DNA of 64,000 nt from an uncultured candidate division Zixibacteria bacterium. Lineage in GTDB: Bacteria; Zixibacteria; MSB-5A5; GN15; FEB-12. The stretch covers positions 1,184,001 to 1,248,000 of the forward strand of contig CAVTJJ010000004.1 in NCBI GenBank assembly GCA_963735035.1. Reading direction: 5' to 3'. Positions within the stretch are counted from its first letter, which is position 1. Each line of letters begins with the position of its first letter. A program made the translations under genes and the position numbers. Shown one piece after another: positions 1 through 64,000 of the stretch. The notes below the pieces were generated by a model. That model was not told the origin of the DNA and ran no database searches. It saw nothing but the letters and a program-made list of their open reading frames with translations.

Positions 1-363
1 ATCGCAGTGTCCATCATAGCGCTTGCATGCGCGGCGTGCCAGCGACCACGGCAAACTGCCTGGGAAGGGCAGAACCCTTTTTCGCCTCCGACATATCGGA
101 TCAGTCTGGCGGGTCTTTCCGGAAAGGAAATCACGGTCACGTTGTTTGACTTGGCTGGCAAGGAAGTAGGGATTGTCTTTCAGGGGATAGTTGATTCGAG
201 CGAGTCTGTCGATATCACAAGACTTGTCAAGATCACCGCCGATAGCCTAAGCGCGCCCGACACAACTATTGTATTTATGGACAATCTTCCCGGTGGTGTG
301 TATTTCTACCGGGTCAAAACGGCGGAATCATCTTATACGAAGCAACTGGTTGTTGTGAGGTGA
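1..363 (+). CDS. Small exported protein consisting largely of a T9SS/FlgD-like C-terminal Ig domain (5' end truncated by window edge)
   Basis: Frame is open from base 1 (IAVSIIALACAACQR, hydrophobic then Cys). It continues NPF...ITVTLFDLAGKEV...LPGGVYFYRVK...YTKQLVVVR, the typical Por/FlgD-type C-terminal tail pattern. Confidence 0.6.
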   Translation: MAVSIIALACAACQRPRQTAWEGQNPFSPPTYRISLAGLSGKEITVTLFDLAGKEVGIVFQGIVDSSESVDITRLVKITADSLSAPDTTIVFMDNLPGGVYFYRVKTAESSYTKQLVVVR

Positions 364-402
364 GGAGAGGTAGGTCGAAACCCCAGTGGTTTCGGCAATC
401 CT

Positions 403-1014
403 CTACTTCAATTCGATCTTCCGGTTCAAATGCTCGATGATCAACGTCCGCGCTTCTTGAAAAGCGCGGCCCCGGTGCGACACAAGATTCTTCTCCTCAA
501 GCGTCATCTCTGAGAAGCGCTTCCCCTTCGGTGGATAGAAGAATACCGGATCGTACCCGAACCCTTTCTCGCCGATTACATCCTCGGTGATCATTCCCTC
601 AGCGACTCCTTCGACCGTTTCGACATTGTCATTATCCCATGCAATCGCAATCACGCAGCGAAAGCGGGCGGTCCGTTTCTCTTTCGGGACGCCTTTCAGT
701 TCGCGAATCAGCTTCTCGTAATTGTCGCGGTAGGTGACATCCGGTCCGGCGTAGCGCGACGAATACAGCCCGGGCGCGCCGCCGAGGGCGTCGACTTCGA
801 GCCCGGAATCGTCGGCGAGCGCGGGAAGGTCGCAGAACTCGGCGATGGCGCGTGCTTTGAGGATGGCGTTCTCTTCGAGGGTGCCACCGGTTTCTTCCGG
901 ATCGGGGAATTCGAGGAAATCGGCGGAGGTGAGGATCGTGACCGGGAGATCGTCGAGGAGATGTTTGATCTCTCTGATCTTGTCTTTATTGTTGGTCGCG
1001 AGGACGAGTTGCAT
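403..1014 (-). CDS. rdgB: Non-canonical purine NTP pyrophosphatase (RdgB/HAM1)
   Basis: ATNNKDK, PEETG, ADDSGL, GFGYDP and SHRG motifs. Confidence 0.95.
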   Translation of the reverse strand: MQLVLATNNKDKIREIKHLLDDLPVTILTSADFLEFPDPEETGGTLEENAILKARAIAEFCDLPALADDSGLEVDALGGAPGLYSSRYAGPDVTYRDNYEKLIRELKGVPKEKRTARFRCVIAIAWDNDNVETVEGVAEGMITEDVIGEKGFGYDPVFFYPPKGKRFSEMTLEEKNLVSHRGRAFQEARTLIIEHLNRKIELK

Positions 1015-1038
1015 GGGTTGATATCTGTCTTCTCGCAG

Positions 1039-1214
1039 GTCAGGTCACACCATCGCCCTGCCGCGGCGGGCCGTTGGCAAACCTGACGCAACGACCGTAT
1101 TCGCGATTCGCGGCATGAGGACATCTGCCGGACGGCCTACACAAGTCAGGCTGAGCTTGTCGAAGCCTGGCTTAAATTTCGCTCGTAGTCACCCTTCGAC
1201 AGGCTCAGGGTGAC
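1039..1214. repeat. Cluster of REP-like palindromes between murI and rdgB
   Basis: GTCAGGTC...ACCTGACGCAAC (1039-1092), CGGCATGAGGACATCTGCCG (1111-1130), and the paired GTCAGGCTGAGCTTGTCGAAGCC / GTCACCCTTCGACAGGCTCAGGGTGAC (1145-1214). Confidence 0.8.
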
Positions 1215-1224
1215 TTAGTATACA

Positions 1225-2043
1225 TCAATACCTCGTTATATCTATCCGCGTGATGCGGTCGACCGTGTGGCCCAGGAAACGCGTTGCCACCTGCGCGAAC
1301 TTGTCCGGCACGTCGGACACGAAAAACCTGTGATCGCCTTCCAGCGCCGGCGTCTGCGACGCTCGCGTGTTCAACAGGTTCGCTTTCGCCAGTGCGTTGT
1401 ACGCCGCTCGCGCCGTCTCACGGCCACTATCGACCAGGGTCACTTTATCGCCCATGACGTCGGCAATGACATGCTCCAAGAGTGGGTAGTGTGTGCACCC
1501 CATGATGAGCGTATCGACCTTGACATCGATCATCGTCTGCAGATAATCCCGTGCGATCAGGTAGGTCGCCTCTTTGTCAATATACCCTTCCTCGGCGAGC
1601 GGCACGAACAGGGGACAGGCGAGCGAGAAGATCTTCAGCTTGGGGTCGATTTCGTGAACGACCCGGGCGTAGGCGTTCGACCCGATCGTCGCCTGAGTGC
1701 CGATTACCCCGATCCGACCGCTCTTCGTCTTCGCGACCGCCGCTTCGGCGCCGGGATGGATCACACCGATCATGGGGACATTGTAGTTGCCGGCGATTTC
1801 ATCAAGCGCTACAGCCGACGACGTATTGCAGGCGAAGACAATGAATTTCACCCGGCTTTCCATCAGGAAGGCCACATTTTGGGCGGTGAACTGGACGATG
1901 ATCTCCTTGGAGCGGGGGCCGTAAGGGGCGCGGCCGACGTCGCCGAAATAGACGACGTCTTCACTCGGCAAGATTTTGAATACTTCACGGGCGACGGTCA
2001 ACCCGCCGACGCTGGAATCGAATATGCCTATGGGTCTATCCAT
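1225..2043 (-). CDS. murI: Glutamate racemase
   Basis: IGIFDSSVGGLTV, PYG, and the catalytic cysteine motifs ACNT and GCTHYP. Confidence 0.95.
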   Translation of the reverse strand: MDRPIGIFDSSVGGLTVAREVFKILPSEDVVYFGDVGRAPYGPRSKEIIVQFTAQNVAFLMESRVKFIVFACNTSSAVALDEIAGNYNVPMIGVIHPGAEAAVAKTKSGRIGVIGTQATIGSNAYARVVHEIDPKLKIFSLACPLFVPLAEEGYIDKEATYLIARDYLQTMIDVKVDTLIMGCTHYPLLEHVIADVMGDKVTLVDSGRETARAAYNALAKANLLNTRASQTPALEGDHRFFVSDVPDKFAQVATRFLGHTVDRITRIDITRY

Positions 2044-2060
2044 GTCATTTTCTCATTCTT

Positions 2061-2394
2061 GTAGGTCTGGACCCTTGTGGTCCCGACGCTCGGTGCAAAT
2101 TCGTCGGCAGATGTGGGCATCTGCCGGGCACGTATCCTACGATGTCGGGTTTCTCCCCCGGATCAAAGTCCGGGGTCGGAACCCGACCTACTAGTTCTTC
2201 GGACGGCGTCAGGTCACACCGCCGCCCCACCTACGGTGGTCCGGCGGCAAGACCTGACGCAACTTTGAAATTCGTCGGCAGATGTGGACATCTGTGGGCA
2301 CGGTTCTTCTCGCTCAATCTCAACCCACCGCAAGCGGTGGGGCACCAACCATCCATCCTTGGGCCCCCGTCTTCACGGGGGTGACGAGCAAGGG
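2061..2394. repeat. REP-like palindrome mosaic between amidase and murI
   Basis: CGGCAGATGT..CATCTG copies at 2105-2131 and 2276-2301; GTCGGGTTTC...GAACCCGACCTAC (GTAG on the minus strand) at about 2144-2190; GCGTCAGGTC...GACCTGACGCAAC at 2206-2263. Confidence 0.8.
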
Positions 2395-2395
2395 C

Positions 2396-3880
2396 CTAGT
2401 TGCTCTCGTACTTAGCTTTGAATCGCTTTATCGATTCGTATATACCTTCGACGATCTTATCCTGATAATCCTTATCCTTGAGCAGCTTCTCTTCCTGTGG
2501 GTTCGAGATAAACGCAGACTCGACCAGAATCGATGGCGTAAATACTTTGTTCAGCACGAAGAACCCCGCCTGGTCGATCCCGCGCGAGGGCGTTTCGAGG
2601 CGGCGACGGAACTCCCGCTCGACCATCTGCGCAAAGTCGAGTGATTCGGCCTGGAATTCGGTCATCAGCATCTCATTCAGGATCGAAGTCACGGGATCCT
2701 GTGACGTGCTGTCGGCGTCCTTCTCATTGTACGATTCTCGCAGAAAGAAACCGTTCTCGAGCTGAGCCGCCGCGCGCGCCGAGTCATTGAGCGCGGGCGC
2801 GAGGAAGAAAACGTTCCACCCGCGCACCTGTTTGCGCGGCGAAGCGTTGGCGTGAATCGAGACGAACAGATCGGCGCCGGCATCGTTGGCGATTTTCGCC
2901 CGCTCTTCCAACGAGACTGTCTTGTCCCGGTCGCGGGTCATGACCACTTTGAACAGCTTCTCCTTGCGGATCAGGGCGGCCAGTTTCTTGGCCATGCTCA
3001 GCGTGACATCTTTCTCACGCGTGCCGTTTTGTCCGATAGCCCCGTAGTCGTCGCCGCCATGACCGGCATCGACCACCACCACGTCGATCTTGTTCCCCGG
3101 CCCCAGCAGCGGCACGGTCGACGACGTGTCCATCTGGAAATTCGGGTCCTTGATGATGATCTCAATGCGAGTCGGGTTGTGCTCGATCTGATGGCTCCAG
3201 TCTGTCACTTTCCGCCGAAGCCGCATGGAAATCTGCCCGGTGTTGTTCTCGATCTGGTGCACTTTCAGGTCGTACATGTAGCGTGCGTCGCGACGAGATA
3301 GAACCCGATTGCGATTGATGGTCGCGTTTCGCATCGAGATGTTGACCCAGTCGCCTTCGCTGACAAAAATTTCATAGGCCAGCGGCGCGCTCAGATAGAT
3401 TTCGATCAATAGGCCGTTGGCTTTGGCCTCGACCGAAATATCAGTGACATTGAAGTTTTCAGGGTCCACCCGCACGGTCGACTGATTGCTCTGCCAGGTT
3501 ATCTGTTGAGACGTGACCCGATCGAGCAGAGGCAGGAAAGTAGCCGCCGGAACAAATAGCTGTCCGTCGCGATAAAGCGATTCATAGGTCATGTTGTAAG
3601 TCGTGTCGTTGAGGCGCACCCAGGGGGAGCCGATCAGAAATTCGAACTTGAACCCGGCGTCAGCGTAGGAGACCGTATGCCCGATCGTTTCCCAATTGGT
3701 TGTCCCGCCGATGGCGTCAGACAATCCCGAGAGTGAGATGTAGTTGACGTTCTGTTCGGACAACCCCTTGATAGTCTCAAATCCACCTGCCACGGCGACT
3801 TTGATATCCTCAGCCGAGGCCGACACGGTCAATACTGACATCACCACCAGGGTGATTAATCTCGCGGTAAGTCTACTCAC
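2396..3880 (-). CDS. N-acetylmuramoyl-L-alanine amidase (Amidase_3) with signal peptide and N-terminal accessory domains
   Basis: Zinc-amidase motifs VVDAGHGG, REKD, SIHAN and SILVESAFISN. Confidence 0.92.
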   Translation of the reverse strand: MSRLTARLITLVVMSVLTVSASAEDIKVAVAGGFETIKGLSEQNVNYISLSGLSDAIGGTTNWETIGHTVSYADAGFKFEFLIGSPWVRLNDTTYNMTYESLYRDGQLFVPAATFLPLLDRVTSQQITWQSNQSTVRVDPENFNVTDISVEAKANGLLIEIYLSAPLAYEIFVSEGDWVNISMRNATINRNRVLSRRDARYMYDLKVHQIENNTGQISMRLRRKVTDWSHQIEHNPTRIEIIIKDPNFQMDTSSTVPLLGPGNKIDVVVVDAGHGGDDYGAIGQNGTREKDVTLSMAKKLAALIRKEKLFKVVMTRDRDKTVSLEERAKIANDAGADLFVSIHANASPRKQVRGWNVFFLAPALNDSARAAAQLENGFFLRESYNEKDADSTSQDPVTSILNEMLMTEFQAESLDFAQMVEREFRRRLETPSRGIDQAGFFVLNKVFTPSILVESAFISNPQEEKLLKDKDYQDKIVEGIYESIKRFKAKYESN

Positions 3881-3883
3881 AAT

Positions 3884-4357
3884 TCAACGCTCGGTGTTTC
3901 TTCGTGTGGCCTGTTTTATCCGACGATCCGATTCGGCCTTGGCAATCGCCTGACGTTTGTCATATTTCTTACGTCCGATCGCCAGGGCAAGTTCGACTTT
4001 AGCCAACTTCCCTCTGAAGTATATCGAAAGAGGGATCAAGGTCTGGCCCTGCTGCTCGGTCTTGGCTTGCATTTTACGGATCTCGGTCCGGTGGAGGAGA
4101 AGACGGCGCGTCCGGACGGGGTCATACCCCTGAATCCCCGTTTGTTTGTAAGGGGAGATGTGCAGGTTCTTGAGTACCACCTGGCCGTCTTCGACCACTG
4201 CGTAAGCGTCGGCGATTTGAACTTTCCCCTCACGGAGCGATTTTACTTCCGAACCGTGCAGAGCGATGCCGACCTCGACTGTCGCGATTATCTGATAGTC
4301 AAAGCGGGCCTTCCGGTTACGGACGACGACCTTGATATTCTCCTTATCTTGTTCCAC
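3884..4357 (-). CDS. smpB: SsrA-binding protein SmpB
   Basis: NRKARFDY, GSEVKSLR, RRLLLH and GRKKYDKR motifs. Confidence 0.97.
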   Translation of the reverse strand: MEQDKENIKVVVRNRKARFDYQIIATVEVGIALHGSEVKSLREGKVQIADAYAVVEDGQVVLKNLHISPYKQTGIQGYDPVRTRRLLLHRTEIRKMQAKTEQQGQTLIPLSIYFRGKLAKVELALAIGRKKYDKRQAIAKAESDRRIKQATRRNTER

Positions 4358-4578
4358 GCAAGCAGGATAGCCCCAGTTGCCTCAAGGGGCAATCAAAAAC
4401 AGTCGACCGCGCCAACAGCCATATTCTGTCTAACCGTCTTGAGCGTCAATGTGGGCCTACTCTCCGGGATGAACAGCCCGGCCACTAAGGCGTAGCAAGA
4501 TGCTGTCGATATATAATGTTGTGAATCCGAAGTTGGTTCGCTGCGAGAAATCGTAGCGCAACAGGAGCTCTTAAGAAG

Positions 4579-5001
4579 ATGTCCGATGTAAGTGGTAGCC
4601 GGGGCGCGACTATCCTGGTAGTCGACGATGAGTCTCATATACTTGAGTTGTTGGAGTCTGTCCTGACCAAGGCTGGACACAACGTGATTACTACCACTTG
4701 CGGACGTGCTGCCGTAGAAATCGCTTCCGCCTGCCGGCCTGATCTGATTCTAATGGACATTACCATGCCGGACATGGATGGCTACGAAGTCACCGTGCAT
4801 ATCAAGAGGGACCCGATGCTTCAGGACATACCGGTCATTTTTCTATCGGGTCGTTCCGAGGAAGAAGACGGGGGGCGGTCGCTGGCTATCGGGGGAGCGG
4901 TATTCTTGCGCAAGCCGTTCAAGGTCAATCAAATAAGAGACGTGGTCGGCCTCGCGCTGCGGTCTCAGCCCAAATTCCATAGAATGGCTCCTCACTTGTA
5001 G
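4579..5001 (+). CDS. Stand-alone response regulator receiver (CheY-like)
   Basis: VVDDE, LMDITMPDMDG, LSG and KPF motifs; no output domain. Confidence 0.9.
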   Translation: MSDVSGSRGATILVVDDESHILELLESVLTKAGHNVITTTCGRAAVEIASACRPDLILMDITMPDMDGYEVTVHIKRDPMLQDIPVIFLSGRSEEEDGGRSLAIGGAVFLRKPFKVNQIRDVVGLALRSQPKFHRMAPHL

Positions 5002-5079
5002 TCAAAGTTAAGGTTGCGGTGAGATTTGCCGACCTTCATAGTTAAAGGGCAGAAGAAATAATATCCTGGTGAAAATATT

Positions 5080-5481
5080 GTGTCTCATAAAGTGAAGATC
5101 CCTGGAACCAGAGTCCTGGTAATAGACGACGAACCGGAAATCACCGAGATCGTCGAGGCTTTCCTGACCGAAGCCGGTTATGTTGTCGCCTCGGAGAATT
5201 CCCCCAAGAACGCCGCCGCCAAAGTTGTGGAATTTCACCCCGATGTCATCCTGCTCGATATCATGATGCCCGGCATGGACGGTTACGACGTCTGCCAGCA
5301 AATCAAGAAGCAGCCGAATTTCGCGCACGTGCCCGTCATCTTTTTGACCGGCAAGGATCGCGCCGACGATATGGGCCGCTCGTTCAAGGTGGGCGGCGAT
5401 ATGTTCATCAAGAAGCCGTTTTCCTGCGAGCGCCTTCTCGAAATCGTGAATATCGTCGTGATGTCCACCGCCAACCGATAA
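5080..5481 (+). CDS. Stand-alone response regulator receiver (CheY-like)
   Basis: VIDDE, LLDIMMPGMDG, LTG and KKPF motifs; no output domain. Confidence 0.9.
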   Translation: MSHKVKIPGTRVLVIDDEPEITEIVEAFLTEAGYVVASENSPKNAAAKVVEFHPDVILLDIMMPGMDGYDVCQQIKKQPNFAHVPVIFLTGKDRADDMGRSFKVGGDMFIKKPFSCERLLEIVNIVVMSTANR

Positions 5482-5573
5482 GCCGGTTTCCCCTCGCCTC
5501 TACAATAACTAACGGGAGTACTGATTGACCCACCGGGTCTGTCATCGCTAATACTCCGACCAATTCCTCCCGT

Positions 5574-5802
5574 GTCATCGCGAGGCCGCCCTTGGCGGCC
5601 GTGGCGATCTCAATTCCGTGGGCGGCAGACCTCCTGGTCTGCCCCTTATGCGGGGCACACGGGACCCTCCGATCAAGGGTTTGTCTAAAGAGTCTGTTTT
5701 GCATCAATTCGTAGTCTTCAACGCGTGATGGCGATTCCCTAACTCACTTCAACGCGTCAGGTCACACGCCCCGCAGTGGCGGGGCGCAAGACCTGACGCA
5801 AC
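5574..5802. repeat. REP-like palindrome mosaic in a convergent intergenic region
   Basis: GTCATCGCGAGGCCGCC..GGCGGCCGTGGCGATCTC; TCCGTGGGCGGCAGACCTCCTGGTCTGCCCCTT (5615-5647); GCGTCAGGTC...GACCTGACGCAAC (5754-5802). Confidence 0.8.
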
Positions 5803-5880
5803 AACATTCAGGGGGTTTTTCAACAGCCATCAAATCGGGGCAGGCAGTGTGCCGGCTAGTATTGATGTCGCCGTGGCTGG

Positions 5881-7929
<2,049 letters not shown>

Positions 7930-8071
7930 TCAACCACATACAGAGGGTGTGACGAGTAGGACTTCTTCCGCGACAAAGTGGGCGGCACGCTCAAGGGGCA
8001 GACCAGGAGGTCTGCCGCCCACGGAGAAGAGATCGTAGCGGCGTGCCGGACATTATGAGTAGACGGCCGCC

Positions 8072-8460
8072 AGGCCGTCACCCTTGCGGCGGCAAGGGCC
8101 CAGTCAAGATCGCCCACCATAGATGGGTTATTTCAACATGCTCTCTCGATCTCCGGTCTTCTATGACAACCGCGTCGCAAGACTTGCCATCTTGTCTGGG
8201 TTCCTGCCTCCGCAGGAATGACGGGGCTGGCGCCCCGTTTCAAATCCCACCCGTTGGGTGGGGTACCGGAACTGAAGCAAGTCGGCCGGAAGGCCGTCAC
8301 CCTTGCGGCGGCAAGGGCCCAGTCAAGCTCGCCCATTAATGATGTGTGATTTCAACATGTTCTCTCGATCTCCGGTCTTCTATGTCAACCGCGTCGCAAG
8401 ACTTGCCATCTTGTCTGGGTTCCTGCCTCCGCAGGAATGACGGGGCTGGCGCCCCGTTTC
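8072..8460. repeat. Two ~170 bp direct repeats (offset 219 bp), each a REPIN/MITE-like element with inverted hairpin arms
   Basis: 8072-8241 is nearly identical to 8291-8460. Each copy reads GTCACCCTTGCGGCGGCAAGGGCCCAG ... CTGGGTTCCTGCCTCCGCAGGAATGAC. Confidence 0.9.
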
Positions 8461-8541
8461 TTTCCGATGCTTCACGAAGAAGAAAACCGGCAGGGTTGGA
8501 ACCCTGCCGATTGTGTGTTTGCGGCAGATGTGGACCCCGGA

Positions 8542-9087
8542 TCAAGTCCGGGGCAGGCTCTGCCGGGCACTCAATCGCTTGTTGATCTGGCGCCGGAAAG
8601 CGGCAATTTGCTGGCCCGCCAGGTCGTCTTCGATGGACGTGATCATGATCGCGCTCAGGCGGCTGTTCCGGTCGGCTCGCAGAAGAACGGAGTCGGCCAG
8701 TCGGTACCAGGCACGGGCGCTGTCGGGTGAAAATCGCACCAGCAGACGGTCATAGCGCGGGTTGGTGATCAGTTCCGGTTCAATTATGTCCGTGCGGAAA
8801 TCCAGCCAGTGAATATCCGCCGGCTGTGCGATGGTGGGGGCGGTCAGGTCGGGATCCACAGCCCATTGACGGCGCGCTATCGAAACCTCGATCAAACTCA
8901 GACGGCCCGAAAGATCGATGTCGAATCGCACCGTCTCCGATTCAAGGTAGTTGAAGAAAGTGCGGCCGGAGCAGAAAGCGCCCACCTGGACGTACAACGA
9001 ATCTTCTTCCAGTTGATAAAAACCCCGGCCGGGAGTTACCTCGCCGGTCGGGGCATCGATTTTGAGACTGATTGACGTCAACGCCAA
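8542..9087 (-). CDS. Hypothetical protein, possibly tandem DUF2283-like domains
   Basis: Lies 2 bp downstream of cpoB. Two similar segments, EDSLYVQV...VRFDIDLSGRLSLIEV and YDRLLVRF...VLLRADRNSRLSAIMI, resemble the DUF2283 pattern (recalled, not searched). Confidence 0.55.
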   Translation of the reverse strand: MALTSISLKIDAPTGEVTPGRGFYQLEEDSLYVQVGAFCSGRTFFNYLESETVRFDIDLSGRLSLIEVSIARRQWAVDPDLTAPTIAQPADIHWLDFRTDIIEPELITNPRYDRLLVRFSPDSARAWYRLADSVLLRADRNSRLSAIMITSIEDDLAGQQIAAFRRQINKRLSARQSLPRT

Positions 9088-9089
9088 CG

Positions 9090-9857
9090 TTATTTCAAGT
9101 CCTTAAGGCGCTGGGTCGCCTGTTCGGCTTCCAGCGTGCCGGGGTACTCTTTCACCAATCTCTGGAACAGCTCTTTGGCTTCCGGGTTCTTGCCCAATTC
9201 CTGTTTGCAGCGGCCCAGTTTGTAGATGGCCCGCCCCAGGTTGGGTGAGTTCGGGAAGTTCTTTAGCAACTGCTCGTACTCGGTGATGGCTTCAGAGTAC
9301 TTCTCCTGCAGGTAGAAGCACTCGCCGATCCAGTAATAGGCGTTCTGAGCATCGGCGTGCGACGCACAGTCGGACAGGAATTTACGGAAGCCCGTGATGG
9401 CGCTCTCGTACTCACCTCGCCGCACCTGTGTGAACGCGGCATCGTAGGTGTTGATGCAGTCAACCGACGTCTGCGCGCCCGCGGGAGGCTGGCCGCCTGC
9501 AGAGGGCTGAGCCCCCGGTGATGAGGCCGGCATTGGACGGGTAGGCTGTTGTGACAGCCGGTCAATCCGCGAGATCAGGTCGTTGTAATTCTCCAACAAC
9601 TGCGAGAGTTGCTGGGCGATAGCATCGGTGGACAAGCGGACGTCGTTCTTGAGCTGCGTGTTGGACTCGGTCGTGGTGGCCAGAGAAGAGTCCATCCGGG
9701 CCATCATGTCACGCGTCTCCCGGGTTTGTGACTCGACCATCGCCAGCCGATTGTTGATCGCGTCCACGTCACGTTTCGTGGCGCAGCCGCCGATCAGCCC
9801 GATCAATATGACCACCGTCGCTACCACGGCGGTCATCGTCTTTATTTCGCGTTTCAT
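9090..9857 (-). CDS. cpoB: Tol-Pal system TPR lipoprotein CpoB/YbgF
   Basis: Lipobox IGGC, coiled coil, TPRs (AYYWIGECFY, AIYKLG); directly downstream of pal. Confidence 0.9.
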   Translation of the reverse strand: MKREIKTMTAVVATVVILIGLIGGCATKRDVDAINNRLAMVESQTRETRDMMARMDSSLATTTESNTQLKNDVRLSTDAIAQQLSQLLENYNDLISRIDRLSQQPTRPMPASSPGAQPSAGGQPPAGAQTSVDCINTYDAAFTQVRRGEYESAITGFRKFLSDCASHADAQNAYYWIGECFYLQEKYSEAITEYEQLLKNFPNSPNLGRAIYKLGRCKQELGKNPEAKELFQRLVKEYPGTLEAEQATQRLKDLK

Positions 9858-9880
9858 GATAAGCCTGATTTCCCGAACGG

Positions 9881-10390
9881 TTACTGAGAAACTACTTTGA
9901 ACTCAGCCCGACGGTTCTTCGCCCAGGCCGCTTCGTTGTGAGCCGGGTCGACCGGTCGCTCTTTGCCGTACGAAATAACTGACATACGAGCCGGAGCGAC
10001 ACCGCGTCCAACAAGGTAGTTCTCCACGGCCTTGGCGCGTTTCTCACCGAGCGACAGGTTGTATTCAACCGTGCCGCGCTCGTCGCAGTGACCCTCGATC
10101 TTCACGATCGCATTCGGGAATTCCTGCAACAGCGCGAAGTTGGCGTCGAGGGCCGCTTTGCCGTCGGCGCGGAGGTCATACTTGTCGAAATCGAAGTAGA
10201 CCGTTTGGAACTGGGTTTCCTGAAGAGTCGGCTTCGGCGCGGGCGGCTCGGGTGGTTTGGTCGGCGGCGGCGTGACTGGCGTGGTATCAACAGTTGTCGA
10301 TGGCGGTGGCGGTGGTGGCGGCGGAGTCGGGCAACCGGCGATGGCGAGCGCTACGGCACCGAGTAGTAGGAGCAGAAGTGCGTTTTTCAT
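9881..10390 (-). CDS. pal: Peptidoglycan-associated lipoprotein Pal
   Basis: Lipobox IAGC, Pro-rich linker, YFDFDK, EGHCDERGT, SYGKERP and NRRAEF motifs. Confidence 0.96.
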   Translation of the reverse strand: MKNALLLLLLGAVALAIAGCPTPPPPPPPPSTTVDTTPVTPPPTKPPEPPAPKPTLQETQFQTVYFDFDKYDLRADGKAALDANFALLQEFPNAIVKIEGHCDERGTVEYNLSLGEKRAKAVENYLVGRGVAPARMSVISYGKERPVDPAHNEAAWAKNRRAEFKVVSQ

Positions 10391-10449
10391 AATTGTTCTA
10401 TTCCTCCCTGAAGGGATTGTTACACGTTATTTCCATAGTCATATCTAAG

Positions 10450-10479
10450 AATCTATCACTCGTCCAATAGGGCGGTCAA
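10450..10479 (-). promoter_or_regulatory. Putative sigma70 promoter for pal
   Basis: Minus strand TTGACC-N18-TAGATT with an extended -10 TG. Confidence 0.5.
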
Positions 10480-10611
10480 TAAAAAAAGGCTGTTTTTCGG
10501 GCTTCAGCGCCCCGACCGAACCATAAAAAGACGGTTCTAAGCGGAGGGCGTTCATCTCGTTATACACGCCGGGGCGTTGTTGAGGCGAATTGTGGGCTCG
10601 TCGAAGATTGT

Positions 10612-11047
10612 CCGGCGGGGTTGGAACCCTGCCGATTGGTTTATGTGAACGAAGCGGAGCTTCGTCATTCCTGCGGAGGCAGGAACCCAGACAAGACGGC
10701 TACCGGGATACAGTGGTTGCGTCAGGTCCTGCTCCCGACAAAATCGGGGGGCGTGCCGAGTCCGCCAGCGGCGGACGAGGTGAGACCTGACGCGCATCCT
10801 CCATGTTCGGCCAACGTGTCAGTTCACACCCCGCCCCCGCCGTGGGCGGGGCCGGGGCAGGAACTGACACAACCGTTGCTTGTGATTGCCGAAGACCGTC
10901 CGGCAGGGCTGGAACACTGCCGATTAGATTAACGATGGGTGCCCCGCCTGAAGCGGGGCAAGACAGAGTGGAATGGGTGGCCCGCTTGAGGCGAGACTAG
11001 GCAGAGAACTTTCGTCGCTCTGTCAGGCGTCAAGTCCGCCTGACCTA
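10612..11047. repeat. REP-like palindrome mosaic between tolB and pal
   Basis: CGGCRGGGYTGGAAC.CTGCCGATT at 10612-10638 and 10900-10925; GTCATTCCTGCGGAGGCAGGAACCCAGACAAGA at about 10664; GTCAG-family hairpins at 10716-10793 and 10816-10873. Confidence 0.85.
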
Positions 11048-12352
11048 CGGGATGGGGCCCCAGGTTGGATTGGAGCAGTTGCCGCTGTGGGTGATCCGTC
11101 TCTCGTTTTCGCCGGACAGGTCCATCACGTAGATATCCGCCTCGCTCAGGCGCGACGAGCAAAAGATCACATGCTTGCCGTCGGGGGCGAAGTGCGGATT
11201 CTCGTTCTGGCCAACTTCGGTCAGTTCCCGATAGTCCGTCCCCGATGTGTCTATCGATACCAGATTGAAAAGACCCAGTTTGGTGCGGCTCACGAGTGTG
11301 ATCCGGTCACCTCGTTGTGACCAGATCGGCGAGTCGTTGTATTTGCCTTCATAGGTCAAACGTCGCACTCCCAGGCCGTCGGAATCCATCAAGTAGATCT
11401 GTGGGGCGCCGGTGCGGTCCGATGAAAACGCCAGCATGCGACCGTCCGGCGACCAGGTCGGGGCGGACTCGATCGAATTGCCGGTAGTAAGCCGCTTGAT
11501 CACCCGCCCGTTGAGATCGATCACGTAGATTTCCGAGTTGCCGTCCTTGGACAGTACACACGCGATCTTCATGCCGTCGGGCGAGACAGCCGGGGCGGCG
11601 GCGATGCCGGGAAAGTTGGTTATTTTCTTCACCAGCCCGGATTCGACCACTACGCTGTAGATCTGCGGGTCGCCGTCGCGGAAACTAGTGAAATAGATCG
11701 TTTTCCCATCCGGGCTGAAAACCGGGGAGATGCAGATACTGCCGGTCTTGGTGACCTGACGTTCATTGACCCCGTCGAAATCGGAAATGAAAACTTCCTT
11801 GGCCTTACCCACTTTCTTCATGTAGGCGATTTTGGTGCGGAAGATGCCCCGGTCGCCGGTCAGATTATAAACAACCTCGTTGGCGATATCATGCGCCAGC
11901 TCTCGCCAGTACTGACGGCTGTACTCAAGCGTGCCGCGCGCCACCTGGGTCTGGTTGTTGGTGAAGAATACCCGCCAGTAAATCCTCATGTTGGGACCTG
12001 GGAATTCCGTCTCCAGCTTGACCACATAGTCGGCTCCCAGCGCTTTCCATCCGAGAAGGTCAACTTCTTTGATCTCATAAGTGCGCAAGTAGAAAGTATC
12101 GAGCTGAACGAGCTTGAAGTCGGCGTAGAAGTCGATGTCGTTCTGCACGACCGTGGTGACATAACGCATCAGCGCGGAATCTTCGGAGGCGATATAGCTG
12201 GTTCCGATGTATCGTGCGGCATCGACCCCTATCTCGGTGGCTTGGAATCTGCCTTTGATTGTGTCGATACGGACGTCGCGCACACCCTGGGCGAGGGCAC
12301 ACAGGGGAAGAAAGACCAGGGCGAGGACGGCTGCTATGCGAAATAATTTCAT
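11045..12352 (-). CDS. tolB: Tol-Pal beta-propeller protein TolB
   Basis: Signal peptide, AHDIANEV...LTG N-domain end, PD40 repeats (P.FSPDG, PTWSPDG); tol-pal context. Confidence 0.93.
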   Translation of the reverse strand: MKLFRIAAVLALVFLPLCALAQGVRDVRIDTIKGRFQATEIGVDAARYIGTSYIASEDSALMRYVTTVVQNDIDFYADFKLVQLDTFYLRTYEIKEVDLLGWKALGADYVVKLETEFPGPNMRIYWRVFFTNNQTQVARGTLEYSRQYWRELAHDIANEVVYNLTGDRGIFRTKIAYMKKVGKAKEVFISDFDGVNERQVTKTGSICISPVFSPDGKTIYFTSFRDGDPQIYSVVVESGLVKKITNFPGIAAAPAVSPDGMKIACVLSKDGNSEIYVIDLNGRVIKRLTTGNSIESAPTWSPDGRMLAFSSDRTGAPQIYLMDSDGLGVRRLTYEGKYNDSPIWSQRGDRITLVSRTKLGLFNLVSIDTSGTDYRELTEVGQNENPHFAPDGKHVIFCSSRLSEADIYVMDLSGENERRITHSGNCSNPTWGPIP

Positions 12353-12368
12353 GGGTTAGGCTCTGAGA

Positions 12369-13070
12369 TCAATTGGTGAAGGTGACATATATCCCTATGA
12401 TTTCATCCACGAATTCACGGGGTAGGGGAGGAAACGGAGCTGACCGTTCGATGGCCGTCAGGCAGGCCTGATCGAATTGAGGAATGCCTGACGATGTTAC
12501 TACTTTCTGCTCGATAACACGACCGGACTTGATCACTTGAAAATAGACGTCGCACGAGACGGCACCGTCGATCACGACGGGTATGCGGAAATTCTGACAG
12601 AGTTTGTTAAAGGCCAGTGTAAACCAGTACGGGTAATTGAACGAGGCGTTGTCAACCCCCATGCCGGAAACACTGGAACCACTGGGCGCATCGACATCTA
12701 TCTTACCTTCAGGAGTTCCGGGTTGATTCTGATCGCCGGTTTCGGTGGCGTCGGTAGTTGGTTTGGCCTTGGGCTTCTCAGCCTGTTTCTTCGGCTTGTC
12801 CACCGGTTTGACATTCTTGGCCGGCTTGGTGGACGGGGCCTCGATGGGGACATCTTTCGGCTGGGCCTTGACTGTCTTGGGAGGTTCCGGTTCCGGCACA
12901 GGTTCAGCCGGTTTAATCTTGGCTCCGGGGAGATCACCCGCGCTGATCATTCCCACCCGGATGACATCAGTGAAATCGTGCGGTTTCTTGATATTCAACG
13001 GCGAGGCGTACACGGTCACGAAGATGATTACCGCGTGCAGGATAAGTGAAGCTGTAAGATCGCGCCCCAT
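12369..13070 (-). CDS. tolA: TolA/TonB-family energy transducer
   Basis: N-terminal TM with SxxxH motif, Pro/Lys-rich linker, TonB_C-like end (SSG..FD.A...AI.R.APFPPLP). Confidence 0.8.
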   Translation of the reverse strand: MGRDLTASLILHAVIIFVTVYASPLNIKKPHDFTDVIRVGMISAGDLPGAKIKPAEPVPEPEPPKTVKAQPKDVPIEAPSTKPAKNVKPVDKPKKQAEKPKAKPTTDATETGDQNQPGTPEGKIDVDAPSGSSVSGMGVDNASFNYPYWFTLAFNKLCQNFRIPVVIDGAVSCDVYFQVIKSGRVIEQKVVTSSGIPQFDQACLTAIERSAPFPPLPREFVDEIIGIYVTFTN

Positions 13071-13076
13071 GGGAAT

Positions 13077-13514
13077 CTATCTCCGCGGGCGGCCCGTAGC
13101 GGCTTTCTCTTCGTAGGCGGTGACTAGGCCGATGTTTTCAATTCCGGCCGCTTTGATCTTGCCGATCAGATTGATGGCGTTGCCGTAGGCTATCGTGGAA
13201 TCGCCGCGCAGATAGACCGAGGTGGTGCCTTTGACTTCCATCTCATGCTTCAGTTTAGCGACGAATTCATTCGGATTAGAGAAGACGTCGTTGATGTAAA
13301 TCCCGCCCTTCTTGTCGATCGTGACCACCACACCGGTGACTTCGTCCTGAAGAATAGCAGCCCGTGTCTTGGGCAGATCGACTTCGATTCCCGATTGCAG
13401 AAGAGGCGCCGAGATCATAAAGATAATCAACAGTACCAGCACTACGTCCACCAGGTTGGTGATATTGATATCAGCCACGGTGTGGTAGTCGCGGGTGTGA
13501 GGGCGACGGGTCAT
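13077..13514 (-). CDS. tolR: TolR/ExbD family protein
   Basis: INITNLVDVVLVLLIIFMI, VDLP and LRGD motifs. Confidence 0.9.
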   Translation of the reverse strand: MTRRPHTRDYHTVADINITNLVDVVLVLLIIFMISAPLLQSGIEVDLPKTRAAILQDEVTGVVVTIDKKGGIYINDVFSNPNEFVAKLKHEMEVKGTTSVYLRGDSTIAYGNAINLIGKIKAAGIENIGLVTAYEEKAATGRPRR

Positions 13515-13515
13515 G

Positions 13516-14232
13516 TTACATCGCTTCCTTGCGGGCGCGGGAGAGGAACTCCAGTATGAAGCTTAGTGCTTCGTTGTGCGCGACCTTGGTGTGGTTGTTC
13601 GCCCAGTTGTAAGCAATCACGGCCGGAATAGCGGCCCCGAGGCCAACGATAGTAGCCAGAAGCGCCTCGGCGATACCGGGGGCCACAATCGCCAGCGACG
13701 CCGAGCCGCGCTCGCCGATAGCCCAGAACGAATCCATGATGCCGACAATCGTGCCGAGCAGGCCCAGGAAAGGCGCCGCGCTAGTGGTGGTCGCCAGATA
13801 GATCACCTGGCGTTCCTGTTTGGCCATCTCTTCGTTGAGACTGCGCTCCATCGACATTTCGACCAGATCGAAATCCTCGGTGCAGAGCGGGACAGGGCTG
13901 CCCGCCAGACCGCTGATTTCGTTCCGCTTCTGCTTCAGAATCGCAATTTCCTTGGAGCCCGCCTTGTAGATGCTGGCTACCGGGGCCTGTTTGTACATCT
14001 GCGCCTGACCGGCGGCGTCGTCGAGCTTTTGGGCCCGGTGGAAGAAGGTCATGAAACTGTGGCTGTCCTGCTTGACCGCCCGGAACTGACGAATCTTGCG
14101 AAAGATGACCATCCAGGAGATCAGCGACATAGTCACGAGGATGACCATGATCACCGCTCCAAATGTTGACAGGCTCTGAACTATCTGCCAGAGTGATCCG
14201 TTGGCGATTAAGACGGGCAATCCATTGTCCAT
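13516..14232 (-). CDS. tolQ: TolQ/ExbB/MotA family proton channel
   Basis: APFLGLLGTIVGIM and VAPGIAEALLAT..GL.AAIPA motifs. Confidence 0.92.
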   Translation of the reverse strand: MDNGLPVLIANGSLWQIVQSLSTFGAVIMVILVTMSLISWMVIFRKIRQFRAVKQDSHSFMTFFHRAQKLDDAAGQAQMYKQAPVASIYKAGSKEIAILKQKRNEISGLAGSPVPLCTEDFDLVEMSMERSLNEEMAKQERQVIYLATTTSAAPFLGLLGTIVGIMDSFWAIGERGSASLAIVAPGIAEALLATIVGLGAAIPAVIAYNWANNHTKVAHNEALSFILEFLSRARKEAM

Positions 14233-14373
14233 ATTTCTTGTACAGCCTCTTCGGGGTTTGGTTTAACTGCCGTACCCCGGCAGCGGGAAAATAGTTCCAT
14301 TCAAGCCTAATAACCTACCCCTGAAAGGCAAAAACAATCAACAAAAACCGGGATTTGGGTATTTGCGTCGAGT

Positions 14374-15053
14374 TTGTGCGTGGCGTACCTCCCGGTGCGC
14401 CACGTGGTCTCGTGGTAAGTCCGTCTTTGAACCTGCCACTGAAATGTTGTGTCAGGTCCTGTCCCCGGCCCACCGGAGGTGGGGTGGGGATGTGACCTGA
14501 CACGGCAACTCACTCGCAAGCGGGCGTCAGGTCACACCTCCTCGCTCGCCTGCGGCGAACGAGGAGGCAGGACCCGACGCAACCTGGTACGGCAGCTTTT
14601 CAACAAGTCAAACGCATTCGGCTTCCTGTCCCCGCCTCCGCTTTTATGTTGACGCTCATCACCGGCCGGGACACTCTTTGCAATGTAGGGCTATAGGGAA
14701 GAATAGGTATATGTCGAGGATTTTTCTGATTCTGGTTTGCGCTTTGGCAATTGCCGTGGCGATGCCGGGTTGCAGCAAGAAGAAAGATCAGCCCCGCCCC
14801 GGAGCAGCCGGTCAGGCGGAAGAAGTCGCTGATTCGACCCGTCTCGATTCGGCCGTAACCAGGGATAGTAGCGAGCCGCCGTTACAGGACAGTATCGCCC
14901 CACGAACGCGGCGTGGGTATCGTTGATTGCCTCGATTCGGAGGTAGAAGACTTGTGCGTGGCGTACCTCCCGGTGCGCCACGTTTCTTGTTGGCGGGCCA
15001 ACCACGGAATTGTTGGTGCACGAACCCGGCAGATGTGGACATCTGCCGGGCAC
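14374..15053. repeat. REP-like elements flanking a small lipoprotein gene
   Basis: Identical 32-mer TTGTGCGTGGCGTACCTCCCGGTGCGCCACGT at 14374-14405 and 14952-14983; GTCAGGTC hairpins at 14446-14503 and 14524-14583; CCCGGCAGATGTGGACATCTGCCGGG at 15025-15050. Confidence 0.85.
14711..14926 (+). CDS. Small putative lipoprotein (71 aa)
   Basis: MSRIFLILVCALAIAVAMPGC-SKKK signal/lipobox; low-complexity tail with four D-S-x motifs. Confidence 0.7.
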   Translation: MSRIFLILVCALAIAVAMPGCSKKKDQPRPGAAGQAEEVADSTRLDSAVTRDSSEPPLQDSIAPRTRRGYR

Positions 15054-15060
15054 AAGATCA

Positions 15061-15098
15061 AATAGTAAAGGGCTCTCGGCGTTAGCCGGGAGCCCTTT
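15061..15098 (-). terminator. Rho-independent terminator after the GlmL-like operon (possibly bidirectional)
   Basis: Minus-strand hairpin AAAGGGCTCCCGGC-TAAC-GCCGAGAGCCCTTT followed by ACTATTT, about 20 bp past the stop at 15120. Confidence 0.7.
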
Positions 15099-15119
15099 GA
15101 TCATATGCGGAAGTACGGC

Positions 15120-16241
15120 TTAGCCTTCGATCATCTCGACATTGGCGCGTGGAACGATCGCTTCGGTGTTGTCATCGAACCTGACACCAAGAATACGAGC
15201 CTTCGACTCCGATTCCAGCTTCTGTAGCGGCGACGGGAGATCGGTGACCGTGCCCAAACGACCGAAGTGAGGGTGACGGATCACGCGGATCGGCGAACCG
15301 ATAACCAGTCCGCCCGGTTCCTGTTCGAGAGCATCCGGGGTAATGGCCACACCCGGGGTCGGGATGACCAGTTCCGGTCGAATAACGCCGGCGCGAATCT
15401 GAGTGGCGCCGTTGATGCAGGCCATCTCGCCTTCATGTCGTTTCAAGAGCTCAAACGTCTTGGCGGCCATGTTGATTTGGCCAAAACCTTCGGTGACTAC
15501 CAGCGTGGTCGCGGTGTCTTCGGAGCCGGTAATAGCAACGCCAATGTCATAGCCGAGAAAATCGCGCAGGTCCTTGTCGTCAAATCCGCCGACCACAATG
15601 CCTCGCACGTTGAGCTTGATTGCCTTGCGCAGGGCGCCCGCGGTAACCAGCGATCCGCCGACAATGACTTTACCGGTCATCGATTCGAGCACGAGGTTTT
15701 CGTCCAGAACGACCGTCGGGTCTTTGACTGCGATCTGTATCGGACCGTTCTTTTCGCCGCCGATGCCAAAAATCCCCTGCACGAAACTGGCCATGCACTG
15801 GACTTCGACCCCTTCGGACGGATACACCTGGGTGACCTCGCCCTTCAGATATGCTTTCACCTCGACCGGACTCGGCGCTCCGCGCTGCAGGACCTGGCCT
15901 GTAATCGAAGATATCGATTCGATCGTACCGTCGATAGTAGCGTTGCACTGGTTCTTGAAGATGAAAAGAGTCTTGGAAACCGCCATCAACTCGCCGGCCT
16001 TGATTCGGTCGCCCACTTTCTTGAGCATCACCATTTCGATGTCTTCCGGCGGAATGCCCAGCTTGTTGGCGACGTTTATCGGGACAACACTACCCGGCAG
16101 TTCGGTGCGGGCTACGACATCGTCGGGGTTGACTTGGTCGCCGACTTTTCGAAGGACGTTTCCCTTCAGTGGCAGTATTCTATGTTTTTTGACCAGGAGC
16201 TTTTCTTTGACTTTGAGACCCGGTGTATATGCGTGACCCAT
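15120..16241 (-). CDS. Hypothetical cytoplasmic protein with barrel-sandwich-hybrid motifs and a C-terminal KOW-like motif; partner of the GlmL-like ATPase
   Basis: KVGDQVNPDDVVA and KKVGDRIKAGELMA...ATIDGTIESI hybrid-motif halves; C-terminal GSPIRVIRHPHFGRLGTV; no signal peptide or TM. Confidence 0.75.
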   Translation of the reverse strand: MGHAYTPGLKVKEKLLVKKHRILPLKGNVLRKVGDQVNPDDVVARTELPGSVVPINVANKLGIPPEDIEMVMLKKVGDRIKAGELMAVSKTLFIFKNQCNATIDGTIESISSITGQVLQRGAPSPVEVKAYLKGEVTQVYPSEGVEVQCMASFVQGIFGIGGEKNGPIQIAVKDPTVVLDENLVLESMTGKVIVGGSLVTAGALRKAIKLNVRGIVVGGFDDKDLRDFLGYDIGVAITGSEDTATTLVVTEGFGQINMAAKTFELLKRHEGEMACINGATQIRAGVIRPELVIPTPGVAITPDALEQEPGGLVIGSPIRVIRHPHFGRLGTVTDLPSPLQKLESESKARILGVRFDDNTEAIVPRANVEMIEG

Positions 16242-16244
16242 GGT

Positions 16245-17027
16245 TTAACCCTTTTGCGTGTTCGAGCTGTTAGCCTGTTGTCTCTTCTTCCTCAAGCGTA
16301 CTATCAAGACGAGGAGTATGATGAAGAGGGGCGTTCCGAATATGAGCGGATAGTTGAGGGAGCCTTCGGGCTTCTTTTCAATGTCTGCGACCTTTACCGG
16401 TTCGGCCGTGGTCGCATTCGGAAGCGGCTCGGTTGAGACCGACATAATCATCTCACGGTACAACGGAAGATTAGCTGCATACTTGAATGTGGGTGAATAA
16501 AAATAGAAGTTGGCGATACCCTGCTCGTAGAACGTCATGACCAGAAGATTGATCTTGGTTCCGGAACTGTCGCCGGGGACCTCTGATTCTACCGAAGCAC
16601 GCTTGCCCGCCCGGTCGAAGACGACCGAATCCTTGCAGTATGACCTCAGAAAGACATCGGAGGTGACTTCCTTGATGGGGCGCTTGAATTCCGTAGACAA
16701 GCTGCCGATGACCGAATCGATCTGGTGGGGGGCAAGATTGCCGACCGTATCGACTGTGAGGATGAGGTACTGATCCTCGAAAAGGACCATCGCATTCTTC
16801 TCACAGAAGACGGCCTCGAATTCGACTTTCTGGGCCGTATCGCCGCGTGACAGATAGAACTGGGCGGTGGTGTAATCGAGTTGAGTCCAGGTGTCGGGAT
16901 AAGTAAAATGAAACCGGCCGTTGTAGCTGACAAAAGTCTCGGCCGAGGCCGACACCGTCGCCAGGCACAGCGACAACACTACCAGACTCAGCATCAGTCC
17001 CAACCGTGTTAATCTGATCGAATACAT
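16245..17027 (-). CDS. Exported protein with C-terminal membrane anchor (PsbP-like N-terminus possible)
   Basis: Signal peptide ending ASA, GRFHFTYPDTW, C-terminal hydrophobic helix followed by RLRKKR. Confidence 0.7.
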   Translation of the reverse strand: MYSIRLTRLGLMLSLVVLSLCLATVSASAETFVSYNGRFHFTYPDTWTQLDYTTAQFYLSRGDTAQKVEFEAVFCEKNAMVLFEDQYLILTVDTVGNLAPHQIDSVIGSLSTEFKRPIKEVTSDVFLRSYCKDSVVFDRAGKRASVESEVPGDSSGTKINLLVMTFYEQGIANFYFYSPTFKYAANLPLYREMIMSVSTEPLPNATTAEPVKVADIEKKPEGSLNYPLIFGTPLFIILLVLIVRLRKKRQQANSSNTQKG

Positions 17028-17039
17028 TTAGGTCACTCC

Positions 17040-18899
17040 CTATTTCTGATCCAGCACGCCGGTCGGATAGATGTCCAACTCGGTCATCCACTTCTTCAAT
17101 TGAGCCACGCGATCTTTTTCCGGCAGCGAGGAGAGGTCGAACGGGCGTCCGCGTCCGTCGAGAATGATTCCCACCACACCACCGTGCAGTTCGCGCTCAA
17201 CTTTGTTGCCGGGGCCGGCGCCGACATCGAACCCGCGTTCCGGTTCGAGCACCGCGCGGGCCATCTGAGGCAGGCCATTTTCCTGCAGCCCCAGCTTGAA
17301 CAGTCTCATATCGAGATAGTTCAACGTTCCACTGACAACGCCATCGGGCAGATGGATCTGATACTTCATTATCGGCCCCGGCTTCTTCATTGTCCCAACC
17401 GGAGCGACACAAGTGCCCAGATGAATCAGGCAATCCTTTTCGAATACTTCAGTGGCGGCGCGCGGTTGAACCTCGGTCAGCACACCCAGTTGCGGCATCA
17501 TGAAGATAGAATCCACCGCCAGTCGGGTGACGCCTTCCGGCATGAAAGCATCGATCAACATCAGGCCGGACTGTTGACGGCGCGGCGCGTGAGAGAGCAC
17601 GCCGCCCGAACCGATCAGCATGTCGAGCGTCATCATGTTGACGATCGTTCCACCGGAAGTTGACTGCTCGAAAGCATCGGCGATAGTGCGCTGCTGCTGG
17701 ACACCTTTGAGCACCGTGGCGAAATTCTTGTGCTGAATAAAGGCGAGACGCAGCGCTTCTTTGGCGATGGCCTGTTCGAAAATCAACTCTTCCATCGACT
17801 GCGGAATCGTGGTCGGACGGATCATCTTGTTCTTGACCCGGTTGCGCAGGTCGCGCTCGTTCATCTCGAACGGCACCCAGCGCATGACCATCGGAAGCGT
17901 CGCCTCGGCGAAAACATTCGAAATCGAGTAGGACATGCCCAGGTTGGCCGAGACCGTACGGTTGAAGACGCCGGTCTTGCCGTCCGGACGGAATACCGAG
18001 AAGACGTCAGTCGTAGCGCCGCCGATGTCCACACCCACCGCCTCGATGCCGTACTGGTCGGCGATGGTCTTGATAATCAAACCGACTGCGCCCGGAGTGG
18101 GCATGATCGGGGCGTCGGTCCATTCCATCAGCTTCTTGTAGCCGGGGGCCTGCGCCATGACGTGTTCCATGAAGAGCTCGTGGATTTCTTCGCGGGCCGG
18201 GCCGAGATTTTCCATTTCGAGAACCGGGCGAAGATTGTCGACCGTTCTGAGATCGACCTTGCTTGACAAAGTCTTCTTGACTGCCTCGGCGGCATCTTTG
18301 TTGCCGGCGTAGATAATCGGTAATTTGTATCCGGTGCCCAGGCGTGGCTTGGGATCGGCTGCGGAGACGAGTTCGGCGATTTCAACCACGTGGGTCGTGG
18401 TGCCGCCGTCGATACCGCCTGAAAGAAGGATCATGTCGGGGCGGAGGTGGCGGATGCGTTCGATCTGCTGATGGGGGAGACGCTTGTCATTCGAAGCGAT
18501 GACGTCCATGACGATCGCACCGGCGCCCAGAGCCGCCCGCTCGGCCGATTCGGCGGTCATCGAACGAACCACACCGGCGACCATCATTTGAAGACCGCCT
18601 CCGGCTGATGATGTTGAAATATAGACGTCAGTGCCGATTCCGCCCTTGGCCGGAGATATGAACCGGTTGTTCTCGTCGAGTAACTTGCGTCCCGCCAGCT
18701 CTTCAAGCTCTGCGACCGCATTCAGCACGCCCATGGTTACATCTTCAAACGGGGCTTCCACGGTCGTGGGTGCTTCGCCGCGGGAGATAAGACGGTATTC
18801 GCCGTTCACATACTCGATCAGAATCGCTTTGGTGGTGGTTGATCCGCAATCGGTGGCAACAATTACCTTGATGTCTTCTGGGTTGTCGAACTTAGCCAT
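17040..18899 (-). CDS. GlmL/MutL-like (glutamate mutase accessory family) ASKHA-fold ATPase with C-terminal extension
   Basis: Phosphate-1 ATDCGSTTTKA, SSAGGGL, PDMILLSGGIDGG, IIYAGN, PTPGAV, phosphate-2 VDIGGATTDV, adenosine LIGSGGVLSH. Confidence 0.85.
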   Translation of the reverse strand: MAKFDNPEDIKVIVATDCGSTTTKAILIEYVNGEYRLISRGEAPTTVEAPFEDVTMGVLNAVAELEELAGRKLLDENNRFISPAKGGIGTDVYISTSSAGGGLQMMVAGVVRSMTAESAERAALGAGAIVMDVIASNDKRLPHQQIERIRHLRPDMILLSGGIDGGTTTHVVEIAELVSAADPKPRLGTGYKLPIIYAGNKDAAEAVKKTLSSKVDLRTVDNLRPVLEMENLGPAREEIHELFMEHVMAQAPGYKKLMEWTDAPIMPTPGAVGLIIKTIADQYGIEAVGVDIGGATTDVFSVFRPDGKTGVFNRTVSANLGMSYSISNVFAEATLPMVMRWVPFEMNERDLRNRVKNKMIRPTTIPQSMEELIFEQAIAKEALRLAFIQHKNFATVLKGVQQQRTIADAFEQSTSGGTIVNMMTLDMLIGSGGVLSHAPRRQQSGLMLIDAFMPEGVTRLAVDSIFMMPQLGVLTEVQPRAATEVFEKDCLIHLGTCVAPVGTMKKPGPIMKYQIHLPDGVVSGTLNYLDMRLFKLGLQENGLPQMARAVLEPERGFDVGAGPGNKVERELHGGVVGIILDGRGRPFDLSSLPEKDRVAQLKKWMTELDIYPTGVLDQK

Positions 18900-19009
18900 C
18901 AGGAATTCATCTCAGCTTTCTGTGTTGTGTCGCGCCTCACAGTTTGTTGTCTCCCAAGCGACTAACTTGGGGCCAAACCAGTGAGGACTATATTACAGTC
19001 AAGTCGAAA

Positions 19010-19038
19010 ATAATACCACAAGCCGTCTACCTTGTAAA
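19010..19038 (-). promoter_or_regulatory. Putative sigma70 promoter of the GlmL-like operon
   Basis: Minus strand TTTACA-N17-TATTAT with an extended -10 TG. Confidence 0.55.
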
Positions 19039-19197
19039 GGTCGATTTTGGACGCGCTTATTGACCGACTGATTGACGGCTGCATTTGTTGACAGAGAAGC
19101 GGGGCGTTTTGGGACTCTCGATTTCGGGTTAAAGCGGCTTATCCAATCGAAGCCCCCTTATCGCATTCCATCCTCGGATCCGGTTGGGGGTTTTCAC

Positions 19198-19226
19198 TTG
19201 ACTTGACCCGCAAGTGCCGATAGATT
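19198..19226 (+). promoter_or_regulatory. Putative sigma70 promoter of the 12-gene membrane operon
   Basis: TTGACT-N17-TAGATT. Confidence 0.55.
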
Positions 19227-19394
19227 GGCCTGTTCGAGGTTCCACAGGATTGCTCAGGCCTCCCCGTCGAACCGAACGGTTGTGGTTGCAGGTTGGATTT
19301 GACATTACCGGTCCTGGTTCGTCCCTTGGTGGGCTCGGCCTTCGCTTCCCTTTACAGGATGCGGGCTTAGAGTAGAAAGATTGGACTCTTCAGT

Positions 19395-20636
19395 TTGAGT
19401 GACCGTCTCCGACATCCCTTGACCTTACTGGTTGTCCTCGTACTAGTCGCAGTCCTGCCAATCGGCGCGTTACTGGCTCAATCGCCTCAACCGAATACAT
19501 CGACCCAAACTGCATCGTCGAATCTCCCCGTTCTCCGTCCGATCGATAGTCTGATCGGGAGCGATCTACCCAACGACGATGGGGGTGAAGTCAGACTGCG
19601 CTGGGCGATTTCTCCCGATGATGTCAAAGGTGGGGTGGTCACCGGATATCGCGTTCTGAAAGCTGTCGATCCCGACAGTCCTTTTGTTGAAGTCGGCGAC
19701 GTGGCCTCGGGGACAACCCAATTTGACGGTGGTGACATCGAGAACGGCCGACCGTACTTCTTCAAAGTTCGGGTGATGGGATTAGCGACGGGCGAAAATG
19801 GTGTCGTCAATGAGATCTTCACCGATTCGAAAATTGCCGGCCCCGTTATTTCATCGGTGCAGTACTTTCACGTGGGTCGACTGAATGTTGCGGTTGTCAC
19901 CGCCCTGGTGATTTTCCTGATCATCTTCTGGATTCAACGCGCGCGTTCGGGGGCCAAGCTCTACATTCGCAAGATTGCCGGACTGGATGCGGTTGACGAA
20001 GCCATCGGTCGGGCCACCGAGATGGGCAAGAAGGTTATTTACGTACCGGGCATCGATGATATGGACAATCTCATGACCATTTCCTCGATGATCATCCTGG
20101 GTTACGTGGCCGAAATAACCGCCACCTACGATACGTATTTGGAAGTGCCTACCTGCAAATCGATGGTCATGGTGACGGCCAAGGAAGTGGTGAAAGAAGC
20201 CTATACGAAAGTGGGACGGTCCGATTCTTATCATCCCGACCAGGTGCACTATTTAACCGATGATCAATTCGGCTATGCGGCGGCCATTGACGGCATCGTG
20301 GTACGTCAGAAACCGGCTACCATGTTCTATATAGGGTCATTCTATGCAGAATCGCTGATTCTGGCCGAAATCGGCAACGCCGCCGGCGCCATTCAAATTG
20401 CAGGCACGGCCCAGGCCAGCCAATTGCCGTTTTTCGTGACGGCTTGTGACTATACTCTCATCGGCGAGGAGATGTTCGCCGCTTCAGCTTATCTCTCCAA
20501 AGAGCCGAGGCTTCTCGGTTCGCTCAAGGGACAGGACTACGCCAAGGCTCTGATCCTGGCGGCCATACTTGTCGGTCTGATTCTTGAATCCTTTCATCTC
20601 TGGGGTGGTTTCCACAGCCTCTTTACGGTGGTGTAG
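19395..20636 (+). CDS. Module 1 gene A: signal peptide + FN3-like domain + TM + DUF6754-like domain + TM
   Basis: FN3-like LRWAISPDD...GYRV...YFFKV; IRKIAGLDAVDEAIGRATEMG, FYAESL and TLIGEE.FAASAYL shared with two paralogues. The DUF6754 name is recalled, not searched. Confidence 0.8.
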   Translation: MSDRLRHPLTLLVVLVLVAVLPIGALLAQSPQPNTSTQTASSNLPVLRPIDSLIGSDLPNDDGGEVRLRWAISPDDVKGGVVTGYRVLKAVDPDSPFVEVGDVASGTTQFDGGDIENGRPYFFKVRVMGLATGENGVVNEIFTDSKIAGPVISSVQYFHVGRLNVAVVTALVIFLIIFWIQRARSGAKLYIRKIAGLDAVDEAIGRATEMGKKVIYVPGIDDMDNLMTISSMIILGYVAEITATYDTYLEVPTCKSMVMVTAKEVVKEAYTKVGRSDSYHPDQVHYLTDDQFGYAAAIDGIVVRQKPATMFYIGSFYAESLILAEIGNAAGAIQIAGTAQASQLPFFVTACDYTLIGEEMFAASAYLSKEPRLLGSLKGQDYAKALILAAILVGLILESFHLWGGFHSLFTVV

Positions 20637-20638
20637 CA

Positions 20639-21289
20639 ATGCGTAGAACAGTACCCCTGATTATTACCGGAGTCGTAGGCATTGTATTCGTAGTCTCGTA
20701 TTTTTCGCCCCCCCTTACTATTCTCAACGACAAGTTTTCCGACTGGTTCTCGATCGTGGCGGCTTGTTCGATTGTATTGGGCTCGCTAAATCTGGTACTG
20801 ATTTCCACTCAGAAGGTCATTAGTCGCAGAGAAGATTGGTTCTACGCCGGTGTCATCATAGCTTGCTTCCTGGCGATGCTCATATCGGGTCTCTGGGCCG
20901 GCCGTGACTTCGGGGGTGGGAACACCGGAACCCCGTTCGAATGGCTCTATAACTATCTTTACAACCCGCTGTCGTCTACTATGTACGCGATCCTGGCCTT
21001 CTATGTGGCGTCAGCGTCGTACCGTGCGTTCCGCGCCCGTAACATCGAGGCTACCATGCTTCTGGTTGCCGCGTTTCTGGTTATGCTTGGTCGCGTTCCC
21101 ATTGGCGACGTTCTGACCGGATTCCTTCCCGAGGGCTCCCGGATGTCGGATCTGCAGCAATGGATCATGGATTATCCGCAGACGGCCGGACAACGCGCCA
21201 TCATGATCGGCATTGCGCTCGGTATCGTGTCGACCTCACTTCGCGTAATTCTCGGCGTTGAACGTTCCCACCTTGGGGGAGGCGACTAA
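20639..21289 (+). CDS. Module 1 gene B: multi-pass membrane protein
   Basis: About 6 hydrophobic segments; AFYVASASYRAFRARN and AGQRAIMIGI.LG...LR.ILG.ER shared with two paralogues. Confidence 0.8.
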   Translation: MRRTVPLIITGVVGIVFVVSYFSPPLTILNDKFSDWFSIVAACSIVLGSLNLVLISTQKVISRREDWFYAGVIIACFLAMLISGLWAGRDFGGGNTGTPFEWLYNYLYNPLSSTMYAILAFYVASASYRAFRARNIEATMLLVAAFLVMLGRVPIGDVLTGFLPEGSRMSDLQQWIMDYPQTAGQRAIMIGIALGIVSTSLRVILGVERSHLGGGD

Positions 21290-21292
21290 GCC

Positions 21293-22315
21293 ATGAACCG
21301 CAAGGCAATCGAAATAGCGGTGTTGCTGACAGGCTTGATCTTCTGTATCGTCGCGTACATCGGCAAAGAGAGTATCCTCGGGTGGCATAAAGGGTATGTC
21401 TTTTCGTATACGACTTCGGTCATAATAATCCTGCTAATCATGCTCTCTCTGCTCTGGATTCTTATTCGGACCATTCAGGACAAGCCGGTCGGCCGCCGGA
21501 TTGTCTTTCTTTACGTTGGCATCGCCATCACTCTCCCGCTGTTTATGTCGTACGATCAGAAGATCGTAGTGACCGAGAGTACTCAGCAGGTTTACGACGC
21601 TGTTCAGGCGCTTCCGGCCGGGGCGAAAGTCCTGGTATCTTTCGACTACGATCCAGCGTCGTCGCCGGAACTTCAGCCGATGGCGGAAGCGTTTCTGGCC
21701 GAGTGCTTCAAACGTCATTTGAAAGTTATAATGGTGGCCCTCTGGGCGCCGGGCGCACTCCAGGCCAACATTGCTATCGACACGGTCAAGGTTAGACTTG
21801 GCCTTGATTCTACTCAGTTGGTTTACGGTGTGGATTATTGTAACCTGGGTTACCAGGCAGGACGTGAATTCGTGATCGCGCGCATGGGGACCAGTTTTGA
21901 GGCGATGTTTGGTAAGGATGTTCGGGGTACGCCGTATCGCGAGATTCCTCTGGTCAGAAACGTAAGAAATTTCTCCGATATCGACTATTCGTTCAATATC
22001 TCGGCCGGTTTCCCCGGAACCGTGGAATGGGTTCAGGTGGCGGTAACTCGTTTTGCCCTGAAACTCGGTGCCGGCAGCACAGCCGTGCAGGCGCCGCAAG
22101 TCTACCCTTACCTGAGGGGGGGACAGTTACTCGGTCTCCTGGCCGGCATGAACGGCGCTGCTGAATTCGAGAAGCTGGTCGGACTCAAAGCCGAAGCTAC
22201 TACGTACATGCTGGCGCAAACCTTCGCTCACGTCATCGTGATCGCCTTTATCATCATCGGCAACGTGGCCTTCTTCCGAAGTGGGCGCAAGTCGGCTAAG
22301 GGAGGGGCGAAGTAA
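21293..22315 (+). CDS. Module 1 gene C: membrane protein with a large soluble alpha/beta domain
   Basis: N-terminal TMs, DYDP..ELQPM, YGVDY.NLGY, YPY, GAAE and C-terminal TM H...IAFIIIGN shared with two paralogues. Confidence 0.8.
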   Translation: MNRKAIEIAVLLTGLIFCIVAYIGKESILGWHKGYVFSYTTSVIIILLIMLSLLWILIRTIQDKPVGRRIVFLYVGIAITLPLFMSYDQKIVVTESTQQVYDAVQALPAGAKVLVSFDYDPASSPELQPMAEAFLAECFKRHLKVIMVALWAPGALQANIAIDTVKVRLGLDSTQLVYGVDYCNLGYQAGREFVIARMGTSFEAMFGKDVRGTPYREIPLVRNVRNFSDIDYSFNISAGFPGTVEWVQVAVTRFALKLGAGSTAVQAPQVYPYLRGGQLLGLLAGMNGAAEFEKLVGLKAEATTYMLAQTFAHVIVIAFIIIGNVAFFRSGRKSAKGGAK

Positions 22316-22316
22316 C

Positions 22317-22940
22317 ATGGATCATCTCGGACTCTGGGTAGCAGGCTTATTGACGCTCGGAATTTACTCATTCTTGTATCGTGACAACCCGTGGTACAAG
22401 TTCTCGGAGGCGGTGTTTGTCGGGATCTCAGCCGGATACTGGGTCGTCTACGAATTCTGGAACAATTTTGTCAACAAGTTCTGGGATGGAAGGAATCAGG
22501 ATCCCTGGCTCTGGGTAGGCGCCATTCTTGGTCTGATGATGCTCATGCGGCTGGTTCCTAAGATCGGTTGGATTTCCCGCTGGCCGCTCGCGTTTATCAT
22601 CGGTGCAACCTCGGGACTCTGGCTCATGCTCTATCTTACGACCAACTGCATGTCGCAGGTGGAAGCGACTATTTTCCCGTTGTTTGGCATTCAAAATGAA
22701 GCTTCAATGATCACGATCTTCAGCAGCATCGTACTCATTGTCGGTACGGTCAGCGGCGTCATATATTTCTTCTTCTCCAAAGCTCACACCGGTGCGTTCG
22801 GGGCGACTGCGCGGGTAGGCATATGGACGATCATGATTACGTTCGGAGCGATGTTCGCGCTGACAATCATGAATCGTATGTCGCTTCTGATCGGCCGCAC
22901 TTCGTTCATTTTTGGCCAGTGGCTGGGGCTAATCAAGTAA
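22317..22940 (+). CDS. Module 1 gene D: multi-pass membrane protein
   Basis: SFLYRDNPWYKF.E, WISRWPLA and YFFFSK.HTG motifs; ATG at 22317 after GGAGGGG. Confidence 0.8.
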   Translation: MDHLGLWVAGLLTLGIYSFLYRDNPWYKFSEAVFVGISAGYWVVYEFWNNFVNKFWDGRNQDPWLWVGAILGLMMLMRLVPKIGWISRWPLAFIIGATSGLWLMLYLTTNCMSQVEATIFPLFGIQNEASMITIFSSIVLIVGTVSGVIYFFFSKAHTGAFGATARVGIWTIMITFGAMFALTIMNRMSLLIGRTSFIFGQWLGLIK

Positions 22941-24211
22941 TGGCATGTCGGCGAGGCACTCAGGGTGGTGGAGCTCGCAGCCCGTACAATAAATTCTGTC
23001 TTCTGGTTCTGCTTTCAATCTTCGCGTTCGTAGTCGGTGTCACAGCTCAAGAACAATCAGCCGGCATGGTGATCGAGAAGGAGACCGGCGCCGAGGCACC
23101 CGCTCCGGTCACTTCACTCATTGCCGAAGACTTCAAATACGACGACGGCGAAAACCTGGCCCTCACCTGGATACCGTCAATAGATGACCGGCCCGGCTCG
23201 GACCGTGTGACCGGGTACCAGGTTTACCAGATCGCCAACAGCGGCCCGCCCGTCAAGATCGCCGAGCTATTGCCGGGCGCGAATTCCTACCGCGCCCAGA
23301 ATCTGTTTCGCGATACAGTCTATCAATTCAATGTCAAGACGTTGGCGGAGGGGGCTTCCACAGAATCCGTTCGCACGGAAGCCATTTCGCCCCGGCGTGA
23401 GTGGATCGACTGGAACCTCTGGAACCTGATGCTGATCACCCTCGTGATAGCGGGCGCCATTCTGGTATTCATCGAAACCGCCAAGAGAGGGAAGAAGCTG
23501 TTCGTGCGAAGGATCGCCGGGCTCGAAGCTGTAGACGAGGCCATCGGACGCGCCACCGAGATGGGGCGGCCGATCCTCTTCATACCCGGCATTCAGGACA
23601 TGGATGATGTCCAGACTCTCGCCGCTCTGACAATCCTGGGCCGGGTGGCCGAGCATGTCGCAACTTACGACATCAAGCTTCGGATGCCGGTATCCCGGTC
23701 GCTGGTGATGACTGCCGCGCGCGAGACGATTAAGACCAGCTTCTCCGCGGCCGGACGTCCCGACGCCTATAACGAAGATATGGTCAGCTACGTGACCGAC
23801 GAGCAGTTCGGATACGTGGCGGCGGTGAGTGGCATCATGGTGCGTGAGAAACCGGCCACCGTGTTTCTGCTCGGCGCGTTCATGGCGGAGTCTTTGATTC
23901 TGGCCGAGACCGGCAATTCGGTCGGTGCGATTCAGATCGCGGGCACCGCTCGCCCGGCTCAGCTCCCGTTCTTTGTAGCCGCCTGCGACTTCACACTGAT
24001 CGGCGAAGAATTGTTTGCGGCATCGGCGTACTTGTCCGGCGAACCGCGGGCGCTGGGTTCACTCAAAGGTCAGGATGTCGGCAAGGCAATCGGCATGGCC
24101 GCGATTGTTCTCGGCACGGCCGCGGTCACACTGTATGCCATGACCGATGCGGTCTGGCTCAAGACTGTGGCGGACTGGTTCCAGGCATTCTTCACGGTGG
24201 CATCGGATTAG
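22940..24211 (+). CDS. Module 2 gene A: FN3-like + DUF6754-like membrane protein
   Basis: ATG overlaps the previous stop (TAATG); LTWIPSIDD...GYQV; RRIAGLEAVDEAIGRATEMG. Confidence 0.8.
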   Translation: MACRRGTQGGGARSPYNKFCLLVLLSIFAFVVGVTAQEQSAGMVIEKETGAEAPAPVTSLIAEDFKYDDGENLALTWIPSIDDRPGSDRVTGYQVYQIANSGPPVKIAELLPGANSYRAQNLFRDTVYQFNVKTLAEGASTESVRTEAISPRREWIDWNLWNLMLITLVIAGAILVFIETAKRGKKLFVRRIAGLEAVDEAIGRATEMGRPILFIPGIQDMDDVQTLAALTILGRVAEHVATYDIKLRMPVSRSLVMTAARETIKTSFSAAGRPDAYNEDMVSYVTDEQFGYVAAVSGIMVREKPATVFLLGAFMAESLILAETGNSVGAIQIAGTARPAQLPFFVAACDFTLIGEELFAASAYLSGEPRALGSLKGQDVGKAIGMAAIVLGTAAVTLYAMTDAVWLKTVADWFQAFFTVASD

Positions 24212-24214
24212 ACT

Positions 24215-24895
24215 ATGAGACGCGAGATCCCGCTGGCCATAACCATTTTCGTCGGACTACTGGCGATTGTCTCATTCTTCAGTCCTCCCATGGAAGGTCT
24301 GGGCGAAGATTTCACGCTGTTCTTTGATATCATTGCCGTCTTCGCGTTCTTCCTCGGTGGTGGCAATCTCGTTCGCATACATGCCGACAAGTTGATTCGG
24401 AGAAAGAAAGAGTGGGGCTACTCGGTAGTCACGCTGGTCGGCTTCCTGGGGATGCTGGCCGCGGGTCTATTCAAGATCGGCAATCCGGGAGACATATCAA
24501 CTTCGGTAACAGCCCCCGGCTCTTTGTTCGCCACCCTCTATTTCAATTTGAATTTACCGCTGGGAGCGACCATGTACGCACTGCTGGCGTTCTATGTGGC
24601 CTCGGCGTCGTATCGGGCGTTTCGCGCTAAGAATCGTGAAGCCACTGTGCTGCTGGTAGCAGCGTTTGTCATATTGCTCGGCAGCACGCCGTTTGGCACG
24701 ATGCTCACTTCCTGGATACCGTCATCATTCAGTTGGCTGCAGATTCCGAATATGGCGGTCTGGATTATGAGCTCGCCCAACCTGGCCGGACAGCGGGCTA
24801 TCATGATCGGTATCGGTCTCGGTGTAGTGTCGATGTCACTGCGTCTAATTCTAGGCATTGAGCGCACTTATCTTGGAGGGGACGAACGTGGGTGA
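24215..24895 (+). CDS. Module 2 gene B: multi-pass membrane protein
   Basis: AFYVASASYRAFRAKN and AGQRAIMIGIGLG motifs. Confidence 0.8.
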   Translation: MRREIPLAITIFVGLLAIVSFFSPPMEGLGEDFTLFFDIIAVFAFFLGGGNLVRIHADKLIRRKKEWGYSVVTLVGFLGMLAAGLFKIGNPGDISTSVTAPGSLFATLYFNLNLPLGATMYALLAFYVASASYRAFRAKNREATVLLVAAFVILLGSTPFGTMLTSWIPSSFSWLQIPNMAVWIMSSPNLAGQRAIMIGIGLGVVSMSLRLILGIERTYLGGDERG

Positions 24896-25805
24896 TTACC
24901 GCGTCATAATTGTCCTGCTCCTGATTGGTGGGGGACTGGTCTGGCTGTTGGTGCGGGCGCTGCGCGGCAAGGAAGTTGACCGCCGGTTGGTGTTCGCGTT
25001 CATTTTCATCTCTGTAGCAGCCCCGCTGCTTCTAACGATTACGTTCGAGATGAAACCGACCCCGGTAGTCAAGGCGCTCTATGACCGGATCGATACTCTT
25101 CCGCCAGGATCACGCATTCTCCTGTCGTACGATTTTGATCCGCCCATGGCCCCCGAAGTACAACCCATGGCCGATGTGGTCAGCCGCCATTGTCTGGCGC
25201 GGGGACATAAAGTAGTCTTTATGACACTCTGGGCGACTGGGCAGGCGCAGTTTCTCGCGACCCTTCAGGATGTGATTCGCCCCGACTTCCCCGATATGAA
25301 GGATGGCGTCGACTACGTTGATCTCGGCTACAAGGCCGGCAACGAGGGTGTGCTGAACGTCATCCGCACCGATTTCAAGAAGATGTTTCCGACCGATGTC
25401 AACACGGTGCCGTGGGACAGCATTCCCATTCTCGACGGGATTCGATCCTGCTCCGATTTTGATTTGATCGTCTCGCTGGGCGGCGGCAAGCCGGGTGTCA
25501 AAGAATGGGTCCTGTTCGTGGGTGATCCGTGCGGCGTTCCGACCGCCGGTGGCGTGGCGGCAGTGGTGGCCCCGATGCTCTACCCATACTATCCGACCCA
25601 GATGTGTGGTCTGCTCGGTGGAATCAAGGGAGCGGCCGAATACGAGAATTATCTGCGTGACAATTATCCGCGTTTCGCCAAAATGAAAACTCCGGCGATG
25701 GTCATGATGGGGCCTCAGACTGTGGCGCACGTAGTAATCCTGGCTTTCATTGTCATTGGTAATGTTCTTTTCTTCGTCCAGCGTCGCAAAGAGGTGAAAC
25801 GATGA
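24888..25805 (+). CDS. Module 2 gene C: membrane protein with soluble alpha/beta domain
   Basis: GTG start after GGAGGGG; DFDP..PEVQPM, DGVDYVDLGY, YPYY, GAAEYE and H..ILAFIVIGN motifs. Confidence 0.8.
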   Translation: MGDYRVIIVLLLIGGGLVWLLVRALRGKEVDRRLVFAFIFISVAAPLLLTITFEMKPTPVVKALYDRIDTLPPGSRILLSYDFDPPMAPEVQPMADVVSRHCLARGHKVVFMTLWATGQAQFLATLQDVIRPDFPDMKDGVDYVDLGYKAGNEGVLNVIRTDFKKMFPTDVNTVPWDSIPILDGIRSCSDFDLIVSLGGGKPGVKEWVLFVGDPCGVPTAGGVAAVVAPMLYPYYPTQMCGLLGGIKGAAEYENYLRDNYPRFAKMKTPAMVMMGPQTVAHVVILAFIVIGNVLFFVQRRKEVKR

Positions 25806-26635
25806 GCCGCCTGAGTATCATTGTCCTCGCGGCGGTCTGCCTGCTCTTTGCGGTGAGCTGGGTGGTTAGAGCGGGTGTGACCGAAGGCGACACGGCGGTG
25901 CGCGATGCGTTTCTCGTGACCCTGTCGGCCTTTATGACCCTCGCGATCATGTCGTTCATGTACAAGGACAATCCGTATTACAAATTCGCCGAGCACCTGT
26001 TCGTGGGGATTTCGGCCGCCTACTGGATGTGTGTCGGGTTCTGGTCAACGATTGTTGGCAACCTGGTCCCGCGGGTGTCCGAGAGTCTGTCGGCCTTCTT
26101 CAGAGTGCCGTACTCAGGTGGCGGGCTGGATTTCGGTGCGATCTACCTGCCGTATCGCTATTTCTACATGATCCCGGTCATCCTGGGGATCTTGTTACTG
26201 ATGCGCCTGGTGCCGAAGGCGGGCTGGCTCTCGCGCTGGCCACTGGCGTTCATCGTCGGCACGTTTGCCGGTCTTAATTTGATACGGTATCTCCAGTCAG
26301 ATTTTGTCAATCAGATCTCCGCGACATTCATACCGCTGGTTACCGACTGGCATGGGTTCGGAGCCTTCTTCTCAGGATTGTCACTATCGTTTGACGGCCA
26401 ACTGGTCGCTATTTTGACGAACCTCGTGATTTTTCTTGGTGTATTTTGCGGATTGATATATTTCTATTTCTCGAAGGAACATACTGGATGGTTCGGAAAT
26501 GCGTCGCGCTTTGGTATCTGGATTCTCATGATCACTTTCGGCGCGTCTTTCGGCTATACGGTTATGGGACGCATATCGCTCCTGGTGGGGCGGCTGACGT
26601 TTCTGTTCCAGGACTGGTTAGGAATTAGAGGCTAA
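25802..26635 (+). CDS. Module 2 gene D: multi-pass membrane protein
   Basis: SFMYKDNPYYKFAEH, WLSRWPLA and YFYFSKEHTG motifs; ATGA overlap with gene C. Confidence 0.8.
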   Translation: MSRLSIIVLAAVCLLFAVSWVVRAGVTEGDTAVRDAFLVTLSAFMTLAIMSFMYKDNPYYKFAEHLFVGISAAYWMCVGFWSTIVGNLVPRVSESLSAFFRVPYSGGGLDFGAIYLPYRYFYMIPVILGILLLMRLVPKAGWLSRWPLAFIVGTFAGLNLIRYLQSDFVNQISATFIPLVTDWHGFGAFFSGLSLSFDGQLVAILTNLVIFLGVFCGLIYFYFSKEHTGWFGNASRFGIWILMITFGASFGYTVMGRISLLVGRLTFLFQDWLGIRG

Positions 26636-26640
26636 ATCAT

Positions 26641-28242
26641 ATGTCCTTGGTGAAAGGTCGCCAGATGAGACACAAACTCAGACTTGCGATTGTCCTGATG
26701 CTGGGCCTCGGGTCGGTCGCGGTCGCACAGACCGATCCGGCAACGGCGGGTTCGGCTGCGGTCGTACAGCCGGGAGCCGAGGTTCGAGCCGTCTCGCCCC
26801 CTGCCCCGATAACCAACCTGCAGGCAGTCGACAAGAAGGATGACCATGGTCACGCTATCACGTTGACCTGGACGAAATCGGCTGACGACGGCGCAGGCGC
26901 CAACTCGGTTATCTCGTACGAAATCCAGCGCTGGTTTCCGTTCCAGATGGACGTAGTCGAGTCGCTGCGTAAAGATTTGGCGGCCACACGGGACGCCGTC
27001 AGAGCCTTCCGAATCGATCTGCCTCGGGCGGAGCGGGCGCTCGAAGAACTCCGCGAGGATCCGGGCAAGCTGAATACGATTCGATTTCAGGTAGCCAGAC
27101 CACCTGATACGAGCTTCAAACCAACGGTCGACTATGCGATCAAGAAGCTCGAAGATACTATCGGGTATATGCGCGACAATCGGCCGCTCCTGATGAGTCG
27201 GATAAAGCCAATGCAGCAGGATCTTGACAAGGCGCTTGATCGTCTGCCTGAGGCACATGTCGCTTATCCCAAAGACGGGGAATGGCGATCGGTAGGGAAG
27301 GCCCTGGTGGGAGCCACCAGCTTTGACAACGTCGGTTCTAAAGATAATTTGTCGGCCGACTACTTTCCCGACTATACCGATCTGTACTACCGGGTACAGG
27401 CTGCCACGGCCGATGCGTCGGTAAAGTCGGTCGCGGTCACGGTTGGTCCGATCCAGAGCCGGGGGCAGTGGATTCACATGGGCAAGCTCCCGGTGCTCGG
27501 TTTCGTGCTGCTGTTCTTTGTTCTCACCGTGACTTTTGTACAGAAGGCGAAGAGTGGGGCGGATCTTTACGTCAGACCACTGGCAGGAATTGAGGCTGTC
27601 GACGACGCCATCGGTCGCGCCACCGAGATGGGACGCCCCATACTCTACTTGCTCGGGATCGGGACTGCCACCGATGTATCCACTATCGCGTCGTTCTCGA
27701 TTCTGGGACGGGTTTCCAAGCGGGTGGCTGAATACCAGACACCGATTATTGTCCCCTGTTATGACCCGATCGTGATGGCGGTAGCTCAGGAAGTGGTTAA
27801 GTCATCGTATCTGGACGCCGCCCGGGCGGATGATTACAGGCAGGATTCGGTGTTCTTCGTTACGAACTATCAGTTCGCCTATGTGGCGGCGGTCAACGGC
27901 ATTATGCTTCGCGAGCGCCCCGCTACCAATATATACATGGGCAAATTCATGGCTGAGTCCTTGCTTCTGGCCGAGACCGGAACGCTGGCCGGGTCGATTC
28001 AGATCGCGGGCACCGATGAAATCGCTCAAATTCCATTCTTCATCGTGTCGTGTGACTATACCCTGATTGGTGAAGAACTCTACGCTGCGTCGGCGTATCT
28101 CGGCCGGGAGCCGGTGTTGCTCGGTTCGCTCAAGGCCCAGGACTGGGCCAAGGCCGTCGTGATGTTGATTGCCGTTATCGGGATGATCGGTACCGCTCTC
28201 GGCTGGGCCGATTTCGCACATTGGTTCCAGGTAACGGAGTAG
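26641..28242 (+). CDS. Module 3 gene A: FN3-like domain with helical insertion + DUF6754-like domain
   Basis: LTWTKSADD...SYEI, a ~100 aa helical insert, then RPLAGIEAVDDAIGRATEMG. The start may be 26665. Confidence 0.8.
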   Translation: MSLVKGRQMRHKLRLAIVLMLGLGSVAVAQTDPATAGSAAVVQPGAEVRAVSPPAPITNLQAVDKKDDHGHAITLTWTKSADDGAGANSVISYEIQRWFPFQMDVVESLRKDLAATRDAVRAFRIDLPRAERALEELREDPGKLNTIRFQVARPPDTSFKPTVDYAIKKLEDTIGYMRDNRPLLMSRIKPMQQDLDKALDRLPEAHVAYPKDGEWRSVGKALVGATSFDNVGSKDNLSADYFPDYTDLYYRVQAATADASVKSVAVTVGPIQSRGQWIHMGKLPVLGFVLLFFVLTVTFVQKAKSGADLYVRPLAGIEAVDDAIGRATEMGRPILYLLGIGTATDVSTIASFSILGRVSKRVAEYQTPIIVPCYDPIVMAVAQEVVKSSYLDAARADDYRQDSVFFVTNYQFAYVAAVNGIMLRERPATNIYMGKFMAESLLLAETGTLAGSIQIAGTDEIAQIPFFIVSCDYTLIGEELYAASAYLGREPVLLGSLKAQDWAKAVVMLIAVIGMIGTALGWADFAHWFQVTE

Positions 28243-28254
28243 GAGGTAAACTGA

Positions 28255-29070
28255 ATGAAACAACAAGTGCCACGTCTAATAGTACTCGTATTTGGAGCGT
28301 TCCTCCTATTTCAATTCTTTGTTCCCCATGAATCGTCTGAGTGGATCTACGAATTCCTGCTCGATTGGACCATCATCATAGGTGTGTTCGCGCTTGCGGT
28401 AGGTATCTGGTCGATCTTCAACGTTCACGTCGAGAAGATTCGGACCAAGAAATTCGGCTGGAAGTACTCATACGTAACGCTGACCGGATTCGTTGCTATG
28501 GTGCTGTTCGGCATGACCAGCCAGAACGGTCAGGAATGGGGCTGGTTCTTTCCGTTCATAGCCGCGGCGATCCTGACGGTACTTATGATTGTGCAGGCCA
28601 GTGCCTCCAAGGGGAACGCCGGACCGTTTATCGGTGCCGCCTTGCTGTTCGTCGTCGCAGCGGCGGTCATTGCCTGGAGAGACAATACCTGGAGTTTCTA
28701 CTTCCAGACGCCGGTGCCGCTCCAATCCTTCATGTTCCGGAGGATGTTTGATAACGTTCTGATTTCGCTTCACGCCACGACGTTTTCGCTGCTGGCGTTC
28801 TTCATAGCGTCGGCGGCGTACCGATCTTTCCGGGCCCGCAACGTTATGGCCAGTCTGTTGCTCATCGCGGCGCTGGTAGTGATGTCCCGGTTCAACCCGT
28901 ATCTCGAACCACTCTTCGGCGAGAAAGTAAATCGGCTGTCGAACTGGCTGATGAACGTCCCCAACCTGGCGGCTCAGAGAGCGGTCATCATGGGGATCGG
29001 GCTGGGTATGGTGGCGACAGCGCTCAAGGTGGTGCTGGGTATTGAACGCAACTATATGGGCAAAGGATAA
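28255..29070 (+). CDS. Module 3 gene B: multi-pass membrane protein (about two extra TMs)
   Basis: AFFIASAAYRSFRARN and AAQRAVIMGIGLG motifs; AGGAGG RBS. Confidence 0.8.
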   Translation: MKQQVPRLIVLVFGAFLLFQFFVPHESSEWIYEFLLDWTIIIGVFALAVGIWSIFNVHVEKIRTKKFGWKYSYVTLTGFVAMVLFGMTSQNGQEWGWFFPFIAAAILTVLMIVQASASKGNAGPFIGAALLFVVAAAVIAWRDNTWSFYFQTPVPLQSFMFRRMFDNVLISLHATTFSLLAFFIASAAYRSFRARNVMASLLLIAALVVMSRFNPYLEPLFGEKVNRLSNWLMNVPNLAAQRAVIMGIGLGMVATALKVVLGIERNYMGKG

Positions 29071-29081
29071 GGAGTCCGGTC

Positions 29082-29969
29082 ATGAATATATTCGATAGAT
29101 TGATGCAGCTTGACCGGCGTTGGGTGTTCCTCTTTCTGGCGATTGTGTGTGTAATCGCCTACGCTTCCCAATTTGAGGTGCCCATTCTGGTTGAGCCCGA
29201 AGTGAAGGCTATTTTCACGTTCATCGATACCTTGCCCAAGGGGTCGGTGGTGTTTGTTCCAATGGATTACGATCCCGGCTCGATGGCGGAGCTGCATCCC
29301 ATGACTTATGCCATTGTCGAGCAATGCTGGCGCAAAGAGTTGAAGGTACTGATTACAGCGTTATCTCAGAACGGACCCGGCATGGCCGATCAGGCCATTC
29401 GGGAAATCGTCGACTCGCTGAAAATGCCCCGTACATACAATGGTGTGTCCTACCCGGCGCGGGAAATTGTCAACGGTGTTGACTACGTCTTCCTGGGCTA
29501 CAAGCCGTATCCGGCCATTGTTATCCTTGGCATGGGGCAGAATTTCCGCTTGCCGTTCCCGCTTGATTATTACGGGACGCCAATCGATTCGCTTCCAATG
29601 ATGCGAACGATTCAGAACTACAATGACATCGCCTGTGCGATCAATATCTCGGGCACGAACGCCACCGACTATTGGATATCGTACGGTCAGGGCAAGTTCG
29701 GATTCCCGCTGGCGATAGGTGTCACCGGCGTTTCGACGGCCCAGTATTATCCCTACTATGGCTCGCGGCAGATCTTCGGCATCATGGGTGGAATGCTGGG
29801 CGCGGCGGAGTATGAGGATCTATCCGATAATCCGGGCAACGCCAAGGATGCCATGCGCGTGCAGCTTTCGGCGCATCTGGTCATTATCGCCTTTGTCGTT
29901 ATGGGCAACATCGCGTACTTCGTGACCTTGCGAAAACGGAAACGCGGTCAAACGGAAGGAAGGAGGTAA
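29082..29969 (+). CDS. Module 3 gene C: membrane protein with soluble alpha/beta domain
   Basis: DYDP..AELHPM, NGVDYVFLGY, YYPYY, GAAEYE and H..IIAFVVMGN motifs. Confidence 0.8.
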   Translation: MNIFDRLMQLDRRWVFLFLAIVCVIAYASQFEVPILVEPEVKAIFTFIDTLPKGSVVFVPMDYDPGSMAELHPMTYAIVEQCWRKELKVLITALSQNGPGMADQAIREIVDSLKMPRTYNGVSYPAREIVNGVDYVFLGYKPYPAIVILGMGQNFRLPFPLDYYGTPIDSLPMMRTIQNYNDIACAINISGTNATDYWISYGQGKFGFPLAIGVTGVSTAQYYPYYGSRQIFGIMGGMLGAAEYEDLSDNPGNAKDAMRVQLSAHLVIIAFVVMGNIAYFVTLRKRKRGQTEGRR

Positions 29970-29973
29970 CGCC

Positions 29974-30807
29974 GTGGATTACACGACTTTCCTGTGGACA
30001 ACTGCCGGAGCCTTCCTGACGCTCTGCATCTTCTCGTTCTTGTACAAAGACAATCCTTTCTATAAGTTCGCCGAACATCTCTTCGCTGGACTCTCGGCCG
30101 GGTACTTCGCCATGATTCTATGGCACAACGGCCTGATTCCCAAGCTGATGTATGATCGCTTGGACGATGGCAACTGGTATTTCCTCTGGCTGGATTCGTC
30201 CAAGCCCTGGTTCCTGATTCCGGCGCTGCTAGGGGTTCTGATGTGGACCCGCTTCTCGCAGAAATACCAGTGGATATCGCGGTTCCCGCTCGCGATGTAT
30301 ATCGGCATCGGCGCCGGCATGGCGATACCTCTGGAGATGCGCGCCCGAGTGAACGAACAATTGTCGGCCATGATGCGCACGGCTCCATGGAATCAAGCTT
30401 ATTGGGACCACTTCTTCGGTAACGGCGGGTTCAACCTGCTTGACACGATGTCCGGTCTCTCGCAGTTGATCGTCTTCATAGGCGCCATCTGTGCTCTGGT
30501 GTACTTCTTCTTCTCGAAGGCCCATACCGGGGTCGTTGGGGGCATGGCCAAGTTCGGTATCTGGATATTGATGATCGGTTTTGGTGCGTCATTCGGTTTC
30601 ACCGTGATGGCGCGTGTATCGTTGTTCATCAACCGGATGCAGTTCCTTGACCAGCGGTGGATCAAGACCGCGACTGCTGAGGCCGCGCCATGGTGGTACC
30701 TGGGGATTCTACTCCTCGTGGTGACGGTGGCTGTGGTCTACGCGGTCTGGGAGATTGTTGCCTTCATGGGTCGCAAGAAGAACGCGGGCGCCAATCAAGC
30801 CGGCTGA
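29974..30807 (+). CDS. Module 3 gene D: multi-pass membrane protein
   Basis: SFLYKDNPFYKFAEH, WISRFPLA and YFFFSKAHTG motifs; GTG start after AGGAGG. Confidence 0.8.
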   Translation: MDYTTFLWTTAGAFLTLCIFSFLYKDNPFYKFAEHLFAGLSAGYFAMILWHNGLIPKLMYDRLDDGNWYFLWLDSSKPWFLIPALLGVLMWTRFSQKYQWISRFPLAMYIGIGAGMAIPLEMRARVNEQLSAMMRTAPWNQAYWDHFFGNGGFNLLDTMSGLSQLIVFIGAICALVYFFFSKAHTGVVGGMAKFGIWILMIGFGASFGFTVMARVSLFINRMQFLDQRWIKTATAEAAPWWYLGILLLVVTVAVVYAVWEIVAFMGRKKNAGANQAG

Positions 30808-30833
30808 TCGAAAACAGACTGACGATTAATCTC

Positions 30834-30870
30834 GAAACCCTGCCTTTTCAGAGGCGGGGTTTCTTTTTTT
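30834..30870 (+). terminator. Rho-independent terminator ending the 12-gene operon
   Basis: GAAACCCTGCC-TTTTCAGA-GGCGGGGTTTC followed by T7. Confidence 0.85.
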
Positions 30871-30886
30871 CGACGCACGAATATTC

Positions 30887-30916
30887 TTGACCCGCCCACA
30901 GGTTTAGTCGTATAAT
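30887..30916 (+). promoter_or_regulatory. Putative sigma70 promoter
   Basis: TTGACC-N18-TATAAT. Confidence 0.55.
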
Positions 30917-31224
30917 ACGATAGGAACCGTTGGCTGCTCTCTAACAGTAAGGGAATGGACTGCAATAGGTTGATGAAAGTCTACTCGTTCAGACATTTTC
31001 GACCGCTACAAATGTCAGTGTCCCAAGCGGTTGCAAATCGTCGAGAATGAGGCCGAAGTTAACCCGTTATTCGGTAGACGGATACTCGAAAAAAAATCGA
31101 GTAGGACTGAAGATTTTCCTTGACATACAGGCAAATATTTCCTTACATCGCGATGTGGAAGGGCGCTTGCGCCATGGATTTGTTTTAGGGTAGCAGAACT
31201 TACACAGGGAAAGTGAGGTGGCTG

Positions 31225-31572
31225 ATGGCTCGGACTAGTGTACCAGCCCAAGCCGAAAGCAACAGGGAAGCTGCCGACCAGAGAGAGGATCAGGCCAGAG
31301 TCAAAGCCCGCCTGTCAACGGCAGAGGCTCGACGCGATTATCAGCGGCGGTACTACCAGATGCACAAGGAAAAGGCTAAGGAGTACCAGCGTCAGTACAA
31401 TCTGACCCACAAGAAGAAGGCTCGGGTAGGGCGCGGCAAATCGAATATGCTGGCGTCACGCGAAGTCATTCGGGGAACCTTCAATACCGCTGACATCATG
31501 CACTCGCCGGTCGAAAAGACCCTGAAGATTCTGGAGAAGATCATCAGGGGCGAGCGAATGTTTACGATGTAA
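31225..31572 (+). CDS. Small basic hypothetical protein
   Basis: ATG after GAGGTG RBS; Arg/Lys/Tyr-rich helix RRDYQRRYYQMHKEKAKEYQRQY; followed by a terminator-like hairpin. Confidence 0.7.
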   Translation: MARTSVPAQAESNREAADQREDQARVKARLSTAEARRDYQRRYYQMHKEKAKEYQRQYNLTHKKKARVGRGKSNMLASREVIRGTFNTADIMHSPVEKTLKILEKIIRGERMFTM

Positions 31573-31590
31573 GAGCCCGGCAGCAAGATT

Positions 31591-31631
31591 AAGGGCGACC
31601 GGAGGCATCGGAGTCTCGGCCGTCCTTTTTT
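31591..31631 (+). terminator. Probable Rho-independent terminator
   Basis: Imperfect hairpin AAGGGCGACCG...CGGCCGTCCTT plus T-run. Confidence 0.5.
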
Positions 31632-31715
31632 ATTGCATTTCGGCCCGATCGCCTGTTACTTGCCGAAGCTAAATTGTGAATATAGCATGAGTTAGTGATA
31701 TTTACAGGGGGCGCT

Positions 31716-34544
31716 ATGGCGACACCTAAATCTACCGCGACTAAGGAAAAAACGCCGCGGAAAGTGAAAACTGAGACCAAAGGCAAGGATAAGGCCGAAA
31801 ATATGGTCACCGGAAAGAAATACTACTACTTCTTCGGCGGCGGCAAAGCCGAAGGCAACTCCGAGATGCGCGATCTTCTTGGCGGCAAAGGAGCCGGTCT
31901 CGCGGAGATGACCAATGCAGGTATCCCGGTTCCGCCGGGATTTACGATTACCACCGAAGTGTGTGCCGTCTACTACGATCACGGCATGAACCTTCCCAAA
32001 GAGCTCGACGCCGAAATGAAAACGTTCCTGGGCCGTATCGAAGCGGCTACGGGCAAGACGTTCGGCGACCCGGCCAATCCGCTCCTGGTGTCGGTTCGTT
32101 CGGGCGCGAAGTACTCCATGCCCGGCATGATGGACACGATCCTGAATCTGGGACTGAACGAGGAGACCGTCGATGGTCTGACGAAGAAGACCGGCAACGA
32201 ACGCTTCGCGCTGGACAACTACCGTCGCTTCATCCAGATGTTCGGCAACGTCGTACTGGGTATCGACAAGGACCAGTTCGAGGAAGTGATCGAGAAGAAG
32301 AAGAAGGATCGGCGCATCCGTCAGGATAGCTCCCTGCAGCCGACCGACCTGAAAGACATCATCAAGAAGTACAAGGCGATAGTAAAGCGCAACTCGGGCG
32401 AGGCCTTCCCCGACGATCCATACAAGCAGCTCAAGATGGCCCGCGACGCCGTATTCCGCAGTTGGAATAATCCGCGCGCGATTACCTATCGCCGCTTGCA
32501 CGGTATCCCGGCCAATCTCGGAACCGCGGTCAACATACAGGCGATGGTGTTTGGCAACATGGGCAAGGAATCCGGCACCGGGGTGGGTTTCACTCGCAAC
32601 CCCTCGACCGGCGAGAAAGAATTCTACGGCGAGTTCCTGATTAACGCTCAGGGCGAGGATGTCGTGGCCGGCGTGCGTACGCCGCAGCCGATCTCCGAGC
32701 TTAAGACCGAAATGCCCAAAGCCTACAAGCAGCTCAAAGAGATTACAGACCGGCTGGAGAAGCACTATCGTGACATTCAGGACTTCGAGTTCACGATCGA
32801 AGAAGGCCATCTGTATATGCTTCAGACCCGCACCGGCAAGCGGACGGCACAGGCCGGAATCCGGGCGGCTGTCGAAATGGTGAAAGAGAAGCTGATTACA
32901 AAAGAAGAGGCTTTGATGCGGCTTGAGCCGACTCAGCTCGACCAGTTGCTGCATCCGCGTCTCGATCCGAAGGCCAAGTACGAAGTCATCGCGGTTGGAC
33001 TGGCCGCCTCTCCAGGCGCCGTATCCGGTCATGTGGTTTTCACTGCCGAGGATGCTGTCAAGGCCGGCGTCAAGCAGCCTACTATTCTGGTGCGGCAGGA
33101 AACCAGCCCGGATGATATCGAAGGCATGAATGTGGCCGTCGGTATTCTCACTTCGCGCGGCGGAATGACCTCCCACGCGGCAGTGGTGGCCCGCGGCATG
33201 GGCAAGTGCTGTGTCAGCGGCGCCGAAGCGCTCCGTGTCAATGCGGCCAAGAAGTTGTTCCAGGTCGGCAGGTTGACCATCAAAGAAGGCGAGACTATCA
33301 CGCTCAACGGTTCCACGGGTGAAATCATTGTCGGCAAAGTGGACACGATCGAACCGGAACTGTCCGGCGAGTTTGCTGAATTGATGAAATGGGCCGACGA
33401 AATCCGGACGCTGGGCGTTCGCGCCAACGCCGATATTCCGCGCGATGCGCGTCAGGCGGTACTGTTCGGCGCCGAAGGGATCGGCTTATGCCGTACCGAG
33501 CACATGTTCTTTGCGGAAGACCGCATTCCGGTCGTCCAACAGATGATTCTGGCCGACACCGCCGAGGAACGCCAGGAGGCTTTGGCCAAGTTGCTGCCGT
33601 TCCAGAAGAAAGACTTCAAGGGACTTTTCGAAGCCATGGAAGGAATGCCGGTTACGATCCGGACGCTCGATCCGCCGTTGCATGAGTTCCTGCCCAAGCG
33701 GGAAGAGATCGAAGAGAAGATCACCGCTCTGGACGACAAAGACGATGACTACGAAGAGAAACTGGCGGCGCTCGAAAAGACACTGCATCGGATTGATGAA
33801 CTGAAAGAGCTCAATCCGATGTTGGGTCACCGCGGTTGCCGGCTCGGTATCGTCTTTCCGGAAATCACGGAGATGCAGGCGCGGGCCATTTTTGAAGCGG
33901 CCTGCGAACTCCAGAAGCAGAAGAAGAAAGTGTTCCCCGAGATCATGGTTCCGCTCGTCGGACACGTCAACGAGTTGCGCCATCAGCGCGAGACGATCGA
34001 CCGGATCGCGCGCGAAGTCATGGCGCGCAAACGGGTCAAGGATCTCGACTATTTGGTAGGAACGATGATTGAGGTTCCTCGCGCCGCTCTTACGGCCGAC
34101 CAGATCGCCGGGGAAGCCGATTTCTTCAGCTTCGGTACCAACGATCTGACCCAGATGACGATGGGTTTCTCCCGCGACGATGCCGGACGGTTCCTGGGTG
34201 CTTATGTCGAGAAGGGCATTCTCCCTAAAGATCCGTTCGTCTCAATCGACATCGATGGAGTTGGCAAGTTAGTGAAGATGGCGAAGGACCTTGGTCGTTC
34301 CGTCAAACCGAATTTGAAAGTTGGCATCTGCGGCGAGCATGGTGGCGATCCGGCTTCGATTGATTTCTGCCATCGGGCTGGACTGAATTACGTTTCCTGC
34401 TCCCCGTTCCGGGTGCCGATCGCGCGCCTGGCTGCGGCCCAGGCGACGATTCGTCAGAAGAACGAAGAGGCCGCGGCAAAGAAAGGTAAGCCGGCGGGCG
34501 GTAAAGGCGCCAAAAACGCGACGCCCGAACCGGGCACGGCATGA
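31716..34544 (+). CDS. ppdK: Pyruvate, phosphate dikinase
   Basis: LLGGKGA, SVRSGA, phospho-His GGMTSHAAVVARG, GIGLCRTEHMF, FSFGTNDLTQ and GICGEHGG motifs. Confidence 0.97.
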   Translation: MATPKSTATKEKTPRKVKTETKGKDKAENMVTGKKYYYFFGGGKAEGNSEMRDLLGGKGAGLAEMTNAGIPVPPGFTITTEVCAVYYDHGMNLPKELDAEMKTFLGRIEAATGKTFGDPANPLLVSVRSGAKYSMPGMMDTILNLGLNEETVDGLTKKTGNERFALDNYRRFIQMFGNVVLGIDKDQFEEVIEKKKKDRRIRQDSSLQPTDLKDIIKKYKAIVKRNSGEAFPDDPYKQLKMARDAVFRSWNNPRAITYRRLHGIPANLGTAVNIQAMVFGNMGKESGTGVGFTRNPSTGEKEFYGEFLINAQGEDVVAGVRTPQPISELKTEMPKAYKQLKEITDRLEKHYRDIQDFEFTIEEGHLYMLQTRTGKRTAQAGIRAAVEMVKEKLITKEEALMRLEPTQLDQLLHPRLDPKAKYEVIAVGLAASPGAVSGHVVFTAEDAVKAGVKQPTILVRQETSPDDIEGMNVAVGILTSRGGMTSHAAVVARGMGKCCVSGAEALRVNAAKKLFQVGRLTIKEGETITLNGSTGEIIVGKVDTIEPELSGEFAELMKWADEIRTLGVRANADIPRDARQAVLFGAEGIGLCRTEHMFFAEDRIPVVQQMILADTAEERQEALAKLLPFQKKDFKGLFEAMEGMPVTIRTLDPPLHEFLPKREEIEEKITALDDKDDDYEEKLAALEKTLHRIDELKELNPMLGHRGCRLGIVFPEITEMQARAIFEAACELQKQKKKVFPEIMVPLVGHVNELRHQRETIDRIAREVMARKRVKDLDYLVGTMIEVPRAALTADQIAGEADFFSFGTNDLTQMTMGFSRDDAGRFLGAYVEKGILPKDPFVSIDIDGVGKLVKMAKDLGRSVKPNLKVGICGEHGGDPASIDFCHRAGLNYVSCSPFRVPIARLAAAQATIRQKNEEAAAKKGKPAGGKGAKNATPEPGTA

Positions 34545-36655
34545 GGCACGAGTTAGACGCAATCTTCAGGCCCCGATCACTGGCGGTTATCGGGGCCACT
34601 CCGAAGAAAAGGACAATCGGACGCGAGACGCTGCATAACATCTTTTCCGCCGAGTATCAGGGAAAGATCTTTCCGGTCAATCCCAACTACGAAGTTATCA
34701 ACTCCGTCAAGTGCTACTCCACCATTCTTGATGTTCCCGACGCGGTCGATCTGGCCGTGATTATCGTCCCCAAGCAGCACGTGAAAGAAGTCGTGCGGCA
34801 GTGCGGCGAGAAGGGTGTCAAAGGGCTGGTGGTCATATCGTCCGGGTTCTCCGAAGTGGGCGCCGAAGGCAAAGCGCTCGAGGCGCAGGTGGTCGAGGTC
34901 GTTCGCAATTACGGTATGCGGTTGGTCGGGCCGAACTGTTTCGGTGTGGTCAACGCCGATCCCGAAATCAGTCTCAACGCGACCTTCGGCAAGACCTTCC
35001 CCAAGCATGGCAACGTTGGATTCATAACCCAGTCCGGCGCCATGGGCGAGGCGGTTATGAATCAGGCCGCCGAACTCGGTATCGGATTCTCCAAGATCGT
35101 ATCGATCGGCAACAAGGCGGATGTCTCGTCCAACGACATACTTACCTATTTCCGCGATGACAAGCAGACTCAGATTATCCTGCTCTATCTCGAGAACTTC
35201 GGTAATCCGCTGAACTTTACGCGTATCGCCACGGAAGTCTCGCGAATCAAACCGGTCGTAGCGGTGAAATCAGGCCGGACCAAGCTTGGCGCTAAGGCGG
35301 CGTCATCGCACACCGGTGCCCTGGCCGGGCTCGATGTCGGTGTTGATGCGTTGTTCGATCAGACCGGCATTATGCGTGTAGATACGACCGAAGAGTTGTT
35401 CGATGTGGCTGCGCTGCTCTCGCGGCAGCCGATCCCCAAGGGGAAACGAGTGGTGGTTGTCACCAACGCCGGCGGACCCGGCATTCTGGCCACCGACACG
35501 CTGATTGCCAACGGGCTCGAAATGCCCGATCTGGCGCCGGAGACTATCAAAGAACTCCGGAAGTTCACTTCCGCCGACGCTTCCTATTCCAACCCGATGG
35601 ACATGGTGGCGGGGGCAGGACCCAACGAATATCTCAAGACACTCAATGTCGTCACGAAAGATAAGCGCTACGATGCGATCCTGACGATTTTCATAGCCAC
35701 GGTGACCGTCGATGAAATGGAAGTGGCGCGAAAGATTCATGAAGGGCTGCAGGGGTGCGACAAGACGCTCCTGGCCTGTCTCATGGCGGCGGGCGAAAGA
35801 CGGGCCGGGATCGAGTTCCTGAACTCGAACGGCATTCCGACCTACATCTTCCCCGAGGCGGCGGCCAAAGCACTTGTGATCGTAGAGCGGTATCGTCAGT
35901 GGCTCGAACGCCCAATGGGCAAACCGAAGACCTTCCCGGTGGACACCGCCCGCGTGCGTGAGATCATTACGCGCAGCCTCAAGAGCGGCAAGAAGGCGAT
36001 TGTCGGCGAAGACGCTATGGAGATTCTGGACGCCTACGGCATTCAGGCGGCGGGATACAAATTTGCCTTCACTCCGAAAGAGGCGGTCACGGTCGCGAAA
36101 GAACTCGGCTATCCCGTAGTGATGAAAATCAACACGCCGCCCATTCTCCACAAAACCGAAGTCGGCGGGGTGATGGTCGATCTGCGGTCGGACGCCGAAG
36201 TGAAGAAAGCCTGGAATGAGCTTCGTTCCCGCGTGGGCGAGATCAAGAAGGGCGAGAAGTTTTCGGTGGTCATGCAGCAGATGATCACCGGTGCGGTCGA
36301 GACGGTGATCGGCATGACGACTGATCCGTCGTTCGGTCCTCTGATCATGTTCGGTCTGGGTGGCATCTACGTGGAAGTCATGAAGGACGTTGCTTTCCGG
36401 ATCAACCCGCTGACGCCGCAGAAGGCCCGGCGCATGATCGAATCGCTCAAGTCGTATCCGCTGTTGACCGGGTTTAGAGGAGCGCCGCCGGTTGATCTCG
36501 AAATTGTCGAGGAGACCCTGTTGAGAGTCTCGCAATTGGTCAAGGATTTCGATTGTCTGTCAGAAATTGACATAAATCCCTTTATCGTTTCGGCCGAGCG
36601 GGAGCGTTGCATCGCGGTGGACGCCCGATTTATCGTGCGCGAACCCTTGACGTGA
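34541..36655 (+). CDS. Acetate/acyl-CoA ligase (ADP-forming), fused alpha-beta
   Basis: CoA-binding N-domain, GPNC.G, SHTG phospho-His, NAGG, NPMD, ATP-grasp HKTEVGGV and DINP; no GNAT domain. Confidence 0.9.
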   Translation: MRHELDAIFRPRSLAVIGATPKKRTIGRETLHNIFSAEYQGKIFPVNPNYEVINSVKCYSTILDVPDAVDLAVIIVPKQHVKEVVRQCGEKGVKGLVVISSGFSEVGAEGKALEAQVVEVVRNYGMRLVGPNCFGVVNADPEISLNATFGKTFPKHGNVGFITQSGAMGEAVMNQAAELGIGFSKIVSIGNKADVSSNDILTYFRDDKQTQIILLYLENFGNPLNFTRIATEVSRIKPVVAVKSGRTKLGAKAASSHTGALAGLDVGVDALFDQTGIMRVDTTEELFDVAALLSRQPIPKGKRVVVVTNAGGPGILATDTLIANGLEMPDLAPETIKELRKFTSADASYSNPMDMVAGAGPNEYLKTLNVVTKDKRYDAILTIFIATVTVDEMEVARKIHEGLQGCDKTLLACLMAAGERRAGIEFLNSNGIPTYIFPEAAAKALVIVERYRQWLERPMGKPKTFPVDTARVREIITRSLKSGKKAIVGEDAMEILDAYGIQAAGYKFAFTPKEAVTVAKELGYPVVMKINTPPILHKTEVGGVMVDLRSDAEVKKAWNELRSRVGEIKKGEKFSVVMQQMITGAVETVIGMTTDPSFGPLIMFGLGGIYVEVMKDVAFRINPLTPQKARRMIESLKSYPLLTGFRGAPPVDLEIVEETLLRVSQLVKDFDCLSEIDINPFIVSAERERCIAVDARFIVREPLT

Positions 36656-36712
36656 AGTCTGAATTGACGGTGGATAATATAGTGGTGAGACCCTTTATCC
36701 GGGGGATATTGC

Positions 36713-37252
36713 ATGCGTTATGAGTTGCGATCGATAGGCGTTTGGGCGTTTGTCCGGACCTCGTTCTTCATTCATCTGGTTTTCGGATTTATTCTCGGAC
36801 TCTTCTATGCCGCCATATTTGGATTGATCATGGCCGTGGCTTCCTCGCTGCCTATGGACGGTACGTCCGGATTCGACCCCACGACTCTGGGCCCAATCTT
36901 CATCATTATGCTGCCAATTCTATTTTCAGTTGGTTCCGCGGTGTTTGGGACCCTGTTTACGGCCATCCTGGTAATCGTCTACAACATGATTGTTAAGATG
37001 ACCGGCGGTGTTGAGTTTGAACTGGAGGCGACTACACTGGACCAGATGGCGATCAGTCGTCCATCACAGGGATCACCTACGGTAATCCCGGCGTACGCGC
37101 CACCACCTCCACCACCCTCGTCGATGCCGCCCGCACCACCCACACCGCAAAACGGGCCATCGCAGAATCCACCCCCGGCACCGCCCAAGTACGACTGGAC
37201 GCCGCCGCCATCGAGCGATCAACCGCATGGTCCTGAGTCGGAGAATCGATGA
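36713..37252 (+). CDS. DUF3566-like membrane protein with Pro-rich C-terminal tail
   Basis: LRSIGVWAF, two TMs, YN...GGVEFEL (family pattern recalled, not searched), poly-Pro tail. Confidence 0.65.
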   Translation: MRYELRSIGVWAFVRTSFFIHLVFGFILGLFYAAIFGLIMAVASSLPMDGTSGFDPTTLGPIFIIMLPILFSVGSAVFGTLFTAILVIVYNMIVKMTGGVEFELEATTLDQMAISRPSQGSPTVIPAYAPPPPPPSSMPPAPPTPQNGPSQNPPPAPPKYDWTPPPSSDQPHGPESENR

Positions 37253-38694
37253 GCGAGAATCAGGTACGCGTCCGCATAGCTCCGTCACCTACCGGCTATC
37301 TTCATGTCGGCACAGCGCGCGCTGCCCTGTTCAACTATTTCTATGCTCGTCATACGGGTGGCAAGTTTCTGGTGCGGATCGAAGACACCGACCAGGAACG
37401 CTCCAAGAAAGAATTCATCGAGCCAATTCTCGAAGGCCTTCGCTGGTTGGGATTGAACTGGGATGAAGACCTGGTGTTTCAATCGCAGCGGAACGCCCTC
37501 TATACATCCTATGTCGAGCGGTTCATAAAGACCGGCCAGGCCTACTACTGTTTCTGCTCGCCTCAAGACTTGCAGGCTGATCGCGAGAAAGCGATGGCAG
37601 CCAAACGGGACCCGCGATACAATCGTAAGTGCCTGGGACTTTCAATAGCTGAGATCGACGCTCGTCTGAAGGCGGGCGAGAAGCCGGCCGTGCGGGTGAG
37701 AATGCCCGATGGTTCGGTTGAATACGACGATATTATCGCCGGCCCACTCAGCCGTCAAAGTGACGATCTCGAGGATTTTGTCGTGGCCCGCTCGGATGGT
37801 ACGGTCACTTACAACTTTGCGGTGGTGGTCGACGACCACGAGATGGGCATCACCCATGTCATCCGTGGTAACGATCACATCACCAATACCTTCAAGCAGG
37901 TGGTGTTGTATCGCGCCCTTGGGTTGACCGAGCCGAAATTCTGTCATCTGCCCTTGATTCTCCGGCCGGACAAGCGCAAAGTTTCCAAGCGACTCGGCGA
38001 TAAAGACGTGGGTGAGTATCGCAAGGAAGGCATCCTGCCCGAAGCGATGGTCAACTACCTGTCTCTGTTGGGCTGGTCGCCCAAGACCGACAACGAAATC
38101 TATTCGGTCGACGAGTTGTCGGCGATGTTCGATATTGTGAATCTCCACGCGTCCAATGCTGTCTTCGATGACGAGAAGCTGTACGCGTTCAACCGGTCCC
38201 ACATTCAGCGCAAGAGTGACCACGAACTAGCTACATTGGTTGCGCCGCTGATTGTCGAAGCCGGGCTCTCTACCAAGTACTGGCTGGAGACGCGCTGGGA
38301 ATTTCTGCGACAAGTAATTGCGTTGCTGAAGCCGCGCGTTCAGTTCCTGCCCGACTTTGTCGCCCAGAGTGGCTACTTTTTCAACTCCGATTTCGTGTAT
38401 GAAGCCGAAGCCGAGGCCAAGAGTTTCAACGCCGAGAGTGCCGATCTAATGACGGCGCTGGCCGATCGCTACGAGTCGTTGGCCGATTTCACTCACGACT
38501 CCACCGAAAAGACGCTCGCTGATTTGGCCGTTGAACGAAATGTCGGGAAGGGCAAAATCATTCATCCGGCGCGTCTGGCGGTCTCGGGATCGTCACGCGG
38601 TCCGGGACTGTACGAGATGCTGGTGACGCTTGGCAAGCCGATCGTAGTCGAAAGACTTCGCAAAGCAGTGGCGTACATTCGTAACAAGACTTAG
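37249..38694 (+). CDS. gltX: Glutamate--tRNA ligase
   Basis: RIAPSPTGYLHVG (HIGH), RIEDTD, ITHVIRG and KVSKR (KMSKS) motifs. Confidence 0.96.
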   Translation: MSENQVRVRIAPSPTGYLHVGTARAALFNYFYARHTGGKFLVRIEDTDQERSKKEFIEPILEGLRWLGLNWDEDLVFQSQRNALYTSYVERFIKTGQAYYCFCSPQDLQADREKAMAAKRDPRYNRKCLGLSIAEIDARLKAGEKPAVRVRMPDGSVEYDDIIAGPLSRQSDDLEDFVVARSDGTVTYNFAVVVDDHEMGITHVIRGNDHITNTFKQVVLYRALGLTEPKFCHLPLILRPDKRKVSKRLGDKDVGEYRKEGILPEAMVNYLSLLGWSPKTDNEIYSVDELSAMFDIVNLHASNAVFDDEKLYAFNRSHIQRKSDHELATLVAPLIVEAGLSTKYWLETRWEFLRQVIALLKPRVQFLPDFVAQSGYFFNSDFVYEAEAEAKSFNAESADLMTALADRYESLADFTHDSTEKTLADLAVERNVGKGKIIHPARLAVSGSSRGPGLYEMLVTLGKPIVVERLRKAVAYIRNKT

Positions 38695-38712
38695 CAATTG
38701 AGGCAATTGCCT

Positions 38713-39195
38713 ATGTCCCTAGATACGAAGATTCCACAGGTCGGGGATATCGCTCCCGACTTCACTCTTATGAGTCACAACGAAGGCCAACTGAATCTGG
38801 CCTGGTATAGAGGCCGCAAGAACGTCATCCTGGCCTTCTATCCCGGTGACTTTACTCCGGTCTGCTCGGTCCAGATTCCCGGCTATGTCGCTCTTCAGGA
38901 TTCTTTCGATAAGCACGACTGCCAGGTAATGGGTATCTCGGTTGATTCTACGGCCTGTCATCAGGCCTGGGCCAAGTCATTGGGGGGGCTGTCATTCCCG
39001 CTCATGGCCGACTTTTATCCACACGGCGCCGTGGCTGAGAAATACGGCATGCTGAACGACAAGGGATATGCTGAGCGGGCGGTGTTTCTGATCGACAAAT
39101 CCGGTGTGATCCGCTACAAAGAGCATGTCCATCCCGCGTTGATGCCTGACAGCCAGAAGATGCTGGCGGCCCTGGCCGCGCTGTCAGGAAAGTAG
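38713..39195 (+). CDS. Peroxiredoxin (AhpC/TSA family, AhpE-like)
   Basis: APDFTL, FYPGDFTPVC and ERAVFLID motifs. Confidence 0.88.
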   Translation: MSLDTKIPQVGDIAPDFTLMSHNEGQLNLAWYRGRKNVILAFYPGDFTPVCSVQIPGYVALQDSFDKHDCQVMGISVDSTACHQAWAKSLGGLSFPLMADFYPHGAVAEKYGMLNDKGYAERAVFLIDKSGVIRYKEHVHPALMPDSQKMLAALAALSGK

Positions 39196-39294
39196 CGCTG
39201 GGCCGGGGCACGTTTTGGCCGGATCGTCTGTTACACTTCACGAGCCGGTTTAAATCTCCAAGCAACCGACCGGACGGTTCATAGGTCTGATAGA

Positions 39295-40377
39295 ATGTAC
39301 TTTTCGTTACCCAAAGAATATCGCGAAGCGGCCACGCCCCAACTTGAAGAGCGCATTCAGGCGGCCCGACAGAAGCTGGGCGCTCGCCTCAAGATACTCG
39401 TGCATCATTACCAGCGGATGGAGGTAGTCCGCTTTGCCGACTATGTCGGCGACAGCTACGATCTTTCCAAAACTGCCGCCGCCCAGAAAGAAGCGGAGAT
39501 CATTGTCTTTTGCGGTGTGCATTTCATGGCCGAATCGGCGGACATATTGACTTCGGCCGCCCAGAATGTCTATCTGGCGAACCCGCTCGCCGGCTGCCCG
39601 ATGGCCGACATGGCCGAGATGGCTGACGTTTTCGAAGCTTGGAAATACCTCGAGCCGTTCGGCGGCGCCGAACGCATCATGCCGGTATCTTACATGAATA
39701 CGACCGCCGGATTGAAAGCCTTCACCGGCCGCAACGGCGGCCTGATTTGTACGTCGTCGAATGCCGACGCCGCCCTGCGGTATGCTTTCGAACGCCGCGA
39801 CAAAGCGTTCTTCTTCCCCGATGAAAACCTCGGTTTGAACACCGGACGCAAGATGGGACTGAAACCGGACGAGATGATCGTCTGGGACTTTTCTCGTGAC
39901 TCCGGCGGGCTGTCCAAAGATCAAATCGAACGAGCCAAACTGATCCTCTGGAAGGGCCACTGTCACGTCCATACGAATTTCACGCCGGATCACGTTCGAC
40001 TCATGAGGCAGAAGTATCCCGGTGTAGGGATCGTTGTGCATCCGGAGTGCATTCCCGAAGTAGTCGATTTGGCGGACGCGGCCGGTTCGACCAAGTTTAT
40101 CGTCAAGTACTGCGAAACCGCGCCCGCAGGCTCGGTGATCGCGATCGGAACCGAAGTCAATCTGATCCACCGGATGGCCGAAATGTACCCCGACAAGACC
40201 GTGCTGCAGTTGTCGGGTGACATCTGCCCGGTCTGCGCCAACATGTACCGCACTACGCTCAATGATCTATCTTACTGTCTGGATCATTACGCCGACATCA
40301 AGCCGGTGGTGGTCAACGAACCGGATCGAAGTGACGCCCTGCTCGCCCTGGAGCGGATGCTGGAGATCGGGCGCTGA
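39295..40377 (+). CDS. nadA: Quinolinate synthase
   Basis: HHYQ, FCGVHFMAE, AGCPMADM, CTSSNA, GHCHVH, VHPEC and CANM motifs. Confidence 0.95.
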   Translation: MYFSLPKEYREAATPQLEERIQAARQKLGARLKILVHHYQRMEVVRFADYVGDSYDLSKTAAAQKEAEIIVFCGVHFMAESADILTSAAQNVYLANPLAGCPMADMAEMADVFEAWKYLEPFGGAERIMPVSYMNTTAGLKAFTGRNGGLICTSSNADAALRYAFERRDKAFFFPDENLGLNTGRKMGLKPDEMIVWDFSRDSGGLSKDQIERAKLILWKGHCHVHTNFTPDHVRLMRQKYPGVGIVVHPECIPEVVDLADAAGSTKFIVKYCETAPAGSVIAIGTEVNLIHRMAEMYPDKTVLQLSGDICPVCANMYRTTLNDLSYCLDHYADIKPVVVNEPDRSDALLALERMLEIGR

Positions 40378-40446
40378 TCGTTCGTTCTTGATTCCCGTCT
40401 CATAGGTTCACATATTGCGCCGTCGCTACAACGATGGAAGCAGACT

Positions 40447-42519
40447 ATGTCCAGTTCCCAGGATGAACCCATTGCCGAAAGACATTTGAATAGACAGTCG
40501 CAGGCTGAGCCTGGCGCCTGGGCGCTGTGGCTGGTATATGGCTGCACGGTCTGGTTCATCTTCGCCGCTGCTTTCTTTCCGGAAGATCGCCTATGGGGAA
40601 TCAACTGGTATGGGTATTTCTCCTGGTACGGACCGCTGATTCTGTTGCTGACGGGCACCGCGCTGCCGCTCGTATTGATTCTGCGGAAGGGAACCCCTGA
40701 TTCTGAAATAGAGAAGCCATTCTGGCCGACCGCCTTGCTGTTGACAGCCCTTTTCGGGGTCGTCTATGTAGTATTCTCCGCCCGTTTGCATTTTCTCGGG
40801 GACGGCTATCAACTGTTGACATCGCTGCAAAGCGGAGTCAACCACAAGCCGTGGGAAAGCGGAACGTTTCTAATCCAGAAATGGGTGTATGCTGTGCTGG
40901 GGAGTGACGGGGAGAAGATGGCGGAGTTTGCCTTGCAGATCGTGTCCTATGCCTCTGGTATCGCCTTCGTCTTAGTCAGCGCCTTAGCCAGTGTGAGATT
41001 GTTTTCAAGCTATGGGAGGCGAGTACTCTATTTCCTTGGGGTGAATACGGGCGGTTACGCACTCCTGTTCTTCGGCTATCTGGAGTCTTATCCTCTGTTT
41101 GTTCTGACCGTAGGATCCTTCTTTCAAATCGGGCTTCTGGTCAGTCAGGACAAACTATCTCGATGGCTTATCCTGCCCCTTCTGGGAGCAGCGGCGTTCT
41201 TTCATATCTTCACGGTCGCACTGCTGCCGGGGGCGCTGTACCTGTTCTTAAGGGGCACTCCTACCGGAAAACGCATTGCGGGACTGACAACAAGAGTAAA
41301 GACTGCTCTGGTGGCAACCATATTTACCGTCTGCGCAGCAGTGTTCCTGTACTTCTACATCAATTCGTATTTCTTCCGGTTCACGATCGTATCACCGTAT
41401 ACGAGTCGATTTACGGTGGAAGGTTACAATCTGTTTTCGGGCAAACATCTGCTCGACTACGTCAATCATTTCTTTCAACTCTTTCCCGGACTGGCGGTCG
41501 TCCTGGCAGTATTATGGCTGAATCGAAAAAGTCTTGTGCTTCGACGGCCGGAAATCACATTCACGCTCCTGACCCTGTTGCCGTCGATGGGGCTCGTATT
41601 CATTTTCAATCCAGGGCTGGGATTCCCGCGCGACTGGGACCTGTTCAGCTTTGTCGGCATACCGCTTGTGTGCGGAGCGTTCTATGTGCTGCTCAATGAG
41701 CGGTGTCGTTTCACCCTCGGCAAACAGGCCGCTGTCCTGACGATTGGGATTGGTTGCCTGCTTCTGGCGCCGCGTGTGGCCACTCAGGCCATCCCTGACA
41801 AGGCGATCTCCGTCTTTAACAACTATGCTGCCCTCGATGTTATCAGAAACGAAACGGGACGATTCATCCTGCTGACTCTTCTGGAAAAGCAGGGTCGTCT
41901 CGACGAGAAAGCCGAGCGTGAGCGCCAGAACGTCTTCCAGTTACCACATCAAATCTGGTATCAGGAGGGAGAGATTCTGTATCGTGATGGCAAGATGGCG
42001 CAGGCTGAGCAGAAATTCCGACGGTCGATTGAATATGCCCCGAGTTTCGCCTATGCCTGGGCGAACATCGGCGTCTGCTTCTCGCAGCGTAAACAGTGGG
42101 ATTCGGCCCTGGTTTACTTTCAAATAGCCGACGCTCTGAATCCATTCAACAGTGATACTTACAACTCACTGGGCTGGGTCTATTTGAACCAGGGTGATAC
42201 GGTAAGCGCCGACAAATACTGGCTGAAGGCTCTACGGCTGAGTCCTGTCAACTTTCTGGCGCGGGCCAACCTGGTGAACCTGTACCGGCAGCAGAACCGT
42301 CGCGACGAAATGAAGAAGCTCCTTATTGAAGTCCTTGAACTGACCGATGTGCCGTCTAAGGTTTACTATGAATCGGCCGAGCAGCTCCTTCAACTGGGTG
42401 ACAGCGAGGCCGCAAGCCGCATTTGCCGACGTGCCCTCGATACCGGAGTCGACCGAACCGTGTTTACTCGGCTCGAAACCGAATATCCCGGCTTCAAGGT
42501 GCCCGTTGCCACACAGTGA
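40447..42519 (+). CDS. Polytopic membrane protein with C-terminal TPRs (possible GT-C glycosyltransferase)
   Basis: About 13 hydrophobic segments; HFLGDGY, GYLESYP and RDWDLF motifs; TPRs (AWANIGVCF, TYNSLGWVY). Confidence 0.7.
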   Translation: MSSSQDEPIAERHLNRQSQAEPGAWALWLVYGCTVWFIFAAAFFPEDRLWGINWYGYFSWYGPLILLLTGTALPLVLILRKGTPDSEIEKPFWPTALLLTALFGVVYVVFSARLHFLGDGYQLLTSLQSGVNHKPWESGTFLIQKWVYAVLGSDGEKMAEFALQIVSYASGIAFVLVSALASVRLFSSYGRRVLYFLGVNTGGYALLFFGYLESYPLFVLTVGSFFQIGLLVSQDKLSRWLILPLLGAAAFFHIFTVALLPGALYLFLRGTPTGKRIAGLTTRVKTALVATIFTVCAAVFLYFYINSYFFRFTIVSPYTSRFTVEGYNLFSGKHLLDYVNHFFQLFPGLAVVLAVLWLNRKSLVLRRPEITFTLLTLLPSMGLVFIFNPGLGFPRDWDLFSFVGIPLVCGAFYVLLNERCRFTLGKQAAVLTIGIGCLLLAPRVATQAIPDKAISVFNNYAALDVIRNETGRFILLTLLEKQGRLDEKAERERQNVFQLPHQIWYQEGEILYRDGKMAQAEQKFRRSIEYAPSFAYAWANIGVCFSQRKQWDSALVYFQIADALNPFNSDTYNSLGWVYLNQGDTVSADKYWLKALRLSPVNFLARANLVNLYRQQNRRDEMKKLLIEVLELTDVPSKVYYESAEQLLQLGDSEAASRICRRALDTGVDRTVFTRLETEYPGFKVPVATQ

Positions 42520-42526
42520 TGGTGAT

Positions 42527-44572
42527 ATGATGATGTCAGGCAAGACAGACGAAAGATTCGGCGTAGTGGTCTGGGTATATTGTGCCACTCTGGTGGTGAT
42601 AGTGGCCTCGTCGTTTGTTCCTGATCTCCGTCTCTGGGGATTCAACTGGTACGCCTACTTTCCCTGGTATTGGCTGGCATTGTTGGCGGTGGTTGGCGTC
42701 GGTGCGCTAATAATCGCCCTTCAAATGAAGGGCAGTGTCGCCGCCGAAGATACTGGCACGAGATCGTTCAAGACGTTTTGGCTCACGGCATCACTTCTGA
42801 CCGCTTTCTTTGTCATGGCGTTCTTCCTATTTTCTGCCCGCACGCATTTCCTCGGCGACGGGTATCAGTTGCTCGCCTCACTGCAAAGCGGTGTGAATCA
42901 CAAGCCGTGGGAGATGGGGACCTTCATGGTTCAGAAGTGGGTCTACTCGCTCTCGGGCGGAGGAGGGGAGAAGTCGGCCGAACTCGCTCTGCAGCTTGTC
43001 TCCTGTATTGCCGGAGCGTTGTTTGCTCTGGTCAGTGCCTTTGTGGCGTCGCGCCTATTCGCGAGCTATATTAGACGACTCCTGTATCTTCTGGGTGCCA
43101 CTACCGGCGGGTATGCGCTGCTCTTCTTCGGCTATTTCGAATCTTATCCACTTTTTGTCTTGTCGGTGGGCTGTTTGTTTCAAGTCGGCCTGCTTGTAGT
43201 GCGAGACAAATTATCGCGCTGGTATATCCTGCCGTTCCTGGCTGTCGCGGCATTCTTCCATATATTCGTCGTAGCGTTGTTGCCAGCGGTCATCTATTTG
43301 CTCCTGAGGGATACCGTCGTTGGGAAACGGGTTTCAAGTGCAAGTGTTCGAACAAAGACAATCGCGGTGACCGCTCTGATACTATTTGCCGTCGCGACAT
43401 TCGCGCACTTCTACTATCACTCGCTCTTCTTCAGATTCACTATCGTTCCGCTTCTAACCGATCGCAACACGGTCGAAGGGTACACGCTCTTCTCGGGAAA
43501 GCACCTGCTCGACTATCTGAATCACCTCTTCCAGTTGTTCCCCGGAATGGCCGTGGCATCAGTCGCCTTATGGCCTGTTCTAAGAAGCCAGGCGATACGG
43601 CGTTCGGATGTTATCTACGTGCTCTTGTCGCTTCTACCGTCAATGGGTCTCGTCTTCATCTTCAATCCCGGCCTAGGGTTTCCTCGTGATTGGGACCTGT
43701 TCTGTTTTGTGGGCGTACCACTGGTGTGTGGCGCGTTCTACCTGCTTCTTGACGAAGCACGGCCTTCAAGCTCCGGAGTCAGTGGAGCAGTGCTGTCTGT
43801 GGCTTTGGGCCTTCTGATCCTGGCGCCGAGAGTTGCGAGTCAGTACATCCCCGAGACGAGTATAGCCGTGTTTGATCGATACGCGCAGCTCGACCGAGTG
43901 AAGAACAGCACGGGTCGTTATCTCGTACGGCAGTATCTGGAAAGCCGCGGCGAAGCCGAAGAAGCAGAGCGGAGGCGCGTGCTGGATAACGCGACCCTAC
44001 CGGAAGGGGAATGGATCGACCAGGCCGGCCGTTTGATTGCCGAGGGGAAGGTTGACGAAGGTATTGTCTTGCTGCGCAAGGCGACGGTCTCTGATCCGAC
44101 CCACTATGCGGCCTGGGGGAATCTTGGCATTGCGTATGGCATCCTTGAGATGAATGATTCCGCGGCGCTGTTCCTCGAGATCGCCGACGCTCGCATGCCG
44201 TATAACGCCGAGGTCAAACGCAATCTTGGCAGCATCTACTTTGCAGAGGGCAAATATGAATCAGCCGAGCGATTGTTTCGTGAATCAGCCGCGATAGCAC
44301 CAGACAATCCGAAGACCATAGTTCGGATGCTCCTGCTGTATGAGAAGCTCGGTCGGGAAGCTGACCTACTGGCACTTCTTGATGCTTCTCAGGCAAAGCA
44401 ATTATCGAGTGTTCTGCTACTGATGGAGTCAGCTGAGCTCGGTATGAAATCCGGTGAGGACGCCGTGGGTGCGGCGCTGCTTCGGCGGGCGCTCAAGATG
44501 GGTGCGGACACAAATACTATCTGCGAACTGCAACGTCGCTACCCCCGGATTCACCTGATCAATTGCCCGTGA
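42527..44572 (+). CDS. Tandem paralogue: polytopic membrane protein with TPRs
   Basis: Same motifs HFLGDGY, GYFESYP and RDWDLF; TPRs (AWGNLGIAY, NLGSIY). Start placed after the previous stop. Confidence 0.7.
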   Translation: MMMSGKTDERFGVVVWVYCATLVVIVASSFVPDLRLWGFNWYAYFPWYWLALLAVVGVGALIIALQMKGSVAAEDTGTRSFKTFWLTASLLTAFFVMAFFLFSARTHFLGDGYQLLASLQSGVNHKPWEMGTFMVQKWVYSLSGGGGEKSAELALQLVSCIAGALFALVSAFVASRLFASYIRRLLYLLGATTGGYALLFFGYFESYPLFVLSVGCLFQVGLLVVRDKLSRWYILPFLAVAAFFHIFVVALLPAVIYLLLRDTVVGKRVSSASVRTKTIAVTALILFAVATFAHFYYHSLFFRFTIVPLLTDRNTVEGYTLFSGKHLLDYLNHLFQLFPGMAVASVALWPVLRSQAIRRSDVIYVLLSLLPSMGLVFIFNPGLGFPRDWDLFCFVGVPLVCGAFYLLLDEARPSSSGVSGAVLSVALGLLILAPRVASQYIPETSIAVFDRYAQLDRVKNSTGRYLVRQYLESRGEAEEAERRRVLDNATLPEGEWIDQAGRLIAEGKVDEGIVLLRKATVSDPTHYAAWGNLGIAYGILEMNDSAALFLEIADARMPYNAEVKRNLGSIYFAEGKYESAERLFRESAAIAPDNPKTIVRMLLLYEKLGREADLLALLDASQAKQLSSVLLLMESAELGMKSGEDAVGAALLRRALKMGADTNTICELQRRYPRIHLINCP

Positions 44573-44573
44573 A

Positions 44574-45398
44574 CTAGGGATTCGTCGATGAGTCCGCTCT
44601 ATTGATACGATTCCGTTTCATATTCATCAGATAGATCAACAATCCGCCGGTAAACAGCCCATAAGATACCAACTGGTTCCAGGTCGGGTTCATCCCCCAC
44701 AACGACAAATGCATCTCGCTCTCGTAATATCGAACGTACTCAATCGCCCAGCGAAAGACCGCCTCGACCATCAGGAATATGGCCACGGCCTGGCCGATGA
44801 AGCGTCGATGCTTCACGAGAAAATGCAGGGCTATGAAAAGTCCCAGGCCGTAGAGGGAACTGTAAATCTGCGCGGGGTGGAGATGCTGCGACCCGAAGAT
44901 ACTGGCCGGGATCGAGTCCGGTGGGAAAACCACCCCCCAGGGAAGGTCGGTGGGGGTGCCAAAACAGCAACCGTTCAAGTAACAGCCGATGCGGCTTATC
45001 CCGATGCCTAGCCCGAGGGCCGGAGCGAAATAGTCAAATACGTCCAGGACTTGCAGGTGTTTGATACGGGCGTAGACGAACGAACCGATCATGGCCAGCA
45101 TGACGCCGCCGTACAGGTTTAATCCGGCAATGCCGAACTGACCCGACTGGAATGGGTTGATGATGCCCAGAAGGTTGTTGGAAAAATCGGCCCAGTGGAG
45201 CACCACATAGAACAGCCTGGCTCCGATGATGCCGCCCAGGATCATGATATAGGCAAACGTGAGGTAGATGTCGAACGGTTTCCGGTCGCGGGTTGTCACC
45301 TTCTGGATATAGAATACACCCACCAGAAACGACAACGCCAGCATGAGTCCGAAAGAACGAACAGGGATAGGACCGATATGAAACAACTCAGGGCACAT
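44574..45398 (-). CDS. lgt: Prolipoprotein diacylglyceryl transferase
   Basis: GARLFYV, YGG, RIGCYLNGCCFG, HPAQIY and R..IE..R motifs. Confidence 0.93.
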   Translation of the reverse strand: MCPELFHIGPIPVRSFGLMLALSFLVGVFYIQKVTTRDRKPFDIYLTFAYIMILGGIIGARLFYVVLHWADFSNNLLGIINPFQSGQFGIAGLNLYGGVMLAMIGSFVYARIKHLQVLDVFDYFAPALGLGIGISRIGCYLNGCCFGTPTDLPWGVVFPPDSIPASIFGSQHLHPAQIYSSLYGLGLFIALHFLVKHRRFIGQAVAIFLMVEAVFRWAIEYVRYYESEMHLSLWGMNPTWNQLVSYGLFTGGLLIYLMNMKRNRINRADSSTNP

Positions 45399-46320
45399 CT
45401 TGCGTCCTTATTACGTTAGATACATTCACGGCGATAATTCGCTCGCTCGGCCGCTCCAGGAACTTCCATACGATCCATACCGAAATCGCACCGAGCAGCG
45501 CGCCGATCACCATATCGCTCATATAATGGAACCGGCCCCAGAAAGTTCCGAGTGCCAGCCCGGCCGCAATCGGTAGCAGCCACCATGCAGCGCGTCGGTA
45601 GTAGCGAAAACAAAACATCAATGTCACCAGGGCCACGCCCGTATGCGACGAAGGCATTGCGCCGCCCCGGATGGCCGCGTGCTCGATCACAAAATCCACC
45701 AACTTGCGAAACAGCGGGCCTTCGATCGGGTTCACATACTCGCCGGCCAGGTACCAGCGCGGTCCCTCTACCGGATACAACCAGAACAGTAGATAAGAAA
45801 CAAAAAAAGTCAGGCTCGCGGCGGCCAGATAGTCGCGGATGATCTTGTAGTCGCGACGGACAAACGCCGGAATCAGGAAGCCGGGCAGCATCAGGTAATA
45901 ACAGAAATAGCAGAAAGACAGGATTTCAGTCAGCCCCTGGTAGAGCAGATGGCGGTCGATGAGAAGCGTTACTTCTTCACCCAGTAGAGTTCTTTCCCAG
46001 GCTACTACCTGACCGTCAAAGAAATGATCAAAAAGCAGAAAGATCTGTCCTCCGGTCATGCGATAGAAGAAGATGAACATGATGGCGGGATAGAGGATGC
46101 GGAAGAAGGCTTTGGTCCGATTGGCCGTTTCATCTACAAAGCGAACTATCAGGACAGTCAGAAGAGCCATGCCCATATAGAATAGCAGTTCGCCGATGTA
46201 TTCATTCAGGGGTCTTCCCAACATCGCGATAACCAGAAACATAAGGAGGCAATAGGCGAGTACGATCCGGTCGACCGGATACCAGACGACCGGTCTTTGC
46301 AAGGCGGGCTCAGTCGTCAC
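45388..46320 (-). CDS. PAP2-superfamily membrane phosphatase/phosphotransferase (Aur1/PAP2_3-like)
   Basis: YPVEGPR, AMPSSHTG and RFHYMSD motifs; multiple TMs. Confidence 0.8.
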   Translation of the reverse strand: MTTEPALQRPVVWYPVDRIVLAYCLLMFLVIAMLGRPLNEYIGELLFYMGMALLTVLIVRFVDETANRTKAFFRILYPAIMFIFFYRMTGGQIFLLFDHFFDGQVVAWERTLLGEEVTLLIDRHLLYQGLTEILSFCYFCYYLMLPGFLIPAFVRRDYKIIRDYLAAASLTFFVSYLLFWLYPVEGPRWYLAGEYVNPIEGPLFRKLVDFVIEHAAIRGGAMPSSHTGVALVTLMFCFRYYRRAAWWLLPIAAGLALGTFWGRFHYMSDMVIGALLGAISVWIVWKFLERPSERIIAVNVSNVIRTQDVP

Positions 46321-47023
46321 TCACATCATCCTTGGTCCGATCGGCACCGCCCACGACCAGCACGATCTCTCCCTTGATCGCTCGTTTCGAGATTTGGGTA
46401 GCAATTCCGCTCAGGGTTCCTCGAATGAATTCCTCGAACTTCTTGGAGATTTCACGCGCCAGGCAAGCCGGGCGGTCGCCGAGTACTTCGTGCATGTCGG
46501 TGACAGTCTTGACTACCCGGTGGGGGGATTCGTAGAACACCAGCGTATGGGGGAGTTCGCGAAGTTGCTCCAGCCGTCGGCGCCGAGCTGCGCCTTTGTT
46601 GGAAAGGAAGCCCTCGAAAAAAAATCGGTCGGTTGGCAGCCCGGAAGCGGTAAGCGCTGGAATGATAGCACACGGCCCCGGCAGTGCGACCAGATTGAGA
46701 CCACTGTCGATTGCGGCCCGGACAATTCGGTAAGCCGGATCGGATACACCCGGCGAACCGCCGTCGGAAACCACGGCCACACTGAGCCCTTGGCGTACGG
46801 ATTCCACGAGTTGTTCGGCGCGTTCGCGTTCGTTGAATTCGTGATAGCTTACCAGCCGCTTCGAGATTCCCAATTTATGCAGCAGATTGCCGGAGGTTCG
46901 GGTATCCTCACACGCCACCATATCTACCGAATTGAGAATTTCGATGGCCCGCGCGGTGATGTCGCTCATATTGCCGATCGGCGTCGGGATCAGATAAATC
47001 GTGCCGGGATTGATTGACATCAC
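46310..47023 (-). CDS. rsmI: 16S rRNA (cytidine1402-2'-O)-methyltransferase
   Basis: PTPIGN, ACEDTR, SDGGSPGVSDP, YESPHR and AREISKKFEE motifs. Confidence 0.95.
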   Translation of the reverse strand: MMSINPGTIYLIPTPIGNMSDITARAIEILNSVDMVACEDTRTSGNLLHKLGISKRLVSYHEFNERERAEQLVESVRQGLSVAVVSDGGSPGVSDPAYRIVRAAIDSGLNLVALPGPCAIIPALTASGLPTDRFFFEGFLSNKGAARRRRLEQLRELPHTLVFYESPHRVVKTVTDMHEVLGDRPACLAREISKKFEEFIRGTLSGIATQISKRAIKGEIVLVVGGADRTKDDVSDD

Positions 47024-47033
47024 AGTACCCGTG

Positions 47034-47840
47034 TCAGGTGAGTTGAATGCGGGCAGGCACCGCTGCTCGTCCCAGTGAAGCGAACGGCGGGGGAACGCGC
47101 TTGAAAGCGTTTTTGTTCATGAGCGTCACCACGCGCTTGACATCTTCCGGCCGAAATCCCTCACTTACAAGAGCCGCCAGCGATGTTTCGCCGTCGTCGA
47201 CAATTCGCCTCAGGATGCCGTCGATCTTCTCATAAGTTACGCCGATTTCACCCTCGTCGGTCTGGTCGGCCCAGAGATCGGCGGTTGGCGCCTTAATAAG
47301 AATACTCTCAGGTACTTTCAGCTTGCGAGCCAACTGGCGTACCTCGGATTTGTAGAGTTCGCCGATTGGGTCGACCGAGCAGGCAGCGTCGCCATAAATG
47401 GTCGTATAGCCGAGACAAAATTCCGTGCGGTTACCGGTGCCCAGTACGAGTCGATTAGTCTCATGAGCGATATCAAACAGGATCGACATCCGCTCGCGGG
47501 CCATTTTGTTACCGGCCCGAATCCGGTTCGAGGCGTCGATCTTGGGAAAATAAGCATCCACCATTGGGGCGATCGGGATTTCGCGCCACGGAAGCCCGAG
47601 CGCTTTGGCCAACTCCAGGGCGTCACTTCGGGAATGGGCCGACGACGTGCGATAGGGCATGAGCAGGGCCAGAACCTTATCTGGTCCGACTGCGGTGGCA
47701 GCCAGGGCGGCGCTCAGAGCCGAGTCAATGCCACCGGACAGGCCAACCACGTAACCATCCAGCCCCGAAACAGATAGCTGTTCGGCGATGAACCGTTCGA
47801 TGAATGTGATTGACTTATCCACTGAAAACGTATAATTCAC
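47034..47840 (-). CDS. nadE: NH3-dependent NAD+ synthetase
   Basis: GLSGGIDS, GN.MAR.RM, GTGNRTE and PTADLW..QTDE motifs; GTG start at 47840 after GGGAG. Confidence 0.93.
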   Translation of the reverse strand: MNYTFSVDKSITFIERFIAEQLSVSGLDGYVVGLSGGIDSALSAALAATAVGPDKVLALLMPYRTSSAHSRSDALELAKALGLPWREIPIAPMVDAYFPKIDASNRIRAGNKMARERMSILFDIAHETNRLVLGTGNRTEFCLGYTTIYGDAACSVDPIGELYKSEVRQLARKLKVPESILIKAPTADLWADQTDEGEIGVTYEKIDGILRRIVDDGETSLAALVSEGFRPEDVKRVVTLMNKNAFKRVPPPFASLGRAAVPARIQLT

Positions 47841-47906
47841 AGGCGCACTCCCGGGTGCGACACAATAGCAAAACGGGAGGGTGGATTCAAGTGAAATATC
47901 CCTCGC

Positions 47907-47935
47907 TTGACCAGGTGTCGGCGGAGGGTTATATT
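47907..47935 (+). promoter_or_regulatory. Putative sigma70 promoter of ssb
   Basis: TTGACC-N17-TATATT. Confidence 0.6.
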
Positions 47936-47967
47936 CGAACGGCAACACTTGATGGAGGTTTGGGGTA

Positions 47968-48393
47968 ATGAGCGTAAACAAAGCGATTTTGATTGGAAAC
48001 CTGGGCCGGGATCCGGAACTGAAATACACCCCCGGTGGCCAGGCCGTAGCGTCATTCTCACTGGCAACGACCGAAAAATGGAACAGCCAGGATGGGACCA
48101 AGAACGAGAAGACTGTCTGGCACAATATCGTGGCCTGGGGCAAACAGGCCGAGCTGGTGAAGGAATATCTTCACAAGGGACGACAAGTCTATATCGAAGG
48201 TCGAATTGACAACCGGAGCTACGACAAGAAGGACGGCTCCGGCAAAGGATACATCTCGGAAGTGGTCGTCCAGAATATTCAATTTCTCGGCAGTCGTCCC
48301 GAGGGCGGCGCGGCCCCGTCAGCCGGTGGCGATATGCCCTCAACGCCTCCGCCTGAAGGATCTACCGGCGGCGACGACGATCTTCCGTTCTGA
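47968..48393 (+). CDS. ssb: Single-stranded DNA-binding protein
   Basis: NKAILIGNLGRDPE, WHNIV and the C-terminal DDDLPF tail. Confidence 0.97.
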   Translation: MSVNKAILIGNLGRDPELKYTPGGQAVASFSLATTEKWNSQDGTKNEKTVWHNIVAWGKQAELVKEYLHKGRQVYIEGRIDNRSYDKKDGSGKGYISEVVVQNIQFLGSRPEGGAAPSAGGDMPSTPPPEGSTGGDDDLPF

Positions 48394-48417
48394 GCAGCCT
48401 CTGAACAAGACTCCGCT

Positions 48418-48446
48418 AAAGGCCCTGGTGACAGGGCCTTTCTTCT
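48418..48446 (+). terminator. Rho-independent terminator after ssb
   Basis: AAAGGCCCTG-GTGA-CAGGGCCTTT-CTTCT. Confidence 0.75.
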
Positions 48447-48580
48447 GTGCGTTCATTGCCCAGCGAATGTCGGAAATTGGACTAAGCCGCCTCCTATAAT
48501 TGACCGAATCTGGGGATGACAAACGGACGTGGGTGATTATGTCACCTGTGCCGTCTGAAACACGAGAGGAGAACTTTGTT

Positions 48581-49150
48581 ATGTCTACGTCGCTGGTATC
48601 GACCCAGAATATTTTCGACAAAACCCGTCTTTACCGGAAAGCGGCGTTCATGGGTCTGTCGGCGGTACTGGCCTCGGCGGCCATTATAGCCATCTATAAC
48701 AACACCGTGGGCGGGCTGCTGTCGAGCACTCTCCGAGGCGGTCTGGAACTGGCCGTAATCACGATGATGCCGTACATGATCGCGGCTGTGATCGGCATGC
48801 TGACCTCTTTCGGTGTGATGGCGATCCTGCCCAGCGCCAGAGTAGCCGCCCCGGCGGAACAGATCGTGCACCGTCTGCGCGATGTATCCGACGGCGACCT
48901 GACAGTTCGTATCAGGTTGGAAGCCGACGATCCCCTCAAAGAGGTGGGTGTCGCTTTTAACGCCGCCGCCACCAGTATGTCCGACCGTATCGCTCACTGG
49001 AAAGTGATCAATCGGCAGCAGTGGGGCGCTCTGTGCATGATCCGTCAGGCCATTGAAGAGGGTGACCGCGAACGAGCCCTCCGTCACGTCAGCGAAATGG
49101 AACAGAGCTGGGATAGAATTGCCGAGATCGAACAGCAACTAGTCTGTTGA
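48581..49150 (+). CDS. Two-TM membrane protein with a HAMP domain and no output domain
   Basis: Two TMs; AAPAEQI..RLRDVSDGDLTVRIRL...D.L.EV...FN HAMP pattern; GAGGAG RBS. Confidence 0.75.
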   Translation: MSTSLVSTQNIFDKTRLYRKAAFMGLSAVLASAAIIAIYNNTVGGLLSSTLRGGLELAVITMMPYMIAAVIGMLTSFGVMAILPSARVAAPAEQIVHRLRDVSDGDLTVRIRLEADDPLKEVGVAFNAAATSMSDRIAHWKVINRQQWGALCMIRQAIEEGDRERALRHVSEMEQSWDRIAEIEQQLVC

Positions 49151-50185
49151 TTCGACGCCCAGCTTCTTCTCGATTTTCCGGACTCGCCTGAGCAACTCAG
49201 GGAGTCGCGCCAGCGCGGCGTCGATCCGCATGGTTTCCATCGCTTCCCTGGCAGGAGAACCGAACACGCTCCTGCCGGGGGGGATGGATTTGGCTACGCC
49301 CGATTGCGCGCCCACTCGTGCCCCGTCGCCAAGCTCAATATGTCCTACCAGACCGGCCTGCCCGGCCAGGATTACTCCATTGCCGAGCTTGGTCGAACCG
49401 GAAACACCCACCTGGGAGACGATGATACAATGCTGGCCGATTTCAACGTTATGGCCGATCTGCACAAGGTTGTCGATTTTGGTGCCGCGTCCGACTTTAG
49501 TGGGGCCGAGCGCGCCACGGTCGATGGTACTATTGGAGCCGATTTCGACGTCGTCCGCGATCTCTACCCATCCGACCTGCTTGATCTTCTTAAGTCCCGT
49601 CGGTGACTCAGCGAACCCGAATCCGTCCGAACCGATCACCACGCCGGGGTGCAATATGACCCGGTCGCCGATGCGGCAACCTTTCATGATCCTGACACCG
49701 GGGTAAATCAGGCTATTGCTGCCGAGCTTGACATTCTCACCCAGAAAGACCGACGAGACCAACTGGCATCCGGGGCCCACTACAGCGCCACGGCCGACGT
49801 GACACAAGGGCCCAACTGCCGCCGTGGGGTCTACCGACGCTTCCGGGTCTACAACTGCTGTTGGGTCGATACCGGCCGCCAGGAGCGGCTTGTCCGGATA
49901 GAGGAGATCGACAATCTGAGCGAATGCAAGATAGGGATTGGGATGGCGTAAGACCGGAAGGCGGTCACACGGCACGGCCGGTGCGAGAACAACCGCACCG
50001 GCCGTGGTGGTATCCAGAAATTTGGTATACTTGGCGTTGGCGACAAAGCAAATTTGCTCAGGTCCGGCCAACTCAATGGGGGCGGCGGATCGGACAATTA
50101 CCTGACCGTCGCCTTCAATTTCGCCGCCGACTCTGGCAGCCAGATCAGCCAGGGTGAAGTCCTGGCTATTGCTCGAGGGTTTCAA
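49139..50185 (-). CDS. lpxD: UDP-3-O-(3-hydroxyacyl)glucosamine N-acyltransferase
   Basis: NPYLAFA, hexapeptide repeats, IGSDGFGF, TIDRG and KIDNLVQIGHN motifs. Confidence 0.96.
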   Translation of the reverse strand: MKPSSNSQDFTLADLAARVGGEIEGDGQVIVRSAAPIELAGPEQICFVANAKYTKFLDTTTAGAVVLAPAVPCDRLPVLRHPNPYLAFAQIVDLLYPDKPLLAAGIDPTAVVDPEASVDPTAAVGPLCHVGRGAVVGPGCQLVSSVFLGENVKLGSNSLIYPGVRIMKGCRIGDRVILHPGVVIGSDGFGFAESPTGLKKIKQVGWVEIADDVEIGSNSTIDRGALGPTKVGRGTKIDNLVQIGHNVEIGQHCIIVSQVGVSGSTKLGNGVILAGQAGLVGHIELGDGARVGAQSGVAKSIPPGRSVFGSPAREAMETMRIDAALARLPELLRRVRKIEKKLGVESTD

Positions 50186-50714
50186 GCTTCGCCAGCACCT
50201 TTTCGGTCAGGTCGTACGATGGCTTGATGTAGCCCAGTCCGGATTGAAGCGTGAAGACTACGTCGTAGCCGCCTTCTTCCGCCACCAGTTGAATGGCTGA
50301 GTTGACTTTATCCAGGAGGGGCTTGATCAGCTCCATCTGCTTGGTCTCGGCGGAGCCGCTGGGACCGTAAACCTGTCGGGTATACGCATCGAGCGCGTCC
50401 TTCTTGACTCTGATGGCCGCCTCGCGCTCTTTCTTCTTGTCTTCGGATAGGATCAGCTTCTGCTTGTCATATTCCTGTTGCAACTCGTCCAGTTCGGTCT
50501 GCTTGGCCGCGGCCTCGTCATCCCAGGCCTTCATTTCGATATTCATCTGCTCCTGTGCCCGCGACCATTCGGGATAGGCGGCTTTGATCTTTTCGTCGTT
50601 GATGAAGCCTATTTTGACACCCTGCGCATGCGCCTGGTCGCCCGACACCAGAAAGAGCGGGGCCAGGGAAAGAAGGGTGAGCATCAGGTTCACTACACTG
50701 CGCATCCTTATCAC
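50166..50714 (-). CDS. skp: OmpH/Skp periplasmic chaperone
   Basis: Signal peptide, KIGFIN, coiled coil, GYDVVF...DLTEKVL; lies between bamA and lpxD. Confidence 0.9.
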   Translation of the reverse strand: MIRMRSVVNLMLTLLSLAPLFLVSGDQAHAQGVKIGFINDEKIKAAYPEWSRAQEQMNIEMKAWDDEAAAKQTELDELQQEYDKQKLILSEDKKKEREAAIRVKKDALDAYTRQVYGPSGSAETKQMELIKPLLDKVNSAIQLVAEEGGYDVVFTLQSGLGYIKPSYDLTEKVLAKLETLEQ

Positions 50715-50734
50715 TCCTTTTGTTGAATAAGCAA

Positions 50735-53233
50735 CTACCTAAATGTCGTACCTATTTGGAAATGCGGCTTCCAGCCGCGACCACGTCCGTTGGGGGGCGT
50801 ATCCAACGGCTTGGCGAAATCAAAGCCGATGGTGCCGATACCCGGAACCACCACTCTAAAGCCGAGCCCGGCGCCTTTATACAATCCACTTATGGGCTGT
50901 ATATCGTTAAAATGCAGCCAGGAATTGCCGGCATCAAGAAAAAGTAGCATGTAAATTTGATTTTCAATGACCGGGAGCTGAACTTCCGCGTTGGCGACAA
51001 TCATATATTTTCCGCGTACCCGGGTAGTGAAACTGTGGCTAACGAGCATCGAGTCCGGCTTCGTGACGCGGGGATCAACCTCGGTAGTGTCTTTGTAATA
51101 CCAAATTGCCGTGTCGGTGCCGGTCACCGTGGAGTCGGGGGTCAGAGTGCCGTCGTCATAGCCGCGCACAATGCCGTCGTATGCCGTACCGCCCGGGTTG
51201 AACCGATCCGTAATAAGAATATTGTGATCCTTGGTGTCGTTCTTGCCGCCTATCACCGCACCGAGCTGGAGCTTGGTCGCCAGGGAGAATTTCCAGAACA
51301 GTGGTACAAACTTGGCCAACTCGACACTATGTACTTGATACCGCCAGAAGCCGCCCAGGAAGCCGGTTTTGTCCCAGGTGTACGACATGATCGAACCCTT
51401 GGTGGCAAACTCGGGCAGGTTGCGCGAGTCCCGAACGAAGGAGAGAGATATTCGAGAGGCGGTATTCCAGCCTTCCCGGTAAGACAGGATTGAACCCGGT
51501 AGAGGCTGGCCGACCGTAAGCTCGTCTTTGGACAGATTCTCGACCGTGCCGCTGTCAGTGATCTTGGTCCAACGATAGTGGTAACTTGTGCTCGACGAGT
51601 TCTGTGCGGCAAAAGCCTTGTCAAAGTCGGTGAACCGGTTCCGCTCAAGGCGATACGACGCATATACCCGGGAGTAGTTGTCGGGCCATCTCAGGCGACG
51701 ACCGAGGCGTATCGAGCCGCCCTGGCGTTCTTCGGTGTACTCGCTATACCAGCGCTGATTCAGGCCGAACAGATCAATCCCGAGGAGAGTCGGGCGGCCA
51801 AACAACCACGGCTCCGTAAAGGAGACCGAAAGGGAGCTGCGGGTGCTGCCGAAGTCGACATTGAAATTCAGGGACTGGCCGTTACCTCTGAAATTGGGGA
51901 TACCCATACCGACCGTGCCAACTACCTTGTCCTGGCTATTGTACCCGGCCCCCGCCGAGACCTGACCGGTTTGCTTTTCTTCGACTTTGAACTCGAGGTC
52001 AACGTCGCCGTTGGGGAGATTCACGGGCACCGGCTCGACGTTGGTAAAGTAGTTCAGCGCCATGACTTCGCGCACCGAACGGATCAGCAAGGACCGGTTG
52101 AAAGTCTGACCGGGCCGCACCGGGATTTCCCGACGGATCACGTTTTCCTTGGTGCGTGTGTTGCCCTTGATGTGGATCAGGTTGATACGCGACGGGGTCC
52201 CTTCGGAGATGATATACTTGATATCGATAATAGAATCAGCCCGGGTCGTACGCTCATCGAGAACGCGGACGTGCAAATGACCGACTTCCTGATAGGCAGA
52301 ATAGAGTTCGGAAAGTGATTGGTCGTATTTTTCGGAATCGAATACGGTGCCGGGCTTGTGTTTCAAGACTGTCGCGAGAAGGGGTGTCTTGAGTACCTCG
52401 TTGCCTTCAAAAGAGGATTCGCCAAAATAGTATTTTGGGCCTTCGTAGACGTCCAGGTAGATCGTCATCCGGTTGGCGATCGTATCGATATGCATAGAGT
52501 CGGAAATCAGAAAAGCGTCGATGTAACCTTTCTTCTGGTACTCCTTGATGATCTTCTCTTTGTCCTCCTCGTACTTCTCCTGAGCGAAGGTAGAACTCTT
52601 GAGGAAACCGCGCTTGCGATTGCGCATCTTGCCGACCAGGTCACTCGCTTTGACCCGCTGATTGCCGGTCATAACCACGCTCTCAACCTTGACCTTGGAC
52701 TTTTCTTTGATGTCGTACTTTAGAGAAGCTTCGGTGGAATCGGCATTGTACGTCAGGGCGCCTTCAACCTCGGCCTGGAAATACCCCTTCTTGGCGTAAG
52801 TGTCGAGGATCGTCTGTCTCTTGGAATGAATCAGATAGGGGGAGATATATCCGCCGACTCCAAGCCCGAGGTCCTTCTTGAGGTCATCGGATTTGATCTT
52901 CTTATTGCCGCTGAATTCGAGCCCGGTCAGCTTGGGGAGCTCTTTGACGACAATGAACACCTTCAGACCGCCGGGAACTTCCCTGGCATCGATCCGGACA
53001 TCGGAGAAGATATTGAGACCGTAAAGGCGGTGAAGTGTATTCTGGATGATCGTCGGGGTCAGGGGAGACCCCTTGGCTATCGATGACACTCCGAGGACGA
53101 GGGAGTTAGTGGCAATTCGGTTGCCGACCACCTCAATGTCCACCACGGTATAGTCAGTCTGGGCTACCGCCGCAGCGGCCAGTGCCAGAAGAGAAATCAA
53201 GATGACAAGAGCGGTCCCTGCTCGGGGTGTCAT
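50735..53233 (-). CDS. bamA: Outer membrane protein assembly factor BamA
   Basis: Five POTRA-like repeats (GN.., Y...GY), SFTEPWLF, loop-6 VRGY and IGFDFA motifs. Confidence 0.95.
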   Translation of the reverse strand: MTPRAGTALVILISLLALAAAAVAQTDYTVVDIEVVGNRIATNSLVLGVSSIAKGSPLTPTIIQNTLHRLYGLNIFSDVRIDAREVPGGLKVFIVVKELPKLTGLEFSGNKKIKSDDLKKDLGLGVGGYISPYLIHSKRQTILDTYAKKGYFQAEVEGALTYNADSTEASLKYDIKEKSKVKVESVVMTGNQRVKASDLVGKMRNRKRGFLKSSTFAQEKYEEDKEKIIKEYQKKGYIDAFLISDSMHIDTIANRMTIYLDVYEGPKYYFGESSFEGNEVLKTPLLATVLKHKPGTVFDSEKYDQSLSELYSAYQEVGHLHVRVLDERTTRADSIIDIKYIISEGTPSRINLIHIKGNTRTKENVIRREIPVRPGQTFNRSLLIRSVREVMALNYFTNVEPVPVNLPNGDVDLEFKVEEKQTGQVSAGAGYNSQDKVVGTVGMGIPNFRGNGQSLNFNVDFGSTRSSLSVSFTEPWLFGRPTLLGIDLFGLNQRWYSEYTEERQGGSIRLGRRLRWPDNYSRVYASYRLERNRFTDFDKAFAAQNSSSTSYHYRWTKITDSGTVENLSKDELTVGQPLPGSILSYREGWNTASRISLSFVRDSRNLPEFATKGSIMSYTWDKTGFLGGFWRYQVHSVELAKFVPLFWKFSLATKLQLGAVIGGKNDTKDHNILITDRFNPGGTAYDGIVRGYDDGTLTPDSTVTGTDTAIWYYKDTTEVDPRVTKPDSMLVSHSFTTRVRGKYMIVANAEVQLPVIENQIYMLLFLDAGNSWLHFNDIQPISGLYKGAGLGFRVVVPGIGTIGFDFAKPLDTPPNGRGRGWKPHFQIGTTFR

Positions 53234-53249
53234 GAATCAGTCCGCAACC

Positions 53250-53567
53250 TTAGTGAGGCGCCACGATTTTCTTGATTTTGATCTCAGAGAAATCCTGGCG
53301 ATGCCCCTGGGTGCGGCGATACTTGGTCCGCCGTTTGTACTTGTAAATCAGCACCTTGTCATCTTTACCGTTGGAGATAAGCTCAGCCTTAACCGACGCG
53401 CCGACAACTGTGGGGGCGCCGATCAAAGTCGTGTCTTTGTCCTTCAGCATCAGGACCTGATCGATGTCAAAGGCTTTGCCGACTTCGACCTTTTGGAGCG
53501 GCACTCTCAGGGTGTCGCCTTCCTGAGCGCTGTACTGAAATCCGGACAATTGGAAAATAGCCTGCAT
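53250..53567 (-). CDS. rplU: 50S ribosomal protein L21
   Basis: IGAPTV and KYKRRTKYRRTQGHRQ motifs. Confidence 0.95.
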   Translation of the reverse strand: MQAIFQLSGFQYSAQEGDTLRVPLQKVEVGKAFDIDQVLMLKDKDTTLIGAPTVVGASVKAELISNGKDDKVLIYKYKRRTKYRRTQGHRQDFSEIKIKKIVAPH

Positions 53568-53818
53568 AGGCATCCTTTCAAACCTACTAAACCGTTACTT
53601 TTCTGAACAAGCCTCAAAAGGTAACGGATTGGGCTGACAAGTCAAGTTCAATCTTGGTACGAGTACCACAACGCTTTGTTACGTCTACCATTAGACGTCC
53701 CAACTAGAGCCGGGTTCCATAGTGTTCGAGCCGGTCGGGCCAAAAGTGACCGAAATCTTTCGCCCGAAGGGGAACCGGAGTACTATATTATGGGGTTTGA
53801 CCCCGAAAGGAAAGTGCG

Positions 53819-55870
53819 TTGGCCGATACAAGTCGCAGATCGATTCTCGAGACGCCGGATGAGTTTCGCCTGGAGTCGCCCTACCCGCCCAAGGGGGATC
53901 AGCCGACCGCGATCGTCGAACTTCTTGAGGGTCTGAGGGCCGGCCGCAAACATCAGACCCTGCTGGGCGTGACCGGGTCCGGAAAAACCTTTACGATTGC
54001 TAACGTCATCGCCCAGTACGGCAAGCCGACCCTGGTGATCTCCCACAACAAGACCCTGGCCGCCCAGCTCTACGGGGAACTTCGGGCGTTCTTCCCACAC
54101 AACGCCGTCGAGTTCTTTATCAGCTACTACGACTACTACCAGCCCGAAGCCTATCTGCCCACGACTGATACATATATAGAGAAGGATACCCAGCTAAACG
54201 AAGATATCGACCGGCTGCGCCTTAGGGCTACCGCCTCGCTTCTGCAGCGCAAGGACGTAATTATTGTCGCGTCGGTATCTTGTATCTACGGCATCGGTTC
54301 TCCCGAAGAATATAAGCGGCAGATGTTTACGCTCGAAGTAGGCACTGAGACCGACCGGGATGCTGTTATCCGCCAGCTCATTTCAGTACACTACAACCGG
54401 AACGATGTCGATTTCAGCCGGGGCAACTTTCGGGTGCGCGGTGATACCATCGAGATGATTCCGGCCTATCACGAGAACGCTCTTCGGTTCGAATTCTTCG
54501 GCGACGAGCTGGAGCGCATCTCAGAAGTCGATCCCTTGACCGGAGAGATTCTGAACGAAAAGCCGAGAGTATCGATCTACCCGGCCAAGCATTTTGTGAC
54601 GTCACGGCAGATTCTGGACGACTCGATCGGTGAGATCGAGCGAGAACTGGCCCGGCAACTGGAAGTGTTCCGTCGCGAAGACAAACTCCTCGAAGCTCAG
54701 CGCCTCGAAATGCGTTCCAAGTACGATCTGGAGATGCTCAAGGAGATCGGCTATTGCTCCGGCATCGAAAATTACTCCCGTTACCTGACCGGACGCAAGG
54801 AAGGGGAGCGCCCGAAATGCCTGATGGATTTCTTCGAAGGGGATTTCCTTACGATCATTGACGAATCCCACCAATCAGTCCCACAGATCCGTGGCATGTT
54901 CGCAGGCGACCGCAGCCGCAAAGAAGTTCTGGTCGCTCACGGGTTCCGGCTGCCATCGGCGATGGATAATCGGCCGCTCTTTTTCGAAGAGTTCGAGCAA
55001 TTGCAAAAGCAGGTGATATATGTCTCGGCCACTCCGGCCGAGTACGAACTCACGAAATCGGAAGGCTTGATTATCGAACAGGTGATCCGTCCCACCGGAT
55101 TGTTGGATCCCATTATCACTGTCAAGCCGCTGGCGACTCAGGTGGATGATCTGCTGGAGGAAGTGCGGGGACGGGTCGCAAGGAACGAGCGTGTGCTCGT
55201 TACCACTTTGACCAAGCGGATGGCCGAGGACCTCACCGATTACATGAGCAAGCTGGGCGTGAAAGTCCGGTATCTCCATAGCGAAATTCATTCGATTGAG
55301 CGAACCGAACTGATTCGGGATTTGCGGCTGAAGAATTTCGACGTGCTGGTGGGTGTCAACTTGCTACGCGAAGGGCTTGACCTGCCGGAAGTTTCTTTGG
55401 TGGCGATTCTCGACGCCGACAAGGAAGGATTTCTGCGCTCGGAACGGTCGCTGATTCAGACTGCCGGACGGGCGGCGCGAAACGTCAATGGCGAAGTGAT
55501 CTTCTACGCCGACAAGATCACTGATTCTATGCGAAAAGCTATTGACGAGACCAATCGCCGTCGTACCAAACAACAGGCGTACAACCAGGAACACGGTATT
55601 GACCCGCAGACCATATTCAAGACCCGCGAGGAAATCCTGCTGTCGACTCAGTTTGCCGATACCCGGTCGGCCGAAGTTCCGACTTTCGAGAAACCGAAGA
55701 ATTTCGAATTGATGTCGGCCGAGGATCAACTCGCGTTCCTGGCGCGCACGATGAAGAATGCCGCCGAAAACCTCGATTTCGAAACTGCGATTCTTATTCG
55801 GGGCGAGATTGAAGAACTTCAGAAGAACACGAAAAAGGGTCGCACAAAACGGTTCGGGCGGAGTCATTAG
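53819..55870 (+). CDS. uvrB: Excinuclease ABC subunit B
   Basis: [28 protein letters not shown] and QTAGRAARN motifs; C-terminal UVR domain. Confidence 0.97.
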
Positions 55871-55886
55871 GTGTGTAAGGTTAAGT

Positions 55887-56831
55887 ATGAAAAGAAGTGT
55901 CTTGATCGGTAGTTTTGCGTTTTGCCTCTTGGGATTGGTCGCACTTTCGTTTTTCGGGGGCTGCAGTGAAAAGGAAGTGCCGGTCGTAGTTGATGAGGAC
56001 GAAATTTCTAAATATATCAGCCAGGTGGGTATTGCCAAGGAGCTCTTCAGGACGACCGGGTTGATAAATGAGACCCCTTATTCCGTACCCTTTGACAGCG
56101 CCATTATCACCGATCGTGTCCTCAGTAACACCCGTTCTATCGAAGTGCATCTGGTGCCACTGAAAATCGTCAACTACTACGGCGACACGGTTGAAAACGC
56201 ACGCGAACATGTCTATGTCGATCATGGTTATCTGGGACAACTGCGCGAGAGTCTGGTTCAGGTCAAGGATCTCATGGCAGTTGAAACCAAGTTCGCCTAC
56301 TCCAAAGACACTCTGTTTGACACCAACGAGGTTACGCTTAACCGCTACGGCTTCTTCCTCAAGATGGGTACGGATGCACGCGACTACGCAGGCTGGATTC
56401 TTTGGGGCTTCAACGGCTTGGGCAAGAAGACGAGAGTCGGAGTCACTCTGAAAGGTTCGGGCGGTGTCCATTTCCGGGGTGATCTGGGTCTCTACGATGA
56501 AGAACCAGTCTCGGATTCCGGGCACATCCCGCATATACACTATAGACGCCTTACAAACATGGATACGGTGGCTCTGGGTAGTCGTCTGCTCGTTTCAACC
56601 GAATGGGCGTCGTACGACAGCACACCTACATACCAGTTGGCGTCCGATTATGACGTCGATGGTTCATTCACGCGTCCGATGTATCGATATGACACGGCGA
56701 ACTTCGTTGACAGCCTCTCATATCAGACTCCGGCTTCTGATCCGCGTCTATACAACGAGTTGATGATCCAATCCATAGATTCGTTGACCTTTCCGAGACG
56801 CAGATTGTTCGTTGTTCCCTATAGAAGATAG
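55887..56831 (+). CDS. Hypothetical lipoprotein
   Basis: MKRSVLIG...LSFFGGC lipoprotein signal; many D-S/T-x motifs. Confidence 0.7.
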   Translation: MKRSVLIGSFAFCLLGLVALSFFGGCSEKEVPVVVDEDEISKYISQVGIAKELFRTTGLINETPYSVPFDSAIITDRVLSNTRSIEVHLVPLKIVNYYGDTVENAREHVYVDHGYLGQLRESLVQVKDLMAVETKFAYSKDTLFDTNEVTLNRYGFFLKMGTDARDYAGWILWGFNGLGKKTRVGVTLKGSGGVHFRGDLGLYDEEPVSDSGHIPHIHYRRLTNMDTVALGSRLLVSTEWASYDSTPTYQLASDYDVDGSFTRPMYRYDTANFVDSLSYQTPASDPRLYNELMIQSIDSLTFPRRRLFVVPYRR

Positions 56832-57275
56832 TTGCTTTCGACATACTCTCTCAGATTGGATGCGTGTCAACGGCCCGGTCCAGAGGTTCCTCACTCTGAT
56901 TTGTCGAGATTCACGGCTTAACGGTAGCCCAATAATCGCAGATGTTGCGTCGGCAGAAGAACCGTAAACAGGCTCCAACACGCAGATATGCAGTCGTCAG
57001 CAGGTCGGTGTTTCTGATCAGCGGACAGTATCAATTGGAAATCGGCCAGGCGATCAAGCGGCTCCGACGCGAGGCAAGAGAGGCTAAGATTCTGTTAGCC
57101 AACGAGAAAGCTCAGGGACACGTGGGCTTGATGCGCAATACCACCGACATAAATGTACACTCCGGTTCACAGTTGACCGGAAAGCCTTTTATGAACCCCT
57201 TGCGGACCACCCAGTTAACCCTTTGCTGAACTTGGCGTGATTCTTGCAGCCACCGGGGATAACCGGGCCTATACC

Positions 57276-57303
57276 TTGACTTTCCGGCCAAAAGAGCTAT
57301 ATT
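57276..57303 (+). promoter_or_regulatory. Putative sigma70 promoter of the giant repeat protein
   Basis: TTGACT-N16-TATATT. Confidence 0.55.
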
Positions 57304-57492
57304 GAAATGCTTGTAGGAACTGACGGCTTTACTAATCAAGCCTTACTGCCCCTAGGTCCCACGAGAAGCTCTTGGCTGATTGAAAATAGCAGAGTCTTCC
57401 GGATGAGGTCCGCTGGTTTTTTTTGGGATTACCGAGCCTGACCGATTCGTGTGGGATCGGATAACCGGTTCGGAATCGCGCTTGGAGGAAAG

Positions 57493-60400
57493 ATGACGAG
57501 ACGAGGGTTGCTCCTCTGCCTACTGACGACACTAATCCTTCTGACCGTTCCTAACACCAGTCTATTCGCACAGACCGGTTCATATGATCCGGACTGGGCG
57601 CCGACCATTACCCTGCCGAACGATACCTCGGTGGTATGGTGCCAGGCCAATTCGATCTGTTATCAGATCAGTGGCTCGGACCCGGATGCGTCTGACTCCA
57701 TCTGGATGTCGCTGGTGAGCGGTCCGATCAATTTCACACCGGTGCTTTTTGGGAATCAGTTCACGACGACGGTTTGTTTCCAGCCGGAAGGATCAGGTGT
57801 CTACGCGTTCATCTGGCGTTTTGTAGATCGTCAGAACCATGTGGTCATAGACACCGTGACGTATACGGTCGAACTGGGCGCGCCGCCAGTTATCAATGAC
57901 CAGCAGTTCACCGCCGAGTTGTGCGATCTGCACGCACCGCGCGTACTGCCCCTCAGTTATTCAAGCCCGGGGAGAGCGGTAGCTTTCGAACTACTTTCCG
58001 GTCCCGGGACAATCGATCCTCTGACAGGTGTCATTACCTACCAGCCGGACACGTCCGGTGTTTTTGCGTTTAATGTCGCGATTCAGTCCGACTGCGGTGG
58101 AGACACCGCCCTTATCACCGATCACCTGACTTTGAACATGCCGCCTCATTGTATCGGTTTCGATACGACTATTTACCTGTGTAATGTAGAAAAGATTTGC
58201 TACGATGTTTTCGCCTCTGATCCCGAGGGAGATCCGATTCAGATCACGATGCCGGAAGGCGCCGGTACGTTTGTCCAGCTCAGTGACACCTCGGGCCAGA
58301 CCTGCTTCACGCCGCGTAACCTTGATTCAGCGCGTTACTACTTCATCTTCCGCGCGGCCGACAGTTGCGTTCTGCACGCGGGTGGACAGGCGGGAGAGCC
58401 GTATTGTTGTGTCGATACGGTCGTCATAGATGTGGTTATCACTCAGCCGGGCCAGATTGCATGCCCGACCGATTCTACTTTCAAGCTGTGTGTTCCTCCG
58501 GAGACGATGCCTGCCTCGATCTGCTTGCCCGGCTTCTCCAGTACCTGGAAGAATTCGGCTCTATCTTTCGGCACTCTCAAGGGCGACACGCTTTGTTTCG
58601 AGGCTGACACGCTCGGGACTTACACGATTCGTTACGTCGGTTCTGACACCTGTGGTCACGCCGACACCTGCGAGACCAAGGTCAAGGTTGAAGGCAATCA
58701 TGTGCCGTACGTAACCATGGCCCAGGACTATAGTATCAGTCTATGTACTTCCGAAGCGATCTGCTTTGCGGCGTCGGCCGATGATCTCGATTTTGACCTC
58801 GAAGGCGTTTCGGTCAATTACGGTCAGTTCACGCAGTCATCCGGAACGATATGTTTCGACGTGGACACTTCCGGCGTTTACCAGATCATTATGCGTGCCT
58901 GGGACAAGTGCGGCGCGGATGCTGTCGATACCACCCTGGTTACCGTGCTGAGACACGACCCTCCCACGATCAGCCTGGGCGAAGACCGGGCGATTGATCT
59001 TTGCGAACAGCAGGAGATTTGCCTTGATGCGACCGTGACCGGGGCGGACGAAGTCAAGTTCTTCTCCACGTCGTCCGGTGCTTACTACAATCAAGAAACC
59101 GGCAAGGTTTGTTTCACACCAACCCAGAGCGGACGCTATGAAGTGTTCCTGCAGGCGTTGGACAATTGCGAGCGCGTCGTAGCTGACACGGTCGTGCTTA
59201 ACGTGACCGTAGGCCACGCGCCGACCATCTCCAGCTTCCCCGATAGCACAATCTATCTTTGCTACCCGCGTGAGATTTGTCTCGACCTGAACATTGCTGA
59301 CCAGGATAATGACATCGTCAGCGTCAAAGTAAACCGGGGCAAGTACACCAATAACCAGTTCTGTTTTATTCCGTACGGCGAAGGCGACTATCCGTTGATC
59401 GTGACCGTGACCGACAACTGCGGCCATATCGTGATAGACACCGCCCACGTGACGGTCAAGACCGACCAGGGTATCAAGCTGGTGACGCCGGGCGATACGA
59501 CGATCTTCCTCTGTCAGCCGGACACTATCTGCTTCCCGATTGGGGGCGTTCCGGACGGCGCTAAAGTTACCGTCAAGGGCATTGCCACCTTCTGGGACGA
59601 TGCCACCAAGTCAATCTGCTTCTACTCGGACTGCTGTCTTGAAAACAAACTGACCGTTTCGGTAACGACGGACTGCGGCACTTACTCCAAGTCGTTTACG
59701 GTCGATGTCCAGACCAACAGCAAGCCGCTTGTGGTGCTCCCGAAGGACACCACAATATTTCAGTGCCAGCCGGCCACTATCTGTCTGCCGGTAGGGATGA
59801 GCGACATCGACGGCAATATCGCGTCGGTTTCAGTCACGAGTGGTCGTTACGACGCTTATGACCGGACTATCTGCCTGGATCAGCTTCAGGAAGGCGCCAA
59901 TACGATAGGGGTGACGGTTACTGATTCCTGCGGTGCGACGTCGACAGACCAGATCGTGGTGACGCTTGATATGAACGACGCGCCCTGGGTCAATTCGACT
60001 TTGCAGGATACGGTTTTCAGACAGTGTGAATTTACTGAGATTCTCGTCCCGATTGAGTACGGTGACCCGAATGGCCCGAATGTCACGATCACTTTTGACG
60101 CCGGTACCAAGGTGGCGATTGATCTCAATAGCGGACGCCGAACAGGTGTTTATTACCTCCCGACCAAATACGGCGACCAGTGCTTCCACATCTTTGCTAC
60201 CGACTCTTGCGGTCTTGCGGACACGGCGACTGTCTGTATTAGCGTGGTCAAGCCCGAACCGGTCGTTATCACTTGCCCCGAGGTCATCAATAATACCCAG
60301 TGCGGCCCCGGTTCGGTCTGCGTTGACGTTCCGATCACCGGTGCATTCCAGACAGTAACTACGAACTACGGCACCTGGTCAAACGGCAAGTGGTGCATCG

Positions 60401-63400
60401 ACGTAACCGAACCGATTACGGGCAGTCTCGAAATTATCGCGACCGGCGAATGCAACACCGATACTTGCTCCGTCCCATTGAACCTGATCCCAGTCGAGTC
60501 GCCGCAGTTGACCTGCCCGGCGAATCTCGACACTCTAATGTGCGGTCCGGGTACGCTGGTATTCGACGTACCACTATTGAGCGCGGCCGGTCCTGGTGAA
60601 ATGGTCGTGGCTACCGCTCCGGCGACAGTCGAAATAATCGGCCGCACCGCGAAAGTAAGCGTGCCAGTTACGTCGCCGGGTGAGCAGATCATTACCCTGA
60701 CTTATGACAATCCTCCGTGCCAGCCGTATACGTGCAGCTTTACAATCAATGCTCGTTTCAATTCAGCACCTATTCTGGCGATTGAAAACATCTCCATCGA
60801 GAGCTGCAGCCTGAGCCAAATATGTGTTCCGTTCGCGTATTCGGATGTGGAGAATAACATTACGAGTATCTGGAGCGAAACCGGTCCGGTGAGTTGGTCC
60901 GGAGGTACTGGCGAACTTTGTTTCACGCCAGCTACTTTTGGCGTACATCAACTGGTACTCACGGCCGTAGATACTTGCGGTGCGCAGTTTGCAGCTCCGT
61001 TCACAGTGACAATCAACGAGCTCCCCAAAGTTACCATCCAATGCCCCGAGCTTCTTACGCCGCTTACGTATTGCGGACTGGGCGAGCATTGTATCGATCT
61101 GGCAATCGACGGTAACCCAACCAGTGTCACATCTAATTACGGGACCTGGTCGAATGGCAAGCTCTGCTTCAGCTTCGACAAGACCGGCCGCTATGATGTC
61201 CAGGTCATCGCCACAGGACCCTGTGACGCGGATACCTGCACTATCCCGGTAGTGATCAATGCTCCGGCTGAGGTTACTTGCAGCGTCCCCGACACCAGCG
61301 TTATCATGTGTCAGGAAATACCCACGACCGTCAGTGTCCCGGTAATTATCACCGGCGACAACCTGCAGTACCGCGTCTATCCGGAGAGTTATACCTACGC
61401 TGATGGCGTCGTGAACGTGACCTTCTCGCAGGTCGGCACGTACCCGGTCAGCGTGGTAGCGTGGAACGATTGCAGCCGCGACAGTTGTGAGTTCGTTGTG
61501 AACGCTACGCTCAATGCGGCGCCAGTGCTCGTCCTAGGTGAAGATTTCCAGGTGACGCAGTGCGGTTTGCAGGAAATTTGTGTGCCGTTCACGGTGTCTG
61601 ATCCTAACGGTGATTTAATGGAATTGCGGGCATCGCTCGGTGTCATCAACGGCAATACGGTTTGCTTTACGCCCAAAGATTACGGCGAATACGATATTAC
61701 TCTTACGGCGATAGATCGCTGTGACGCCTCTGTAAGCGACGTCATCAAAGTAACGGTGGTCGAGGGCACGTCCGTGACTCTGACCTGCCCCAGCGAGCCG
61801 ATCTCGAGCAACATTGATCTGCCGGGGACGGTGCGAGTGCCGATTGGTGTCGTACCCGCCGGAGTCCCAGTGACTATCAGTCCTGCCGGTTATTACGACG
61901 CTGCTACGGGTGAAGCGGTTGTTCCGATTGAAACCGAAGGCACGCACCAGTTCACGGTGACCGCCCAGGCCGACTGCAACGCCGATACCTGCGGCTTTAC
62001 TCTTCAGATAGGGCAGTATGTACCTCCGATGGTAGAATGCGTCGGAGCGGTCGACACGCTGCTTTGCCTGTCGCGCCCAACTGACGTTTGTATACCGGTG
62101 AGCGTTCATGGCACCGGGGTGCAAGTGGAAGTCACTCCGCCGGCTGTGTTTACCGGCACCGCGGTATGTATGAACGTCACGGCGCCGGGCACTTACGTAA
62201 TTGACATTGTAGCCCGAACCGATCGCGACAGTGCGAAGTGCCAGACCGTACTGACAGTAACTGGCGGTCAGCCGCCCGTGTTGCGTATGCCGGAAGCCCT
62301 CAACTATAAACTTTGTGCGGCCGGTGATATTTGTTTCGACGTCGTCATGCAGGATGCCGAGTTCGACATTACCAATATCAATCTTAATTACGGCACATAC
62401 GACGCAGCCAGGGGGACGATTTGTTTCGCCGCCGATACGGCCGGAACATACGTCATCAACATGACCGTCGCTGATTCCTGCGGCAATTCTACCAGCGGAA
62501 GTACCCATGTTACGGTGGCTTTCAACGCTCCGCCGCAAGTCGATCTGGGCGACGATGCGAAAGTATTCGGCTGTGTTCTGTCAGAGGTGTGTGTTGACGC
62601 GGGGATCGTGACCGACGATCAGGTGACGGTGACGACCAGCCTGGGCACTTACAACCCGGCCACGGGGAAGGTCTGCTTCCTGCCGACCGCTCCCGGTAAT
62701 TATGAAATTATTATCGAAGCCACCGACGAGTGCGGGCACAAGGCCGCGGATACGTTGGTTATCACTGTCGATGCCAATGATCCGCCGGCTATTGCTCCGA
62801 TGCGCGACACGACCATCTATCTCTGCTATCCGCAGGAGATTTGTATTGACGCTCCGGTGACTGATCCGGACGGCAATGTGGCGAGCATAACGCCTTCACG
62901 CGGTCGCTATGTGGACGGTCGGGTATGCTTCATCCCGTACGGCCAGGGCGACTACCAGGTCATCCTGACGGCCGTCGATCAGTGCGGCGCCACCGTGAAG
63001 GATACCGCGATTGTAACGGTCAAGACCGACCAGAACATAACGATCACGTGTCCGGGCGATACCACGGTCTTCCTCTGTCAACCGGACACTCTTTGCTTCC
63101 CGATCAGTGGCGTTCCCGACGGAGCCGCCGTCAAAGTAAAGGGCATCGGCGCCTGGTGGGATGCCGAGACGAAATCGGTCTGTTTCTATTCCGACTGCTG
63201 CCTTGAGAACACGCTCACAGTTTCTGCCACGACCGCTTGTGGCACTTACTCGTGCAGCTTCACGGTCAGCGTACAGACCAACAGCCGCCCGCTGGTGCTT
63301 CTCCCGCGCGACACGACTATCATGCAGTGCCAGCTTGCGAGTATCTGCCTGCCGGTAGGCATCAGTGATATCGACGGCAACATCCGCAACGTAACAGTTG

Positions 63401-64000
63401 TCGGCGGTACCTATGACGCCTATTCACGCACGGTCTGCGTTACGCCGACTACCTCTGGCGCGTACAATCTTAGCGTGACCGTGACTGATTCTTGCGGAGC
63501 GGTTGGCACCGATCAGATTATTATAAACGTGGTGGTTAATCAGCCACCGGTTATCGTCTATACGCCGGATGTTACGGTACACAAGCAATGCGAGCCGGAA
63601 ACGATCTGTCTGCCGATCGGTATTTCCGATCCTGACGGCAATCTCTCAGGGGTAAACGTCACCGGCGGCACCTATAACGCCCAGGCCGGAACGATCTGCA
63701 TCCTTCCGACCGGAGTCGGTACTTTCTGCGCCCAGGTCACCGCTACCGATAAATGTGGTCTGACGGCACAGCAGGAAGTTTGTGTCACCGTGGCCGAAGG
63801 CGATTTTGTGGACATTCAGTGTCCGCAGGGACCGATTGCGCCGATAGTGCTTTGCTCGGCCCAGACGGTGTGCGTCGACCTCCCGATAACCGGTACGAAT
63901 TTCACGATCCATCCCGCGGTCGGTACCTGGAGCGAAGGCCGGCTTTGCTTTGCCGCGGATTCATCCGGTACTTACAATATAAGAGTGGTGGCGTTGGCTC
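57493..64000 (+). CDS. Giant secreted Cys-rich Ig/cadherin-like repeat protein (>2169 aa, runs off the window; absent from the ORF track)
   Basis: GGAGG RBS then ATG at 57493; signal peptide MTRRGLLLCLLTTLILLTVPNTSLFA-Q. No ORF in the track closes in this frame, and the last line still reads SSGTYNIRVVALA. Repeats of about 80-90 aa follow DT...LC....IC...D.DG...CF.P...G.Y...A.D.CG...N.PP. Confidence 0.92.
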   Translation, partial: MTRRGLLLCLLTTLILLTVPNTSLFAQTGSYDPDWAPTITLPNDTSVVWCQANSICYQISGSDPDASDSIWMSLVSGPINFTPVLFGNQFTTTVCFQPEGSGVYAFIWRFVDRQNHVVIDTVTYTVELGAPPVINDQQFTAELCDLHAPRVLPLSYSSPGRAVAFELLSGPGTIDPLTGVITYQPDTSGVFAFNVAIQSDCGGDTALITDHLTLNMPPHCIGFDTTIYLCNVEKICYDVFASDPEGDPIQITMPEGAGTFVQLSDTSGQTCFTPRNLDSARYYFIFRAADSCVLHAGGQAGEPYCCVDTVVIDVVITQPGQIACPTDSTFKLCVPPETMPASICLPGFSSTWKNSALSFGTLKGDTLCFEADTLGTYTIRYVGSDTCGHADTCETKVKVEGNHVPYVTMAQDYSISLCTSEAICFAASADDLDFDLEGVSVNYGQFTQSSGTICFDVDTSGVYQIIMRAWDKCGADAVDTTLVTVLRHDPPTISLGEDRAIDLCEQQEICLDATVTGADEVKFFSTSSGAYYNQETGKVCFTPTQSGRYEVFLQALDNCERVVADTVVLNVTVGHAPTISSFPDSTIYLCYPREICLDLNIADQDNDIVSVKVNRGKYTNNQFCFIPYGEGDYPLIVTVTDNCGHIVIDTAHVTVKTDQGIKLVTPGDTTIFLCQPDTICFPIGGVPDGAKVTVKGIATFWDDATKSICFYSDCCLENKLTVSVTTDCGTYSKSFTVDVQTNSKPLVVLPKDTTIFQCQPATICLPVGMSDIDGNIASVSVTSGRYDAYDRTICLDQLQEGANTIGVTVTDSCGATSTDQIVVTLDMNDAPWVNSTLQDTVFRQCEFTEILVPIEYGDPNGPNVTITFDAGTKVAIDLNSGRRTGVYYLPTKYGDQCFHIFATDSCGLADTATVCISVVKPEPVVITCPEVINNTQCGPGSVCVDVPITGAFQTVTTNYGTWSNGKWCIDVTEPITGSLEIIATGECNTDTCSVPLNLIPVESPQLTCPANLDTLMCGPGTLVFDVPLLSAAGPGEMVVATAPATVEIIGRTAKVSVPVTSPGEQIITLTYDNPPCQPYTCSFTINARFNSAPILAIENISIESCSLSQICVPFAYSDVENNITSIWSETGPVSWSGGTGELCFTPATFGVHQLVLTAVDTCGAQFAAPFTVTINELPKVTIQCPELLTPLTYCGLGEHCIDLAIDGNPTSVTSNYGTWSNGKLCFSFDKTGRYDVQVIATGPCDADTCTIPVVINAPAEVTCSVPDTSVIMCQEIPTTVSVPVIITGDNLQYRVYPESYTYADGVVNVTFSQVGTYPVSVVAWNDCSRDSCEFVVNATLNAAPVLVLGEDFQVTQCGLQEICVPFTVSDPNGDLMELRASLGVINGNTVCFTPKDYGEYDITLTAIDRCDASVSDVIKVTVVEGTSVTLTCPSEPISSNIDLPGTVRVPIGVVPAGVPVTISPAGYYDAATGEAVVPIETEGTHQFTVTAQADCNADTCGFTLQIGQYVPPMVECVGAVDTLLCLSRPTDVCIPVSVHGTGVQVEVTPPAVFTGTAVCMNVTAPGTYVIDIVARTDRDSAKCQTVLTVTGGQPPVLRMPEALNYKLCAAGDICFDVVMQDAEFDITNINLNYGTYDAARGTICFAADTAGTYVINMTVADSCGNSTSGSTHVTVAFNAPPQVDLGDDAKVFGCVLSEVCVDAGIVTDDQVTVTTSLGTYNPATGKVCFLPTAPGNYEIIIEATDECGHKAADTLVITVDANDPPAIAPMRDTTIYLCYPQEICIDAPVTDPDGNVASITPSRGRYVDGRVCFIPYGQGDYQVILTAVDQCGATVKDTAIVTVKTDQNITITCPGDTTVFLCQPDTLCFPISGVPDGAAVKVKGIGAWWDAETKSVCFYSDCCLENTLTVSATTACGTYSCSFTVSVQTNSRPLVLLPRDTTIMQCQLASICLPVGISDIDGNIRNVTVVGGTYDAYSRTVCVTPTTSGAYNLSVTVTDSCGAVGTDQIIINVVVNQPPVIVYTPDVTVHKQCEPETICLPIGISDPDGNLSGVNVTGGTYNAQAGTICILPTGVGTFCAQVTATDKCGLTAQQEVCVTVAEGDFVDIQCPQGPIAPIVLCSAQTVCVDLPITGTNFTIHPAVGTWSEGRLCFAADSSGTYNIRVVALA

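Follow-up and report, generated by a model that had tools for sequence, protein, structure and literature searches.

A GlmL-related ATPase genomically linked to repeated four-subunit membrane modules in a Zixibacteria bacterium and other, mostly uncultured, phyla

Related systems and layout of the locus

Characterised members of the GlmL family (PF13941) are accessory, reactivase-like proteins of B12 mutases. Among membrane systems in which one energy source serves several modules, a single MsiK-type ATPase is shared by ABC sugar importers, one EcfAA'T unit works with many ECF S components, and the mannose-family phosphotransferase systems (PTS) combine the general proteins EI and HPr with four-part, sugar-specific EIIA-D modules. 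Here, we analyze a 64,000-nucleotide stretch of DNA (the window) from an uncultured Zixibacteria bacterium, in which a GlmL-related ATPase is encoded opposite an array of membrane proteins. We found no published function for this gene set, and no paper matched the array's four protein families, A to D.

The array consists of 12 tightly packed open reading frames (ORFs) on the + strand, which make up three A-B-C-D modules and face the genes T, X, and P on the - strand. The host metagenome-assembled genome (MAG) contains five ABCD modules and a single T-P pair. An initial annotation of this DNA had described a tightly coupled 12-gene array, and these ORFs are present where it placed them. After revision of two starts (D1 to the ATG at 22317 and A2 to the ATG at 22940), the intergenic gaps are 2, 3, 1, -1, 3, -38, -4, 5, 12, 11, and 4 nt, with the B2-C2 value changing from -38 to -8 nt if C2 starts at the GTG at 24888. 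The proposed divergent three-gene operon was also borne out, as a 619-aa PF13941 protein (T, 17040..18899), a 260-aa anchored protein (X, 16245..17027), and a 373-aa protein that weakly matches Biotin_lipoyl (P, 15120..16241), all on the - strand.

The intergenic region between T and A1 (18900..19394) has promoter-like consensus matches on both strands, including a + strand site at 19198-19226 (9 of 12 consensus matches) and a TG-extended - strand site at 19038-19010 (10 of 12). A terminator-like hairpin of 13 pairs followed by a T-run (30834..30863, + strand) lies 27 nt past the D3 stop. Thus, the promoter at 19198 and terminator at 30834 named in the initial annotation both exist as sites, but its statement that there is one promoter carries no weight as evidence, since promoter-like sites in this region are no commoner than in shuffled sequences (15 versus 10.7, standard deviation 3.0). 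The divergent-promoter layout is particular to the window's family, where 17 of the 22 genomes have it; the matches listed for two sister families gave no instance. In the host genome, one ABCD module adjoins a sugar ABC importer and one is near a PTS enzyme I gene.

The A-B-C-D membrane modules

The reading of the array as a threefold repeat of one gene order was confirmed by paralogue alignments, in which proteins of the three modules are 33-52% identical (A2 and A3 are 44 and 43% identical to A1, B2 and B3 are 52 and 33% identical to B1, C2 and C3 are 38 and 36% identical to C1, and D2 and D3 are 46 and 40% identical to D1). Most of the motifs quoted for these families are invariant in the three copies (AIGRATEMG and TLIGEE in A, ASA.YR.FRA.N in B, GAAE in C, and Y.DNP.YKF.E and FSK.HTG in D), but the spacing given for the other C motif was wrong, as four residues rather than two separate D(Y/F)DP from E..PM. 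In a tree of all 104 C-family sequences, C1, C2, and C3 each group with orthologues of other genomes in a clade of their own (17, 11, and 12 tips; support of 0.995, 1.0, and 1.0, respectively), so the repeat is not recent. The 12 genes would then specify one four-subunit inner-membrane complex in three paralogous versions of ancient origin.

Protein A is a member of DUF6754 (PF20539), with scores of 384.2, 403.1, and 371.4 bits for A1, A2, and A3 against a gathering cut-off of 27 bits; the genome has two further DUF6754 copies (395.3 and 314 bits). A1 (19395..20636, + strand; E value of 2.9e-115) has a signal peptide, an FN3 ectodomain, a transmembrane (TM) helix, a DUF6754 domain predicted to be cytoplasmic, and a second TM helix. 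In its AlphaFold2 (AF2) model (pLDDT of 91.0), strands at residues 54-152 are followed by a helix (160-184), six beta-alpha units (197-368) of the Rossmann-like DUF6754 domain, and a final helix (371-399). The ectodomain matches FN3 folds with Z scores up to 12.3, and its PDB profile match is titin FN3. A2 (22940..24211, +; 5.1e-121), whose ATG overlaps the D1 stop by 1 nt, likewise has a signal peptide, FN3 (a weak fn3 match, 4.4e-4), and DUF6754, while the FN3-like ectodomain of A3 (26641..28242, +; 2.4e-111) is broken by long helical inserts before DUF6754. Across loci, the ectodomain ranges from none (a 292-aa A in locus L001) to about 650 aa (L120), and two of the five A proteins of the host genome have none. 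Many acidic and polar residues of the DUF6754 domain itself are invariant.

B and D are six-helix membrane proteins of no known family. B1 (20639..21289, +) is a polytopic 216-aa protein of about six helices with its ASA.YR.FRA.N motif at a predicted cytoplasmic helix end; B2 is at 24215..24895 (+), and B3 (28255..29070, +) is lengthened by a hydrophobic insert of some 50 aa. D1 (22317..22940, +), also polytopic, is 207 aa long and has three conserved motifs in loops predicted to be cytoplasmic; it is followed in the later modules by D2 (25802..26635, +) and by D3 (29974..30807, +), which has an extra C-terminal helix. The Pfam matches of the 104 B and 86 D members are scattered and weak, with no consistent family in either set (the commonest, TMD0_ABC, is found in 26 of the 104, with a best E value of 8.7e-5).

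The C proteins are predicted to be anchored at both ends of a periplasmic domain. The AF2 model of C3 (29082..29969, +; pLDDT of 96.0, pTM of 0.90) has a TM helix at residues 12-28, an alpha/beta domain at 39-248, and a long C-terminal helix at 253-293. Its fold matches are generic Rossmann-like only (best, 1kjn_B, with a Z score of 9.8 and an rmsd of 3.1 over 138 aligned residues), and Foldseek gave no match at an E value of ≤0.001. C1 (21293..22315, +), which has extra N-terminal helices, is assigned a Rossmann-like domain from the C3 model, and C2 is at 24858..25805 (+). On the basis of the AF2 models, hydropathy, and positive-inside counts, the DUF6754 domain and the conserved B and D loops are predicted to face the cytoplasm, with the C domain outside.

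The initial annotation had not recognized A to D as a described transporter, and our searches agree: there was no confident match in Pfam, NCBIfam, PDB sequences, or fold searches, the last with models of A and C. Beyond DUF6754 and FN3, A to D gave no Pfam or NCBIfam match, and FN3 was also their only PDB sequence relative. The 12 module proteins matched no transporter family (ABC, MFS, ECF, PTS EII, TRAP, and others) at an E value of ≤0.01 in Pfam or NCBIfam. Since the soluble domains of A and C give only generic Rossmann-like matches, nothing points to a substrate.

T, P, and their linkage to the modules

PF13941 matches T at residues 13-490, covering profile positions 1-450 of 450 (E value of 5.9e-128). 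In 17 sequences, the stretches D17-K24 (D17, G19, T21-T23, and K24), D291-D298 (D291, G293, G294, T296, T297, and D298), and G430-G433 are invariant; we take these to be the phosphate-1, phosphate-2, and adenosine motifs of ASKHA proteins. T therefore appears, from its sequence, to belong to the ASKHA (actin/Hsp70/sugar-kinase) superfamily with its nucleotide-binding stretches kept. GlmL/MutL and the Or-4 GlmL-related protein share with T both the match over the whole PF13941 profile and the invariant ASKHA nucleotide-site stretches. In contrast to GlmL/MutL, T has a C-terminal extension of about 130 aa, and its constant neighbors are P and membrane proteins rather than mutase subunits. Assignment of T as a mutase accessory protein (the NF040745 equivalog) was rejected despite the full-length PF13941 match, as T falls below the cut-offs of NF040745 (237 versus 475 bits), NF040744 (223 versus 600), and TIGR01319 (170.7 versus 204.05) and has no mutase subunits alongside. 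As the initial annotation had noted, no B12 mutase is encoded near T (none among the 51 window ORFs scanned). In the 96.9%-complete host genome, we found no glutamate mutase (PF06368), and the two PF02310 matches are on contigs C1 and C3, with the window on C4. At least one relative carries the automatic name "glutamate mutase L," which is not appropriate for these proteins.

P is a predicted cytoplasmic protein whose N-terminal domain is a barrel-sandwich hybrid and whose Gly-rich middle and C-terminal part are highly conserved. Its family comprises 2369 clusters (50% identity) at an E value of ≤1e-10, and 89 columns are invariant in 23 sequences. Of these 23, 18 match Biotin_lipoyl, 13 RnfC_N, and 8 NQRA_N at an E value of ≤1; the best RnfC_N and NQRA_N values are 2.8e-6 and 0.0022, and the P of the window itself scores under the curated cut-offs of both. 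We found no PDB sequence relative of P. The column that we take to be the lipoyl/biotinyl modification site, at the hairpin tip, holds K, Q, R, V, or A, which argues against P being a lipoyl or biotinyl carrier; apart from a near-invariant His3, no invariant His or Cys could carry phosphate. P resembles RnfC and NqrA (PF13375/PF05896) in its barrel-sandwich domain and as a soluble protein whose gene accompanies those of polytopic membrane subunits. Unlike them, it has no Fe-S cysteine motifs (no Cys is among the 89 invariant columns). No redox cofactor signature was found anywhere in the system. Membership in Rnf or Na+-NQR was rejected, the resemblance being limited to the N-terminal domain of P and Rnf and Nqr families being absent for B and D among the matches listed (the first 25 of 92 families for B and of 41 for D).

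X has an N-terminal signal-like helix, a C-terminal membrane anchor, and a weak PsbP-like match confined to residues 11-53. It was found only in Zixibacteria-type loci (e.g., L030, L048, L055, L080-L084, L086, L093, L099, and L132) and is absent from the T-P pairs of other lineages, so it is an insertion between T and P that is specific to this lineage.

Loci of other phyla have the genes on a single strand in the order (F)-(E)-T-P-A-B-C-D, where E and F are two small conserved membrane proteins usually encoded just upstream of T. The host genome has both on another contig, which is why the initial annotation missed them. Among 77 loci anchored on A, 67 keep the A-B-C-D order, 16 have T-P-A-B-C-D on one strand (Eisenbacteria, Zixibacteria, and other MAGs), and 5 have T-P divergent from A; T-P is downstream of ABCD on the same strand in Rifleibacterium (L041) and Bruticola (L065). 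An independent set of 80 loci, anchored on P, has T directly upstream in 59; of the 37 that extend 5 kb or more downstream, 25 contain ABC(D). Four T-P fusions were found (L161, 939 aa; L162, 950 aa; P0024, 995 aa; and P0091, 1003 aa).

Genome content gave a similar picture. Within the window's order, PF20539 was found in 41 of 41 genomes and T in 39, and the phylum of genome G044 has A in all 16 genomes searched and P in 14 of them. P is present in 138 of 151 sampled WOR-3 genomes; among those without it, A is missing from nine of ten tested and PF13941 from all five tested, while all five P-positive genomes tested have A. The P-negative genomes may form one clade and so reflect one loss event. 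Of five genomes with ABCD apart from T-P, four gave a full-length match to P and four had T. The system is absent from all 14 model genomes tested. T and P thus co-occur with A to D, and the same-strand loci together with the co-loss in WOR-3 support the earlier proposal that they belong functionally together. From gene order, fusion, and co-loss, we consider the T-P/ABCD link well supported.

Other neighbors may hint at a nutrient- or envelope-related role, as a TonB-dependent receptor is encoded just downstream in 4 loci. Next to the singleton module, a PGI/PMI gene occurs in 11 loci and a sugar-phosphate nucleotidyltransferase gene in 9. These flanking genes vary by lineage and may mirror only inherited gene order.

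Possible roles of T-P and the modules

We infer that T-P energizes or scaffolds the modules. The ABCD complexes would form the membrane part, and T and P the cytoplasmic part, of a widespread system that is so far undescribed. The reading that we tentatively prefer is that T-P is a shared ATP-driven unit serving several substrate-specific ABCD modules. It would dock on the conserved cytoplasmic face of each module, formed by the A domain and the conserved B and D loops, and drive a cycle of conformational changes by which a substrate is moved or assembled at the envelope. The five modules differ mainly in their periplasm-facing parts, which would give five specificities of one system. Three observations count in favor of a shared unit, namely, that the host genome has five ABCD modules for one T, that T (75-93% identity across the order and 58-87% across phyla) and P (47-70% across phyla) are far more conserved than A to D (about 30-50%), and that the A ectodomains differ so widely in size.

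Two described arrangements serve as working analogies. MsiK and ECF importers likewise use one cytoplasmic ATPase unit for several divergent, scattered membrane modules; however, neither a P-loop/ABC ATPase nor an ABC or ECF membrane family occurs in the present system, and its ATPase has an actin/Hsp70 fold. The mannose-family PTS has single-copy general cytoplasmic proteins and repeated four-gene modules with, as in ABCD, two soluble-domain and two polytopic parts, and T has a kinase-type fold, but A to D have no Pfam or NCBIfam match to EII families. Several findings count against a shared motor. There is no ABCD within 10 kb in 12 of the 37 P-anchored loci with room, P lacks T in 7 of 56 such loci with room, two loci have A without B, C, or D within about 9 kb, and the WOR-3 genome G119 has four A genes and no P that we found. 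We also know of no ASKHA-fold ATPase that powers a transporter, so the mechanism would be without precedent.

The reactivase-like nature of T's characterised relatives favors a chaperone-like alternative, in which T-P uses ATP to assemble, load, or repair ABCD rather than to power each cycle, for example by exchanging a cofactor or ligand bound in the DUF6754 domain of an ABCD enzyme or ion-coupled complex. The PF13941 membership of T, the invariant acidic and polar residues of DUF6754, which could line a ligand site, the service of five paralogous complexes by one T-P pair, as one maturase could provide, and the loci with T-P (with E/F) but without ABCD nearby are all consistent with this. 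We nevertheless think it unlikely, since A to D carry no cofactor-binding signature in Pfam or NCBIfam and T fails every GlmL cut-off and has an additional C-terminal domain; two proteins as highly conserved as T and P, with their own E and F, would also better fit a permanent machine part. An envelope sensor, with the A ectodomains and C periplasmic domain binding ligands and T-P as the cytoplasmic output, would account for the variable, FN3-like ectodomains, the conserved cytoplasmic faces, and the several paralogous modules per genome. It is rendered quite improbable by the lack of any known signaling domain (kinase, HAMP, GGDEF, or receiver) in the eight families (T, P, E, F, and A to D), by the A proteins without ectodomains, and by a near-universal presence in whole phyla that is unusual for sensors.

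T polymers or a static T-P platform anchored by E/F and ABCD might instead organize the envelope, for example near Tol-Pal, whose genes lie 3' of P on the same strand in the window and in L055, L080, and L081. The actin/Hsp70 fold family of T and an extreme conservation like that of cytomotive filaments fit such a scaffold, but the Tol-Pal adjacency is confined to the window's lineage, the genome already encodes ordinary MreB and FtsA, and GlmL-type proteins do not polymerize to our knowledge, making this a highly improbable explanation. Already disfavored, and in our judgment barely credible, is the view that ABCD is self-sufficient and the T-X-P operon a mere neighbor: T, P, and ABCD are 34 to 108 kb apart on the complete WOR-3 chromosome G041, and no A was seen near T in two sister families of the order among the matches listed (42 more fell outside the list), but several phyla have T-P-ABCD operons on one strand, T is fused to P in some loci, and the families show joint loss.

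If a shared T-P unit does serve the modules, it is possible, though doubtful, that they form a new class of primary active membrane machine, with an ASKHA motor and obligate partner in place of a P-loop, P-type, or rotary one, and with one motor driving interchangeable four-subunit modules of different specificity. The window has three diverged modules side by side, so their constant cytoplasmic faces can be compared with their variable ectodomains and periplasmic loops. The eight families travel together; six are unnamed, one is a DUF, and one bears a misleading "glutamate mutase L" label. The system is spread over many mostly uncultured phyla and is near-universal in several, and such a conserved, widespread system without a described function points to a genuine gap in what is known about the bacterial cell envelope. 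Were T found to power the modules, membrane transport or assembly would gain a new principle of energy coupling.

Module array and its surroundings

Twelve plus-strand open reading frames (ORFs) span positions 19395 to 30807 of the window ORF map and encode four families, A, B, C, and D, in that order, repeated three times. Successive genes lie 2, 3, 1, -1, 3, -38 (or -8), -4, 5, 12, 11, and 4 nt apart when ATG 22317 and ATG 22940 are taken as the starts of D1 and A2, respectively, and a hairpin of 13 pairs followed by a T-run (30834-30863, plus strand) is found 3' of D3. Identity of the second and third copies to the first is 44 and 43% for A, 52 and 33% for B, 38 and 36% for C, and 46 and 40% for D. 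The initial annotation had described this threefold repeat together with family-specific motifs, and we confirmed that the motifs are invariant across all three copies. A 495-nt spacer separates the modules from three minus-strand genes, which encode T (619 aa, a PF13941 [MutL/GlmL] protein), X (260 aa, with a signal-like N-terminal helix and a C-terminal anchor), and P (373 aa). The promoter-like sites that had also been proposed are present where they were placed, but at a frequency not above that in shuffled sequence.

A Tol-Pal cluster (TolQ, TolR, TonB_C-type TolA, TolB, Pal, and YbgF; 9090-14232, minus strand) follows T-X-P on the same strand, an adjacency with P that was not observed beyond the window's lineage among the loci compared. 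In three related loci, a MotA_ExbB gene directly follows P (L055:2416-3132, L080:11746-12462, and L081:11613-12326). Between P and TolQ lies a 137-aa ORF (14691-15104, minus strand) with an odd, low-complexity translation. We considered it as a fourth gene of the T operon and dropped it, having found no relative in 157 loci from public collections (L003-L159) and a single weak match elsewhere in its own genome (31% over 70 aa); this region, which includes a 12-pair hairpin (14956-14983), is probably a non-coding spacer. The remainder of the window is ordinary diderm core genome (BamA, Skp, LpxD, Lgt, LigA, UvrB, and others). It also carries two neighboring genes for stand-alone response-regulator receivers (140 and 133 aa; 4579-5481, plus strand) without an adjoining kinase gene.

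The window corresponds to C4:1184001-1248000 in a genome of 3.6 Mb and 96.9% completeness. This genome holds five ABCD modules, namely the three of the array and two singletons (L001 and L002) in which A has no ectodomain, together with one T (a single PF13941 match). Across the order, PF20539, the DUF6754 family of A, occurs in 41 of 41 genomes, mostly in five copies each, and T occurs in 39 of 41, at 75 to 93% identity. In a midpoint-rooted FastTree phylogeny of the C family (all 104 rows), C1, C2, and C3 fall in separate clades, where each is joined by orthologues of other genomes (clade sizes of 17, 11, and 12 tips, supported at 0.995, 1.0, and 1.0, respectively), and the clades of the singleton-module C proteins are weakly supported (0.31 and 0.0). 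Since C1, C2, and C3 each cluster with the orthologues of other genomes, the triplication is old. Sequence comparison thus shows multiplication and divergence of the ABCD modules alongside a T-P pair that has remained single and nearly unchanged.

The flanking genes point only weakly toward a role in nutrient or envelope traffic. Around the ectodomain-less singleton of Zixibacteria (L001, at G000:C4:440000-458000 in the window's genome, and L003-L027), a bifunctional-type PGI/PMI gene lies upstream in 11 loci; on the downstream side, 9 loci have a gene for a sugar-phosphate nucleotidyltransferase. A sugar ABC importer is next to L002, and a TonB-dependent receptor gene is downstream in 4 loci. 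The surroundings of L001 in the window's genome also include a GNAT gene, a PTS enzyme I gene, and an unannotated 89-aa ORF adjoining the latter. Elsewhere, a lipoate-protein ligase gene (LplA/B) lies directly downstream of ABCD (L032, L040, L047, and L111), and genes for glycine-cleavage P or T proteins are found beside T-P (L124, L125, and L143).

Association of T and P with the modules in other genomes

Two sets of loci were compared. In 77 loci from species genomes, found with an alignment of A, the A-B-C-D order is retained in 67; most of the 10 exceptions are truncated by contig ends, and 2 (L024 and L059) have A alone, with B, C, and D not found within ~9 kb. Some A-family proteins carry very long additional segments: the open frame of L059 (9458-11863) is ~800 aa long, and L120:11109-13883 (plus strand) encodes a 924-aa A protein with DUF6754 at residues 663 to 917. 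T or P is present in 24 of the 77 loci, as a same-strand T-P-A arrangement in 16 (Eisenbacteria, Zixibacteria, and other metagenome-assembled genomes [MAGs]) and as the divergent Zixibacteria arrangement in 5; in Rifleibacterium (L041) and Bruticola (L065), T-P instead follows ABCD, in the same orientation. Of 80 loci from metagenomes, found independently with an alignment of P, 59 have T immediately upstream of P, with or without X between them; where the sequence extends at least 2.6 kb upstream, the count is 49 of 56. Among the 37 P-anchored loci with 5 kb or more of downstream sequence, 25 contain ABC(D), and in the other 12 it was not found within 10 kb. These counts overstate independence, since related genomes are kin. 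For the fetched loci, a simple rule assigned the gene starts, and ORFs were called as the longest open frames, a procedure that once masked two small genes, E and F, beneath a spurious ORF.

Of the 22 T-bearing genomes in the window's family, 17 have their nearest A no more than ~3 kb from T. The distance is 9 to 20 kb in one sister family, and in two further sister families no A was near T among the matches listed, a soft point given that 42 A matches are outside that listing. The divergent T/A layout is local to the window's family.

Co-occurrence extends to genomes in which the genes are apart. Among five genomes with ABCD unflanked by T-P, four have a full-length P match and four have T; the fifth (G045) has three weak partial P matches only (E values of 1e-15 to 6e-12). 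All 16 genomes of the small phylum that includes G044 have A, and 14 of them have P. In the WOR-3 phylum, P is present in 138 of 151 genomes, and A is missing from 9 of 10 P-negative genomes examined (of 13 in total); the remaining one, G119, is P-negative yet has four A genes. PF13941 was found in none of five P-negative WOR-3 genomes searched, and A was found in all five P-positive genomes examined. The P-negative WOR-3 genomes may be one clade, so this co-loss may be a single event.

Adjacency and fusion show T and P to be a pair that would act together. Fused T-P proteins are encoded in another Zixibacteria genome (L161:2580-5399, minus strand; 939 aa) and in WOR-3 (L162:6760-9612, minus strand; 950 aa); both are diverged second copies, 44 and 40% identical to T, and a PF13941 search found no such copy in the window's genome. 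Two more full-length P matches are at the C-terminal end of 995- and 1003-aa proteins. Two loci (L147:9980-12006 and L155:9965-12007) contain a P homologue without T within 10 kb, followed by a ~295-aa unnamed protein and with an Era-type GTPase gene nearby; here the P family may have been put to a different use. Three database proteins of 1332 to 1334 aa (P0002-P0004) join a T-like PF13941 part (49 to 52% identical) to Peptidase_M1 (PF01433), and one of them, from a Bacillota MAG, is labeled "glutamate mutase L."

The flanks of T in other lineages also revealed the two small families, neither with a Pfam match. E (105 to 170 aa) consists of a hydrophobic hairpin, which bears the motif T.PAI.FLES.KPL.F.G.Q, and then a charged tail, and F (155 to 177 aa) has two helices and then a domain with LSPF..RLE.FRG. 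Profile hidden Markov models (HMMs) placed E next to T in 36 of 61 T loci with 1.2 kb or more of sequence upstream; F was present in 19, and 12 show the F-E-T order. In the window's genome, F (L160:8580-9071, minus strand; 163 aa) and E (L160:8065-8580, minus strand; 171 aa) lie on contig C3 with a one-base overlap. Beside them is a 332-aa ORF (L160:6985-7983, plus strand; G000:C3:355984-356982), assigned from its N-terminal sequence as an IS30-like transposase, which hints at how an ancestral operon broke up. The flanks of T in other lineages and the displaced F-E pair here point to an ancestral unit, F-E-T-P-(ABCD)n, from which the window's lineage has evidently inverted T-P, inserted X, and relocated F-E. 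By gene neighborhood, the eight families (T, P, E, F, and A to D) are shown to be one conserved gene set.

Domain architecture of the proteins

In the T alignment, the ASKHA nucleotide-site stretches are invariant, and the protein has an extra C-terminal part of ~130 aa. Its scores are well under the GlmL, Or-4, and GlmL-family cutoffs. PF06368 was not found in the 96.9%-complete genome, which has two B12-binding domains, both on contigs other than that of the window. T as a stand-in for MreB or FtsA was rejected, because both are present in the genome. The N-terminal domain of P is a barrel-sandwich hybrid, matched by Biotin_lipoyl in 18 of 23 members, RnfC_N in 13, and NQRA_N in 8, and the rest of the protein is highly conserved and glycine-rich. 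A role for P as a lipoylated or biotinylated carrier was rejected, as the hairpin-tip lysine is not conserved. Profile searches found no solved structural relative of T or P by sequence, and ESM Atlas clusters for P were unnamed or weakly named only.

The A1 model (pLDDT 91.0) runs from a signal helix through an FN3 domain and a first membrane helix to the DUF6754 domain, built of six beta-alpha units, and closes with a final membrane helix. The FN3 part was confirmed by a sequence-profile search of solved structures and by fold search. Because FN3 matches filled the Foldseek and VIA-align lists for A, DUF6754 was barely probed: fold searches returned nothing specific for it, none of the listed matches with Z above 10.7 extended over it, and the ESM Atlas gave no usable named match. 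Foldseek rows for Nir2 LNS2 had TM-scores of 0.2 to 0.3 and were distrusted. The C3 model (pLDDT 96.0) comprises an alpha/beta domain preceded by a helix and followed by another of 40 residues. Its fold matches are generic Rossmann-like (best 1kjn_B, Z 9.8, rmsd 3.1, 138 aligned), with RCK/KTN domains at Z 8 to 9, and C had no meaningful solved-structure match by sequence profile. B and D are polytopic, with no consistent Pfam family. Using hhalign, homology was not detected between B and D (probability 0.7%) or between A and C (probability 1.7%).

Hydropathy, positive-inside counts, and the signal peptide and FN3 domain of A predict that DUF6754 is cytoplasmic and that the C domain is periplasmic. 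The most strongly conserved motifs of B, ASA.YR.FRA.N, and of D, Y.DNP.YKF.E and FSK.H.G, would be on cytoplasmic loops, and an invariant His and Asn lie inside the predicted last helix of C. When A1 (155-413) was partnered with B1, C1 (60-340), and D1 in complex prediction, one control was inseparable from the query.

A proposed shared unit serving interchangeable modules

We propose that T-P, with E and F, may form a common ATP-driven unit for all modules. The ABCD membrane modules would be interchangeable, with the unit acting on their conserved cytoplasmic face and their variable periplasmic parts setting the specificity of each. Such an arrangement would resemble ABC importers in which several membrane modules are served by one shared ATPase, and the use of the general proteins enzyme I and HPr by more than one four-part EII module.

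The principal alternative, in which T-P serves ABCD as a maturation factor of the reactivase type, agrees with what the family name of T suggests. Signaling and scaffold readings, and one in which there is no link between T-P and ABCD, are less likely. A search of titles and abstracts in the open-access literature found no publication on these families by name among the matches listed, and A to D, P, E, and F are unexplained by any curated family, solved structure, or named ESM Atlas cluster. Our analysis contributes the E and F families, the WOR-3 co-loss, and a description of A and C at the domain level, and the window contributes a three-module array and a five-to-one ratio of modules to their putative motor.

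What the first reader, a model, noticed from the sequence alone, without database searches (positions are those of the whole stretch)
19395..22315. Genes A and C look like homologous domains placed on opposite sides of the membrane
Seen in the sequence: the C-terminal halves align by eye. A1 reads QIAGTAQASQLPFFVTACDYTLIGEEMFAASAYL...SLKGQDYAKALILAAILVG; C1 reads LGAGSTAVQAPQVYPYLRGGQLLGLLAGMNGAAEFEKL...YMLAQTFAHVIVIAFIIIG. Both have a soluble alpha/beta domain between two TMs. By the positive-inside rule, A's domain follows an exported FN3 domain, one TM and a basic stretch (QRARSGAKLYIRK), so it is cytoplasmic. C's domain follows RR-TM and its last TM ends in a basic tail (RKRKR in C3), so it is periplasmic. 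Inference: an inverted-topology pseudo-symmetric pair, as in many transporters and channels, but with matching soluble caps on both faces.
Basis: inference. Interest (0 to 1): 0.75.

Follow-up and report, generated by a model that had tools for sequence, protein, structure and literature searches.

The report
Two-faced subunits of DUF6754 membrane module
Two neighbouring membrane proteins are built alike and very probably hold similar-looking domains on opposite faces of the inner membrane, but no test shows that they are duplicates of one gene; they belong to a widespread, unstudied four-protein membrane machine.

Summary
The quoted sequences are there. AlphaFold2 models (pLDDT about 90) give A1 and C1 the same layout: membrane helix, an alpha/beta domain of six strands alternating with helices, membrane helix.

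The by-eye alignment is no better than chance (z 0.08). BLASTP, deep profile-profile comparison (probability 2.2%, membrane helix only), cross HMM searches and language-model features all find no A-C similarity.

Opposite orientation is well supported as a prediction. Lys/Arg bias puts A's domain inside (144 of 146 sequences) and C's domain outside (247 of 271). The exported FN3 domain on A, a CARDB insert in one C relative and three C-D fusions with one extra membrane helix fit this.

Context: A-B-C-D is a fixed four-gene module, three tandem copies here and five in the genome. It lies next to single-copy genes for a GlmL-like actin-fold protein and a 373-aa protein. The module occurs in all 201 sampled genomes of the phylum and in many candidate phyla, and no paper holds the term DUF6754. 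This scan reached the same verdict earlier on other genomes.

The parts
19395..20636 (+). A1, 413 aa: signal peptide, FN3 (residues ~44-158; 19524-19868), TM1 (160-184; 19872-19946), cytoplasmic DUF6754 alpha/beta domain (188-370; 19956-20504), TM2 (371-399; 20505-20591)
20639..21289 (+). B1, 216 aa, polytopic, about 6 TM, N-terminus predicted inside
   Evidence: No Pfam or NCBIfam family over cut-off. Family hydropathy and Lys/Arg profile. Follows A in the listed loci.
21293..22315 (+). C1, 340 aa: two extra N-terminal TMs, conserved Arg-Arg (68-69; 21494-21499), anchor TM (68-88; 21494-21556), periplasmic alpha/beta domain (92-298; 21566-22186), C-terminal TM (301-337; 22193-22303), basic tail
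   Evidence: No Pfam or NCBIfam family. AF2 pLDDT 89.9. Lys/Arg bias. RR motif counts. VIA matches.
22317..22940 (+). D1, 207 aa, polytopic, N-terminus predicted outside (ATG at 22317; the ORF listing starts the frame at GTG 22281)
   Evidence: D-family HMM hits.
22940..24211 (+). A2 (likely start ATG 22940, overlapping the D1 stop; the ORF listing starts the frame at 22823)
   Evidence: 44% identical to A1.
24215..24895 (+). B2
24858..25805 (+). C2 (start codon uncertain; overlaps the B2 end)
   Evidence: 38% identical to C1.
25802..26635 (+). D2, with an extra N-terminal hydrophobic segment
26641..28242 (+). A3, 533 aa, larger exported N-terminal part
28255..29070 (+). B3
29082..29969 (+). 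C3, 295 aa, minimal form: RR, TM, domain, TM, RKRKR tail
29974..30807 (+). D3
30834..30863 (+). Terminator-like hairpin (13-pair stem, T run) just after D3; a possible end of the 12-gene array
   Evidence: This is a consensus scan only, and the number of such sites in the region was at the shuffle expectation.
17040..18899 (-). GlmL/MutL-like actin-fold (ASKHA) protein, 619 aa, divergent from A1, single copy in the genome
   Evidence: PF13941, E 5.9e-128. NCBIfam GlmL 237 bits, below the 475 cut-off. Single copy. Linked to ABCD in other phyla.
16245..17027 (-). 260-aa protein with an N-terminal hydrophobic segment and a C-terminal TM; kept between the two soluble-module genes in Zixibacteria-type loci only
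15120..16241 (-). 373-aa strongly conserved protein ('P374'), single copy, with a weak sub-threshold biotin/lipoyl-like N-terminal part
   Evidence: E 0.0017, below cut-off. 197 of 201 genomes, mostly one match each. Directly upstream of A on the same strand in other phyla.

Best explanation
A and C are two different subunits of one conserved four-subunit inner-membrane module (A, B, C, D). Both are built as 'membrane helix, six-stranded Rossmann-like domain, membrane helix', but they are inserted in opposite senses. A's very conserved DUF6754 domain lies in the cytoplasm, behind an exported FN3 domain. C's more variable domain lies in the periplasm, held by an Arg-Arg signal-anchor helix and a tail-anchor helix. 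B and D are polytopic subunits of about six helices each. The resemblance of A and C is one of architecture and general fold. It is not detectable common descent, so I read them as either unrelated Rossmann-type domains or duplicates diverged beyond recognition. Inferred, not shown: the module is a modular transport or uptake unit. On this reading the variable periplasmic domain of C, and FN3 where present, face the substrate. B and D form the membrane path. A's invariant cytoplasmic domain couples several paralogous modules (five here) to one shared soluble pair, the GlmL-like actin-fold ATPase-type protein and the 373-aa protein.
Confidence: 0.6

Rival explanations
1. One reading: A and C descend from one TM-Rossmann-TM gene by duplication, and one copy inverted its membrane orientation. 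This gives a pseudo-symmetric pair with matching caps on both faces, and sequence similarity has since been lost.
Against: No sequence, profile or language-model signal in seven tests. The only hhalign match pairs A's first TM with C's last TM, which have the same sense. B and D, which a whole-module duplication would also pair, score 0.5%. Six-stranded Rossmann-like domains are among the commonest folds, so a shared fold class is weak evidence.
Confidence: 0.2
2. Both soluble domains lie on the same, cytoplasmic side; C's predicted topology is wrong and there is no two-faced arrangement.
For: C's best structural neighbours are mostly cytoplasmic nucleotide-binding or cofactor-type domains. 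One C relative has a HEAT-repeat insert, HEAT_2 E 4.2e-64.
Against: Lys/Arg bias in 247 of 271 and 208 of 246 sequences. A CARDB insert in another relative. Arg-Arg is near-invariant before the anchor helix (R68 in 266 and R69 in 252 of 272). Three of three C-D fusions carry one extra hydrophobic segment, and D2 has an added N-terminal hydrophobic segment. About a fifth of the top 50 VIA-wide rows for C are lobes of periplasmic solute- or sugar-binding proteins.
Confidence: 0.08
3. A and C are merely neighbouring membrane proteins that do not work in one complex, and the resemblance is trivial.
For: No experiment exists, and the one complex prediction I ran gave no verdict (see Tried and rejected).
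Against: Fixed A-B-C-D order across many candidate phyla. Overlapping or nearly abutting genes. Natural C-D fusions. The four families have equal copy number, five each, in this genome.
Confidence: 0.05

Closest known systems
Pfam DUF6754 (PF20539) proteins and their four-gene cassette
   Same: A1-A3 are clear members. The cassette and its partner genes are the same as in many candidate phyla.
   Different: The family is only catalogued. No function, structure or paper was found: the full-text search for 'DUF6754' gave 0 papers. C, B and D have no family at all.
Inverted-topology homologous pairs in membrane complexes (RnfA/RnfE, NqrD/NqrE, dual-topology EmrE-type proteins; recalled, not tested here)
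   Same: Two similarly built subunits encoded in one operon and predicted to sit in opposite senses.
   Different: In the known pairs the homology is plain in sequence and lies in the membrane part. Here no homology is detectable, and the look-alike parts are soluble domains that would lie on opposite faces.
Sir2/sirtuin Rossmann core, proton-translocating transhydrogenase domain III, CODH/ACDS epsilon subunit (grouped, from memory of SCOP, as DHS-like NAD/FAD-binding domains)
GlmL/MutL accessory proteins of glutamate mutase (PF13941)
   Same: The neighbouring 619-aa protein matches PF13941 at E 5.9e-128.
   Different: It scores far below NCBIfam's GlmL cut-off, 237 against 475 bits. It is about 160 residues longer than that model. 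It is linked to membrane cassettes, and no mutase gene was seen beside it in the window.
Tat-dependent signal-anchored and tail-anchored proteins (Rieske protein, hydrogenase small subunits; recalled)
   Same: C has a near-invariant D-R-R-x-[IV]-F-[LIV] before its anchor helix and a C-terminal TM. The genome encodes TatC.
   Different: The anchor helix is strongly hydrophobic (mean Kyte-Doolittle 2.24), which is more Sec/YidC-like. Tat dependence is untested.

Membership tests
Pfam DUF6754 (PF20539): subunit A | Score over the family's gathering cut-off (27 bits) across the domain | tested here: met
   A1: 384.2 bits, E 2.9e-115, profile positions 3-250 of 257. Five matches over the cut-off in the genome.
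Pfam DUF6754 (PF20539): subunit C | Any match of C-family proteins to the DUF6754 profile, or of DUF6754 profiles to C | tested here: not met
   C1 has no family at E <= 0.1. DUF6754 is not among the 25 of 34 families shown for 123 C members at E <= 1. The A HMM has no C hit at E <= 1e-3 in the genome. hhalign gives 2.2%.
Fibronectin type III domain (A, N-terminal part) | Sequence and fold match to FN3 | tested here: met
Inverted-topology homologous pair | Detectable homology between the two partners | tested here: not met
   The best hhalign probability under any setting is 3.9%, on a TM helix only.
Inverted-topology homologous pair | Same fold with the same strand order and connectivity | tested here: inconclusive
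   Same order of elements and both match sirtuin-type cores. No model-to-model superposition was possible. The DUF6754 domain was never searched alone, because FN3 filled the lists.
Inverted-topology homologous pair | Opposite orientation in the membrane | tested here: met
   By prediction only: Lys/Arg bias across 146 A and 272 C sequences, supported by FN3, the CARDB insert and the fusions.
Sir2 family | Sequence membership and an NAD-binding or catalytic motif | tested here: not met
   No Sir2 Pfam match for A1 at E <= 0.1. The resemblance is of fold only. Motifs were not examined residue by residue.
GlmL (methylaspartate mutase accessory protein): neighbouring 619-aa protein | Score over NCBIfam's equivalog cut-off | tested here: not met
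   237 bits against a cut-off of 475. It is over the cut-off for Pfam PF13941 only.
Tat substrates (C) | Twin-arginine motif before a moderately hydrophobic h-region, with Tat machinery present | tested here: inconclusive
   RR-x-h-h in 246 of 271 sequences. TatC is present. The helix is very hydrophobic. Export route not testable here.

The most novel reading that the evidence does not exclude
A and C are ancient duplicates that inverted relative to each other. Together with B and D they would form the pseudo-symmetric core of a new class of transporter. It would have Rossmann-type caps on both membrane faces, be driven from inside by a shared actin-fold (GlmL-like) ATPase docking on A, and have its outer cap (C) exported already folded through Tat.
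Probability: 0.12. Interest if true: 0.85.

Novelty: categorically new. Interest (0 to 1): 0.55.

Why it matters
The module is present in every sampled genome of this phylum, usually in about five copies, and in many candidate phyla without cultured members. Its C subunit alone has 4815 sequence clusters at 50% identity. Yet three of its four proteins have no family, none has a solved relative by sequence, and no paper holds the term DUF6754. A membrane unit with look-alike soluble domains on both faces and an actin-fold partner fits no transporter or respiratory complex that I know. Settling its orientation and fold would give the first handle on what may be a major uptake or energy-coupling system of these bacteria.

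Tried and rejected
(1) Complex prediction with A 155-413, B1, D1 and C 62-340, C as partner: the verdict was 'no answer'. C scored 0.82, 0.63 and 0.65, and the two controls with C replaced scored 0.00. The control with A replaced by an unrelated protein scored 0.72, so the score is not specific to A. I do not count this for or against binding.
(2) Fold searches with the whole A1 model were filled by FN3 matches, and only one row (Sir2) covers the DUF6754 domain. Foldseek's Nir2 C-terminal domain hits (E 4e-6, but TM 0.22-0.35 and rmsd about 27) were not used.
(3) ESM Atlas: C finds only its own unnamed family. A's domain with DUF6754 clusters left out finds no usable hit. No structure search was possible there.
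(4) PDB sequence searches with the C, A and 373-aa profiles found nothing for the alpha/beta domains. The best E was 1.1 for C and 0.021 for the 373-aa protein.
(5) The search for related loci with the 123-row C alignment failed for lack of a conserved stretch. It worked with 14 rows.
(6) B-D homology, which a whole-module duplication would predict, scored hhalign 0.5%.
(7) An Rnf/Nqr-like reading was considered from memory, because of the barrel-sandwich-like start of the 373-aa protein and the TM-anchored domains. It was dropped, since there is no Pfam or NCBIfam match to any Rnf/Nqr family.
(8) Literature: 'DUF6754' gave 0 papers. Two broader searches returned only unrelated papers in the listings, and I read none of them.
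Full report
WHAT IS THERE. The finding covers the first three genes of a 12-gene array on the plus strand. The array is three tandem copies of a four-gene cassette: A1 19395-20636, B1 20639-21289, C1 21293-22315, D1 22317-22940; A2 22940-24211, B2, C2, D2; A3, B3, C3, D3 ending at 30807. Genes abut by 1-12 bases or overlap, and a strong terminator-like hairpin follows D3 at 30834-30863 (a consensus scan only). The paralogues are 43-44% (A) and 36-38% (C) identical. Close relatives carry names of Zixibacteria-type metagenome bins.

THE OBSERVATION. The quoted peptides are in A1, C1 and C3. A1 matches Pfam DUF6754 at E 2.9e-115. C1 matches no Pfam or NCBIfam family.

AlphaFold2 with family alignments gave confident models (pLDDT 91.4; pLDDT 89.9).
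- A1: signal-peptide helix, FN3 sandwich (53-152), TM 160-184, then helix-strand alternation with six strands (195-368), then TM 371-399.
- C1: two extra N-terminal TMs, anchor TM 68-83, then helix-strand alternation with six strands (95-296), then TM 301-337.

So both proteins do hold an alpha/beta domain between two TM helices.

IS THE SIMILARITY MORE THAN CHANCE? No.
- BLASTP finds only TM fragments, best E 0.97.
That is z 0.08, and 468 of 1000 shuffles reach it. With the TM included z is 1.74, and for the whole soluble domains z is -1.66.
- hhalign on the three paralogues of each family gives 0.7%.
- For deep profiles I used 145 A sequences and 272 C sequences, taken from the window, from 115 fetched loci and from 150 representatives. 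hhalign then gives 2.2%, E 0.022, over 23 columns. Those columns pair A's first TM plus basic stretch with C's last TM plus basic tail. The controls are A-D 3.0%, A-B 0.4%, C-D 0.6%, C-B 0.2% and B-D 0.5%.
- Adding the modelled secondary structure, global mode or a low mact gave 1.3-3.9%.
- Family HMMs find five A and five C genes in the genome and no cross hit at E <= 1e-3.
- With all filters off, the soluble-domain A HMM ranks the C proteins 122nd to 1196th of 4262 ORFs. The C HMM ranks A at 64, 187 and 415, with two not reported.
- DUF6754 is not among the 25 of 34 Pfam families shown for 123 C members.
- The language-model search from A's domain, with DUF6754 clusters left out, gave no usable hit.
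- Caveat: the A family is very conserved (Neff 2.6), which limits profile reach.

ORIENTATION.
- In A, Lys/Arg are enriched after TM1 (mean 4.5 against 1.8; 144 of 146 sequences) and before TM2 (137 of 145). The domain is therefore cytoplasmic.
- In C, Lys/Arg are enriched before the anchor TM (3.6 against 1.5; 247 of 271) and after the last TM (208 of 246). The domain is therefore periplasmic.

Independent hints agree.
- A's N-terminal part is a signal peptide plus FN3.
- One C relative carries a CARDB domain inserted in the soluble domain, E 1.1e-6.
- Three representatives are C-D fusions. Both HMMs match at E 1e-93 or better, and each fusion has exactly one extra hydrophobic segment between C's last TM and D's first. 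This fits C's tail lying inside and D's N-terminus outside.
- The residues before C's anchor helix form a near-invariant motif [ILV]-D-R-R-x-[IV]-F-[LIV]: R68 in 266, R69 in 252 and F/Y72 in 269 of 272 sequences.

Against this, one relative has a HEAT-repeat insert at the same place. All of this is prediction.

FOLD. For C the best solved neighbours cover the whole domain.

Both domains are therefore Rossmann-like, and both align to sirtuin-type cores. From memory of SCOP, Sir2, transhydrogenase dIII and the ACDS epsilon subunit are grouped together as DHS-like NAD/FAD-binding domains. This is compatible with one shared fold but does not show it.

CONTEXT.
- DUF6754 is found in 201 of 201 sampled genomes of the phylum, with 2-10 matches each.
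- This genome has five complete ABCD cassettes, two of them with an FN3-less A.
- The C profile finds 4815 clusters at 50% identity at E <= 1e-3.
- In genome contigs, 467 of 610 candidate stretches encode relatives. The best 80 lie in bins named Zixibacteria, Latescibacterota, Eisenbacteria, Fermentibacteria, TA06, WOR-3, Stahlbacteria, Hydrothermota, Sumerlaeia and others.
- Gene order is A, B, C, D in the window and in the loci listed. Three loci show doubled letters, which I did not examine.
- Upstream, divergent in this window, lie a GlmL/MutL-like actin-fold protein (17040-18899; PF13941 at E 5.9e-128, but below NCBIfam's GlmL cut-off), a 260-aa membrane-anchored protein, and a 373-aa protein of extreme conservation (15120-16241).
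- In other phyla the order is GlmL-like, 373-aa, A, B, C, D on one strand. Of 46 loci with more than 4.2 kb upstream, 26 show one or both of these genes.
- Both genes are single-copy here. The 373-aa gene is in 197 of 201 genomes, mostly as one match.
- Downstream in some phyla are a lipoate-protein-ligase-like gene, a TonB-dependent-receptor-like gene and ExbB.

HOW IT PROBABLY WORKS (inference). Several diverged membrane modules stand against one soluble pair. A's cytoplasmic domain is almost invariant, while C's periplasmic domain is more variable and tolerates inserts. TonB-type neighbours occur in some phyla. Together these suggest a modular uptake or transport system: C (and FN3) face the substrate, B and D form the path, and A couples to the shared actin-fold protein. 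No step of this is shown. The complex prediction gave no verdict (see Tried and rejected).

COMPARISON AND NOVELTY. A is a member of DUF6754, a family that is only catalogued. 'DUF6754' occurs in 0 papers of the library. Known inverted-topology pairs (RnfA/E, NqrD/E, EmrE-type; recalled) differ, because their homology is evident and lies within the membrane. I know of no described complex with look-alike soluble domains on both faces.

Earlier notes of this scan on other genomes describe the same module. Three of them (e1-5213559, e1-5640888, e1-5241787) reached the same verdict on A and C, so this is a repeat finding on new DNA.
- the family-wide orientation counts;
- the fusion and insert evidence;
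- the Arg-Arg motif;
- the Sir2-type match for A's domain;
- the rank-based null for cross-family similarity.

VERDICT.

Noticed in passing
window 21494-21499 (C1 R68-R69) and the same position in C2, C3 and 272 family members: Near-invariant D-R-R-x-[IV]-F-[LIV] just before C's anchor helix, which resembles a twin-arginine (Tat) motif. The genome encodes TatC (G000 C4:1482198-1482818). If C is a Tat substrate, its domain would fold, perhaps with a cofactor, before export.
   Followed up: partly
proteins P0149, P0183, P0237 (C-D fusions); P0122 (two C domains in tandem); P0150 (CARDB insert); P0215 (HEAT-repeat insert): Natural fusions and inserts in the C family. The inserts sit in the loop before the third strand. 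The fusions add one hydrophobic segment between C and D.
   Followed up: partly
G000 C4:446213-449216 (minus strand) and C6:659332-662271 (plus strand): Two further complete ABCD cassettes in the same genome, whose A subunits (293 and 299 aa open frames) lack the FN3 domain.
   Followed up: partly
window 15120-18899, minus strand: Single-copy genes for a GlmL-like actin-fold protein, a 260-aa protein and a 373-aa protein, divergent from the cassette array. In other phyla the first and third lie directly upstream of A on the same strand. The 373-aa protein has many invariant motifs (for example TEGFG and GATQIRAGV.RPE) and no family or solved relative.
   Followed up: partly
loci L074-L113 (several candidate phyla), downstream of D: A lipoate-protein-ligase-like gene, a TonB-dependent-receptor-like gene (CarboxypepD_reg plus Plug) and ExbB recur downstream of the cassette. 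In this genome the ligase-like and receptor-like genes lie together about 54 kb upstream of the array (C4:1144552-1149033).
   Followed up: no
window 31695-36655, plus strand: A 949-aa frame that reads by eye like pyruvate phosphate dikinase and a 704-aa frame that reads like ADP-forming acetyl-CoA synthetase follow the array after the terminator-like hairpin. Neither was scanned against a family library, and they are probably unrelated to the module.
   Followed up: no
window 22823-22940 and 22281-22317: the ORF listing starts A2 and D1 at upstream GTG/ATG codons inside the preceding genes. The likely starts are ATG 22940 (overlapping the D1 stop) and ATG 22317 (one base after the C1 stop), which suggests translational coupling.
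   Followed up: yes
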